DNA of 58,573 nucleotides from Alloascoidea hylecoeti (lineage: Eukaryota), in assembly GCA_001600815.1 (NCBI GenBank), contig BCKZ01000003.1, forward strand, positions 1,413,474 to 1,472,046, in the 5' to 3' direction. The notes beneath the pieces are model-generated. The model saw nothing but the letters and a program-made list of their open reading frames with translations. It did not search any database and was not told the origin of the DNA. How positions within the stretch are numbered: position 1 is the first letter of the stretch; each line of letters opens with the position of its first letter. Position numbers and translations under genes: made by a program. Positions 1-58,573 of this stretch are shown here, in pieces.

Positions 1-1103
1 TAGCATTGATCTATTTCGGTGTTGTCCAATGAATAAACTGAATATTCTTTTGTCGTGTCTGAAAGAAGTTCTGGGCTAAATAGGGAAAAAAACGCGAAAA
101 ATAAGCTTGTTAGAATCCTTTCTCAATAATTCTCATAAGATTAATTAGCATACCTTGACTTTGTGACGGATAATATACATGATCTGATATCAGTTGCTCC
201 CACACTATGTTGGGGGGTATCGAAAACGCGAACAAGGACAGGGCTGGCTGTTCGTGTCACACAATTCGTATTATCCATAGAGTATAAAATCTTCACTAAA
301 AAGATTATAAAAAATGGTAAGAGAGAACAATTTCAAACAATTTAATAGTCATTGGCGATTCACTTACATCTCATGTATCGTCGTGAAGTACCAACTTTGT
401 TCTTGTTGATGTCCGCCATTTTTTTACGAGTGAAGTAAAAGAAAGAAAGGTAAAAAGAAAATCATAAAATAAACATGGTGGTTTGAAATATAGTTAATGC
501 ATACCGCGGAAAATTACCGTACTGGGACTCCAGCAGAAAACTTGAAATGACTTGCTCCAATATCATGGGCTTAGTTTTCAATCACAATTTTAATAAGCCT
601 GGAAAATTTTTATTTTAACCGAAATTCTAAATCTTTTTTCCAATTAAATTAAAAGCTCAAGTTAGAGATAGGAGCCATTTGTTAAGAAAATATACCAAAT
701 GATGTATGTAACTGTGCATAATGAAGTTATAGGATAAGATCCGACATCGACTAAAAACTACAGTTTAAACAATTATCTATATTATAACTTTTAAAGATTT
801 ATTTGTATTCATCAAGTCAAAAATAGTCCAATTAGTAATTAATTAAAGTAAAAGTCCTTAAAGATAAGATATAACAACACAAACAAAGAACATGATCCCA
901 TGAAACATTTATTGAAAAATAGTACAGCAGACACATCGCTAATTATTGAAATAATTGAGAAAGTTTTCATTTTGCAAAAAAAAGATCATAGGTGATACAT
1001 TATCCAGAAATATCAGACATTTGAATTCAAAACATAAAAAAAAAAAAGCAAAAATTATATAGAATTGTCATTATTAAAAGATAATGTTTATTAATATTAT
1101 ATT

Positions 1104-2800
1104 TTAGATCAACACATTTAAGATAAACGAAGACGCGATTACGAAAATGCTGGTTGAAACAAGAGCACCATTATTTGAAGAACCCGTGGTATTAGCCTTA
1201 CCAGTGGACTGTTGGAAGCCACTATCATCATCATCCGAAGATGAAGAAGAAGTAGATTTGGAAGATGATGAGCTCTTTGAGGAGTCACTATCACTGTCAT
1301 TACTGTTATCACCTCTTGAAACATCATTACCACTTCCACTACCTGTTGGAACACCATTGACAGCACTTGTTGTTTTGGAAGATGAACTCTTGCTACTTCC
1401 GGAGTCGCTTGAACTAGAGCTGTCTTCATCCTCTTTACCATAATCAGGATTAAAACCAGTGGCAGCAAATGATCCTAGAATAGTGCTGTCATCTGTTATC
1501 TCAACATTAGATTGGTTTGCATTGATGTTATTGAAAACATAAGAACTTGAACCACTTGTTGATGTACCACTAGGGGCGTCGTAGCATTCGATTGAAACTT
1601 CATCAAGGACAGCATAATAATAACCATATTTCGTGATATCCTCAGCATCCCAATTTATCTCACCACCTGCCCAGGCGATTGTTCCTTCCGCATTACTTGC
1701 CAAACCACCGGGCCATAATGAAATTTGAACTCTTGAGGGTGTTTGAGGATAGTGATACTGCTGTGTAGTACTATTCCATGTGTCTGACTTATTTAAGGTT
1801 CTTCCAACTTCCCCATCAACACTCCATGTAATTTGATCTTCTGTCCAGTCAACTTCAAAACTATGTTCATTTTCAAAAGTATCAGTTGTTGTAATATTAT
1901 AAGAATTGATAGTATATGTTGTTATTTCAATTTTAATTAACTTATTTCATGCTTACATATCCGATATGCAGTGCAGATCAATCATCAAATGATCTACATA
2001 TGTTTCAGATTTATATTAAACTACATGCCTTGCATATTAGATATGCAGGGGTTACGTGGTCATTCATATACTACAGCAAGCCCCTTAATATTATTGCCAC
2101 CTCCTTATTATTATTTAGCCTATATAGTTACATATATAAGACAGTTAAATCCATTGGATTTAACTCTCTACTTTTTCTTATTCCTATTTAATATACTATT
2201 TACTTTATCTTTTTTACTCTATCAGTTTTACCGATTAATAGTATAATCTAGAATACCTTGATAATAATAATTTGTTTGCATCTTTTCAGTATCTGCTCCA
2301 ACATTTTCAAAATCGACTTCATCCTTAACATCAGAGAAAAGAATAAAGGCTGTTACAACACCTTTCAAATGAGATGTCTTTAATTTTGCAGTGATTTTAC
2401 CATACCAAACATAATGAGTTGATGAGATAACAGAACCACCTGTATTGTTGGGCATTTGAACTAACAGATTTCCTTTATAATTTGCAACATAACCTGAATA
2501 AATCCAATCATATTCACTAGCATTTCCCAAATACTTGGTGTTGGAGATTACACTGCTTGTTGAAAATTGTGTGTCGACGTTTTTACAAACAGGCATTGGC
2601 ATGCAAGCAGTCAAATTGTATGACATTCTCGGATCACAACCACCAAGGCAGTAGGCACCTGTACCACATTCACCATACTGTGAACAACAAGGAAGATCCT
2701 CTGGACATTGGTCGGTTAAACTGCATGAAGTAGTGGCCAGGGCACTGCCCAATAAGAGTGATGAGTACGCTAACGATAGAAGGGGCTTCAAATGGACCAT
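1104..2800 (-). CDS. UTR2: GPI-anchored GH16 chitin transglycosylase (Utr2/Crh2 type); reading frame interrupted by a 324-bp insertion at 1917-2240
   Basis: ATG at 2800 (MVHLKPLL..., signal peptide). Cys-rich chitin-binding module (CPEDLPCCSQYGECG), GH16 catalytic motif DEVDFE, then YPQTPSRVQISLWPGG, a Ser-rich stalk and a hydrophobic GPI signal. Removing 1917-2240 plus one copy of the duplicated GTATA restores one frame: GILDYTINSYNITTTDTFENEHSFEVDW. Confidence 0.88.
1917..2240 (+). mobile_element. Solo-LTR-like insertion (324 bp) with 5-bp target-site duplication GTATA
   Basis: Starts TGTTG and ends TTAATA (degenerate ...CA end). Flanked by GTATA at 1912-1916 and 2241-2245. Contains TATATAAG followed by a perfect 11-bp hairpin (2143-2165) and a pyrimidine-rich tract. 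Length is typical of yeast LTRs. Confidence 0.7.
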
Positions 2801-4218
2801 GGCGAACGATGGTTTTACAATCAATATCAGAAGTAAGTACAATGAAAAGAAAGAAAAAAGGAAAAGAAATCAATTAAATATAAGAATTTTATTCCTGACT
2901 TGAAGAAGGAATTGTCCGAACCTGGCATACTAATAATAGAAAATTGATACAGATTACAGCAAGTTAAGACGCCTTCGAACATATTTTTGTCATCCGACTG
3001 CCGAACAACAATACTAATAATATTTTTACTAGGATTGTTCTAAACGTTGAGTCAACTTCAGAACACTGATAATTTGACATTCTATACTTTCTTTGATTTA
3101 ATGCTTTAATGTAGGATTTAGGAATGCAAAACTTCAAGCTTAAAGCTGCAACAATTGGACATTTCAAAAATGTCTTACGATGATAAGATTAGGTGGTCAT
3201 GAAAATATCTAACCGAACCTCGCAAAGTGATACGATCTGAAGCCGAAAAAGAACGAAGCACGCGGCTATGAATTAGATCGCAACATCTTGATTAGCATTT
3301 TCATGATCAATATATACATTTCGTATGAATCTTGGAATATATATATAAGATTTTAGTATAACTGTCGATATATGTTATCTCCAAAGCGTATATACTATTC
3401 TTTATAATTATACATTCATTTTGCTACCATTCCTAATTATTTAAGCACCGCTAAACATTTCACAATTGTGTTGGCCATATACATCTATTTTTACGCTTGT
3501 CCATGGAGGCGGTCTCAAACCATAATATAACATATTATGCCATAGCGCTAGCATATATATATATTTTCTCAATTACAAAATTTGAGTCGAAAGCTACTAT
3601 AATCTACCTTCCTGGATCAAAAAACATGCAATTGCAATAAACCTGAGAAGCAATCAACCGAGAAAAGATTTGGACTTTTTAACCATACAAATTTGAAACC
3701 ATCCATTTATTTGCATTATAGCGCTAATATTAGTGTCACAAAATTAACGAAGTTGAAATTTATATAAGACATACAGTACCATAGTGCAGCTCGTTATCAG
3801 CAACTAATGGAAATTCTTGTATAATAAGAAAAATTATCGGTACGTGACACAAATTAATTCGCCAAGTTATACACCGAATAAACTATACGGTTATTGCTTA
3901 TTGCATTACAACTATCTAGCGAATATTTATTGTGAAATTCAACGAAAAAGGATTGTAAATGAATAATTAATTAATTTAAAGTTTTTACGAAGAAAACAAA
4001 GCAATACAATCTTTGGAAGTTAACTAAGAATACTTTTTAAGATGATTGCATTATTTATCTACATTGTTTTTATAGTTGCATACCTGTACCTTACCAATTT
4101 CTCTATACTTCAGAAATACGAATCTAGTCCATTGCATGACTATGGTTTCTAAGGATGATATGCCAATATTTCATAAATACAATCAAGTTAAATTACATTA
4201 ATAGAAATACTATATGAC

Positions 4219-4480
4219 ATCACAAGATAGTGAATTAATCCTTCACCTAATAAGTCATTGGCATTCCATTCTCACTTCAGTACCCTACCCAGAACTTCAA
4301 GGTATCACTGTACTTCTACTTTCGGGACTCACATTAGTCATTAATATGGTAAATACAGTGTGTAGATGAGTAACTTATATAGTAAATAGATAAAACTTTC
4401 CTTTAATAAATCTCATCCGTTTGAATTCTTAATCTACTATCTCAATATAAAATGTCCCTGACTATTATTTGTATGTTACA
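4219..4480 (+). repeat. Dispersed LTR-like repeat, homologous to 54870-55016 (opposite strand)
   Basis: CATTCCATTCTCA...TACCC...AACTTC...ATCACT...TACTTCTACTT...GGACTCA...TTAATATG.TAAATA aligns with the reverse complement of 54870-54990. This copy ends GTTACA and the other begins TGTAAC. Boundaries are approximate. Confidence 0.45.
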
Positions 4481-4535
4481 AACACCTAGCTATCGAGGGT
4501 TGATATTATTTTCAAAATCCAATTTCAAGATTAGA

Positions 4536-5798
4536 TTATAAATGTTTTAAATATTTTTTCCTTAAATTTGCACTATAATCATAAATCGTAGCAGAACAGC
4601 CTGTAGTACAAACAACCATTCGTTTTGAATCAATATAAATTAATGGAATACCGGTAATATTTAGATATAAGTTTTTATATTCTTTTAATAATTTATGATC
4701 ATCTAAATCCCGAATCCTAATAGTATTATCATGATCAACTGAAAGGATTCTATTATCATTTATAGATAAAATTCTTGCTTTTTGATCTGATAAAATATCT
4801 ATTAACTCATGTGATTGTAAATCCCAAACGGTTATTTTGTCCTTTTCACCAACAAATAAATATTTATCACTTATTTCCATGGAAAATACATGATCATACT
4901 GAAATTTTTGGATTAATTGACCAGTTTCAAGATTCCAGGTTGTTATAACTTTACGTGCTTCACTATATATAATTCCATCATGAATGGAAATATCGCCAAC
5001 ATACCTTTTTCCTTTTAAACGGTATAGAAAATAAAACTGTAGTTCATGTTCAGAATTATCAAAACTTGATTTCCAAACCTCAATGTAAGCATTTCCTCTA
5101 GTATGTACAATATAATCATTGTATGTAACGACATTCTTTATAAATATATTACCAGTTATTTCTTCTGGCCATGGTACTATCAAACGATATATTGGTTTAA
5201 AATCTGGTAATTTCCAAATTATACAAGACCCATCAAATGAACCAGATACCATATATTTTTCATTAATATCAATACAAGTAACTGCATTCAAATGAAATTG
5301 GACATTAATATTTTTTATTAACTCGGATATTTCCATTGTGGTTAAATGATCAAGATATGGTACATTTAATTGTGTTAAAATCTCTTTATCTGGTTCACCT
5401 AATATGCTTAAACAATGAGAGGTTTCAATATCCCAAATTTTGATTGCCCTTCCTGAACCAGCTAAAAACAAGTTTTTAAAAAATTTAACGCAATACGTAG
5501 GCATGGCGTATGAAAACCCATATAATTTATACTTTAAATATTTATCATTTTTCAAATTTAATTCTAAGAGATACCTTTCTTTATATAATTCATACCATGA
5601 ATCAGTTTCTGAATCATCATTATTGTATTTCCAATATTTTTGATCACGAAAGTTTGATCTCCATAAATTATCATTATCAGCAATTTCTTTCCAAGAATTA
5701 GATACTCTTCTACATTCAAGTAAAGTTGTAGATGACAAATTCAAGAAGATTAACTCAAATATTTCATTTGGGAGACCGGGAACAAGATCGATTGTCAT
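4536..5798 (-). CDS. F-box/WD40 protein, family copy 1 (intact)
   Basis: F-box LPNEIFELIFLNL...CRRVSNSWKEI, linker SWYELYKERYLLE, WD repeats (VSGSFDGSCIIWK), family C-terminus IYDYSANLRKKYLKHL. First ATG is at 5798; the ORF-track start at 5825 is TTG. Confidence 0.9.
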   Translation of the reverse strand: MTIDLVPGLPNEIFELIFLNLSSTTLLECRRVSNSWKEIADNDNLWRSNFRDQKYWKYNNDDSETDSWYELYKERYLLELNLKNDKYLKYKLYGFSYAMPTYCVKFFKNLFLAGSGRAIKIWDIETSHCLSILGEPDKEILTQLNVPYLDHLTTMEISELIKNINVQFHLNAVTCIDINEKYMVSGSFDGSCIIWKLPDFKPIYRLIVPWPEEITGNIFIKNVVTYNDYIVHTRGNAYIEVWKSSFDNSEHELQFYFLYRLKGKRYVGDISIHDGIIYSEARKVITTWNLETGQLIQKFQYDHVFSMEISDKYLFVGEKDKITVWDLQSHELIDILSDQKARILSINDNRILSVDHDNTIRIRDLDDHKLLKEYKNLYLNITGIPLIYIDSKRMVVCTTGCSATIYDYSANLRKKYLKHL

Positions 5799-6663
5799 CT
5801 CAAGATTTTTCTGTGAGGATAGCAATTGCTTAAGTGGTTTACTATCGTAATTATGGGTTGCTAGCTCCCGAGTGTTTCAGTAGAAAGTTCCGGGAAATAG
5901 GCACCCTCACTACATTATAAATGTTGCATGGGTTGCAATCGTACTAATATTTTTGTTACACAACCTCTTCAACAATTTAATTCAGTTGTCCAAGTTACCT
6001 TTGTTTTAAAAAAAAGTCTACAAAAATAGAATCATAAGGTGGTTTACAAATAATCTTATCATGTCTATTTATAAGTGACCCATTTGTTGTTATTGGGAAA
6101 GTCGAATGAATCCGACTCTGACCGACCCCTGGATAAAATTATCAAAAGTCCGAATTAATTCAGATTTATCAGCAGTGCAGTTTGCATTTTCAGAGTGTGC
6201 TGCTCTAATATCTCACCTTCCTGAAAACCTCAATTTTGTTTTTAAATTTATTACTCCACACGCACGATTGGTATTTAATTTATTCATCAAAAGATCTAGG
6301 AATGGCAAAGTCATTTTTAATCTTGTTAGGCAATAAATTAAGTAGTTCCAAACGTCGACTATCCTTTCCCACCTAAGGTATGGTGGTAGTATGTTAAAAA
6401 GAAAGTAAATTTACGTGTCACATATGCTGGAGGTATTTTCCCTCGGCTAAGGAAGCTACCTACCCATACCTCACCTTCTAATGAAAGTAATTTTCCAGAA
6501 TTTGTTTCCTCGCAGAGTAAGTATAGCCAATACTTCTGTTTGGGGTTTGAAGGAACACCGAGGCGGACGATACCGGCGTATATACGTATATACAGTGTAA
6601 GACTTGTTAAGCAACGATTAACTGGAGTTTTATTTTTAAATTTAAATATAACATTAGATTAGA

Positions 6664-7044
6664 TTATAAATGTTTTAAATACTCTTTCCTTAAATTTACA
6701 CCATAATCATAAATAACAATATTCCATTCCCAAGTTAAAACGGCTATTCTATGCTGTGTAAATTTATCATTTCTCCAATTTAATTCTAAGAGATAACCTA
6801 TATAGTTCATACCATGAACCAGTTTCTAATTCATCATTATAGTATTTCCAATATTTTGGATCTTTGAAACTTTGATTTCCATATATGACCATTATCAACC
6901 ATTCGTTTCCATGATTTAGATATACATATATACTCTTCTACAATTAAGTAGAGTCTTTAATAGCAAGTCTAAGAAGATTATTTTAGATATTTCATTGGGA
7001 AGATCGGACAAATGATCGATTCTAGTCTCAAGATGTAAAAACAT
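6664..7044 (-). pseudogene. F-box/WD40 family copy 2, with almost the whole propeller deleted
   Basis: Frameshifted F-box (DLPNEISKIIFLDL...ELNWRNDKFTQH) joined directly to the C-terminal RIAVLTWEWNIVIYDYGVNLRKEYLKHL*. Upstream flank resembles that of copy 1 (CCCGAGTGTTT...GAAATAG). Confidence 0.85.
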
Positions 7045-7249
7045 TTTCTAATTGCTCAAATAGTTAACGTTTAATTGTTGTTTAGTAGTCTTGTTTGGGG
7101 TTTTATCATGATCCTAACAAAATCCCGAGTGTTTATGGGAAGAAGATCCGAGAAATAGTTTGCTTGTACAAAATATTTTAATTAAAAAATACGTATTAAT
7201 TCAATAACAGTAAGTTCAATTGGAGTTCCAAAAACTGAATAAACATTTC

Positions 7250-7630
7250 TGATGGATAAACAATCTCAGAAACGGTTCACTGAAGCAGAAAAGAATGTAT
7301 ACCTTGAAAACCGATATTGGAATGAACTATGTTGAAATCTCTAAAAAATTATTTTCTTCACACGTTTAAATGGTCGAGATCCCTCCAAACTAAAACCTAA
7401 CCCGTGGCAGAAAAACACAAAATACAGCTCGCTCGGCAAGGCATTAGAACGTTTGGCGATTACTAACCGTGATTTGCCATTGGCAGATATCGCGAAGCAA
7501 TCTCCCGTGAAACAGTCCACCAATACAGTCCGGAGAAGTCTTGAAATCCGCTGGTATTAGGCGTCATAAAAAGGTTCATAAGATACCTTCGAAAAAGAAA
7601 CACATCAAGGCACGAAAGAAATCTAGAAAA
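7250..7630 (+). mobile_element. Tc1-like transposase N-terminal (HTH) remnant
   Basis: ALERLAITNRDLPLADIAKQSPVKQSTNTVRRS / LKSAGIRRHKKVHKIPSKKKHIKARKK (one frameshift) follows the Tc1 second-HTH pattern (TVRRRL..AG......KP.L...H..AR). Confidence 0.65.
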
Positions 7631-8286
7631 AAGTAGGATTTGTTCATGTCCATTACTGCTGTTGATAAAGAAAGCTGATTGATGAAAATTAGCTTGGTAC
7701 AGGATTGATCAAAGATGTATTTTACTCCGTTAGCCTTAGCTATCTGAATAATAGATGATGGTTGTTTGCCTAAAATAGAACTCTAATCCTTCGTACTAAA
7801 AAGGCTCAAGATGACCGTCACCTATAGTTGATAAGAACCATACTGTCTAAAAACGTATTTCATATCTGTGGCAAAATAAATTCAATGAATCAAAAAAAGA
7901 TAAAACAAAATATAAAAGAAAATTCAAATAATGAATATATAGCATAATCTCACAAATGAGTACTAAAAACGAAGCTGAAAATAATGGTTGGTTGAAGTTG
8001 AGACTAATAACTTAAACAGGGATAAGATAGTTTTGGATTGTGATATATTTTACTTGCTCTGAAAAGTTGTTCGAGAAACGTTTTTTAAGATGATTGTATG
8101 AAATACTAATATGTACATTTACTTATATAGATAGTTATATACCATCCATACTATGTGATTTTTTTATTGTTGCAAAGGTAATATTATAGTTCCATCCATA
8201 TTTCATAATTAGTGCCTCACAGGAGTGGAGAACCAGTAATCCAGTCTTATATCTGAAGGAACGCTAAGGGAGACTATAATGGTTAA

Positions 8287-9582
8287 TTATAAATGTTTTA
8301 AATATTTTTTCCTCAAATTTTCAGTAAAATCATAAATAACAACTTCACCTTCCTTAGTCAAAACAACTATTCTTTTTGAATCAATATAAATTGGTGAAAA
8401 AGGAACTGGGTCTGAATTTGAATATTCTTTCAATAATTTTTGATCATTTAAATCCCGAATCTTAATGGTACCAACATCACTAACATAAAGGATTTTATTA
8501 TCATTTATACGTAAAGTGTTTACGTTAGAATCTGATATAGTATTTATTAATTTATTTGTTTCTAAGTCCCAAACTGTTAGTTCGTAACAGTTATTAACAA
8601 ATAAGTATTGATCTTTCACTGTCATGCAAATTACTACATTATATCGAAATTCTTGGATTAATAGACCAGTTTCAATATTCCAGGTTGTTACAACATCACA
8701 TCCTTCGGTATATATAATATCATCATGGATGCAAATTCTATAAATGGTCGTTTCTCCTTTTGAACGATGTTGTAAATTAAACTGTAATTGATCATGATGT
8801 TCAAAATTAGCAATTGTAAAACTTGACTTCCAAATCTCAATATAAGCATTTCCCCTACAACATACAATATAATCATTGTATATAACGACATCATTTATAT
8901 ATATATCTTCACCTATACCTGTTGGTATTTTCAAAGAATCTATTGGTTTGAAATCTGGTAATGTCCAAATTATACAAGATCCATCAAATGAACCAGAAAC
9001 CAAATATTTATCATTAATATCCATACAACTGACTTCACCCAAATGAACTTTGGTATCAGTATCTTTTGTTAATTCCAATTTTTCCATATCTGATAAACTC
9101 TCTCTTATACTCTTAAGATTTGGTGTACCTAATTGTTTTAATATCTCAGGAGTAAGTTCCCCTAATACTCTTAAGCAACGAAAAGTTTCAATATCCCAAA
9201 TTTTTATTGTACCATCTTTTAAACCAGTTATAATCCAGTTTTTAAAACATTTACCGCAAAATACTTGAGTAGAAGGATCCTGAAGTTTATACTGTGTAAA
9301 CTTATCATTTTTCCAATTTAATTTCAAAGTATAACGATATTTATACAACTCATACCATGAATCGGTTTCTGAATCATCATTATAATATTTCCATGATTTT
9401 TGTTCTAGAAACTTTGATTTCCATATATAATCATTATCAACTATATGTTTCCATGATTTAGATACTCTTCTACAATTAAGTAAAGTTTTTGGTGGTAAAT
9501 CTAAGAAGATAATTTCTGATATTTCATTAGGGAGATCGGATACAAAATTGACTTCAATCTGAAGATCTTCGTGTAAGGACAT
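8287..9582 (-). CDS. F-box/WD40 protein, family copy 3 (intact, 431 aa)
   Basis: MSLH...SDLPNEISEIIFLDLP F-box; IITGLKDGTIKIWD and LVSGSFDGSCIIW WD repeats; ends IYDFTENLRKKYLKHL. Confidence 0.92.
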   Translation of the reverse strand: MSLHEDLQIEVNFVSDLPNEISEIIFLDLPPKTLLNCRRVSKSWKHIVDNDYIWKSKFLEQKSWKYYNDDSETDSWYELYKYRYTLKLNWKNDKFTQYKLQDPSTQVFCGKCFKNWIITGLKDGTIKIWDIETFRCLRVLGELTPEILKQLGTPNLKSIRESLSDMEKLELTKDTDTKVHLGEVSCMDINDKYLVSGSFDGSCIIWTLPDFKPIDSLKIPTGIGEDIYINDVVIYNDYIVCCRGNAYIEIWKSSFTIANFEHHDQLQFNLQHRSKGETTIYRICIHDDIIYTEGCDVVTTWNIETGLLIQEFRYNVVICMTVKDQYLFVNNCYELTVWDLETNKLINTISDSNVNTLRINDNKILYVSDVGTIKIRDLNDQKLLKEYSNSDPVPFSPIYIDSKRIVVLTKEGEVVIYDFTENLRKKYLKHL

Positions 9583-10785
9583 TTAGCAGTACTAGTGTAG
9601 TTGTTAAAATGGTTGTTATCTAATGTTTTTGTAGTTTTCACTAATATATTTTTTTTTTTTCCAATAAAAAATGGGAAGAAAAGAAAACGATTAGTACCTA
9701 ACAGATATACCCGGTTAATCTCCTGAATATGGTGTGTGACAAATCTACTTGTTTGTGGGTGAACTGATAAAGTGAGATCTGTGATATAATCTACGCCTGT
9801 TTCAGATATAAATTTACATGGTTTCTCTTCCCTATTCTCATGATACTCCGACCACCCTCTTTGACACCTTTACTTTAGATCTCTACAGGACACTTTCCGT
9901 ATACGGCTTTATACACTATCATTACCATTAGTGAGATTCCTTAATATAGTTGAAATAATTAATGAAGTTGTCTGTAATAGATGTAAGTTTATATATGGTG
10001 GCTTGAATAATAACATATACACCAGTAAAACATTATTTAAAATTTATATAAAAAGCTATTTACGGTGAGATACAATAGAATCTGAATGTTTGATTTATGG
10101 ATTTTACCAAGCAAAAGCTCTGAATTAATACTTATTAATAAATATGGAAGCTTCCCACTGATCGTGGCATAATGAAAAATTGAGTCTTATGAATGGACCT
10201 ATTTAACTCAAACCGCCAAATCTTCGAAACATTCTCAGACCATAAAAAGTTTAAAAGGGGAAAATATTGTGCAAAGATTATCAGGATAACAAAATTAAAT
10301 TGATAGTATTTATAATCATTCATCTTTGCTGTTGATTTTGTAATTCGTGGTTGCAACAGAACAATGTTGTGGTATTGGAGTATACAAACTCATCCAAGTA
10401 CTACGGTATAGATCAAGATTAATAAATTATTAAATGCTTCTTGTTTGTGAGTCAGAGAAAGGTTATAAGATATAAATTATTTATATATAAGAACGAGCTT
10501 TCTTTCGTCTGTTTACTCACCATCTTTGCTTATCCGAAGATGGCGATTTATGAAATTATTTAAAGCTTAAGTACTATCATATGTAGTTGTACATTATTTG
10601 GATTTCTCTATAAATGTTAATATGTTTTATATCTAAGGGATTAATGACGAAGGGCAAGTTTCCAACACTCAGTGCTTCACCAGTGTTGACATAACCAGTG
10701 ATCCAGTCTCGGGGCTGAAGGGTCGCCAAAGGAGACGATATTGTTGTTCAGGACTCGTTCAGAAACGATTAACTGGTGCATCATT

Positions 10786-11738
10786 TTAAAATTTCAATAT
10801 ATGATTAAATTGTAAATTTTTTAAATATTTTTTCCTTAAATATTTAAAATCATAAATAACAACATTACAATTGTTAGCCAAAACAATAATTCTTTTTGAA
10901 TAAATATAAATTGGTGAGCGAAGCCTAACGAGTTGATCCAAATTTGAATATTCTTTTAATAATTTTTGATCATTTAAATCCCGAATCTTAATAGTACCAA
11001 CATCACTAACATAAAGGATTTTATTATAATTTATAAATAAACAGTTTACTTTTCGATCTGGTAAAGAATTTAACAGTTTGGGATTTACAAACAAATAAGT
11101 ATTGATATTTCACTGTCATCATCATGAGTGCGGATTGTATAAACAGGCCCTTCTCCTGTTATAAAATGCTGTAATTTAAACTGTAATTTATCTTCAAAAT
11201 TGTCAGAATTTGAACTTGATTTCCAAACCTCAATATATGTTTCCCCCCTAAAACAATCAATATAATAATTGCATATAGCAACACCACATATATATATATT
11301 TTCACCTATTTCTCCTCGTGATATCAAGCGATCTATTGGTTCAAACTCTGGTAATTTCCAAATTATAGACCCATCCCCATGAACCAGAAACCAAATATTT
11401 GTTATTAATATCTATAGAACTAAAGGCACTTGATTGATAAAATGAGTTCTATTAAAAACTTAAAATTTGGTACTTGTTCATTTAATTGTTTTAAAATCTC
11501 AGGATTTGGTTCATCTAATAAAACAACGAAAGGTTTCATTATCCCAAACTTTTATTGTACCATCTTTTGAACCAGTTAACATCCAGTTTTTAAAAAATAT
11601 TTGTTTCCATGATTTAGAAACCCCTCTACAATTAAGTAAAGTTATTGCCGGGAAATCTGAGAAGATCATTTCCGATATTTCATTAGGGAGATCGGAAACA
11701 AAATCGGTTGTAGTCTGAAGATTTCTGTGTAAGGACAT
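10786..11738 (-). pseudogene. F-box/WD40 family copy 4 (internal deletions, frameshifts, stop codon mutated to CAA)
   Basis: Fragments at 11511-11738, 11085-11327 and 10786-11094 each match copy 3 (KILYVSDVGTIKIRDLNDQKLLKEYSN is identical). The upstream ~150 bp is also shared with copy 3. Confidence 0.88.
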
Positions 11739-12517
11739 TTAGCAGTTGTTAAAATGGTTGTTGTCTAATGTTTTTGTAGTTTTCACTAATATTATTGTTT
11801 TTCCTAGTAAAATATAGAAAGAAAAGAAAGAGGTTACGAATTTGAGACAGATACCCGTTTAATCTCCACAAATTTACTTACTTGTGGGTAAACTCTACTT
11901 TTATTTGCACTATTTAAAAACTGGTGATCATTGATATAGATTCCTTACAACGCTAAAATTAATGGCATTGTTTATAATACCACCGATATAATTAGTTATA
12001 ACCTATAAGCTAATAATATTTTTGGTATTTATATATTTAAATGCCTATTTTTATAATTAAAATGGTGTACAGCATATCGGATCGGGGGGATTCTGTCTTT
12101 GTGTTTCACCAAAGAGGAAGAAAGCCTTCTGGAACTCTTTCAACAACTTTAAGGGTATATGGTTTACTATGTATATACCTGTTCCTCACCATATACTCAA
12201 TGTTACTCATACAGGCCAAGCCTTGAGTCGGAGGTGGACAATAAGCCAATCCATATATAACTTATTTTCGGTAGGATTACCTCTACGAACAACTTCGGGT
12301 GCCAATCCCGGCCGAAAATTGGTTGAGGCGCCGATGATTTATGATCAGAATGGCCGATTTTAAGTGAAAATAACTTATCCTATTAATTTCGGTTCTTTTT
12401 TAAATTGAAATTTGAAAAATTAGAGGGAACATATATAACCTTAAAATTTAGGTTTAATATAATTTAAGCATATCTTGCAGATTTAATTACTATAGTGAAT
12501 AGTACAATCCCCACATA

Positions 12518-13620
12518 CAAGCGGAACACCCTTAAAAAAGTATTATAACCAGCCACTTAGTACTATACAAGGCATTTAACTGCTCTTAAAATAGAATATA
12601 TGTTCCTTAAATCCTAAAGATTATATTAGTGTATAAGTAACTTATGTAAGTTATACCATGATAATTTAAGCTGATTTTATTGTTGACGCCCTTGAGATCG
12701 TAAACGGTTACGACTCTTACGAGGCACGGCGTCAATTAGATTATGATCGATATTTTGTTCCATAGTGTAATATTTTGAAAGAAACATAATCATAGGTTAA
12801 CGTTATTTATTAATGAGACCAAGTGAAAAGCTCATATTCGTAATCACTGCCTTGCAATGAACTTTTGCGACGATATTCCCACTCAAGGACATCTCTCTCA
12901 TTGTCACGAAACTAATTCATTTTGATTTCAGCCCCAGGGAACTCATAAAAGGCACCTTCCATAAAGGACCATGTGTGCCTACATTTGATGGCTCCTCTTT
13001 TTTGTCTTCGGGACCCCCAACCGTACTATAATTATAAACTTACAATTTAGGAACACATTTCCAAATTCAGCCCATACACCTACAGACACAGACGTTCTTA
13101 CGTTATAAATGATTTTTGCTCAAAGGCCCGGCCTGAATTTTGTCGATCATATAAATTTCCTGTAATGAATAAAATTTGCCACTAAGTACAATACACCATC
13201 TCAAGCGCCCTGAGTCCAACCTAATCTAAAATTCTAAAAGTCATTCTACGATATATTTAAATGGATTCTTTTGGAGAAGTGTACATTAGAAGGTGTTCCA
13301 CTTACATGTGTGAGCTATACCATCCAAAATACCAGCATAATTGTCCAAATCTCATTCACTTTTCTACGTAGAAATTATATTCACATATAACAAATATATT
13401 ATTTTAATACAGAGAACTGTTTTGAGTTCGCAGTGTCCTCTTGGGATGGTTACTAACGAGCCAGTAACGAATTGTATAATACAATTTGACCATCAAACTC
13501 GTAATAGCCTTATCAAGGTACGTGAGTTCTGATATGAGAAATCTGCAAAGCGTTTGGGTCGTTCCAATTGCGAATATGTTGCGAACTTGCAATAGAGCTT
13601 AAGATTTTGATGAAGCTGCA
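12518..13620 (-). mobile_element. Degenerate Tc1-family DNA transposon
   Basis: Minus strand reads MN*FRDNERDVLEW and HNLIDAVPR/VVTVYDLKGVNNK (Tc1 DDE domain and C-terminus). The 3' untranslated part and TIR (TA|CAAGCGG...AAAAGTATTATAACCAGCCA at 12516-12555) are homologous to the element at 16027-16953. The 5' boundary is approximate. Confidence 0.7.
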
Positions 13621-14047
13621 GAATTATGCTTAGAAGTTTTAAACTTTTTAATTGCCTTTAGCTAATTTGATGCTATTATAACGGTAAAGGGGTATAAGGT
13701 TTCATATTCTTCTTTTCTTCTTTGTACATGATCAACATCGTATCTTTCAGGATCTACACACTTATCGATGTTGCAGAAAGAATGATGCAGAATCGCTTGG
13801 TATTTAAAATTATAATATGTGACATAACATAGCATAATAGCATATGGTAATATTGATTGATAATAGATATTATGTGAAATATTAGGAATCACGATTTCCG
13901 TTTACTTTTAATTTTCTTCTCCTTTTTATAAATATATAAATTAACCATTATCCTCTTGTGTTTATGGTTATATCTTTTAATATTGCTATAGACAAGTTCC
14001 CGTGCAAAACCAGATTTAAACATACTTTTCAAAACACTGTCATACAT

Positions 14048-15646
14048 ATGCTATTAGATCTTCCAGAAGAACTGTTATTCATTGTCTTTTGTGATCTGCC
14101 TTTTAATGAGTTTATCAAGCTGACGCAGACGTGTAAACAACTTTACAAATTTAACAATGATCATTCTATTCAATACATCTGCTATAAAATACACCCCTTT
14201 CTACGACCATTAAGAAATGAAACTTGGAAAGATGCTGCCAAAAGATACTTCATCTGTTTTAGTGAAGCTCCACAAAAATATCCTTATAAGCCTCAACGAC
14301 ATCAATTAGAAATAAACAAAAATTCAGATTCCCGAATATTTACTGCTCATGTCAATCAACTTCCCAATATTTCTCCTCTCCCTACAGCTGCAGGTGATCA
14401 TGATGCAATGACATCAGACTCTTCCAATTTTTTTTATATGCCCACAAATTGTCGGGCAGATGGTCACGGCGACCAACAAAAATTGGATGGTAATATGATA
14501 GCTAGCATGTCCTCTTTCGAGTATCTTCTTCTCAATTTTAACCATGGGACTTATTTTATTGGTAATAAATATTCTTGGATGGATCAACCTATAACAACTA
14601 CAAATTCTTTAAACTATGGAAATATTGAATATCATATTTCAAATTCATATGCTTCTTTAACCGATGGCCTTAACATAATTAATAATGCAGGGAATTCCCA
14701 AAGTCACGGCATAAAAAATAGAACAATAAATAAGATTATATCGAAATTTTCAAAATCTAAATCTGTTTTATGGGAAAAATCAATTAATTTCTTAACTGAT
14801 TCTCTATATTTTTATAAGTGGGAATTAAATGAAGAATATATTTTTTTATTGTGTTTTACTGATGTAATTTCAAATTCATCAATGTCTCAAGGGAACTTTA
14901 TATTAAAAGATTTTCATTTATTTGTCTTATCAAGGAAAACAGGAGAAGAAATTGGAAGATTGACTTGTTTTATGAAATCTGGTATGAGAACATCCTTGTG
15001 TATCTCTTCAACTCATATATTTTTATCCAATGGTATGGATATTATGTATCTATCATTTGAAGAGTTGTTCAAGTCACTTGAGCATGAGAATTCGAACATG
15101 TCTGCGATTGGTCAGTTTACCCAACTTACACCACCTGAAAATGATTCGCACCATACAGCTGGTTACACCTCATGTATAATAACACCTAGTAAATGGCACA
15201 TCTTATTGTCATCACCTTTAACGCCCTGGGATTTAAATATTAGCTCAAATGAACGATATCTTATCTGTCAAGCAGGTTTATCTGAATATGCAGGTCGAAT
15301 ACGTCATAAACGTGGTCAAGTCTGGATCAGTTCATATTTTATTTTTGATTTCTCTACTCATTCATTACATCAACTAGATATGTATCGAGGTGTTGAGAAT
15401 TGGAATAATAAATGTCGCTGGGTAATGGATGATGAACTTAATATTTATATGTTTGAAGATACATATTTAAGAACATTATTTCTTAATGCAATTCCTAAAT
15501 CACATCCATTAATTTCAGGCAATAATAATAAGGAAGTTAGTTTCGGCTCTCCAATAGATTATAATTATATCAATGAGTCTTATATTTTACCAAATGCCAT
15601 TCTTTCTCCTACTATTGGTTGGAAACTAAACTCAGAGTGTTGTTAA
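14048..15646 (+). CDS. F-box protein with an unrecognised C-terminal region (not a member of the WD40 family)
   Basis: ATG at 14048 begins MLLDLPEELLFIVFCDLPFNEFIKLTQTCKQLYKF, a canonical N-terminal F-box; 532 uninterrupted codons. Confidence 0.8.
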   Translation: MLLDLPEELLFIVFCDLPFNEFIKLTQTCKQLYKFNNDHSIQYICYKIHPFLRPLRNETWKDAAKRYFICFSEAPQKYPYKPQRHQLEINKNSDSRIFTAHVNQLPNISPLPTAAGDHDAMTSDSSNFFYMPTNCRADGHGDQQKLDGNMIASMSSFEYLLLNFNHGTYFIGNKYSWMDQPITTTNSLNYGNIEYHISNSYASLTDGLNIINNAGNSQSHGIKNRTINKIISKFSKSKSVLWEKSINFLTDSLYFYKWELNEEYIFLLCFTDVISNSSMSQGNFILKDFHLFVLSRKTGEEIGRLTCFMKSGMRTSLCISSTHIFLSNGMDIMYLSFEELFKSLEHENSNMSAIGQFTQLTPPENDSHHTAGYTSCIITPSKWHILLSSPLTPWDLNISSNERYLICQAGLSEYAGRIRHKRGQVWISSYFIFDFSTHSLHQLDMYRGVENWNNKCRWVMDDELNIYMFEDTYLRTLFLNAIPKSHPLISGNNNKEVSFGSPIDYNYINESYILPNAILSPTIGWKLNSECC

Positions 15647-16026
15647 TTAGGTTACAGATCTTATTTCTGTTTCCCAGGGTGTCTTGAAACGTGAAGACTG
15701 GAGCTCTCTTAAATGTTAACGCTAGTTTTCAGAACTTCAAATTTGTTAACTTACAGATTAGTATCATTATTAATACATCTATATCTACTTGATTTAAATT
15801 TTATATCTGGCATTATTTATTCATTTATATATTATTTTAAAAGAATATATAAAGATTATCGCTCCTCAAGCTCTACAAAATTTCTTTTTTTATCTTAGGC
15901 TTGGTTAGTCATTTCATTTATTTTTCATAATCATTATAGTTGAAATTTTTCTTGGTTTGCTAGCATTATATTTCATTTAAAATTTTATTTGGAAGTATTC
16001 TTATTAACTATTATATTATATAATTA

Positions 16027-16953
16027 CAAGCGTAAATATTGTAATTAGTGCAGATTTCGGAGTGGTACTTGTTTATTTGTTAGATCGTTATTGATTACCG
16101 GTACTGGCTTTCATCACAATTTCTTCACTAGTCTTTGCAATGCCTTCTCTTGAAATATCGAGAAAAGAACCCTCAACACTTATAATCTTTTCAATAACCT
16201 CAACGTGGTTTGATCTATTAATTGAAATATGTATGCGATCTGAGTAAACATAAGTTCTCAACTGTTGAAATAAGCAAAAAAACTTAATTACATGTAGCAG
16301 TGAAGTATCAATGACAATCTAAGAATTCAGCATCTAAAAGGCCGTTTCTGAATGCGAAGAACCAAATGAATAGAATGATATAATCTAAAGATATTTGGAG
16401 TGGTCTCAGGACGTTTGTACTTAGTGTTCGGTCATTACAGGACCCGGATCTAGATAAGTATAGGGCGTATACTTAACACTCAAGTCAGGCTTTTGGTGAG
16501 ATTATAGGGTCTCGATTTAAGCAGGATACCACATATATCCATAAATCTGGAATCTCGATGAATTGGTTTCGTGACAAAAAGATAGAGGTGTTGGAATGGC
16601 CTCCTTTTTGAATCCAATTGTGGAATCTCTCCAAATAAGTTCATCACCAAACTAGAATTAGGATTATGGTCCTTCCATATGTGTGTAAAAATGAGGAAAG
16701 ACAAAGTCGTTTTGTCTCTTTTAAAATATTGCAATTGGGACACCTCATGGGTCAAGATCTGACAATCTGATCAACTCCATTGTAGAGTAGCAACCGTTTA
16801 CAGGGTTAAGGGCTTCAACACCAAAGACTAGATTTAAGATCACAATTTATCTTCCCTAATATAATCTATAGTATAACTGATACAAAAAAGCTACTTGATG
16901 AACAATTTAATGCCGTATAGAATTCAATGGCTAGTCTTAATATTGCCTTCTTA
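16027..16953 (+). mobile_element. Degenerate, internally deleted Tc1-family transposon with TA flanks
   Basis: ASKRPFLNAKNQMNRMI*SK, FKQDTTYIHKSGISMNWFRDKKIEVLEWPPF../LNPI, DNLINSI / RVATVYRVKGFNTKD* are hallmark Tc1 motifs (QDNA..H, WP..SPDLNPIE, KG..TKY). Left end is TA|CAAGCGTAAATATT; the right TIR is degenerate and ends at about 16953. Confidence 0.8.
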
Positions 16954-17624
16954 TAAAAGGTGACCATACAATACTACCACATAATCGCGGTAATGATATA
17001 TTATTAATTCCTCAGCCAGAATATGATATTGAGGGTTTATAATTCATTGTGGTAGTGGTTAATAACTCAGGGTCCAATTGCGTTTAATTTTATTCGTATT
17101 TGCATGGTGTACGTGTGTATTGCTTAGTGAATGTTCGGATAATCCTTATCTGAACGGATCAACGGATCAACTCCTGTGAGACCTTACACTTACATGATTA
17201 GCTATAGTTACTCACAATCATTAATCGTTGTTGAAATACATTCGCTATGGAGCCTATGATACCAAATATCTTCTGTTTTTTATATCTTGAACCAATTGTT
17301 AGATTTAAAGCTTAATTAATCCCAGAATTTTTCCCTACCCAATTAAATTGCATATGAAGATACACGTTTTAATGGGGATGACAAAATAAGTTAAAAAAAT
17401 ATATATATACCAAAAACCACGTTTTTACAAAAAATTATTCATACTCTATTTTATATAGAATACAAATTCCGGTATAAATTCTATAAATTTGGGGCGAGTG
17501 CTGTGTTAAAGAAGTTTATATTATTTATACTACACAAAGTAACTCAATATCTTCATCAATTCACACGACTAAAAATCTTTTAATTTTATAAATATAGAAT
17601 AAAGAGAAATTGGGGATTATATCA

Positions 17625-19097
17625 ATGCTTTCTTCAACTAATTTTATTTTATTGGGTTATTTGATTTCTACTTCCTTAGGAAGGGTAATTAAAAGAGATG
17701 ATACTTCAAGTTCAGATTCAGTTGAACCGGATAGTGTTTTTGGTTCTATTAGACATTATCCACCTGTAAATAATAATTTCAATGATCTTGATAAGTTATT
17801 TGATGCATCAACAGGAACTAATGGTGGAATATACAACACATCTTTTGTGCCTGAAGAATCATATGGGGTTTATGATTTTTGCAATATGCCTCATCTTAGA
17901 CCAACGGAATATGTTATACCAGAAGGTTTTACTCTTGAATATGTTGAAATTATGCATAGACATCATAAAAGAACACCATATGCTTCTAATCTTTTCCCAA
18001 AAGAAGATTTATCACTTTATTGCGATGATGTTTCAAATTATTATTATGCACAACCAAAAAGTGAAGATAGTTATGATGCTGTAAGGATCTCATGGGAAAA
18101 TTTCCAAGATCCTGTTAATCCTTTTAGCTATAGTAATACTGGTTATAATGGTTCTTGTCAATTTCCTCAGATTAGTTATGCTGGACTTATTGATTCTCAT
18201 CAACATGGTGTTGATCTTTATAATTTATATGGAAATAAATTAGGATTTTTACCAAAGAAATATGATCCTAATGTGGTCAGATATCGAGCAACAAGTAATG
18301 TTATCACATCTCAAGTAGCTAGTGCTGTAGTGAAAGGAATGTTCCCAGATGAAGAAGATGTTCCAATTTTGGTACAAAGAATAGCTTCTGATTCACTTGA
18401 ACCTCAATATCCATGCAGTTTTGCTGATGATGTCCGATCAAATTATCAACACTCAGATGAATGGTATGAACATTTGAACAAATCAAAGAGTCTTTATGAA
18501 GAATTAGATGCAATTAGTGGAGTTGATCCCAAATCATCTGGATGGCATTCATGGTTTGATCATTACTTTGATAATTTCGCCTTTAGATTATGCCATCAAC
18601 AACCATTACCCTGCAATCTAAATAATAGAACAGATTGTGTATCTCTTGAACAAGCTGAACAAGTTTTCAGATTAGGAGATTATGAATATAATTATATCTT
18701 TAGGGAAGCTAAGAATTCTACTTTATATGCTGCAACCCATTATGGTGTCTATCTTTTAGAGCTTAAATCTCATATTGAAAATAAAATTGCTGGTACTGAA
18801 AGTTTAATATACAGACACAATATTGCTCATGATGGTTCTATTGCTCCATTATTAGGCGGTTTACAAATTTCATATCTTAGATGGCCAGGTATGGGAGCTG
18901 AAGTATCATTTGAACTTTGGAAAAAACAAGTAGATGGTAATTATTACATTAGAGTATTATATGGTGGTCAACCTTTAGAAACTACAGGACCTTTGGGAAA
19001 TATTGATTTGATTGAGGTTGATAAGTTCTTGGCTTATATTGATACATTAACCGGAGAGAATGGTAAAAATGTTGTATCTCTTTGTACATCATCTTAA
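17625..19097 (+). CDS. Secreted histidine acid phosphatase (branch 2, phytase-like)
   Basis: Signal peptide plus KR site, RHHKRTP catalytic motif (variant of RHGxRxP), distal AHD motif and several Cys. First ATG at 17625. Confidence 0.88.
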   Translation: MLSSTNFILLGYLISTSLGRVIKRDDTSSSDSVEPDSVFGSIRHYPPVNNNFNDLDKLFDASTGTNGGIYNTSFVPEESYGVYDFCNMPHLRPTEYVIPEGFTLEYVEIMHRHHKRTPYASNLFPKEDLSLYCDDVSNYYYAQPKSEDSYDAVRISWENFQDPVNPFSYSNTGYNGSCQFPQISYAGLIDSHQHGVDLYNLYGNKLGFLPKKYDPNVVRYRATSNVITSQVASAVVKGMFPDEEDVPILVQRIASDSLEPQYPCSFADDVRSNYQHSDEWYEHLNKSKSLYEELDAISGVDPKSSGWHSWFDHYFDNFAFRLCHQQPLPCNLNNRTDCVSLEQAEQVFRLGDYEYNYIFREAKNSTLYAATHYGVYLLELKSHIENKIAGTESLIYRHNIAHDGSIAPLLGGLQISYLRWPGMGAEVSFELWKKQVDGNYYIRVLYGGQPLETTGPLGNIDLIEVDKFLAYIDTLTGENGKNVVSLCTSS

Positions 19098-19292
19098 TTG
19101 GCAAGTAGACATACTAATATTATGAGTAATAAACGTGTAAGGTCTTAAAACTTTATACTTGATTGTAAATACTACAGCTATAGCTTTAATTTATATAAGT
19201 TCAATTGCAATTATAACGGGTAATATGGTGTATTCAATAATATAATTTAAGAGTATATCTAACATCACACTTTAATATTAATATTCATACTA

Positions 19293-20727
19293 CAGTAATA
19301 GTCCTTGACCAGGCATATCCAAAACGTAAAACCTGCAGACATTGTATCCTCTCCAGAACCACCAACAATGGAAAAATCAAAAAGAAAACCTAGAGCTCCT
19401 GCTTCAAGAGATAAGGAACCTAGAATACTAAACATTATGGTCAGAAGTCATCTGGAAACCAATACATCAACCAGAACGATTGCAAAGGATGCCGGGTTGC
19501 CCCGTTTAACGCTTACATATAGAATCAAGGTGGACAATCCAATTCAGCATCAAAAGAAGCCTACCAAACTTTTTCAAAGGAAGATGAAAATCGGCTAACG
19601 AATGTGCTACTTTAATATGCAAAAATGGGTATGGCGGCTGATAACGAATAGCTTTATTCTTTGGTGGATGCGTTGGTGGACCTAAGGTATTCTAGAAAGA
19701 AAAAGTACCCCAAACCATCAACACTAAAACTAAACAAGAACACCACCACTCACCATTATGTGAGTTAGAATTAGATAGGAAACTTTTTAAAGAGGAATCT
19801 AGTCATCACCTTGAAGAAAGCTAAAGGATTGGATTCCTATAGGGTTTTTATTAGTAATAAAGAAGACCTGGAAAGATGGTTCAAAACCTTAGGTGACTTG
19901 ATCCAAGAAAATCGTTACGAACCAAGAGATATTTATAATTGCGATGAGACAGGCTATCAAATGGGTGAGACCGCCGATATTTGGCTCTGTATTTTGCCTT
20001 CCGAGGAGCCAAGTGGTCCTCAATTGGGTGCTACAAAAGCTGAACTCTCCACCTCATTAGAGTGAATAAATGCTGTTGAATATGCTGTTATATGGAAGAA
20101 GTAATGTCTTCCAATATTATATCGGGATTTGAGAAGAGTGGTATTTGGCCACTTAGTTTGAGTGTTGTGGTGAACCGGGTAAAGTCTATTTCTGTGGATG
20201 TACCACCACCAAACGATAACTTGCTTAATCTCTATAAGGAATATGAAAGAGGGTTTTCGGATGAGGATGCTGCCATAGACTTTTATCAGAAATTAGACAT
20301 TTTGTATGTTAAAAGGGATGCAGATAAGAAATATGCAGAGACATTTGCTAAATGGAGAATTTTAGAGCAGCAACAAACAATCAGTTTAATTTCCAGAATT
20401 AAGCACCCGGAGCTTTATAAAAATAAAATGACACAATTGAGAAAGGGTAGAGGCAAGGCCAAGTTGATCAACAAAAATCCAGTGGCTACTGATGAGCAAT
20501 TAAGAGCTGAAATGAACACCATTAAAAACTGAGTAAAAAAGAAGAAACAGCCCACAATCTTTGAATTACGAACAGAAGAAGCTGTGAAAAATAGTCAGGA
20601 GAATATATTAGGATAAGTAGTTTATATATACACAATATCCAGTGAATTCATTTTTATTTGCGTTGGTGGTTGTTTTTGTAAGCATTATTTGTTTGGGCCA
20701 TGTCTAAGCTCAATGTGACTACCCTTA
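19293..20727 (+). mobile_element. Pogo/Fot1-type transposon remnant (frameshifted, DDE core deleted)
   Basis: HTH-like STRTIAKDAGLPRLTLTYRIK, WFKTLGDLIQENRYEPRDIYNCDETGYQMG and NIISGFEKSGIWPLS are typical of pogo/Fot1 DDE_1 transposases. Begins TA|CAGT; degenerate inverted ends (TAGTC..TTGA..AG.CAT..CC.AAAC). Confidence 0.82.
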
Positions 20728-21166
20728 TAGTGTTATTTTAGCCATTCACTACAAACTCCAAAATGATTTAGAATCTGATCTGATTGTGTTAATATTGATT
20801 TATCTACAGATGTAACGCGGCCCCATATATCAATTTGGCCCTTAATCAGTGGCCCAGACTTTATTGTAAGGATTATGATAATGTGTGAAGTGTCACGGGG
20901 AAAACTGGAGCAACCAATCTATAGTATAACTGAGAATTACCCATATTGCTGCTATAGGAAACAGCCATAATATTAGTATGACAACTATTAAACTATAAGC
21001 TCTGACTTATAAGAATATTAAGAATACGAAGTTCATTCAAGGATAGTAGAGCATTTACACAATGATTAAGTATATTTCATTCTGGTCATTCATTTCTATA
21101 CATGTATAGGACTAAATAGTTTAGAAAATCAAGAGGTTTGACAACACTCATTTTAACAATTGCGAT

Positions 21167-21828
21167 ATGCGCTTACACAAAAAGATTAAGATGGCAATCG
21201 ATCTCATTTCCGATCTTCCTAATGAAATATTGGAAATAATCTTCTTAGATTTGCCCCCAACAACTTTACTCATTTGTAGAAGTGTATCTAAATCATGGAA
21301 ACAAATAGTTGCGAATGATAATATCTGGAAATCAAAGTTTCAAGATCAAAAATCATGGAAACACTATAATGAAGATTCAAAAACTGATTCATGGTATGAG
21401 CTGTATAAAGAACGATATCTTTTAGAATCAAATTGGATTTTTACTAGATCAGAAGATTCTACAATAAGAATTTGGGATAATGAAACTTTTCAATGCTTAA
21501 GAATTTTAGGTGTACCAGATCCTGATATTTCAATACAGTTTACAATTATGGGAATATCCGAATTAATAAAAAAATTGATATTAAAGATCATTTGAGTTTT
21601 GCTAATTGTATTAATATGAATGACAAATATTTGGTTTCTGGTTCAAATGATGGCTCTTGTGTAGTTTGGAAATTGTCGGATTTTAAACCAATAAAACATC
21701 TGATAACGGAAACAGAAGGATTTTTTGTGGCTATAAATGATGTCGCTTTATACAATGATCCTTTGGTACTAAAAATCTATGGCCTGCTTTTTTAATTGGA
21801 GGTAATTTGAAAAGGTTTGTTATTTTAC
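21167..21828 (+). pseudogene. F-box/WD40 family copy 5 (multiple deletions and frameshifts; 3' end fused to an eIF3a fragment)
   Basis: F-box SDLPNEILEIIFLDLP and WD fragment YLVSGSNDGSCVVWK. The last-blade segment KNLWPAFLIGGNLKRFVIL matches copy 6 KLNLWPVFSISADSKRLAAF. Confidence 0.88.
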
Positions 21829-22668
21829 TTGAAAGAGAAGCTATTAGAACGAAAGAAGCAGAGGAATTGGTAAATGAGAGATTAAGAATTAGAAAACTCA
21901 CCTTAGGACGTGCTTTACGTATATCAGAAATATCATTATTGGAACAAGAAGCAATCAAACAGAAGGAACAGAACTTGAAGATTTATAAAAATAAAACGAC
22001 ACAACTTAGAGATAAAGCTAGTGCATTTGAAGAAAGCCAAAAACTTCGAAAGAGATTAGCTGATGTCGTTCCTGATTTTAAACAGTATGTTGAGAGAATT
22101 GAGCAGGAACATAACAAATACATTACTGCTTTAAGAAGAGATGCACAACAGAAAATTGATAGCCAAATACATAAAAGAAGAGAGGAACTTATTAAAGAAT
22201 TTAAGGCTAAACGTGAAGTTGAACTTAACGCAAAGGAAAAAAAAGCATGTAAGAAACAAACAAAGGAAGAAGCAGCAAGAAAGCAGAAAAGAAGTCTGGC
22301 TAAACTAGCTGAAATCCAGAGAAAGCGTGATGAGAAAGCAAAGAAAGAAGCTGAAAGAACTGCTGAACTTGAAAGAGTGGTACCATATTTAACAGTGGCA
22401 ACTGAAGAGAAAAAGAAGAGGTTTCAAACTCCTCGACGATGGTTCTAAGGGTCTATGGGTAGAAGCGGTCCATCCAAGCGCGGCAACAAGGGATTATCTA
22501 AGAACTACAAGCTCATCTGATACTTTTAGAAGATACAAGTAGTGTTTCATCAAATAGTGGCATGCGAAGTGAGACTCCAAGACACACCTCCTACCAACAA
22601 GACACTCCACCAGCTAATACTTCACCAAAAATCTGGTGGATATATTTCCTAGTATAAGATATCAGTGA
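21829..22668 (+). pseudogene. TIF32: Captured fragment of translation initiation factor eIF3 subunit A (C-terminal charged helical region)
   Basis: VNERLRIRKLTLGRALRISEISLLEQEAIKQKEQNLKIYKN...EESQKLRKRLADVVPDFKQY resembles fungal eIF3a (ERLRI..KR.DHLERA.R..E.PLL...; L..V.PDY). Frameshifted tail ends SGGYI.PSIRYQ*. No PCI or N-terminal part is present. Confidence 0.72.
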
Positions 22669-23749
22669 AGTTTGCCATATATAACGTTGATAATTTTGTT
22701 TTGACTATCCATGATATCGATTATCATTAATTATAACATAAGGCCTTGTAATTTATCATGTTGACGCTTCTGACATACAGAGAAATTCGTGTAGATGTAA
22801 TATAATTATAAATATACGTATAGAGGGTTGGTTCAAGCTTAACTTTTCGCATCTTTTGAGACACCCCTCATAAACACAGACACAATCACAAATTTAAATA
22901 CAGTTCAAACAGAATAACAAACACAATTCACAAATACAAATGCTGTTTATAGGATCCAGAAAGAGACCCAACACTACTGATATTTATCTTAATTTTCTTT
23001 TATGTACCAGTTCATATAATCTAGTATATACAGAACATTATTTCCCTTTTCAAGAACGGCATAAGGCCTTGCTGATGATTCATTGACTGATATTCATGTT
23101 GTCAATTTTTGTATGGTGTCTGAAAAAGATATTTGAACTTAACCTTGCAGTTGAACCGGCTGCATTCTCATAGGTTTTTTCTTTCAATCTAGTGTTGGAT
23201 ATATTACACTCTTGGAACAGTTCACTAAAGAGTCGATTGGCTTTTTGGCGCAACTGGGAGAACAGGCACTTTGAACTTTAACATCTAGTAAAATTGTTAA
23301 TGTTCAAGAACAAGGGAGCTCATTAATTTCAGGTTATAGCTGACTTTATATACAAAGTAAGTTAGTACGTATACTAGTATTTCAGAATATGCTAATAATA
23401 AAATTTATAATATATATAAATCGAAAGAATATACTTGACTTCACATCAATTGCATATATGCCATATATTAAACTTTATTATTTCACTTACCCAAACCATT
23501 AGATTCGCATATTCATTAAATTGAGCATAAATATGGAGTGAAATTCATAATCCTTTTATTTTCTTCCCTTTTGTTATCGGAAAGAGTCAGAATATTTTTG
23601 ACAGAATAACGCTAATTATTTTCGAAAATAGCAGTTTTAATAGGTGGAAAGACTGTGCCATCTCTATAGTGATAATTCAAGGAGCTTTTACCTAAAAACA
23701 CGTATATTCGCTCTATCTTCACTGGATTTTGCAAAAATAGGGAGTAAAT

Positions 23750-25000
23750 ATGTCCTCACACAAAAGCCTTCAGATTACAATCGATTTTGTTTCCGATCTT
23801 CCTAATGAAATATCTGAAATAATCTTCTTAGATTTGCCAATTACAACTTTATTCATTTGTAGGAGAGTATCTAAATCATGGAAACAAATAGTCGAAAAGG
23901 ATGATATATGGAGATCAAAGTTTCAAGATCAAAAATATTGGAAATACTATCATGATGAATTAGAAACTGATTCGTGGTATGAACTATACAAGGAACTTTA
24001 CCTTTTGGAATCAAATTGGAAAAATGGTAAATTTACAAAGCATAAATTAAGTGGTCATTTTGCCGAAACACAATGTGTTAAATTTTTTAAAAACTGGATT
24101 ATAACTGGTTCAAAAGATTGCACAATAAGAATTTGGGACAATGAAACTTTTCATTGTTTAAGAATATTAGGTAAACCAAATATTGAGAATTTAAGAGAAG
24201 AATTATCAGAAATGGAAGAAGTGGGATCAACAATAAATGAAGATATCAAATTTCATTTGGTTGAAGTTAATTGTATAGATATCAATGACAAATATTTGGT
24301 TTCTGGTTCATGTGATGGTTCCTGTATAATTTGGGAATTACCAGATTTTAAATCAATAGATCGTCTGATAATATCATCACAAAGAAGTTTGGGTATAAAT
24401 GATATCGCTTTATATAATGATTATATTGTAGGTTGCAATGATGATTATATTGAGATTTGGAAATCAAGTCTTGATAATTTAGATCAACTTCAATTTAATT
24501 TACAACACCGTTTACACGGAGGAGGTTACGGTAGTGATATTCGCATTAATAATGGCATTCTTTATAGTAGAAGGTATTACACTGTGACAACCTGGAATAT
24601 TGAAACTGGTCAAATAATCCAAGAATACCGATTTGATCTTATAAGTCGCGTTAGAGTAAATGATCAATACTTGATTGTTGGTCTAAGCAACAAAGTAACA
24701 GTTTTGGATTTGCACACAAATAAAGAAAATACTTTATCAGATAAACCAGTATATGATTTATGCGTAATTAATAACAAAATTATTTCTGTTGATGATGATT
24801 GTACTATTAAGATTTGGAATTTGAAGGATCTAAAATTATTAAAAGAATTTAAGAATTCAAAACATAGAAAATTAAATTTATGGCCTGTTTTTTCAATCAG
24901 TGCTGATTCAAAAAGACTGGCTGCCTTTACTATGGAAGGTGATATTGTTATTTATGATTTTACTGAAAATTTGCGGGAAAAATATTTAAAACATTTATAA
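23750..25000 (+). CDS. F-box/WD40 protein, family copy 6 (intact, 416 aa)
   Basis: F-box, LSGHFAETQCVKFFKNWIITGSKDCTIRIWD, LVSGSCDGSCIIW; ends IYDFTENLREKYLKHL. Confidence 0.92.
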   Translation: MSSHKSLQITIDFVSDLPNEISEIIFLDLPITTLFICRRVSKSWKQIVEKDDIWRSKFQDQKYWKYYHDELETDSWYELYKELYLLESNWKNGKFTKHKLSGHFAETQCVKFFKNWIITGSKDCTIRIWDNETFHCLRILGKPNIENLREELSEMEEVGSTINEDIKFHLVEVNCIDINDKYLVSGSCDGSCIIWELPDFKSIDRLIISSQRSLGINDIALYNDYIVGCNDDYIEIWKSSLDNLDQLQFNLQHRLHGGGYGSDIRINNGILYSRRYYTVTTWNIETGQIIQEYRFDLISRVRVNDQYLIVGLSNKVTVLDLHTNKENTLSDKPVYDLCVINNKIISVDDDCTIKIWNLKDLKLLKEFKNSKHRKLNLWPVFSISADSKRLAAFTMEGDIVIYDFTENLREKYLKHL

Positions 25001-25476
25001 TCTACTGGAAATTGAGAATTAACATTGATTGTATTTATGAATTATATTCATTTTATGATTATAACCTCTTTTAACATAAGTACTTATAATTTATTATATA
25101 GACGCTTCTGAAATACAGAGCAACTCGTGTAATATAATTATTAATTACGATCCACGACACCCCTCATAAATTCAATAAAAAACACAATCACAAATACAAT
25201 TCAGAATAACAAACGCAAACAAAATTATTCACAAATACAAATACAGCTCCAACACAAATAGAACTCAAACACAAACACAATCAAAAACTGATAAGCCAAT
25301 AAGTCTTTTGATAATGTAAATTCAAGTGAATATTATTACTACTCACAAACACGTAGATTCATCACTTTTCTAGATTTAAGAACAGGGTAAAAACTCTTAG
25401 TCCCTTTTTTGATTTCCATTTGTTATTGGAAAAAGTCAACTGTTTTAATAACAACAATCAGTTTAAAAATTACAGT

Positions 25477-26148
25477 ATGTCCGTACAACAAAATCCTGAA
25501 ACCACAATTGATCCTGTTTATATTCTCCCCAATGAAATATTCGAAGTAATATTCTCAGATTTGCCAATAACAACTTTATTCATTTGTAGGAGAGTTTCTA
25601 AATCATGGAAACACATAGTTGAAGATGATGGCATATGGAGATCAAAGTTTCATCAAATATATTGGGAATACCATAATGATGATGGCGAAACAGATTCATG
25701 GTATGAATTATACAAGGAACGTCATATTTTGGAATCAAATTGGAAAAATGGTAAATTCAGACAGTATAAATTAAGTGGTCATTCTGACGACACATTATGT
25801 GTTAAAAGTTTTAAAAACTGGATTATAACTGGTTCAAAAGATTGCACAATAAGAATTTGGGATAATGAAACTTTTGAATGTTTAAGAGTTTTAGGTGAAC
25901 CAAATCTTGATATTTTAAAACAGTTAGGTATTCTAAATCTTCAGCTTTTAAGAGAACTTTTATCAGAATTGGAGGTATACGAAATAATAAAAGGTATTAA
26001 AATTAGGTTTCATATGGATGAAATTAATTGTTTGGATATTAATAAAAAGTATTTGGCTTCTGGTTCATGGGATGGTACTTGTATAATTTGGAAATTACCG
26101 GATTTTGAACCAATAGATCGTTTTGTAACACCACAAAAAAGATTTTGA
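25477..26148 (+). pseudogene. F-box/WD40 family copy 7, 3'-truncated after the second WD repeat (open 223-codon frame)
   Basis: ATG at 25477 (MSVQQNP). F-box and two WD repeats are intact, then family homology stops abruptly at about 26140. Confidence 0.8.
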
Positions 26149-27181
26149 AATCAACTAAGTGGATTGTAAAAGCTTACTCCTGGAATTAGTTTGAGTGCCT
26201 CGCCAGACTGTGGTGATTTAGCCGTTTTCAATACTGCTACTCCATCTTTAATTCTATACTATTACTAGTCATATTATTAAGAACTCCAAAATTTAGTGGC
26301 CGAGATATTGCTGTTTTTTCGGTATTAAGAAATCTGTCCCAAATGGCCAACCAGTCTCTAGATAGTGTAAATTTAAGTAGAATTTACTCACAGAAAAGTA
26401 AAATGCGTAATATAGTGGATAATTATTCTTTTTCACTTATATCTAAATTCATTAAGTGCAATAATCTTATAAGGCCCTTATCTTTGAAATAGTGAATGAA
26501 GCTCGTAACCTGTTTTATAAATGAGTCATTCTATTCTTGACGTATAGTAACAGATCCTGAAATATAAGCTAGTTTTAGTTGCTTTCCTTTTAATCGACTA
26601 TTATCAAATACACGGTTGTTTAATAAATGTTAATAGTAATCATAATAAAAACAACATTACAATTCCATTAGAATTTTTAAAAAACTATAAACTGCCAAGC
26701 GTCATATGAAAGGTATTTAATGAACTTGAGACCAGTTAGGAAGAGAATAGATTAAGATGAATTAAGGAACTAAGAAATGGATTATAGTCGCGGCGTTACA
26801 TTTAAATTTATTGAAAACATCGTAAACAACAATCATAAATCAACTAAATGGTTAGAAATACAATTCATGACCTAGATCATTGATATATGGTATATAGCTT
26901 ACTTTTATTATTCATTATGTTCATATTTCCAATATTTATAATTACCTTAATGCATATATCTAGGGAAATATTATTAAACAAATTAGAAATAATGTTTCAT
27001 AAACTGAAAGAATTACCAGAGATAAATAAAAACCAATATACCTAAAAATGATTAAGGTTTCCACGATATTTTCAAGTAAAGTTTCTGAGCAAACAAAGTT
27101 CGTGGCATCTGCCACCTAATATCTACACCCGATTTGATGCTTATAATTATATTCAACTAATACCTGGATTAACATTATACT

Positions 27182-27400
27182 TTGTGTCCTGATGAAGGAG
27201 TGCTGAGGTTTTATTCAAAGGAACTTCTGTATCTTTCCCGGGATCTTTATTCTTTTCAAGTTTCGATAACATCTTCAGAACTCTATCATTGGGTGTTGAG
27301 TTCTTCAATTTTAATGTTGATCTCCTCTTTGAATCTGTTCAAAAATCCAATCTGGAAGATCAAGCTCCTTATTTTTACTTTATCTCACATTGTAAAATTT
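27182..27400 (-). repeat. Degenerate copy of the coiled-coil module found at 41830-42060
   Basis: Reverse complement contains AACATTAAAATTGAAGAACTCAACACC, identical to the sequence near 41912-41938. Similarity extends about 100 bp on each side. Confidence 0.75.
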
Positions 27401-28321
27401 AGTTAAACAAATATTTCTTTAACGCCAACTACTCTAGAATTATTTATTTATAAATTATTATTATTATTAACATTAATTAACTCAAGTCATCAACATGCAG
27501 AGCAAGCACATATATTTATTTGTGACTGATATCGATACTACTAATCAAAAACTTTTAAATTTCTAATAAACAAAGAGCATAAAAAAGAAAGAAGAATAAC
27601 GTTATAATTTATAATTAATATTGGAAGGTATGCACAAAGTCTGCATCATTGTGCATAAAGCTCAAATTTATATCATATCAGGCTACGGGAGCAGAGATCT
27701 CTCCACTTTTTAACAATAAGTTGATTTTGATTGGGCTATGATTAGACATCTTCAATAGAAGTAATGCCTTTAAACATTTTTTTTAGCCTTGGCAAAGAGC
27801 TCCTATTTTTGAGTTCACTACTTATATTGATGCATGGACCTGAATTGTTAATGGTTGAATTTGTTACAATTGATTTCCCAGGACCTGGATCGTTATGTAT
27901 TGTGGTTCTGCTTAGAGTCGGTGATCATTTGATGAAGGTTTCATTGTGTCACAATTACAGAACCTAATAATATAGAGAATAATACTGACCATATTCGGGA
28001 GATGCCCTTTCTTTAACTGCCTTAGAAATAACCTTTGATGTACCATTTGCCGCATTTCTTCTTAAATTGTGCATTTTTAAAGCCGAGCCATATATTTTCT
28101 GATCCTGAACCTTGTGTATTTCTAGAATTGAGTATCATGCCATTATGGTTGATGTGTTTCGGAGAAGTTGTGACATGATTGATATATCAGCTTTATTATT
28201 CGACAGTTATTGTTGAAATCTAGACATTCATACCAATGCATGATCTATATAAGAACAATTATTTCTGCTCTCTATCACCATTAATTTAATAATATTATAG
28301 TATTTTATTGATTTTAACATA

Positions 28322-29512
28322 ATGACACTTACTTCAGCACAGATCCAAATTATTAAAGACACAATTCCAGCCCTTAAGAAAAGCGGTACACTTATCACCA
28401 AAACAATGTATCAATACATGTTTGATACTCATCCCGAAGTTGTTCCTCTTTTCAATCAACAACATCAAAAAACATTAGCACAGCCAAATATTTTAGCATT
28501 TTCACTTTTGAAGTATGCTGAAAATATTGAAGATTTGGCGCCAATTAAAACTTTTGTTAATCAAATTGTGGAAAAACATGTTGGTCTTAGAATTTTACCT
28601 GAACATTACCCTATTGTTGGAGCTTCAATTCTTCATACTTTGAAAACACTTCTTGGTGATGGAGCTACTGAAGAATTTCTTGCTGCATGGGGAGCTGCCT
28701 ATGGTGATTTGGCTCAAATTTTAATTGATGCGGAAGCAAATGTTTACAAACAAACTTCTGAGAAAATCGGTGGATGGGAAGGTTTCAGAGATTTTTCAAT
28801 TGAGAAAGTTAAGGTTGAATGTTCCGATGTGCATTCTTTATACTTAAAACCTACAAATGGAAAACCAGTTTCTATTCCTTTACCAGGTCAATATATTACA
28901 GTAAAAGCTATAATTGATGGAGCTGAACAAAGAAGACAATACTCTGTGTCTCAAACGGTCAATAAGACTGATAAATCATATCGTATCTCTGTTAGATTAA
29001 TTCTAGGTGGGGTTATGTCAACATATTTGCACACACTTAATGCTGGAGATAAACTTGAAATACTTCCTCCTTGTGGACCTTTTATTTACGATAAAGAATC
29101 TGCAAATGAAAATATAGTGCTCATTGGTGGTGGTATTGGTATTACACCTTTAATTTCAATTTCAGAGGCAGCCATCGCTCAAAACAAGTACATTACGTTT
29201 CTTGGTTCTTATAGATCACCAGCTACTCATCCATTTTCAGATTGGTTAAAATCTAAAACATCTACAAATTTTAAATCTCTTTTGTTTTATTCCAAGACAG
29301 ATGAAGGAAATACATTTGATATCAGCAAGAAAGGTAGAATAACAAAAGATGATTTAGCCTTGATTGAAAACTTGGAATCTTCTGATATATATCTTCTTGG
29401 ACCTGAAAGTTTTATGATGGATATGAAGAAATATCTCATTGAACTGGGTGTTAATAGTGATGTCATCAAATTCGAAACCTTTGCACCAGCAGTTCCTGCT
29501 TTACTTGGATGA
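28322..29512 (+). CDS. YHB1: Flavohemoglobin (nitric oxide dioxygenase)
   Basis: Globin domain (HPEVVPLFN, IVEKHVGLRILPEHYPIVG), FAD domain (PGQYI, RQYS), NAD domain (GGIGITP, GPESFM, FETF). Confidence 0.96.
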   Translation: MTLTSAQIQIIKDTIPALKKSGTLITKTMYQYMFDTHPEVVPLFNQQHQKTLAQPNILAFSLLKYAENIEDLAPIKTFVNQIVEKHVGLRILPEHYPIVGASILHTLKTLLGDGATEEFLAAWGAAYGDLAQILIDAEANVYKQTSEKIGGWEGFRDFSIEKVKVECSDVHSLYLKPTNGKPVSIPLPGQYITVKAIIDGAEQRRQYSVSQTVNKTDKSYRISVRLILGGVMSTYLHTLNAGDKLEILPPCGPFIYDKESANENIVLIGGGIGITPLISISEAAIAQNKYITFLGSYRSPATHPFSDWLKSKTSTNFKSLLFYSKTDEGNTFDISKKGRITKDDLALIENLESSDIYLLGPESFMMDMKKYLIELGVNSDVIKFETFAPAVPALLG

Positions 29513-29773
29513 TCATTGGTTATAATAATTAGCTATTTATAAATAGTTATACACGTGAAAACTTTTTAAGAAATGAAATGTCATCTATTGCCATATAAAA
29601 AGGACCTTATAGTTATTTATATTAATGTAAATCAGGTTAATATTCGAGATATTTATTTAATATGCATAAAATCATTAAATTGGCAATTGTGTATTAAGCT
29701 ATTTAGATTATTACGTATACATTGTAAGTTCATTAAGTACAATCATATATTATTTTAAAATTTTTCAATTATA

Positions 29774-31213
29774 TCATTTTGCCAATTGTCGTTTGGAAAA
29801 AATATTTCCCGGATTATTATCCTGGTGATCGAATTGACGTTTTGTACCGATTATACTTATACTCGGTAGTCTACAAGATTCCTTTCCTTTGGAAAGATTA
29901 TTCAGACTTATAGCGTTAGGCAAATTGAATATACTTGATGTGATTTGTGAATTGCAGACATCATCCTTATTTTTATTTTCGTTTTCATTTTCGTTGACGT
30001 TGTTTGAAGATGAAGAGTCATCAACTGTATCTTTTAATGGACTTCTATTATTAATGCCATTAACCATATTTTCTAATCTCTTTATCTCCAGCTTTATTTC
30101 TTGACCTTGTCGATATATTTGATCTGAAAACATATGAATCATCTGTTGATTCTGTATTTGGATCATTTCATTAAGACGCTCAAACATTGTATTATTCTGC
30201 TCCAGGACTGTATTTACCACATGCTTAAGATTATTAGTATTAACATCATTCACTTCTTTCACGAGATGTTGAGCGTCTAGATTAAAGTTTGGTGATAATA
30301 ATGTAGACTGTATTCTATTAGTAGACAAATTTATCTCTTGTTGAATATTGGAGCTCGTTCTTTGAAATTGATTCATTAGTTCTTCCACTTTGTGAGAAAA
30401 AGGATCCAATGGCGTTCGAATTTCGCGAGGAACATTTAATATAGAAGGAGATATATTTGGTCTTGACGGTACCAAAGTATTATGATCAGTAATATCACAT
30501 GGAGCGCTTGAATCTCTTGATAAATCATTTTGGTGTTGAGTCTGTGGGTCAAAAGTCATATTTGCTGAACCTTCACTCAATACCTCATTCTTACCCTTCT
30601 TCTTGTCTTTCTTCCTTTTCTTGCTCTCCTTTTTATATAGAAAATCGCTGATCTCTTTCATCATATTATAGTAAGGTAATCTTTTGGATAATACCTCGGA
30701 TGTTACGTTTTGTTCCATTTCCCTAAAACCTTCCAACAAGCCAATGAAATGGCGTTGGCAAGTCCTTCCTGAGGGGATAGGGGTATCTTCTTTTTCTAAT
30801 CCCTTTTCAATGGTTTCTTTATGAAATCTAGCCGCGAAATCAATCCACTGTGAAGTAGTTGTTCCATGAGTAACATCGTATGTTTCTAGCTCCTTTAAAA
30901 CGAGTACGAAAACTTCGTTATGCCTCCTTTTAAATTTGAATCTATTCGTTAACTCGTGTCTTTTGTTGGGTTGTTGACCGACAACTGTTTTGTCTTGATG
31001 AACATCTTCCCCATCGCCAGGATGATTTTCTACGATGGGTAATACATCCGATCTATTTTCATTAATATTATTGTTTGTAATGTTGCTGTTCTCCAGATTC
31101 TGACCTTTGCCGTTTTCTGGAAGTTGCTCAACTGGAACAAACACTGGAACTGTTCGCCCATCTACCGCATTGTTTGTATCAACCGATGGGCAAACCATTA
31201 AATCCCCAGACAT
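29774..31213 (-). CDS. 479-aa protein with a probable Myb/SANT-like (trihelix) DNA-binding domain and a coiled coil
   Basis: Long ORF. Segment FKFKRRHNEVFVLVLKE...QWIDFAARF...GRTCQRHFIGLLEGF has Myb/SANT-like spacing, followed by a basic NLS-like tract (KKRKKDKKK). The domain call is tentative. Confidence 0.7.
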   Translation of the reverse strand: MSGDLMVCPSVDTNNAVDGRTVPVFVPVEQLPENGKGQNLENSNITNNNINENRSDVLPIVENHPGDGEDVHQDKTVVGQQPNKRHELTNRFKFKRRHNEVFVLVLKELETYDVTHGTTTSQWIDFAARFHKETIEKGLEKEDTPIPSGRTCQRHFIGLLEGFREMEQNVTSEVLSKRLPYYNMMKEISDFLYKKESKKRKKDKKKGKNEVLSEGSANMTFDPQTQHQNDLSRDSSAPCDITDHNTLVPSRPNISPSILNVPREIRTPLDPFSHKVEELMNQFQRTSSNIQQEINLSTNRIQSTLLSPNFNLDAQHLVKEVNDVNTNNLKHVVNTVLEQNNTMFERLNEMIQIQNQQMIHMFSDQIYRQGQEIKLEIKRLENMVNGINNRSPLKDTVDDSSSSNNVNENENENKNKDDVCNSQITSSIFNLPNAISLNNLSKGKESCRLPSISIIGTKRQFDHQDNNPGNIFSKRQLAK

Positions 31214-31461
31214 CTCTATCTAAGCTTCTATTTTTTTTATAAAAATGTATATTTTCAAAAACCTGGGGTGTTTTTGGGGTTTTCCATCAGAAAGGTCACG
31301 TGGGTGAATTATCACGAGAAATGGCATAGAAATGAAAGATAACGAACAAGCACATATTATTATACGGACGCAAACTTTTTATATTGTATATAAATATGAA
31401 TATATCCCTTCAAATCTTAATTCTTGAATCTTATAGTTAATTATATATCGGCTGAAAAAAA

Positions 31462-33211
31462 ATGAATAATTTAAGGAATTGCAAGCAGGTGTTTCGATCT
31501 GTTCGACCTCGGTACTATTCTACCGGTACCATTCCAAAATCAAGTTCAAGTTCTTCAATTCGTGTGTATCACTCTTATTACTAATTCAAAACATGTCAAT
31601 ATTAACCTATAACTTATAGGTAATGTTTTATTATTGGGTGCTGGAATAGCGACTGGTACACTGGGTACTTATCAATATTTGAAAAGTAACCCCATACCAG
31701 TAATACAACAAAATCATATTTCCCCACTATCATCAATTTCTCCGTTGTCCGGCTTAAAATCACCACAATACGGGTCGGATGAAGATTTTCACAAAGCATT
31801 CGATGAATTAGAAAAGCTTTTAGGTAGTGAACATATTTCAAAAAGTAAAGATGAAATTGAAGCACACTCTGATAACTTTTGGCTATGTCATCATCCTGAA
31901 CCAGATGAAAGACCTCATGTTATTGCTTTTCCGGCTGATACGGAAGAGGTTTCTAAAATAGTTAAAGTTGCCCATAAATATAGAGTCCCAGTGGTTCCTT
32001 ATTCCGGAGGAACATCACTTGAAGGACAATTTGTTTCTACAAGAGGAGGAATAGTTATTGATTTAAGAAGGCTTAATAAGATTTTGTCACTTCATGCCGA
32101 AGATTTAGATATAACCGTACAACCAGCAGTTGGATGGCAAGACCTAGCGGAGTATCTGTCACCACATGGTTTACTATTTGGACCAGATCCTGGACCAGGA
32201 GCAGCAATTGGAGGAATGATTGGAACATCTTGTTCAGGTACTAATGCTGCCAGATACGGTACAATGAAAGAGAATGTCATCAGTATAACCGCTGTCTTAC
32301 CAGACGGTACCATCATCAAGACAAAACGAAGACCTCAAAAATCTGCTGCGGGTTATAATCTTACCGGCTTGTTAATAGGCTCAGAAGGTACATTGGGAAT
32401 TGTAACCGAGGCTACATTAAAACTATACGTTAAACCTGCGCATGAAATCATTGCACTTGCAAATTTCAAAACTATTGAAGATGCTTGTAAATCTGTTTCT
32501 GAGATTAAGACTCATGGTATTCAAGTAAATGCTGTTGAATTATTAGATGATGCTATGATGAGGACAATTAATGAAGTAGGTGCAGCATCAAGGAAATTTA
32601 AAGAACAACACACATTAGCATTTAAAATTGGAGGTTCAAAAGATACAATTAAAAGTCTAATAAATACAGTTCAAAAAATTACAAAAGACAATGGATCTAC
32701 AAATTTCGAGTTTGCTACAGAAGAAAAAGAGAAAGAAGAACTCTGGGAAGCTAGAAAGTATGCTTTATGGTCGACCATTGATTTAGGTAAAAGAAAAAAT
32801 CCTAATGTTAATGCTTGGGCTACTGATGTAGTCGTTCCATTTAGTCAATTGCCTCGTGTTATTAAAGAAACTGTTGAAGATATTAAAGATTCTGGTTTGA
32901 CTGCTACAGTTGTTGGACATGTAGGAGATGGAAACTTTCATGCAATCTTAGTTTTCGATCCAAAGGAAAGGGGAACCGCTATTACTTTAGTCAACAAAAT
33001 GGTTGAAAGAGCTATAGCTGCAGATGGTACTTGTACAGGTGAACATGGTGTGGGTATTGCAAAACGAGGATACTTAGAACAAGAATTGTCTGTTGAAACA
33101 ATTGATTTTATGCGAAATATTAAAAAGTCTATTGATCCGTTGAATATATTTAATCCAGATAAAGTATTTCAGATTGATCCAAATGAACCAAATAAAAAAC
33201 ATCATCATTAA
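31462..33211 (+). CDS. DLD1: Mitochondrial D-lactate dehydrogenase (cytochrome), 2 exons: 31462-31561 and 31620-33211
   Basis: Arg-rich presequence in exon 1; 58-nt intron GTGTGT...TATTAAC...TAG joins in frame. FAD-oxidase motifs SGGTSLEG, GSEGTLG, GHVGDGNFH, GEHGVG. Confidence 0.93.
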
Positions 33212-34089
33212 AATTATATATTATACTTGAAACAATAGAATTAAGAACTATAGAACCCGCATGCATCTAGATAAAATTTCTTAATATATTAATTAGACAT
33301 GTATATATACTATAAAATTATTATATTGGTATAAGTTAAGTATTAAATTAAAAGTTTTTCCGTGTTCTTGATATTTACCCCGAAATAATTATAAATCTTT
33401 AATATAATTATAAAAAAGTTTCAATCTTAATTAGTTATAGCATTGCAAATAAAGGACCTAATTCAATGGATCTTCAAAAACTAATTATAATTAATTATGC
33501 AACTTAACGAATTAAGAGAGATGCCCAATCGAAAAAAATCTAAATATGGAGTTAAATATATAGACTCTAAGGTAATGCAATGACAATGTAAAGTGAAGGT
33601 TAAGATTACGGTGGCACCAACAGGATGGACCGTGTTACGAAGGGAAAGATAATCAATAGCAGGATTGTCTGAAGGATCGAAAACACAATCATCAATAAGT
33701 TAACCATAAATGGAGATCTCTCTCAAATGATCTATAATCACGACTCTTCTTTGTTCTTAGCTGTAATAGTTGTTGATTAAATATTTCACTTGTATAGACC
33801 AAAAATTTGGTAATTTCTCTACTCAAAACGTACTAATTAATTATAAATAAGATTTTCCGATCAAAATTGGGACTGTAGACGGTGTACTAATATACTCGGA
33901 TATAATTGCTTCTCCTATATTTTTTTTTCTTCTATACATTATTTTATATTAAAGGATAACTCTTTAAGCTAAATTACTAAGTTTGACTTATAGAAAGTTA
34001 ATTTGATTGACCTGATTTGAATTAATTCAAGAATTCGATCCACCGTGGAGCGCGGTGTAGTTCTAATTAGTTTCTTTATTTATATCTTA

Positions 34090-34352
34090 TAAAGAGATTT
34101 TGATTTTTGGGATTCTCTGGAGTAACGGGTTATTTTCTTTGGTACTTTATTACTTCCTTCACTGAGATTATCATTTCTCAAAATGGGAATCTCCTTCTCC
34201 TTTAAATTGCTAACCACTTTTACCCTTTTAAGCTGATGTTGAATGTTATGAATCTGCCTAGAAGGTTTGTCGGTTTTCTGTGAGATACTATTGTTTGGAT
34301 TTGTACGATTAACCCGTTACTCCAAAGGATCCCAAAAATCACAATCTCTTTA
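34090..34352. mobile_element. 263-bp element bounded by 43-bp inverted repeats (MITE-like)
   Basis: TAAAGAGATTTTGATTTTTGGGATTCTCTGGAGTAACGGGTTA (34090-34132) matches the reverse complement of 34310-34352 with 3 mismatches. The 8-bp flanks are ATATCTTA and CTGTCTTA. Confidence 0.6.
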
Positions 34353-34399
34353 CTGTCTTAGTAAACGATACGATACCTGATTGTAATTGGCTGGTCATG

Positions 34400-35177
34400 A
34401 AATGGATTCAACAAAAAATGACCTGTTGCTGTTGAAAATACCCGAGTATCGTATCATATGACAAATTCAAAAAGGTGGAGTATATAAAATTTTGCATGAG
34501 ATGTTGCTACTTTCTTTGGAAATGCACATTCTTCCCTGATTTTAAAAAGTAGAGTGCATAAGCTTTGACTTCTTCTTCTGTTCTAATTTCAATTCCCATT
34601 CCGTAATATGAAATGATTTTCTTAATAGTAGGGATAAAGTCATCTTTATCAAACATAGGTGCTGTAACCTTAAATATGACAAATTGACCATTAAAGTTTC
34701 GCTGAAAAGCGTTCAGGAATACGAGGGTCCAGTGATATTCGCCATACATTCAGCAAAGGCCAGTTTTGTATGTTCTGGTACTAACTCAGATGTTGAAGGT
34801 AACCGTTTCTTTAAGCCAAAGGCTACTAAGGTAATCGGATTTTTATGGACAACAATATTGATCAAATTTAAAAGATCTTGATAGTTAGTTGAGAGCCATC
34901 ATTTACTTTCCTCCTTGGCTTCTTCCTTTTTAATAGAATCTGCTCCTACAATTCTATTTGATTATCTCATAACCGTTTGGTTTAGATGGACTACTGTTTT
35001 CCGCAAATGGAATAAGTTCCTTCGCTGGAGGATCCGAATTGGTTTTAGAAAGAGTTGGTCTGCCTTGATTAGATTAGTTTGAAAAAACATTTTCCGTAAA
35101 TTTATGGAATCATTTGTTGAATGAGCAACTAATTTAGGAAGATCAGGTTTATTGTTGATGTTATTGTTATTCATCAT
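34400..35177 (-). mobile_element. Possible non-LTR retrotransposon ORF1 (gag-like) remnant
   Basis: Broken coding-like frames: APMFDKDDFIPTIKKIISYYGMGIEIR...AYAL followed by YTPPF*ICH, resembling the RRM-like plus zinc-knuckle layout of fungal L1-like ORF1. Weak. Confidence 0.3.
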
Positions 35178-36060
35178 CTGAACTACTTTTTTTTAAATTA
35201 TAAAAATCTATAAAAAGGTTAAAATGTAAGTATATAATTATTTAAAAGTGTTACACCTTGACGGTACAACAATGCCTGTTTTATATTTATTTATATCTAA
35301 GAATCAGTTTCCGTCATTCAATATTTGCTAAATGAATAATAGCATCTGAGTCTATTTTGAGATAACATGAGTTGAATCTTCTGTTTACTCGCTCGCATCT
35401 GCCATAAAATCTCTAAAATTAGGCTTAGATTTTGAATTATTTTAGTATCTTTGTACGTTGGGCATATCAAGTTATCCAAACTTATATCTTTACCTAAGAA
35501 GTGTAAGAAAATTGTTGTTTTTGTTTGACAATTCAAATTTTTTTTTTTCAAGTGGCAATTAAGGCTTTATATTAAACTGCTTTATCTATAAATACTATAT
35601 TTATAACAACCAAAAAATGTGAAAATAAAAAGACCTATTACTAGGCAAAAATACCTATTACTAATGTTATAGGTTCGCTCTTTTGTGAGTAATGTTACTT
35701 TTTATAGTATTATTGCCACCATTTCCAACTTCTTACTCAATCAATACGAATAAAGGATGTCATATGTATACATCTCTTTTTCTTTTTTTTTTGTTCGTAG
35801 CACCTAAGTGATTCAGAACAAAGCTTTGTGGAGTCCCTTTCAATTATTTTACACCATTGTGATTCTGATAAACTGTTCTCCTGTTGATAATATCTTCTGT
35901 GATATTTTCTAACCAAAAAAACTGTTACCGCTCTTAATATTAATTCTTTTCTTTCCTTATGATTAAAATCAAGAAAAGATTTCACTTCAATTTCCTTTTC
36001 TTTTAGATATATCAAAAAATTCAGGACTACATGTATTGATTTTTGGTTCTTCTAAAAATT

Positions 36061-36143
36061 TCTCCTGGGGGTGAATCGAACACCCGATCTCAAGATTATC
36101 ATCCATTACAGTCTCGCGCCTTAGCCAACTGGGCCACCAGGAG
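36061..36143 (-). tRNA. tRNA-Tyr (GTA) with a 9-nt intron (36097-36105)
   Basis: CTCCTGGTGGCCCAGTTGGCTAAGGCGCGAGACTGTAA[TGGATGATA]ATCTTGAGATCGGGTGTTCGATTCACCCCCAGGAGA. Cloverleaf stems pair, A and B boxes are present, and a T-run terminator follows. Confidence 0.96.
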
Positions 36144-37011
36144 TCTTGTGGGTACCTTCGAGCAATAAAATCCGGATCACATGACATTATAAGACATCAT
36201 CTGGCATCCAGTTACTCTATATTGTTGATCCAGATAACTGGATATCGCCCTGTTGTTTCAGCAGTTCAACTCTAAGAGACGGCACTGTCGAGACTAGAGA
36301 TCCTGGATTCTGATCTATGAAGAGAAGGTGAATCCCTTATAATTAAATTATAATATACCGTATCTTTCTCTATCTGCGTATCTACAATATGTAAGGAGCC
36401 TTACCCAAAGTAGTGATCCTGTTCCGCTCTTCTTTCAAACCCTCATGACCCCAAATTGCTGCATGAACAGAAATGTTATTTCAAATAGTTGGCTGCCATT
36501 TTAATCCTTAATCTTCTCATAAACATTAAACAAATAATTCAAGATAAGATCCGAGTAATAACCATGAGATAAGTCAACATGTTTTTCAAATTCTTTTCTT
36601 GTTGGTTCAGCTAAATGTCTAGTCCATGAAGAAAGACTTGAATTATATTTAGAAAAGCTTAGATATTCAAACCCCTAAACGTTTATAAACAATATTATTG
36701 ACTTGTGGTCGACTCGTCAGTGACTCGTCACGTTCGTGTTTTAAGAATCAAAGTTTAGAACAGCTCTAAAGCTTGCACTATAGGGTTTAATATATTCTTA
36801 TTATTCTGACAGTGCTATATCCACCAACGATATCCTTGGTAGAACGATCCTTGTAATCCGGAAGAAAAATTCCCCCACTGTAATAGTCAGGCATGATTAT
36901 AAGTTATTTAATAAGAGAAAATTTTTAGAAGATCTTTAGAAAATCTTTTCTTTTATAATAATCACCTCTTAAACTTATTATTTGATCAGGATTAAAGAGG
37001 AATATTGAGAC

Positions 37012-38466
37012 ATGGTCTTGGTAGAAAATAATAGAGAAAGGCAAGGGTTATTAACAACTCCTCATGGAAATGTAAAAAAAGTAAAAGTATACAACTCCAA
37101 TATTCATGATAATCAACAACATGAATCAAACAGCAGTAATATTACTAGATCTAGAATGTTGAATAATGAGACAGAAAATGCACGTAGATCTTGGAGAAAT
37201 GATAAAGTATTATTACTACAAATTCTAACGGCATTTTATGGGTTTTTTGTAACTGGTTTATCAGATCAAACAATCGGATCTTTACTACCTTCTTATCAAT
37301 CACATTATCATTTATCTGATGTTCAAGCATCTCTATTATTCTGTATTCAATTTGCCGGTTGTTTGATGTCAGCAAGTTTAAATGATTACCTACATCGAAA
37401 AGTTGGAGCCCATGGTGTTGGGTTAATAGGAACATCCATATCAACTATTAATTTCCTCATAGCTTTTACAAAACCTCCTTTTATGTTTCTGTTATTGGCT
37501 TATGTTTTTGCAGGTATAGGAAATGGATGTGTGGATGCAGCTTGGAATGCTCATATTTCTAAACTGGACAATAATAATGAAATAATGGGTATATTACATG
37601 CCTGTTATGGGGTTGGTAGTTTAACTACTCCAATAATTGTCACAATATTATTATCAAATAAAATGGATTGGTCATGGACATTTGGAGTATTGGCTTCTTT
37701 GTCATTTTTAACTATTATTTTTGTTTTTTTCTCATTCCGAGAAGAAACTGGAGAAAAATATCTTGAAGAGGTGAAAAATCATCAATCGAAATTTGAAGCT
37801 GAAGATGAGTCTAGTAATAGTGCTGGCGATAACACAACCAAAAAGGAGACTAATATCCTAAAATTAGCCTTAAGTCATAAAGTAATTTGGTGTTTAGCAC
37901 TTTATTTATTTTTATATTGCGGAGCAGAAGTCGGAATTGGAGGATGGGCAGTTTCCTATATGATAAGAGTTAGACATGGGTCTAAAGAAAAAATGGGTAT
38001 AATAGCTACTTTTTTTTGGTCTGGTATTACAATCGGTAGACTTGTATTAGGGTTTGTTACCGGTCAATTTGCAGGGAAAGAGAACAATGTTGCAACTGTT
38101 TATGCTATGATCTCATTGCTTTTCTTTTTATTATTTACCCTCGTGCCTGGAGATTCACTGTTGATGTCAGGAGCTACATTAATGGCCAGTGGGATCTTTT
38201 TGGGACCATTATACCCAACAGTTGTTATTTACGCAAGACGATTACTTCCTGGGCATTTGTATTTGGCAGGAATTGGATTTGCGGCAGCGTTTGCAGGCTG
38301 TGGGGCTGCTCTATTCCCAGCCCTTGTTGGATTTTTGGCTGAAAGATTTGGCTCACTAATTGTGTTCGGTCCTGCGGTTTGTACTGTATTAACACTTATG
38401 ATATTGGTTTGGATTATAACCCCATATGTTGGAAGAAAACAAAATCCAAATTTAAATACCGTTTAA
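37012..38466 (+). CDS. Major facilitator superfamily transporter (Bsc6/fucose-permease-like)
   Basis: About 12 hydrophobic segments; GLSDQTIGSLLP, MGILHACYGVG, LYCGAEVGIGGW, FWSGITIGRL motifs. Confidence 0.9.
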   Translation: MVLVENNRERQGLLTTPHGNVKKVKVYNSNIHDNQQHESNSSNITRSRMLNNETENARRSWRNDKVLLLQILTAFYGFFVTGLSDQTIGSLLPSYQSHYHLSDVQASLLFCIQFAGCLMSASLNDYLHRKVGAHGVGLIGTSISTINFLIAFTKPPFMFLLLAYVFAGIGNGCVDAAWNAHISKLDNNNEIMGILHACYGVGSLTTPIIVTILLSNKMDWSWTFGVLASLSFLTIIFVFFSFREETGEKYLEEVKNHQSKFEAEDESSNSAGDNTTKKETNILKLALSHKVIWCLALYLFLYCGAEVGIGGWAVSYMIRVRHGSKEKMGIIATFFWSGITIGRLVLGFVTGQFAGKENNVATVYAMISLLFFLLFTLVPGDSLLMSGATLMASGIFLGPLYPTVVIYARRLLPGHLYLAGIGFAAAFAGCGAALFPALVGFLAERFGSLIVFGPAVCTVLTLMILVWIITPYVGRKQNPNLNTV

Positions 38467-38681
38467 GTGCACTCTGATATTAGTTCTTTTAGTAACATTA
38501 TAAAACAATATAGGCATTATAATATAAATCTGTGACGAAAGAACTTTTCAGAGTGATCGATGCTGTCATGCTGAGTAAGTTTACCCGGATCTGTCTCCTG
38601 CTGAAACACTAAAATCGCCTCCATAGTGGATCATCAAGGTTAAACATATGAATATTCAACTTCCATCTTAAGTCCAAGAAC

Positions 38682-41171
38682 ATGAGAGCAGTTTCTCCAT
38701 ATAACTCCCTCCAGGATATGGATATCCCCCAATGGCTGGACTCTGTTGGTTGCTCATCATATAAAGAGAACTTCTTAGAGAATGAAATCACAGGTGATTT
38801 ACTTTTTGATTTTGATACATCAGTACTTAAAGATTTAGGGATCACGAAGGTGGGGGATAGAATCAAAATTCTAGTAGCCATTGCAAAACTTAAGAAATCT
38901 TTTGCCAGATCCCATCCCAAATCTCCTCAAAATAGACAATCAACGAGTCTTAGTGTTCCGAATTCAGCCACACTAGGAAGTATGGGGAGTCCTGTTTCTG
39001 ATGATGGTTTTGGTACTTATTATTCAAGCCTTACTGATTATTATCGTAATGAAGATAATGAAAACGAGGAAGGGACTGGAACAAGTACATTAACTAATTC
39101 ATTAGAGAATACAGTCGATAAACAAATACTTAGTATGAATGAAGTTCGAAAAGGAGTTGTTAAATTCATTTATTCTTTACTAGATGGTACTGCTCAAATT
39201 AAATCGGTTAATGTTTCGGGATGTTTCAATGCAGAATCAATTATAAATAAAGCGCTTGCAAAATATGTTTTATCTTCAGAGTTACATGGGAAAGCAAATC
39301 CAGATGATTATAATGTATATTTAACAAATGAGAAAGATAATCATACTACAGCAACACAAGTATATGATTCTGAACTGGTTACAATATGTCATTCTTCATC
39401 AAGAGATGAACGTAATAGAATTATAATCTGTCAAAAAGATCTAACTCCTAATAAAGAAGCATTGGAAGCAAGTAGGAAAATTGCTTCCGATTCAATTGGT
39501 TTAAAAAAGAGATCAATTGTTCCAACCATAGTTGAACCTACGGTACCACCCAATGTATCTGATTTTGCGCCACCTCCTAGAATTCGTGCTGAAAAGGGAG
39601 ATAAGCTACGACAGTTTTTTGGTCAAAGACCTCCAAGTGAATTAATTTCAACAAATTTAGCTGAATATTTCCCAAAGGCGAAATCAGAAGAACTTGAACA
39701 AACTATTCGAAATTCTGTTAGATATTCAATTAGAATGTCCAGAATGTCATTTTCAAGTCTTGGTCCAAGGCCGATATCTGTTTGGAGTGCATCTAGTAAT
39801 CCTTCATCTGGTGTGAATCCAACAGTTGGTGATGTATGGATAAATGGTGCAACTTCTTTGGATGAAGCAACGATTTCAAGCACAGGGAGTGGTGGTTCTT
39901 CAGGAATACTTGGAAATAGGCCGGTTTCTACAGTTGGATCTATATCTGGAGTTCTACCTCCACCTCCAGGAATAAGAGATTTATCTGCTTCACCATTAGG
40001 CATACGAGATTCAGTAAGTTCTGGTGACATGAGCTTAAATAGAATGTCTGTTTTAAAACGATTGTCAACTTCTCAGAGCAACAGATTTAGTATATTATCC
40101 AGTGCTTCAAATCGTATGTCAAGAATGGAAATTATATCAGCTGAAAATGAAGAATTTGATTCAGATGAAACAGACACATTATCAAGTTCACATTCTGGAG
40201 GAACAATAAATGGTAACAATGTTACAAATACATCATTGGATTCCTCAGATTCAACTTCAAATGAACCAGGAACTACTACAAGTGCAGAAAGCGAATCATC
40301 AGAATTTGATTTTATAACTTCACATCATAATACAGGGCCAAAACATTGGATTAAAGGAGCCCATATTGGTTCTGGTAGTTTTGGTACCGTATGTCTAGGA
40401 ATGAACTCTATGACTGGTGAAATTATGGCTGTTAAACAGGTTAACATTCCTTCAGAGGAAAATTTAGATGAAATGGGAGCAAGACAAAGGGGCATGATTG
40501 ATTCATTACAAAGAGAAATGGGTTTGCTACGAGAATTGCATCATGAAAACATTGTCAGTTATTTTGGATCAAGCGTGGAAGATGGTAATATTAATATTTT
40601 TATTGAATATGTTCCAGGTGGATCAGTTTCATCTATGCTTGGTAGTTATGGACCTTTTGAAGAACCATTAGTCCGTAGCTTTGTGAGGCAGATATTAATT
40701 GGACTGAACTACTTACATGATAAAAATATTATTCATAGAGATATTAAAGGTGCTAATGTTTTAATTGATCTTAAAGGAGGTGTTAAAATTACTGATTTTG
40801 GTATTTCTAAAAAAGTAAATGCAGATTTATTAAATTCAAATACACGGAGGGCATCAATGCAAGGTTCGGTATATTGGATGGCACCTGAAGTAGTAAAACA
40901 AATTGCATATACTCCAAAAGCTGATATTTGGTCAGTTGGTTGTTTAGTTGTTGAAATGTTTACAGGTAAACATCCATTTCCAAATTATACTCAAATGCAA
41001 GCAATTTTTAGAATTGGTGCAATGGCATCACCAGAAATTCCAAAATGGTGTAGTGAAGATGCAAAAGACTTTTTAGCTAAAACATTTGTTGGTGATTACC
41101 AAGAAAGACAAAGTGCATTAGAATTATTATCTCATCGATTTTTGGATTCACTATTAGTTTCCAAGAAATAA
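38682..41171 (+). CDS. STE11: MAP kinase kinase kinase
   Basis: N-terminal SAM domain (WLDSVGC...LGITKVGDRIKIL), Ras-association region, FFGQRPPSELISTNLAEYFP motif, kinase domain (GSGSFG, HRDIKGAN, GSVYWMAPE). Confidence 0.96.
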   Translation: MRAVSPYNSLQDMDIPQWLDSVGCSSYKENFLENEITGDLLFDFDTSVLKDLGITKVGDRIKILVAIAKLKKSFARSHPKSPQNRQSTSLSVPNSATLGSMGSPVSDDGFGTYYSSLTDYYRNEDNENEEGTGTSTLTNSLENTVDKQILSMNEVRKGVVKFIYSLLDGTAQIKSVNVSGCFNAESIINKALAKYVLSSELHGKANPDDYNVYLTNEKDNHTTATQVYDSELVTICHSSSRDERNRIIICQKDLTPNKEALEASRKIASDSIGLKKRSIVPTIVEPTVPPNVSDFAPPPRIRAEKGDKLRQFFGQRPPSELISTNLAEYFPKAKSEELEQTIRNSVRYSIRMSRMSFSSLGPRPISVWSASSNPSSGVNPTVGDVWINGATSLDEATISSTGSGGSSGILGNRPVSTVGSISGVLPPPPGIRDLSASPLGIRDSVSSGDMSLNRMSVLKRLSTSQSNRFSILSSASNRMSRMEIISAENEEFDSDETDTLSSSHSGGTINGNNVTNTSLDSSDSTSNEPGTTTSAESESSEFDFITSHHNTGPKHWIKGAHIGSGSFGTVCLGMNSMTGEIMAVKQVNIPSEENLDEMGARQRGMIDSLQREMGLLRELHHENIVSYFGSSVEDGNINIFIEYVPGGSVSSMLGSYGPFEEPLVRSFVRQILIGLNYLHDKNIIHRDIKGANVLIDLKGGVKITDFGISKKVNADLLNSNTRRASMQGSVYWMAPEVVKQIAYTPKADIWSVGCLVVEMFTGKHPFPNYTQMQAIFRIGAMASPEIPKWCSEDAKDFLAKTFVGDYQERQSALELLSHRFLDSLLVSKK

Positions 41172-41836
41172 CTAACCTAATTTATATAGAAATAAGAAAT
41201 CATCCCTACACATCCTTTTTGTCTACTTTTAACTTCCGACTTTTTTAAAAAATTTGCATATGTAATCCTCTTATCCCAATTTCTAATGTTAATAACAGTT
41301 AAATGAAGAATTTCAAGAAATCTACGTTTTAAAGTCATATTTTCTATGCCCAGGTAAAAAAATGATAATCTTCTAGAGCCTAACCTGAATCTAAAAGTCA
41401 CCTTTGCTTATATTATTATTATAATTAAACTTAGTGTTAAGTTCAAGCCCAATTCATCTGCTCCCTTTATACCATATCTTCATTAGTTTGAGTTTTTTTG
41501 TTAGTATTATATGTAATAATAGTACAAAAATAAAATCTAGGATTTAACGAAGTTGAAATTACTAAAAAACTTCATGATTGTTTTTATAGTTAGTTATATT
41601 TAAGGGTACACCTCTGTAAAACAACATCATAATTTTTGGTAATAATATCAACCAATTATGATAGTTTTTAATTATATACTTCACAGGCGGTACAGTAGAA
41701 ATTACCCACAAGCAAGTAGGTTCATTGAGAAAAACAGGGAGAATAGTTTGTAATCCTTTCTTTTCTTCTTTTTTTTATTGAAATGGGCCATAGTATTATT
41801 GACAACCAGAAGTAACACCATTTACACAATTGTAAT

Positions 41837-43426
41837 ATGGCAAAAGGGAAGATAACAGCAAGAGGTTTGGTCCCCCAAATTGAATCTTTGAATAAGTTCA
41901 AAGGTGAGATGAACATTAAAATTGAAGAACTCAACACCAAGTTTGATAAAGTTCTGGAAGTGTTATCGAGAATTGAAAAAGATAGAGATGCTTGGAAAGA
42001 TGCGCATGCACAAGCTCCTTCGAGTAAGGAACCACTCCATAATCCTTCTTCAACACTCAATATGTCCTTATATACAAGCCTGGCCATGGGAGATACAATC
42101 GATCTTGTTTCCCGTCTCCCCAAAGGAGTATCTGAAAAGGTCTTCTTATATTTGACACAAACGACTTTACTCATTTGTAGAAGGGTATCTAAATCATGGT
42201 AGCAAATAGCTGATAATGACAATATATGGAGATCAAAGTTTCAAGATCAAAAATCTTGGAAATTTTATAATGATTCAGAAGCCGACTCATGGTATGAATT
42301 GTATAAAAAACGGTATCTTTTGGAGTCAAATTGGAAACATGGTAAATTTACAAAGTAACTAAGTGGTCATTCTGACAAAGCATTATGTATTAAATTTTTA
42401 AAAACTGGATTTTAACGGGATACAAAATAAAAATCTGGGATAATGAAACTTTTTAATGCTTTAAGAGTTTTAAATGGACCAAATTTTAAGATTTTAAGAA
42501 AATTACCAGATCTTGGGTATTTAGAAACCAATTTAAAAACATTAGTAATCCAAGGAATACTTAAATGTATCAAATTTCATGTGGGCTGTTACTTGTATTG
42601 ATAATTTGGACGTTACCAGATTTTGGACCAATAGATCTTTTGATAATGCCAATAAAATTACATGATTCTATGGTTTTAGGTGTTGTTGCTTTATACATTA
42701 TATTGTATGCTGTAGGGCAGATGGTTATATTGGAGTTTGGAAATTAAGTGCTGATAATTTAGGACATATAAACAACACTGTTTTAAAGCAGATTATAGTC
42801 ATATTTATGGTATTTGCATTCATGATGGTATTATATATAGTCATGGAGATTATATTGTGAGATCCTGGAATATTGAAACTGATCAATTAATTCAAGAATT
42901 TCGGTTTGTTCTTTTAAAATGCTTTAAAGTAAAGAATCAATACTTAGTTGGTGTAGAAAACGACGAAATAAAAGTTCTGGATTTACAATCAAATAAATTA
43001 ATAAAGATTTTTTTAAATGAAGGAAAAGGATTTGAAAATTTAGCTTCATTATTTATAGCGGAAGATAAAATCATTTATGTTAATAATGATTGTACTATTA
43101 GGATTCTGAATTTGAATGATCTAAAATCACTTAAAGAAATTAAAGGTTCAAAAAATAGAAAATTAAACGATGTGCCTACTTGTTCAATTGGTGCTAATTC
43201 GAATAGTAAAATCATTTATGTTGATGATGATTGTCCTAACATGAATTTAAATGAACTAAAATCACTAAATGAAATTAAAGATTCAGAAAATAGAAAATTA
43301 AATGGTGTGCCTACTTGCTCAATTGGTGCTGATTCGAAAAGGCTAGCTGTTGTTTATTTGGATGGTGATGTTGTCATTCATGATTTTACTGAAAATTTAA
43401 GGAAAAAATATTTAAAACATTTATAA
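41837..43426 (+). pseudogene. F-box/WD40 family copy 8, with an in-frame 75-aa N-terminal extension, a premature stop, frameshifts and an internal tandem duplication
   Basis: Family start MSLY at 42062, TAG after VSKSW, broken WD repeats, duplicated last blade, and C-terminus IHDFTENLRKKYLKHL. Confidence 0.88.
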
Positions 43427-44602
43427 TTTATTGAAAATTGAAAATAAACATCGTTTTTTAAAGAAATATCAATTGGGTTGTTTATAATTAATATATCGAC
43501 TCGCTATTGCAAGAGAAGTGTAACGTTAATATACCCATACTATTAATTATAAGTAAGATATTATCGTATTAATATCAATATAATTTAACTTGATTGTGAC
43601 TTACATATTTATAAAATATTTTCTTTCTATGACTATGCAAATAACCTATTATTATAACTTTTGACCTTGCGATTTTTTATATTGCCACTTCTGAAATATA
43701 GGATCAAGGATAAAAATGACTCCTATAGTATGTGAATTCAAATCGATCCTAATACATAAGCAATAGAGTCACCAAGGGAAGTCTGTGGATTCTATTTTAA
43801 AACTAGATACAAATATATTGAGATGAGGATATACATGTAAGTTTATAGTATGATTTATAAGAGATTCAAGTGAAATGATGCCCTTTTTTTTATGCAGTCA
43901 TTTCACTTAATTTAGACCATTGTGATAAGCAATTATTAGTCATAATATGCACTAAGTCTTCGACCATGTGAACAGATTTTTTGTGAACAAAGTGGCATAT
44001 TAGTTAAACCCCAAATACCCGAGCAATGTCATGGGATTGGTAAATTTGTGAGCAATAAACTAACAATCTCAAAATGAAAATTCAACTCCAACAACATTAT
44101 TAGGGTGGACTACAAGTCTACAACACAATAATTAATAGCTTAATCGGAAATGGAATATTCTCTTGAAAGTCTCGATAACAATTATCACTCTTATAATGCT
44201 TAACTACAATGATAACTGGTCATAAATTAATAATTTTATTTTAGAAGACCAAAACCTGATACATATTTAATTTTCTAATCAATGTGTGTACTTACTAGTT
44301 AAAAAACAACAACTTCCATAGTTAGGTAAAACTATAAGAGCTGATACTTTATAATTTTGTAAGTTTTCTAATTTTTTACCTAAGTCTGGCTTGCACCATA
44401 CGAAACTTAATGGAAGTTATAACAAGGCTGATAATTATTTATCAGACTGATCAAACCTTATACCACATATAGACTCATATCAAATGGTCGACTGAAAAAT
44501 GTATCACATGGCCAAAACATAGTGACTTGTGTGACCGAATATTAGTATATATGGTGGCCGATATTAACCAACTTTCTTTTCTTCCCATTTGTTTTATATG
44601 GG

Positions 44603-45346
44603 TAAATATCATTTCGGTGGTGTTATATATATGGATATTAATGATAAATATTTGGTTTCTATTTCATATGATGGGTCTTGTATAATTTGGACATACCAGA
44701 TTTTAAACCAATACAAATTCTGATGACAGTACGAGAAAGCTCTTTAATTATATATTGTGCCGCTTTATACAATGATTATCTTGTATGTTGTAATAAGCGT
44801 GATATTAAGGTTTGGAAATCAACCGTCGATAATATGGAACATTAACAGTTTAATTTACATCACCGTTTGCGTTACTCGTATTTGCATTTACAATGGTATT
44901 ACCTATGGCCATGGTAGATTTCAGAAGATGTAAGATCTTGGAGAATTTGACCAGTTTCAATAATCTAAGAATTTAAATATAATCAACTGGTATGCATTGG
45001 AGTAGAGAGGATCGATACTTATTTGTTGGTGACGTTCACAAACTAACAGTTTTGAATTTAAAAAGAAGTAAAAAAATATTTTATAAGATGAGAGGCCAGC
45101 TAGATTATTTATATCCAAGGCTAATAAAAAATCATGTTAATTTTGATTATACTATTAATATTTGGAAGTTAAATCATCTATTTAAAGAATATAAAAAGTT
45201 GGAAAATGAAAAATTAAATTTGTGGTTTCCTTTATTAATGAATGGTGATTCAAAAAGGCTAGGTGCTCCAACTATGGATGGTGATATTTTAATTTATGAT
45301 TTACTGAAAATTTAGGGAAAAAATATTTTATTTGAAATATTTATAA
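44603..45346 (+). pseudogene. F-box/WD40 family copy 9 (5' half missing, heavily decayed)
   Basis: MDINDKYLVSISYDGSCIIW, then KLNLWFPLLMNGDSKRLGAPTMDGDILIYD. The 3' flank is nearly identical to that of copy 8 (TATTGAAAATTGAAAATAAA.ATCGTT.TTTAAAGAAAT). Confidence 0.85.
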
Positions 45347-45593
45347 TCTATTGAAAATTGAAAATAAAGATCGTTGTTTAAAGAAATCTCAATTCAAATA
45401 AATTAAATTCATACGGGTCACAAAAAGAAAATTGTGTTTCGGTAAAAGACGGTTTTTTCAATATTCCTTCGGTTAGTATTACTCAAAATTGTGTATAAAA
45501 TAGATTGAGTTAAGTGGATTATATAAGTAAAATTTTATAAGATAATTAATTTTGTGGTTGAAGTATTGAATTCAAAGTAACCTAAAGCGTTTG

Positions 45594-45953
45594 GAGTTAA
45601 TATAGGTCCATCAGTTAACTAATATATTCGCACACAGTTTAAATTAAGTTAATGATTTGGCTACATGATATTCGAATTCGACTACCCATCTTTTAGCCAC
45701 CTTTATATCCAACAAAGCATGGTAAGCACCGGTCTTTCAAAAACTTGGAAGGTATTACCATTTTCAATATTTCACTTAAGCTTAACACCTTTCAAGGTGT
45801 TTGAAAGACTTGTCTTGACCATGTTTGTTGGATATAAGGTTCGTTGGTCGAGTATTTTTATATTATGTTGCCGAATCATTAATTTAAAATATGGGCGAAT
45901 ATGTTCTCAAATATGGGCGAATATATTGGCTAATAAGTGGTCTATATTAACTC
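45594..45953. mobile_element. 360-bp foldback (imperfect palindrome) element
   Basis: Two ~170-bp arms are reverse complements with indels (GAGTTAATATAG...AATATATTCGC...TTAATGATT.GGC.ACAT...TTATATCCAACAAA.CATGGT...GTCTTTCAAA.AC.T.GAAGGT), separated by a short loop near 45770-45783. Confidence 0.75.
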
Positions 45954-46055
45954 AGAAAAATCTGTACTAACTTAAGGTTTAGCATTGATGGGTAAAAGGG
46001 TGTTAAAATATATAAAAACATCTACCTTCTGTTTTAATATTATCAACAAATTTAT

Positions 46056-47502
46056 ATGAGCGTTCTCCTCGAAACATCTGCAGGTATGTGGAATTTAGGT
46101 AAAAGACTCTATCTGATAGAATTTTTGACTAATAATTTTTTTTTTATTTTCTTTTCTTTTAGGCGATATTGTTATTGATTTGTACATTGACAAAGCTCCT
46201 CAAACAGCTTTAAATTTCTTAAAATTATGTAAAATCAAATATTATAACTTTTCGCCTTTCTATAACATTGAAAAAGAATATACTTGTGAATCAGGGGACC
46301 CAAATTATCCATTGGGTAATGGAGGTTCATCGATATGGGGTGTCATAGATAATCACGGAACTACAGAGGATAGCAACAATAGTCTCAAAAGATTCTTTAA
46401 ACCAGAAATAGATATTGATGATATCAAATTAACGCATAAGGAAATCGGGACGGTATCAATGGCAACGACTAAATCTGGAAATGATTATTTTGCAGCTTCA
46501 CAATTTATTATTACATTAGCTCCATATTTAAAACAACTAGATGGTAAAGTTGCTGTTTTTGGGAAAGTTGTTGAAGGTTTTGAGACTTTAACAAAAATAA
46601 ATAATGCTTTTGTTGATGATAAAGGGAGACCATTAAAAGACATACGGATTAATCATACATATATTCTGGAAGACCCGTTTCCAGATCCCCCTAATATTGA
46701 GTTACTTGAGAAAGAAACAAGTCCAGAACCAACACCTCTTCAATTATCTACTGTGAGATTAACTGAAAATGAACTGCTTGAAGATGATACTGAATCTACA
46801 GAAGCCATCCAAAAGAAACAACAACGTGAGATGAGATCACAAGCCCTTACATTGGAGATGATAGGAGATTTACCGTTTGCAGAGGTGAAACCAATGGAAA
46901 ATGTTTTATTTGTATGTAAATTAAATCCTGTTACACGAGATGAGGATCTTGAGTTGATTTTTTCAAGATTTGGCAAAATTGTTTCGTGTGAGGTTATTAG
47001 AGATAAAAGTACTGGGGATTCTTTACAGTATGCCTTTATTGAATTTGAAGAACAGGAAAATTGTGAAAGAGCATATTTCAAAATGGATGGGGTTTTAATT
47101 GATGAACATCGAATTCATGTTGATTTTTCACAGAGTGTTTCTAGATTGACTAGAAACTGGAGAGATGAGACCAATGCTCAGCGTAAAGCAGCTCACGGTT
47201 CTTCATTTCGAGAAACATTGAAGGAGAATACGAAGCGAGATTCGTATAGATCGGAAGGTAGAAAAAGAGACGAGAGAGATAATGATTATAGCAGAAGTAA
47301 TAGACATCGATCAAGATCTAGGCCTACATCTCGAGATAGGTATAGTGATCGAGATAGAAAACGAGAGAGAGAGCGGCCAAGAAGAGAAAATGATAAGTAT
47401 AGAAGTTCTGACCGTAATAGAGATGAAACTGCTCGTAGGTCTAGGTATGATCGTGATGATCAGGATTCTCGACATCGATCAGAAAGAAGATACTATAGAT
47501 AA
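46056..47502 (+). CDS. Cyclophilin-RRM protein (PPIL4/Rct1/Cyp6 type), 2 exons: 46056-46083 and 46163-47502
   Basis: [17 protein letters not shown] joined by a 79-nt intron GTATGT...GACTAAT...TAG. Cyclophilin domain, RRM ([21 protein letters not shown]) and RS/RD-rich tail. Confidence 0.93.
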
Positions 47503-47745
47503 TTGCATAATAATGAGATTTTAATGAAATAATTTCAAATTGCCGATAGTACAATTAAGTATGTACCATTTATCCATATATTAATCATACCATTTGCTCT
47601 TATTTTATGTACAGTTTAACCTTTTATAGGACGTACCATTTGTCTATACCCGAATCATACCATTTGTTTGGGTACATCTAAACACCCATCATAGGCAACC
47701 TCAAATAAATAAATCCCTTAAGATTCTTTATTCTTATCATTAATA

Positions 47746-48814
47746 ATGTCCCTAAGCTCATGGCGACAGTTTGCTTTTTTTGAAACTACACCTATTAGGG
47801 ATCCATCACTGGACTCTCCGATACCTTTATACTCAGACCTCTCATTAAGTACTATTGGTGAATGTGTTTTTGATACTGATAATTCATCAAAACCCAATAA
47901 TTTTCCCGGATTAAACAATGATAATAATAATAACAATAATGGGAATGGTAATAATAAGGATGGATTTTTAATTATTGCAAATAAACAATGTCAGATAAAA
48001 TTAATTGATTCCGAACTTCGATTAGTTGGATCATTTACTGCATATGAATCGGGATGGAATATAACACATGTTGGAGCTATTAAAGGAACAAGATTAATTT
48101 ATAGTGTTGCTGAATACCAAGGACATCCTGTTTCTATTAAATTATGGAATGTTGATAAGATCATCAAAGCAGATAGTAGTGATTTAAATAATGATACAAG
48201 AAGTACAACTATTAATGGTACAGAAAAAATAGATATAAATAAGTTTTATTCGATTGTTAATGTTACAAATGGTGACAATACATATCCATTAACCGCATTC
48301 ACGACATCTTTTGATTTTTCAGTATTGGCATTAGGGTACGGAAACGGAACTGTTGTGTTAGTTCGAGGTGATATTATACGTGATAGAGGATCTAGACAAC
48401 GAACAATTTATGAAAGTTCTGAGCCAGTTACAGGGCTACATTTTTATTCAAAATTCAGTACTAATACAAAAGGTGTCGATCCCCATCTTCTTTATATCTG
48501 TACTACATCAAGAATTTTAACAGTTTCAACAAATGGAAGAAATCAAGGAAAACCTGAAAAACTGTTAGAATCATCACGAGGTAGTGATATTGGTTGTGAT
48601 TGTATTAATGGTGAAACTGGCGAACTTATCATTGCAAGGGATGATTCAATTACTTATTATACCCCTGGTGGTAAAGGAACAAGTTTTGTTTATGAGATTC
48701 CTAAACGTGATATTATGATATATAAATCATATCTTGTTTTATCCTCACCTGCTAATGTTAAACGTGAATCAACATCTAACATGACTTCTATGCAACTTCA
48801 TAGATCAACAGATC

Positions 48815-48877
<63 letters not shown>

Positions 48878-51045
48878 GATCATCATCATCAAATGATATT
48901 TTAAATTCCATATTATCATCGAATTTTTTAAAAAGTACAAGTATTATTATAATTGATACACAACATAAATTTATAATATCAAATAGTCAAATAAGTGGTA
49001 CACCAAAAGCGTTTTTAACACTATGGAATAATCTTTATATTTTAAGTTCAGATGGAATTTTATATCAATATCATGAATTAAATTATAATGCATGGTTAGA
49101 AATTCTATTACAACGTCAATTATATCAAAATGCAATTGAATTGGCAGAAAGTTTGAATAATAATAATAATAATGAATCTAATAAAGATGGTATTGATGAG
49201 AAAAAAATAATTAGTATTCGGAAAAAATATGGGGATTATTTATATAATAAAGGTGAATTTTCAGATGCTATGAAACAATATTGTTTGATTATTAATGAAA
49301 ATGATGATGGTATGGGAACAAGTGAAATTATTCAAAAATATCGAGATCCAAGAAATGTAGAATGTTTAACTACATATCTAGAAACAATGGTATCTAAAGG
49401 AATTGCATCACGGGATCATTTAACACTTTTATTGAATAGTTACTGTAAGTTAAAAGATATTAAGAAACTTGAGAAGTTCATTAATGACACTGATATGAAT
49501 GGAAGTGAGAATGGGGAAGAGAAACAGTTATTAGATTTTGATTTAGAGGCAGTCATTGAATTATGTCGACAGAGTGAGTATTTTAAACAAGCTGCTTTAT
49601 TAGCATTAAAACATGGTGAAGTTGGAATCGTTGTTGATATTTGGTTAAGAGATTTACATGATGCGAAAAAAGTTTTGGCTTTTATAAGGAGTTTACCAGT
49701 TGAAGATACATTAAGAGTTTTAATTCAACATGCTAGGGTATTATTGGAAAGCTTACCACATGAAACTACAGCATTAATGATTGAATTATTCACTGGGCGA
49801 TACAAGCCTGAAGAAACCGATTTAGATTATATTTTCAATGATACTTCTGAACATGTTAATGTTAATGGAAGTGTAAGAGATGATATAAGTGGAACAGGAA
49901 GTGGGAGTTACCTACCACCTGTTTTAACAAGTTATACTGCCTTTTTATCGTATATGCATTTAACTCCTAATAAATCGCATTTTGTTATCGAAGAGCCGAC
50001 ATATCATCCACCTCGTCCTAGACTTATCTTCCCATCATTTGTCAATCAACCTAATGAATTCATCATTCTTCTGGAAGCTTGTGTTGAAAGTTATGACAAA
50101 TTTCATGGAAATGCAAAAGATTTAAAGGATATCTATACAACATTATTTGAAATGTATTTACAAAGTGCTTCGAATGAAAACGACATTGTTAAAAAAGAAG
50201 AATGGAATACAAAAGCCATAGAATTGGGGAATAAAATGAAGGAATTAGATATTGATTCTGGTATGATATTACTCTTATCTAATTTAAATGGATTCTTCGA
50301 ACAAGGTGCACAATTGATTGCAAGTGAAAATGGAACAGGCTATCATACCGATTTATATCGAAATGCGGTTGTTATTGAAGATGTTCCAAAATCAATTCAA
50401 ATTTTAACAAAATATGGGGATATAGAGAAAGATCTCTATAGAATAGCTTTAAATTTTTATGTTTCTAAAACTGAGATTTTTGAAAAGGTTGGGGAAGAAG
50501 AATTTAAAAGGGTCTTGGGGAAAATTAAAGAAGAGAAATTGATGACACCTTTGGAAATCATAGAAGCATTGAGTGTGAGTGACGTTGCTAGTATTGGGTT
50601 AATTAAGGATTATTTGATTGAATATATTGAATTGGAACAACAAGACATAACGAATAATGAAAGGTTAACTGAAAGTTACCGTAGTGAAGCGGCTAGTAAA
50701 CAGGAGGAATTGGATCATTTGATGAAAGATCCACAAACAATACAGAATACGCGATGTGGGGTTTGTGGGAACCCCTTAGAACTTCCGGTTGTGCACTTTT
50801 TATGTGGACACTCTTTTGATGTTAGGTGCTTGGGGGATACTGATGGAGATAGAAGAGATCCAAAATGTCCTATGTGTTCACAACAGGCCCAGGCTGTCGA
50901 GGCAGTAAGACGCAAGCAGGATGAGCTTGCTGATCGTCATGAATTATTCAGGATCAGTCTTGGGCGAGAGACGGACCGTGTGAAGGTTATTACTGATTTC
51001 TATGGTCGTGGGGTAATGGAGCAGATGCATCATGTCCAGATTTAA
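47746..51045 (+). CDS. VPS11: HOPS/CORVET class C subunit Vps11 (Pep5)
   Basis: MSLSSWRQFAFF start, beta-propeller, clathrin-repeat-like region (KKYGDYLY, HLTLLLNSYCKLKD), C-terminal RING (CGVCGNPLELPVVHFLCGHSF...CPMC). Confidence 0.96.
48826..48876 (+). repeat. (AAT)17 microsatellite encoding poly-Asn in VPS11
   Basis: Perfect trinucleotide run, in frame. Confidence 0.95.
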
Positions 51046-51433
51046 TTTATTATTAATCCTAACATTTTCATTTTCCATCTTATAATGCTTTATAAGGGTC
51101 TCTAGAACAGTAATATTTTAGTGGGCATAATAAATATAATGCCAAAAAATCAGTTATATTAACAATTTTATAAGAAATGATCATCACAAATATAATATCA
51201 TACGTAAAGTTAGAATAATAGCTTGATTATAAAAGTATATTGGTTAATTAAAATAATTTCTAAGCTAAGATTTTAAGGTTAAATCTCATTTGCAAATAAA
51301 CTTCGTCACTTTTCAGATTAAAATTTACGACTTATTGCAGTATCCCCACGTGACCACGCGTACTCCTAGATCTTTTGCATATATTTAGCCAAACTTCTCT
51401 TTGTCCAAATCTTTGCAAAATCGACATATCATC

Positions 51434-54163
51434 ATGTCTTTGCTGTGTTCTTCTTTAGCCGAGCTCATCCAGACTGAGCACGACTACTGGAACGATCTTT
51501 CGTTAGCTTTATCTGTTTACGAGAATCTGTTGTCTCATCCACTTTTTTCAAAAGCACATCTCCTGTCGCAATCAGACCTTTCTTCAATCTTTGGAAATAT
51601 TCGACCTCTTCTCGACATTTCTTCTCGGTTTATAAAAGATTGCAAAGCTCACGGACTTCTCCTCGATGAAAAAGGGGTTTTGAGTCTAGATGTCTCTACT
51701 ATCGCTAAAGTTTTCCCTCCCATATTTAACAGCTATCTCGAATCTTTTGAGCCTTACAAAGAATACACTACATCCCGTCCTTTTCAACTAGCTACGCTTC
51801 GACGAGTTGTGGAATTTGGGGGATCTGACGTTGAAGCTTGGTTATCAGAAGGGGATCGTCGGATCAGGGGCAGAACCAAAGCATGGAACTTGGAAACATT
51901 GCTAATCAAGCCTGTTCAACGAATGTTAAAATACAGATTGTTAATATCTAGAATGAGGGATGATATAGCTTCTCAAATCCAAATACAAGCCGAAAAGCCT
52001 TCTTTAGAAATTTCAAACCCAAAAGTACGAGATGTATCAGATATGTCAGAATCGAAAATGTCAATAAATATAAATAGAAATTCCATGACATCTTTTGAGA
52101 CACACACCTCATCGATCAAAAATACGACAACTGCCTCTCTGCAGCATATTGTAATTGACTTATATGATTGGGACATTCTTCTAAGCAAACTTGATATTTT
52201 TGCTGCATCTGTTGACTCTAATATAACCAAATCTTCTACAATAGCAGGGAACTCCACTATTACAACTTCACTAGATGACCCTGACTCAATATTGGAACAA
52301 CATTTGATGATTAATGATGCGGAATACTCAGTTATGGTACAGAAGTTTAGAGCTAAGTACAATGCTTTGTTAGAATTTCAAAAGAAGGTTGAGTCATCCA
52401 TGGAGAGCTTTAAAGAAAGTCATGATATTATGCAGAACATAAGTTCCTTGTGGAAAGAACATTTTAATTATGCAAACCATGAACCTTTTCCAAGCTTCAC
52501 CAAATTAGCAGCGCACTCGCCTTCAGATGGCAAACCTCCACCAGAAAGTCTTGTAGAGGGTAATATCAATGGCAATTACAAATCCGCTATGAGAACCACA
52601 AACTCAGAGGGTGTCGCATTATCCAGTTGTCGCACCTCCTTTATATCCACCTCATCATCTTCTTCTTCTTCTCCCCGGGCTACTTTTTCTATTTCCTCTG
52701 GATCCCTGGCAACGGAAATGTCTTCATCTACTAATCAGTCCGTAGCTGCTGGCTCAGCTGGACAGATAACACCAAGTATTCATGCTACAGACACTATTAC
52801 ACCTCCTACTATTCCATTACCACCTTCTCGATGCTCAACACCGCCATCAACAATCAACGGCAACTCTGATGATGATGATGAAATTAATTTGGAAACAAAG
52901 CAAATTTTGCTCTCAGCTTCACCTCCACCACCAATAATAGTAGCACCAGATTTCTTTAACAGACAATCTAATTTTACTATTTTAACTACATTATTAACCG
53001 CAAACGTCCTCAAACCTATCGAAGAAGCAATTGATCTATGCAATGGCCCTAGAGAATTAATATTCAAGCATTCAACTCATAGAAATGCATATCATCAATA
53101 TATCAAGGCGACTAAATCAATGGGTAAGACATTAATGGCTTCACCATTGGTGAAACAAAGGAACTCTTCTGGTTTATTTAATACTGGTTCCAATCCATCA
53201 AATGAAAATGTTGGAGGCAAAGGCATTCGACAAAAATTAAGGAACAGCGCTAAGAGACATAGTACAGGACGTGTTGGAAGTGGATTATTTAACAGTTCAA
53301 ACTCATCTTTTGGGTTTCAACGTGGTAGTATGGTATTTTCAAATGCAAGTTCTGTATCAATATCAAAGAATGATATAGAGACACAATTCCGTGATCCAAC
53401 AATCTCAGCAGGAACTGGAAATGGAAAACGTTCACGGTCTGGTTCATCTATACAATCTGTTCAATATAGTGATAGTGATTTTGATGAAGATGAAAACTTA
53501 AAGAGAATTAATAACATTCATCGTGGGTTTAGTGAAATAGACTTAGGTGGGCCATTAACTCCGAAAAGTACTATTACCTCTAGCAATCATAATAGTGCGT
53601 CATCACCTTCATCACGAAGAAGTAGCATTACAAATATTATTAGTTTTTCAAACTTTACTTTAACAAATTCAATTAAAAAATCACAATCACAACAAGAATT
53701 AGCAAGAAATACAAATTTTAATACAACATCAACATCAATTAATAGTAATTTAAATCAATTTCAATTTCAAAATCAAAATCAATTTCAAAGTCCAAATTCA
53801 TCAATTTCAAAACAAAAACGTAAATTAAGACCACAAGCAGTAAGTTATATTCAAATAACAAATAAATTATTATCACAATTACCTCGTTTAATGTCACAAC
53901 TCGATTCATTATTATCTACTTTAATTACTGTTTATATTAACGTTATTTCATTTTGGTTATTGAAATTTGCAAGATGTCCAATACATATGAGAGGTGATGT
54001 TAAAAAATCAATAATTTCTAAAGATGATGCTAAAAAAGCTAATGATGAAAGTAAAAGGAAATTAAAAGAAGATATGGATGATATTGTGGAAAGTTTCCAT
54101 CATATGAAAAACACATTAATAAAGAGTGGTAAATTCAATACAATCGTAAATTTAAAATATTAA
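51434..54163 (+). CDS. Dbl-homology RhoGEF-domain protein, possibly with a split BAR-like helical region
   Basis: ELIQTEHDYWNDL, IFGNIRPLL and LETLLIKPVQRMLKYRLLI are DH-domain motifs; long Ser-rich insertions follow. First ATG at 51434. Confidence 0.82.
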   Translation: MSLLCSSLAELIQTEHDYWNDLSLALSVYENLLSHPLFSKAHLLSQSDLSSIFGNIRPLLDISSRFIKDCKAHGLLLDEKGVLSLDVSTIAKVFPPIFNSYLESFEPYKEYTTSRPFQLATLRRVVEFGGSDVEAWLSEGDRRIRGRTKAWNLETLLIKPVQRMLKYRLLISRMRDDIASQIQIQAEKPSLEISNPKVRDVSDMSESKMSININRNSMTSFETHTSSIKNTTTASLQHIVIDLYDWDILLSKLDIFAASVDSNITKSSTIAGNSTITTSLDDPDSILEQHLMINDAEYSVMVQKFRAKYNALLEFQKKVESSMESFKESHDIMQNISSLWKEHFNYANHEPFPSFTKLAAHSPSDGKPPPESLVEGNINGNYKSAMRTTNSEGVALSSCRTSFISTSSSSSSSPRATFSISSGSLATEMSSSTNQSVAAGSAGQITPSIHATDTITPPTIPLPPSRCSTPPSTINGNSDDDDEINLETKQILLSASPPPPIIVAPDFFNRQSNFTILTTLLTANVLKPIEEAIDLCNGPRELIFKHSTHRNAYHQYIKATKSMGKTLMASPLVKQRNSSGLFNTGSNPSNENVGGKGIRQKLRNSAKRHSTGRVGSGLFNSSNSSFGFQRGSMVFSNASSVSISKNDIETQFRDPTISAGTGNGKRSRSGSSIQSVQYSDSDFDEDENLKRINNIHRGFSEIDLGGPLTPKSTITSSNHNSASSPSSRRSSITNIISFSNFTLTNSIKKSQSQQELARNTNFNTTSTSINSNLNQFQFQNQNQFQSPNSSISKQKRKLRPQAVSYIQITNKLLSQLPRLMSQLDSLLSTLITVYINVISFWLLKFARCPIHMRGDVKKSIISKDDAKKANDESKRKLKEDMDDIVESFHHMKNTLIKSGKFNTIVNLKY

Positions 54164-54869
54164 CTTTAAGCACGTACATAGGAATATTATATTTTTGGAA
54201 CATCAAAGTTGATAAAAAATTAAATCTTTGAATGGTTATATAAATATTCATATTGTGCTATGATGATACCCCGGGTTATTTTTGTTATAAATGTTATTGT
54301 TATTATCTGATGATTAAAGTTTTTAAATGATATATTGATGCCGATTTTGGAGTTGTTACGGTATCTCACAAATTTCTTTGTTTTTCATGGATTCAAGTTC
54401 ATATTTTTTCTGTAGCTCTTAAACTATAGCTATGACAAAATTTTTCATATTTTATAATAAATCTATCTCCTGTATATATCCTGTCCATATTTTATTCTTT
54501 CTCATTTCGAATTCTTTTAATTTTCATATTCTTATCTTAGAATCTAACATTTTTGAATAAATAATAAATGTTTGATATTTTTTATTAATCTTAAATAACT
54601 TATAACTTATATTATATCTTGGTCAGTATATATTACAATCATCAATTACACGAAAGGATTTTATTCTAATTTTTTACATAGTGTTTCTCTTTCTTTATTT
54701 TTTTTCATATATTGTGATCTTTGTATTTCTTTTTGCTTCTTTGGTGTGCTAGACACTTGCAATTTCATGAGTTTTTAAATAGAAATTTAAATATATCCAG
54801 AATCAGCCATGTTTGGGCGATAATTTGTGGTCAACTTGGCCGAATATTTTGTCAATTAAGTTGTTTATA

Positions 54870-55016
54870 TCTAATCTATTTAGCATATTAAAGACTTATA
54901 TGAGTCCAGAACGATGAAGTAGAAGTATGAGTGATATCCGGAAGTTTTGAGAGGGGTATTGAAATGAGAATGAGAATGGAATGTTAGTCTTAGGATTAAC
55001 TCATGGTTCTGTTACA
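54870..55016 (-). repeat. Partial LTR-like repeat homologous to 4219-4370
   Basis: Begins TGTAAC on the minus strand and aligns with the 4.2-kb copy over about 130 bp. Confidence 0.45.
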
Positions 55017-56478
55017 TATAAAATTAGTACATCACGTGGAAAGTTTTAGTTGAAAAGGCCGAATATTTAGTCAGCGTGTGTAGGATTATGGAGCCTTGTA
55101 ACAATACCCCGGAGCCCTCCAATAATAATAACAAATTCTTGTATGAATAAATAGTAGTCATCGATTTGGCTATATACAAAATGATAAAACTACCGTATTA
55201 ATCCCTCTGCATAGACATAATTACTATATGTGTGTTTGGAACTATCGATACCTACAGTAATATACTACATACACTGCATACACACAAATGTTTGTTAATA
55301 TACACGATTTTCACATAGGTAGATATAGTTAAGAAGTCAAAACCAGAACTCTGATTACGGTGATAATTATTATATTTCCTGATTCAACAAATAGATTACG
55401 GTGTAACAATAATTAAAAGAGAAGAAGTGAAAAATATTGTTAATAAGAAAACTATATACTGTTTATTATACTTAATTACAAGTTATAAGATATAGAAAGT
55501 TTTAAGATACATTTATATTACGTCCTCAAATATTTCCTGATATCTCAATGCAAATCAATAAAAACTAGAAACCAGTTAAATTCTATTTACCGCGGCCATT
55601 TAACTATCCATTGTCTTTAAAAAGTTATTAATGTTTTTAGCTGTAAGGATTGTCAGCTACAATAATTAACTATAGATGTGAACGAGCTTCTGCACAAATA
55701 TAGCTGGAAAATGAAAGACAATGTTCAAAATAATTTCTTAAGTTTCTTGTTCCCAAGAAAATTTCTCGGTTATTACCTCAGTCATTAATATTTCCCTGTA
55801 AGTGTGTACATGGTGTTATATAATATCTTTTTTATGATCCTGTGATCAATCCGAGAGATTTATTGACAATTAATAATCCGTATACTAGGCCTGTAATCGC
55901 ATGTATATATATATAATATTTTATATAAGTATTAATTTATAATCACTTGTTTCTAGTTCTACATAAGTTCTTATTAATAGTTTTCATACCTTATATCAAT
56001 GATGTATTTTGTAATAATACTGATTTTTTGTTTTACCATCATCTAATTTTAAGTTCTCTTGTCTTTGTCTGTTTGTTCATATAGAGATATTAAATTTACT
56101 CGATATATATTTTTTTGTTCCTTCTCCTCCTTGAGTTTCACTAACTCTTGCATAGTTTGATTTAGTTGTTTAATATAAATCTTTAAGCTCATCGTAGTGT
56201 ATGTAGTTTTAAAAGGCTATCGGGAAATTATTCATATATTCTCAGCTACTTTTCTAAAATGGAATTTATCCACTATATATATATATCTAATTTATTTCTA
56301 ATCGAAACCTCAAAACGGTTCCTTGATTCAACCTTAATTTTTCAACTTAATAATCTAATCCCAATATATTTCGTTAATTTTCGTATATATATATTATTAT
56401 GTTCATAAATATTATGATAATTACAGGTTATAATGTTTCTGCTAATTACGAATCACTAGTTATTCCCTCATTAGAAGG

Positions 56479-56511
56479 TTACTAAATGATCCGCTACTTC
56501 AATATTACTAA
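56479..56511 (+). promoter_or_regulatory. Two TTACTAA motifs (Yap1/AP-1 response element consensus) upstream of SDR copy 1
   Basis: TTACTAA at 56479 and 56505, about 240-265 bp upstream of the ATG; retained in the paralogous promoter. Confidence 0.5.
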
Positions 56512-56743
56512 TGAATCCGTTAAATCCAGTTAGCTTAGGTTATTATTGTAATTAAAACTGTATAGTTCCATTTTATTCAGGAATTATATCGCTGCATTTC
56601 GTAATATCGTATTGTACTATAACACCTAACAGTATCAATATAAATAACATTCAATTACTTTACTTCTTAATCATAAACTTGAATTAATTCAAATTAAACT
56701 TGAAATTAACAGTATATCAACTCTACTTATTGCAACTCTAAAA

Positions 56744-57505
56744 ATGACAACCGTTTATTTTATCTCTGGTGGAAATAGAGGAATTGGNTTTTCCTTTGTT
56801 AAANAATTATTTTTACATTCTGATAATCTAGTTATTGCTTCTGCAAGAAATTCAGATAAAGCTACAGAGTTACAAGAATGGTCTAAGAAACATCCTAATA
56901 CCAAAATCGTCAAACTTGATGTTTCAAGTGAGGACAGTATTGCCGGTTTACTTGATCAAGTTTCTAAATATACTAATGGAATTGATGTTTTGATCTCAAA
57001 TGCTGGAATCGGTGGTGGGAATACTATACCAATACTAGAAACCCCGGCTTCTGATTTCACCAAAATATTTACCGTCAACTCAATCGGTCCAGTTTTACTT
57101 GTTAGAGCACTTCGTCCATTTTTATCAAAAAGGATATCACCTAAAATCATCTTCATTTCTAGTCTTATTGGATCTATTGGCGCAACTACTACTGATATTN
57201 TTCCGGCATATGGGGCATCCAAAGCAGCGCTTAATTATTATATGAAGGTATTATCTATAAATTTAAAGAAAGATGGTATCATTGTTACTTCGTTTCACCC
57301 GGGTGTGGTAGCAACTGATATGAGTAAAAAGTTTCTTAAAACATTTGGTCTTAAAAAAGGTGATCAAACTGAGTACGAAGATCAAAAGTTCAAGGTATTA
57401 TCCACCAATGAATCCGTTTCTTCTATTTTGAAAGTTGTGAGTAGTCTTACTATTGAGNATTCTGGATCATTTTTAAATTATGGAGGAGAACCTTTACCGT
57501 TCTAA
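56744..57505 (+). CDS. Short-chain dehydrogenase/reductase (C-factor/CsgA-like classical SDR); contains four ambiguous bases
   Basis: SGGNRGIG-type cofactor motif (last codon ggn), ISNAG, catalytic YGASK, HPGVVATDM. Confidence 0.92.
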   Translation: MTTVYFISGGNRGIXFSFVKXLFLHSDNLVIASARNSDKATELQEWSKKHPNTKIVKLDVSSEDSIAGLLDQVSKYTNGIDVLISNAGIGGGNTIPILETPASDFTKIFTVNSIGPVLLVRALRPFLSKRISPKIIFISSLIGSIGATTTDIXPAYGASKAALNYYMKVLSINLKKDGIIVTSFHPGVVATDMSKKFLKTFGLKKGDQTEYEDQKFKVLSTNESVSSILKVVSSLTIEXSGSFLNYGGEPLPF

Positions 57506-58240
57506 GTATATTTTATTTGTTTATATCATATACAATATTAATACATGTAGATGGTTGGTTATATAAATTTACTAGCATTGATAGTTTGTTATATTTCTAT
57601 TTACACTAAATTATGATGTCCATTTTCATAAATACAGTGAACTAAAATCCCACAAAGATATATATTAAGGAAAGTATTTTTCAAATTACTTGATTTAATA
57701 AAAGGCTAAGAAAATTTTGGGAAGTTGTGAATCATGATGTGGCCGAGTATTTGATTTAAATAGTGGCCACATATTAAGTGTTTAGCGGCCGAATATTTAT
57801 TGAGTTATGATTAGAGGGCAACGAAAGTTACGAATATGTAGATATTGTTGTTCCAATTTCATGCCCAAGAACTTTATTTTTCTGTAACTGTTAGCTTATA
57901 TGGTATTATATAATAACCTACGAATGTCGTGTGATCAATCCATCAACACATGTTGGTACACCTTCAAATGAATAGGCAAATAATCCCTTAGTTTACATAT
58001 ACAATAGTATACATGTGTATCTTCTTCTTGCTCCTACAGCTTTCATACTTTATTAATATACTGTTTATTATAATGATATTACAGTAGCTGGTTGATTTTT
58101 TGCTTTATCATTATCTAAAAATAACTATCTAGTTCTGCATGTTCATACTAGATATTGAATATTTTACATTTTAGTTACAAATCTGATTATAGAACAATTA
58201 TAACAGAAATATATTCATTCCGATGATTCCAGAATCCAGA

Positions 58241-58299
58241 TTACTAATTCATCCGCCATTTCTACATTACTAATTGATCTCTCACTTCAAGATTACTAA
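58241..58299 (+). promoter_or_regulatory. Three TTACTAA motifs spaced 26 bp apart upstream of SDR copy 2
   Basis: TTACTAA at 58241, 58267 and 58293. Confidence 0.55.
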
Positions 58300-58529
58300 T
58301 GAATCCGTTAATTCCAGCTCAGATTACTATCAGATTACTGTTCTAATTAGAATTGAAAATTTCTATATTATTCTGGGATATATCGCTACAATTCGAAACA
58401 TGTTATGGATATAAATAACATTCAATATCATTCCTTCTTCTCAATTGTAAAAATAATTATAAAAATAATTTNTTATAATTAAATTTGAAATTAACTTCAA
58501 TTTATACTCTATCTATTGCAATTCTGAAA

Positions 58530-58573
58530 ATGACAACCGTTTATTTTATCTCTGGGGGAAATAGAGGAATTGG
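58530..58573 (+). CDS. Start of a second tandem SDR paralogue (truncated by the window end)
   Basis: ATGACAACCGTTTATTTTATCTCTGGGGGAAATAGAGGAATTGG differs from the start of the 56744 gene at one synonymous site; upstream sequence is also homologous. Confidence 0.85.
   Translation, partial: MTTVYFISGGNRGI

Follow-up and report, generated by a model that had tools for sequence, protein, structure and literature searches.

Budding yeasts are the standard example of organisms whose F-box receptors are few and fixed in number; of the F-box/WD40 type, Saccharomyces cerevisiae is known to have just two, Cdc4 and Met30. In the receptors beta-TrCP/FBXW1A and FBXW11, seen with Skp1 and phosphodegrons in structures such as 1p22 and 6wnx, a helical linker connects the F-box to a seven-bladed WD40 propeller. 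Pof11/Fbx23, as described in passages of PMC11750091, also combines an F-box with seven WD repeats and has no homologue in S. cerevisiae. The family reported here, nine loci of which lie in the window (the whole 58,573-nt stretch of Alloascoidea hylecoeti DNA that was analysed), has the same F-box, linker and seven-bladed layout as beta-TrCP/FBXW11. These two are its best structural match, and in the tree their clade is sister to the fungal orthogroup that includes it. No account of such an F-box expansion in yeasts was found in full-text literature searches at the level of abstracts, and none of the abstracts dealt with yeast F-box families.

Nine loci in three tandem clusters

A tblastn search of the whole window with copy 6 as query returned 19 HSPs that resolve into nine F-box/WD40 loci, and searches with all 20 database paralogues found no HSP in the window outside them. 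The copies, three intact and six broken (Table 1), are arranged in three tandem clusters between ordinary yeast genes. An earlier note on this DNA had described nine related copies in these proportions, with a common C-terminal tail, and both descriptions agree with the tblastn matches and ORFs. The tail IYDF/YxxNLRxKYLKHL is present in all three intact copies, and HSPs reach the last residues in copies 2, 4, 8 and 9. For copy 8, which had been placed at 41837-43426, the locus stands but its start does not: homology begins only at the position given in Table 1, and 41837 marks the ATG of an upstream ORF, unrelated to the family, that is joined in frame to the first exon-like piece of the copy.

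Table 1. Positions and condition of the nine F-box/WD40 copies, counted from the first letter of the window
Copy	Position	Strand	Condition	Structure	Database match and other results
1	4536..5798	-	intact	420 aa	P0017, 100% tblastn match; Pfam F-box-like 43.6 bits, WD40 37.4 bits
2	6664..7044	-	remnant	5' ~100 codons divided among three frames, followed by the final 28; internal deletion	tblastn HSPs E 2e-5 to 6e-11
3	8287..9582	-	intact	431 aa	identical to P0011
4	10786..11738	-	pseudogene	two frames, frameshift near 11100-11118, internal gaps	
5	21167..21828	+	pseudogene	142-aa ORF, internal deletion in blade 1, then frameshift; homology stops at 21768	ORF is database fragment P0197
6	23750..25000	+	intact	416 aa	one residue different from P0001; protein modelled with AF2
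7	25477..26148	+	truncated	F-box and blades 1-2 in a 223-aa ORF, then stop	no further homology downstream of the stop (tblastn)
8	42062..43426	+	pseudogene	at least three frameshifts (frames 2, 1, 3, 2)	
9	44603..45346	+	pseudogene	lacks first ~165 codons; several frameshifts, at least three frames	

Pfam scans of four family ORFs detected an F-box in all four (PF12937, 39.3-48.3 bits, cut-off 24.3; PF00646, 35.9-46 bits, cut-off 20.5) and, C-terminal to it, WD40 repeats (PF00400, 31-54 bits, cut-off 27). The three intact genes contain 0, 0 and 2 CTG codons, so that alternative CUG decoding would alter at most two residues. Within a cluster, similarity between copies extends into the flanks, by about 100 nt on the 5' side and 50-150 nt on the 3' side. 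This is seen on the 5' side of copies 3 and 4, where ~100 nt of flank is included in the match of 9439-9723 to 11595-11867 (81%), and on the 3' side of copies 8 and 9 (43327-43474 versus 45243-45394, 83%). Because both promoter-side and 3' flanks are common to the copies, the loci arose as DNA duplications and not as retrocopies; retroposition is ruled out as the mode of duplication.

Transposon debris had also been proposed between the copies. What can be upheld is repeated DNA with a candidate pogo-like ORF at 19.1-21.1 kb. This region occurs at 3-5x single-copy depth in three DNA runs, and the Atlas clusters nearest to its ORF carry DDE_1 and HTH_Tnp_Tc5 (score 0.95/0.91), a lead towards a pogo-like transposon remnant. 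The broader claim is not confirmed: no Pfam transposon family was found (no transposase, reverse transcriptase or integrase in 51 ORFs, intergenic ones among them, at E<=0.001, or in 11 ORFs at E<=5), nor any LTR-like repeats. No tRNA and no Rfam family was found in the window. The segment 41875-42001 has an inverted copy at 27231-27355.

Contigs from three DNA sources (X1, X3 and X4) have no letter differing from the window in its unique DNA, for example over 11675-19386; being identical there, they carry no information on presence/absence or strain variation. Contig depth summed over the copies is 9-16x the single-copy level, a sum that does not amount to a copy number. From the study that supplied X4 there is also a metatranscriptome, X7; its single contig has no more than two 18-letter matches and is uninformative on expression.

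Family size and descent

Databases contain 20 full-length paralogues, with identities of 41.8-67.0% over 190 pairs, and 13 fragment ORFs, 11 of which are distinct from the window copies; the family totals at least 20 intact and at least 17 broken genes. The paralogues outside the window, P0012 included, lie on NCBI-sourced contigs that, we infer, come from the genome of the window. The nearest relatives beyond the family are 26-37% identical, with nothing closer found in any other species. The size of this gap, together with the 20 paralogues and the many fragments, bears out the proposal of a lineage-specific expansion of an SCF F-box/WD40 receptor. The fast turnover proposed along with it is borne out for gene death, six of the nine window copies being broken, but not for recent births, since dS between window copies is 0.32-0.53 and no pair is more than 67% identical.

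We placed the family in a tree of 84 rows ('quick' search, SH-aLRT support only). The family forms one clade (support 100) on a long stem branch (1.2), with P0012 sister to the other 17 members (100). It is nested with budding-yeast orthologues (97) within a fungal clade of 57 rows (99), and this fungal orthogroup and true beta-TrCP are sisters (98). FBXW7 and Met30, the latter represented by the Met30/SconB-named rows P0023 and P0025, fall outside the clade of beta-TrCP and the orthogroup, and an AU test rejected a grouping of the family with FBXW7 (p 0.0039, delta lnL 78.9). The AF2 model of copy 6 has seven four-stranded blades, with a propeller pLDDT of ~90, and its best Foldseek matches are FBXW11/beta-TrCP1 (E 1.5e-23, TM 0.64-0.74). 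Descent from the beta-TrCP-like branch, as the earlier note had it, is therefore supported in a broad sense over descent from Cdc4/FBXW7 or Met30.

Descent from Cdc4/FBXW7 or Met30 would fit the PDB sequence search, in which FBXW7 is the best natural match (131.5 bits with a single sequence and 176 with a profile, compared with 81 and 124 for beta-TrCP/FBXW11), and the automatic Atlas name of the orthogroup, 'sconB', as well as the annotation of the Sugiyamaella orthologue as 'Met30p'. We consider it extremely improbable: besides the 98-supported clade and the AU test, the propeller has seven blades and not eight, Foldseek puts FBXW11/beta-TrCP1 first, the yeast orthologue P0181 scores 203 bits with beta-TrCP and 184 with FBXW7, and the orthogroup keeps most beta-TrCP degron contacts (below). 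An FBXW7/Cdc4 origin read from PDB ranks was accordingly rejected against tree, AU test, blade count and Foldseek, and the names 'sconB' and 'Met30p', which clash with the tree, were not adopted.

The orthogroup is present in early-branching budding yeasts, with members in Sugiyamaella lignohabitans (XP_018735361.1), Trichomonascus vanleenenianus, Magnusiomyces paraingens and Lipomycetaceae, and it includes Alternaria proteins labelled 'FBXW1/11'. It is probably the group of S. pombe Pof11 and Aspergillus and Penicillium Fbx23, the names Pof11, Fbx23 and FWD-1 resting on passages of PMC11750091 and on JGI 'FBXW1/11' labels. Orthogroup and family have in common an insert between blades 1 and 2, the motif SGSxDxSCIIWxLPxFKP and the tail DFxxGLDxxYL. 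They differ in number, the clusters examined containing one orthogroup sequence per named species whereas the family has dozens of copies. They differ also in architecture: orthologues of 430-800 aa have long N-terminal regions and a near-invariant top face, whereas the family lacks the N-terminal region and has a hypervariable top face. Compared with beta-TrCP, the family has an insert of 25-45 residues between blades 1 and 2 and the C-terminal tail NLRKKYLKHL, and it lacks the D (dimerisation) domain. PF12125 is found in the true beta-TrCPs P0123, P0141, P0152 and P0153 and is not among the families listed for the 20 paralogues. Derived copies have ~14 residues ahead of the F-box, which leaves no room for this domain and accords with the earlier reading that an N-terminal dimerisation region is absent.

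Phosphodegron pocket and top face

The fate of the degron pocket was followed at the 15 beta-TrCP1 contacts of Wu 2003, as quoted in PMC6499770 (Y271, R285, S309, L311, S325, L351, N394, R431, G432, A434, S448, L472, R474, Y488 and R521). The orthogroup consensus is identical to beta-TrCP at 13 of these positions, and P0012 to the orthogroup consensus at 14. By contrast, the 17 derived copies match that consensus at only 0-3 positions. Those equivalent to R431, G432 and L472 are gaps in most derived copies, and the 12 that are retained each hold between 4 and 11 residue types. The search for a conserved parent gene thus ends at P0012, which is sister to the rest of the family and, as judged from its residues, is the conserved parent-type paralogue with the ancestral phosphodegron pocket. 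What is new is the combination that these alignments indicate, in which the family keeps the ligase-docking part and the pocket is rewritten in all 17 derived copies.

Variation in the derived copies is concentrated on one face of the propeller. With top and bottom loops defined by the strands that DSSP gives for a single AF2 model, column entropy in the orthogroup is 1.14 for top loops and 2.22 for bottom loops, and in the derived copies 2.10 for top loops, 0.75 for bottom loops and 0.77 for the F-box (Mann-Whitney p 2e-13). Of 48 sites that are invariant in the orthogroup, 19 are hypervariable in the family, 18 of them on the top face, and the F-box, bottom face and strands of the derived copies are conserved. 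Aromatic residues make up 0.22 of hypervariable sites versus 0.14 of the whole propeller (Fisher p 8e-5).

Substitution rates among the three intact window genes follow the same division. dN/dS is 0.27-0.36 for F-box plus linker, 0.58-0.90 for the propeller minus its top face and 0.72-1.03 for the whole propeller, and the F-box and seven-bladed scaffold of the copies are, by these estimates, under purifying selection. Top-face codons give 1.16-1.64 with bootstrap intervals spanning 0.63 to 3.08, not significantly above 1; because the intervals include 1, positive selection explains these values no better than neutral drift following loss of the pocket.

The top-face and whole-propeller values, like the six broken window copies and the 11 or more further truncated ORFs elsewhere, are what one would expect if the derived copies were decaying by-products of runaway tandem duplication, with no specific substrates and a drifting top face. 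The F-box and scaffold would then be kept only since misfolded or Skp1-titrating products are harmful, or since the copies act as generic Skp1 sponges or dominant-negative regulators of the parent. We regard this as somewhat unlikely. In a neutral simulation none of 5000 copies was still open at d>=0.1 substitutions per site, so ORFs of ~1250 nt are not kept open by chance at the observed divergence, and twenty intact members have been retained. The low F-box ratio speaks against simple decay, as do the strong conservation of bottom loops and strands and the restriction of variation to one face, where it is aromatic-enriched as in binding sites.

The explanation we favour, which we hold to be probable though far from secure, is that the copies are SCF receptors with retargeted, diversifying specificity, a predicted repertoire subject to birth and death. 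The species-restricted family would go back to a single beta-TrCP-like (Pof11/Fbx23-type) receptor gene of the yeast, multiplied by tandem DNA duplication. The derived proteins would still dock on Skp1-Cul1. Having lost the phosphate-binding Arg and Ser residues, they would be unable to recognise the ancestral DSGxxS-type phosphodegron. Each derived protein would instead present a different aromatic-enriched surface, and hence the family would constitute a repertoire of ubiquitin-ligase receptors whose targets have diversified and whose members are replaced through birth and death. The targets could be proteins of the cell itself or foreign ones.

Comparison with expanded receptor families

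One early-branching yeast has turned a gene absent from S. cerevisiae into dozens of copies. With the docking half frozen and the degron pocket rewritten, and with a site-by-site comparison possible between the ancestral copy and its probably retargeted descendants, the family offers a compact natural experiment in how the specificity of a WD40 degron receptor changes, in a tractable microbe for asking whether expanded ubiquitin-ligase receptor families serve genetic conflict.

A conserved effector module, a hypervariable recognition face and birth-and-death turnover form the pattern of known immune-type families, and the same three features in the yeast family, with repeated pogo-like remnant DNA among the copies, could point to a repertoire driven by conflict. 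Its members would be aimed at proteins that are foreign or selfish (those of dsRNA viruses or transposons, and killer toxins), or would act in nonself recognition or drive. This we judge decidedly unlikely: within the window no virus, toxin, mating or incompatibility locus is tied to the copies, their neighbours are ordinary housekeeping genes, strain polymorphism is absent in the three DNA sources, and top-face dN/dS does not significantly exceed 1. A bolder reading, which we find quite unlikely, makes the array part of an innate-immunity-like system of the yeast. Dozens of SCF receptors would have one ligase-docking module in common, and selection would have shaped their hypervariable propeller faces for the capture and destruction of ever-changing proteins of foreign or selfish origin (products of viruses, killer toxins or transposons), while the conserved parent would keep the housekeeping phosphodegron function.

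Nematodes and plants have lineage-specific expansions of F-box (and MATH-BTB) genes, and rodents have an Fbxw cluster. These cullin-ligase receptors form large tandem families in which the adaptor-binding domain is conserved, the substrate-binding domain evolves fast and pseudogenes are numerous. The yeast family resembles them in layout, in its fast-evolving substrate domain and in its pseudogenes. These expansions mostly use FBA, FTH, kelch or LRR recognition domains, whereas the yeast family uses a beta-TrCP-type WD40 propeller and has a conserved parent gene that can be identified. A WD40 propeller as hypervariable recognition surface in a fungal multigene family is also found in the HNWD/het-e/d/r STAND proteins. 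There it is joined to NACHT/HET effectors and built of highly similar repeats shuffled by concerted evolution, whereas the yeast family has an F-box as effector and blades without such near-identity.

Nine copies and their surroundings

A tblastn search of the window with copy 6, an intact gene, gave 19 HSPs that resolved into nine loci, and queries with all 20 database paralogues of the family found no HSPs in the window beyond these nine. An earlier note had described three intact and six broken F-box/WD40 copies here, and tblastn recovered all nine where they had been placed, save for the start of copy 8; homology begins there at 42062, and an unrelated upstream ORF, joined in frame to the copy, supplies the ATG at 41837. 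The six broken copies were disrupted by frameshift, internal deletion or truncation. In each of the four family ORFs scanned, the F-box and WD40 domains scored above the Pfam cut-offs.

Family copies account for all long DNA repeats of the window, whose unique DNA is identical in three DNA sources. The copies lie in three clusters separated by housekeeping genes. Those of one cluster share ~100 nt 5' of the ATG and 50-150 nt 3' of the stop, with flank matches between 9439-9723 and 11595-11867 (81% identity) and between 43327-43474 and 45243-45394 (83%). Hence the duplication unit is the gene with its own flanks, that is, the copies arose by tandem DNA duplication; retroposition is ruled out since the flanks were duplicated along with the genes. 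The ORF fused 5' of copy 8 (41837-42061, +) encodes ~75 coiled-coil-like residues and has an inverted partial copy at 27231-27355 (81% identical). A foreign, coiled-coil-like N-terminal extension is also found in the database paralogue P0019, and N-terminal fusions may be recurrent in the family.

Features of the window
Feature	Position	Strand	Basis
Copy 1, intact	4536-5798	-	ORF
Copy 3, intact	8287-9582	-	ORF
Copy 6, intact	23750-25000	+	ORF
Cluster 1	4.5-11.7 kb	-	
Cluster 2	21.2-26.1 kb	+	
Cluster 3	42.1-45.3 kb	+	
GH16 chitin-transglycosylase-like gene	1107-2869	-	Pfam
Histidine acid phosphatase			Pfam
Flavohaemoglobin			Pfam
D-lactate-dehydrogenase-like FAD oxidase			Pfam
MFS transporter			Pfam
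Ste11-type MAPKKK, SAM and Ras-binding domains			Pfam
Cyclophilin-RRM protein			Pfam
Vps11/Pep5			Pfam
RhoGEF			Pfam
Short-chain dehydrogenase			Pfam
560-aa ORF, N-terminal F-box, no WD40 or other Pfam domain	13964-15646	+	PF00646, 23.5 bits (cut-off 20.5)
229-aa Lys/Glu-rich ORF, starting where copy 5 homology stops	21759-22445	+	ORF; no Pfam family
479-aa ORF	29774-31213	-	ORF; no Pfam family

The window is AT-rich (GC 0.27-0.37), and its Pfam-identified non-family genes are ordinary fungal genes. Its Vps11 shows just 39-43% identity to the closest database proteins, and the matches with names come from Wickerhamomyces, Nadsonia, Kuraishia and Ogataea-clade yeasts; the source is therefore a budding yeast, for which that search gave no near relative among the named matches. 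The GH16 (Crh/Utr2-like) gene comprises two ORFs, 1107-1946 and 2231-2869, each matching one half of the Pfam model; an intron or a disruption could be the cause. The short-chain dehydrogenase region at 56479-56787, which contains the window's five N letters, has a second copy at 58267-58573 (75% identical) that runs past the window end and is another tandem duplicate. The 560-aa ORF is a second F-box gene, unrelated to the family, between the first two clusters.

Putative mobile DNA and a stretch of very high depth also lie near the copies. Three consecutive ORF pieces at 19302-20532 (+) carry motifs that we take to be reminiscent of a pogo/Tc5-type transposase. No Pfam families were found in these pieces; in the nearest Atlas clusters, DDE_1 occurs in 20% and HTH_Tnp_Tc5 in 67% of members. 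The stretch has a depth 3-5 times single-copy and variant letters in three DNA runs, and probably represents a multi-copy DNA transposon that has decayed. Directly upstream of copy 6, ~90 nt at about 23193-23283 fall in a bin with ~200 times the single-copy summed contig depth (sequencing runs X1, X3 and X4), and many contigs continue from there into very AT-rich sequence. They have no tRNA or Rfam match and may be a mitochondrial piece or other high-copy DNA.

Size and descent of the family

When copy 6 was searched against 5.8 billion proteins, 31 of 2951 candidates matched at E<=0.001. Full- or near-full-length paralogues, 48-100% identical to the query, make up 20 of the 31, and the next match is only 26% identical. 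All 20 are single-member clusters on short contigs, their 190 pairwise identities range from 41.8 to 67.0%, and three are the window's intact genes. With HMMER, an exhaustive search of 1.84 billion cluster representatives brought in at least 13 short family ORFs, counted in the best 150 matches. Two are window pseudogenes; the other 11 share no more than 74% identity with any full-length member and no more than 71% with the window, a divergence that makes them further loci. That no pair falls between 67% and 99% identity suggests, rather than demonstrates, that all members come from one species.

One member, P0012, is 517 aa long, with ~100 extra N-terminal residues and far more canonical WD40 repeats than the other paralogues. 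Its best non-family matches are fungal F-box/WD40 proteins from Peziza echinospora (37% identity, 271 bits), Absidia (33% identity), Mortierellales and Glomeromycota; true beta-TrCPs, which have the PF12125 D domain, reach 120-133 bits. The exhaustive search also retrieved many co-linear relatives, aligned in a single stretch over profile positions ~9 to 417. Exact look-up identified Sugiyamaella lignohabitans (annotated 'Met30p'), Trichomonascus vanleenenianus, Magnusiomyces paraingens and three Lipomycetaceae among them, and Dothideomycetes relatives bear the JGI label 'F-box and WD-40 domain protein 1/11'. The long insert and C-terminal tail remarked on earlier in the family recur in these relatives, where the insert separates blades 1 and 2 and leads into ...SGSSDxSCIIWxLPxFKP..., and the tail reads ...DFxxGLDxxYL...; both features are therefore ancestral and not family innovations. 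Several orthologues (P0181, P0183, P0190, P0196 and others) have a motif (D/E)SESG(V/I)(A/G)F 5' of the F-box, loosely like a DSG-type degron, which the derived copies (the 17 aligned paralogues other than P0012) lack. The orthogroup fits the Pof11/Fbx23 type as described in PMC11750091, where S. pombe Pof11 and Aspergillus/Penicillium Fbx23 have an F-box plus seven WD repeats and no S. cerevisiae homologue.

We built a maximum-likelihood tree (IQ-TREE 'quick', LG+C20, SH-aLRT support only) from 84 rows: 18 family, 40 orthogroup, 11 Mucoromycota-type, 4 beta-TrCP, 5 FBXW7, 2 Met30/SconB and 4 others. The partial members P0013 and P0020 were excluded, as was P0285. PDB searches confirmed the reference labels (P0235 to FBXW7, 1036 bits; P0141 to beta-TrCP1, 901 bits). 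The family is a single clade (SH-aLRT 100) on a long stem of 1.2 changes per site, and the search for a conserved parent led to P0012, whose end branch is short (0.15) and which is sister to the 17 other members (SH-aLRT 100). The family nests with budding-yeast orthologues (SH-aLRT 97); Lipomycetaceae, Pezizomycotina and Mucoromycota then branch successively, the order predicted by vertical descent. True beta-TrCP is sister to the whole fungal group (SH-aLRT 98), with Met30 and FBXW7 outside both. Grouping the family with FBXW7, an arrangement picked after tree inspection, was rejected by the AU test (delta lnL 78.9, p 0.0039).

The AlphaFold model of copy 6 (mean pLDDT 75; propeller ~90, free F-box low) has seven blades of four strands each, and Foldseek placed FBXW11/beta-TrCP1 first (E 1.5e-23, TM 0.64-0.74), before FBXW7 (1.5e-20) and Cdc4. 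By sequence alone the top natural PDB match is FBXW7: copy 6 scores 131.5 bits to it and 81 bits to beta-TrCP/FBXW11, and the family profile scores 176 and 124 bits, respectively. In both searches the best-scoring FBXW7 stretch extends from the F-box through the linker to the first blade (query positions 6-140). We gave more weight to the tree, AU test, blade count and fold. The beta-TrCP-like origin proposed in the earlier note is broadly supported on these four counts, with the PDB sequence ranks favouring FBXW7.

The substrate-binding face

We aligned the 17 derived copies and P0012 with 28 orthogroup members, assigning structure from the strands of the copy 6 model. Mean column entropy in the orthogroup was 1.14 for the top face (D-A and B-C loops), 1.54 for strands, 2.12 for F-box plus linker and 2.22 for bottom loops. 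The lowest value, that of the top face, is what one would expect of a receptor whose ligand is fixed. This order is reversed in the derived copies (2.10, 1.07, 0.77 and 0.75, respectively; top versus bottom, Mann-Whitney p 2e-13). The orthogroup has 48 nearly invariant propeller positions; in the family 19 of them are hypervariable, and 18 of these 19 are top-face sites. The ancestral residue is still present at 40 of the 48 in P0012 and at 17-24 in the derived copies. Hypervariable sites are enriched in aromatic residues (fraction 0.22 versus 0.14 across the whole propeller; Fisher p 8e-5).

For the 15 phosphodegron-contact residues of beta-TrCP1 we used the list of Wu et al. 2003 as quoted in PMC6499770, with numbering anchored on the beta-TrCP reference P0141 (15/15 residue types agree). 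On this list, the orthogroup consensus equals beta-TrCP at 13 contacts, each in 24-28 of 28 sequences, and P0012 has the orthogroup residue at 14; derived copies retain it at just 0-3. Twelve contact positions hold 4-11 different residues each among the derived copies, and the positions of R431, G432 and L472 are gaps in most. The phosphate-binding R285, S309, S325 and R474, and the Asp-contacting Y488, are gone.

Comparison of the window's three intact genes by the Nei-Gojobori method gave dN/dS values (95% bootstrap intervals) of 0.27-0.36 for F-box plus linker, with all intervals below 1; 0.58-0.90 for non-top propeller codons (interval 0.35-1.48 over three pairs); and 1.16-1.64 for 79-83 top-face codons (0.63-3.08). 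Whole-gene dS was 0.35-0.42, or 0.32-0.53 when truncated copy 7 was included. The top face thus changes at the neutral rate or faster; positive selection on it is not demonstrated by three sequences whose intervals span 1. The open reading frames of the intact genes are not accidental, since a substitution-only simulation of a 416-codon gene at window base composition left 0/5000 open at 0.1-0.25 substitutions per site, and six of the nine real copies have decayed.

In this family the F-box and scaffold are conserved and the binding face is rewritten; one parent copy is conserved, genes have duplicated in tandem and pseudogenization is frequent. The derived proteins would still join SCF complexes via Skp1 and would no longer recognize the ancestral phosphodegron; a different top surface on each would probably make the family a diversified ubiquitin-ligase receptor set. 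The main alternative, that copies without the pocket are drifting and weakly retained, agrees with a top-face omega of ~1, less so with how strictly all else is conserved and with the retention of 20 open genes; we consider it rather unlikely. For a diversified receptor set, a role in conflict or defence seems improbable.

Nematodes, plants and rodents are known to have expanded F-box families that evolve fast. The portions of the literature available to us held nothing relevant on a comparable expansion in yeasts or fungi. What distinguishes the present family is its budding-yeast host, its beta-TrCP-type propeller fold, the survival of an ancestral-type parent alongside putatively retargeted descendants, and hypervariability cleanly limited to the degron pocket.
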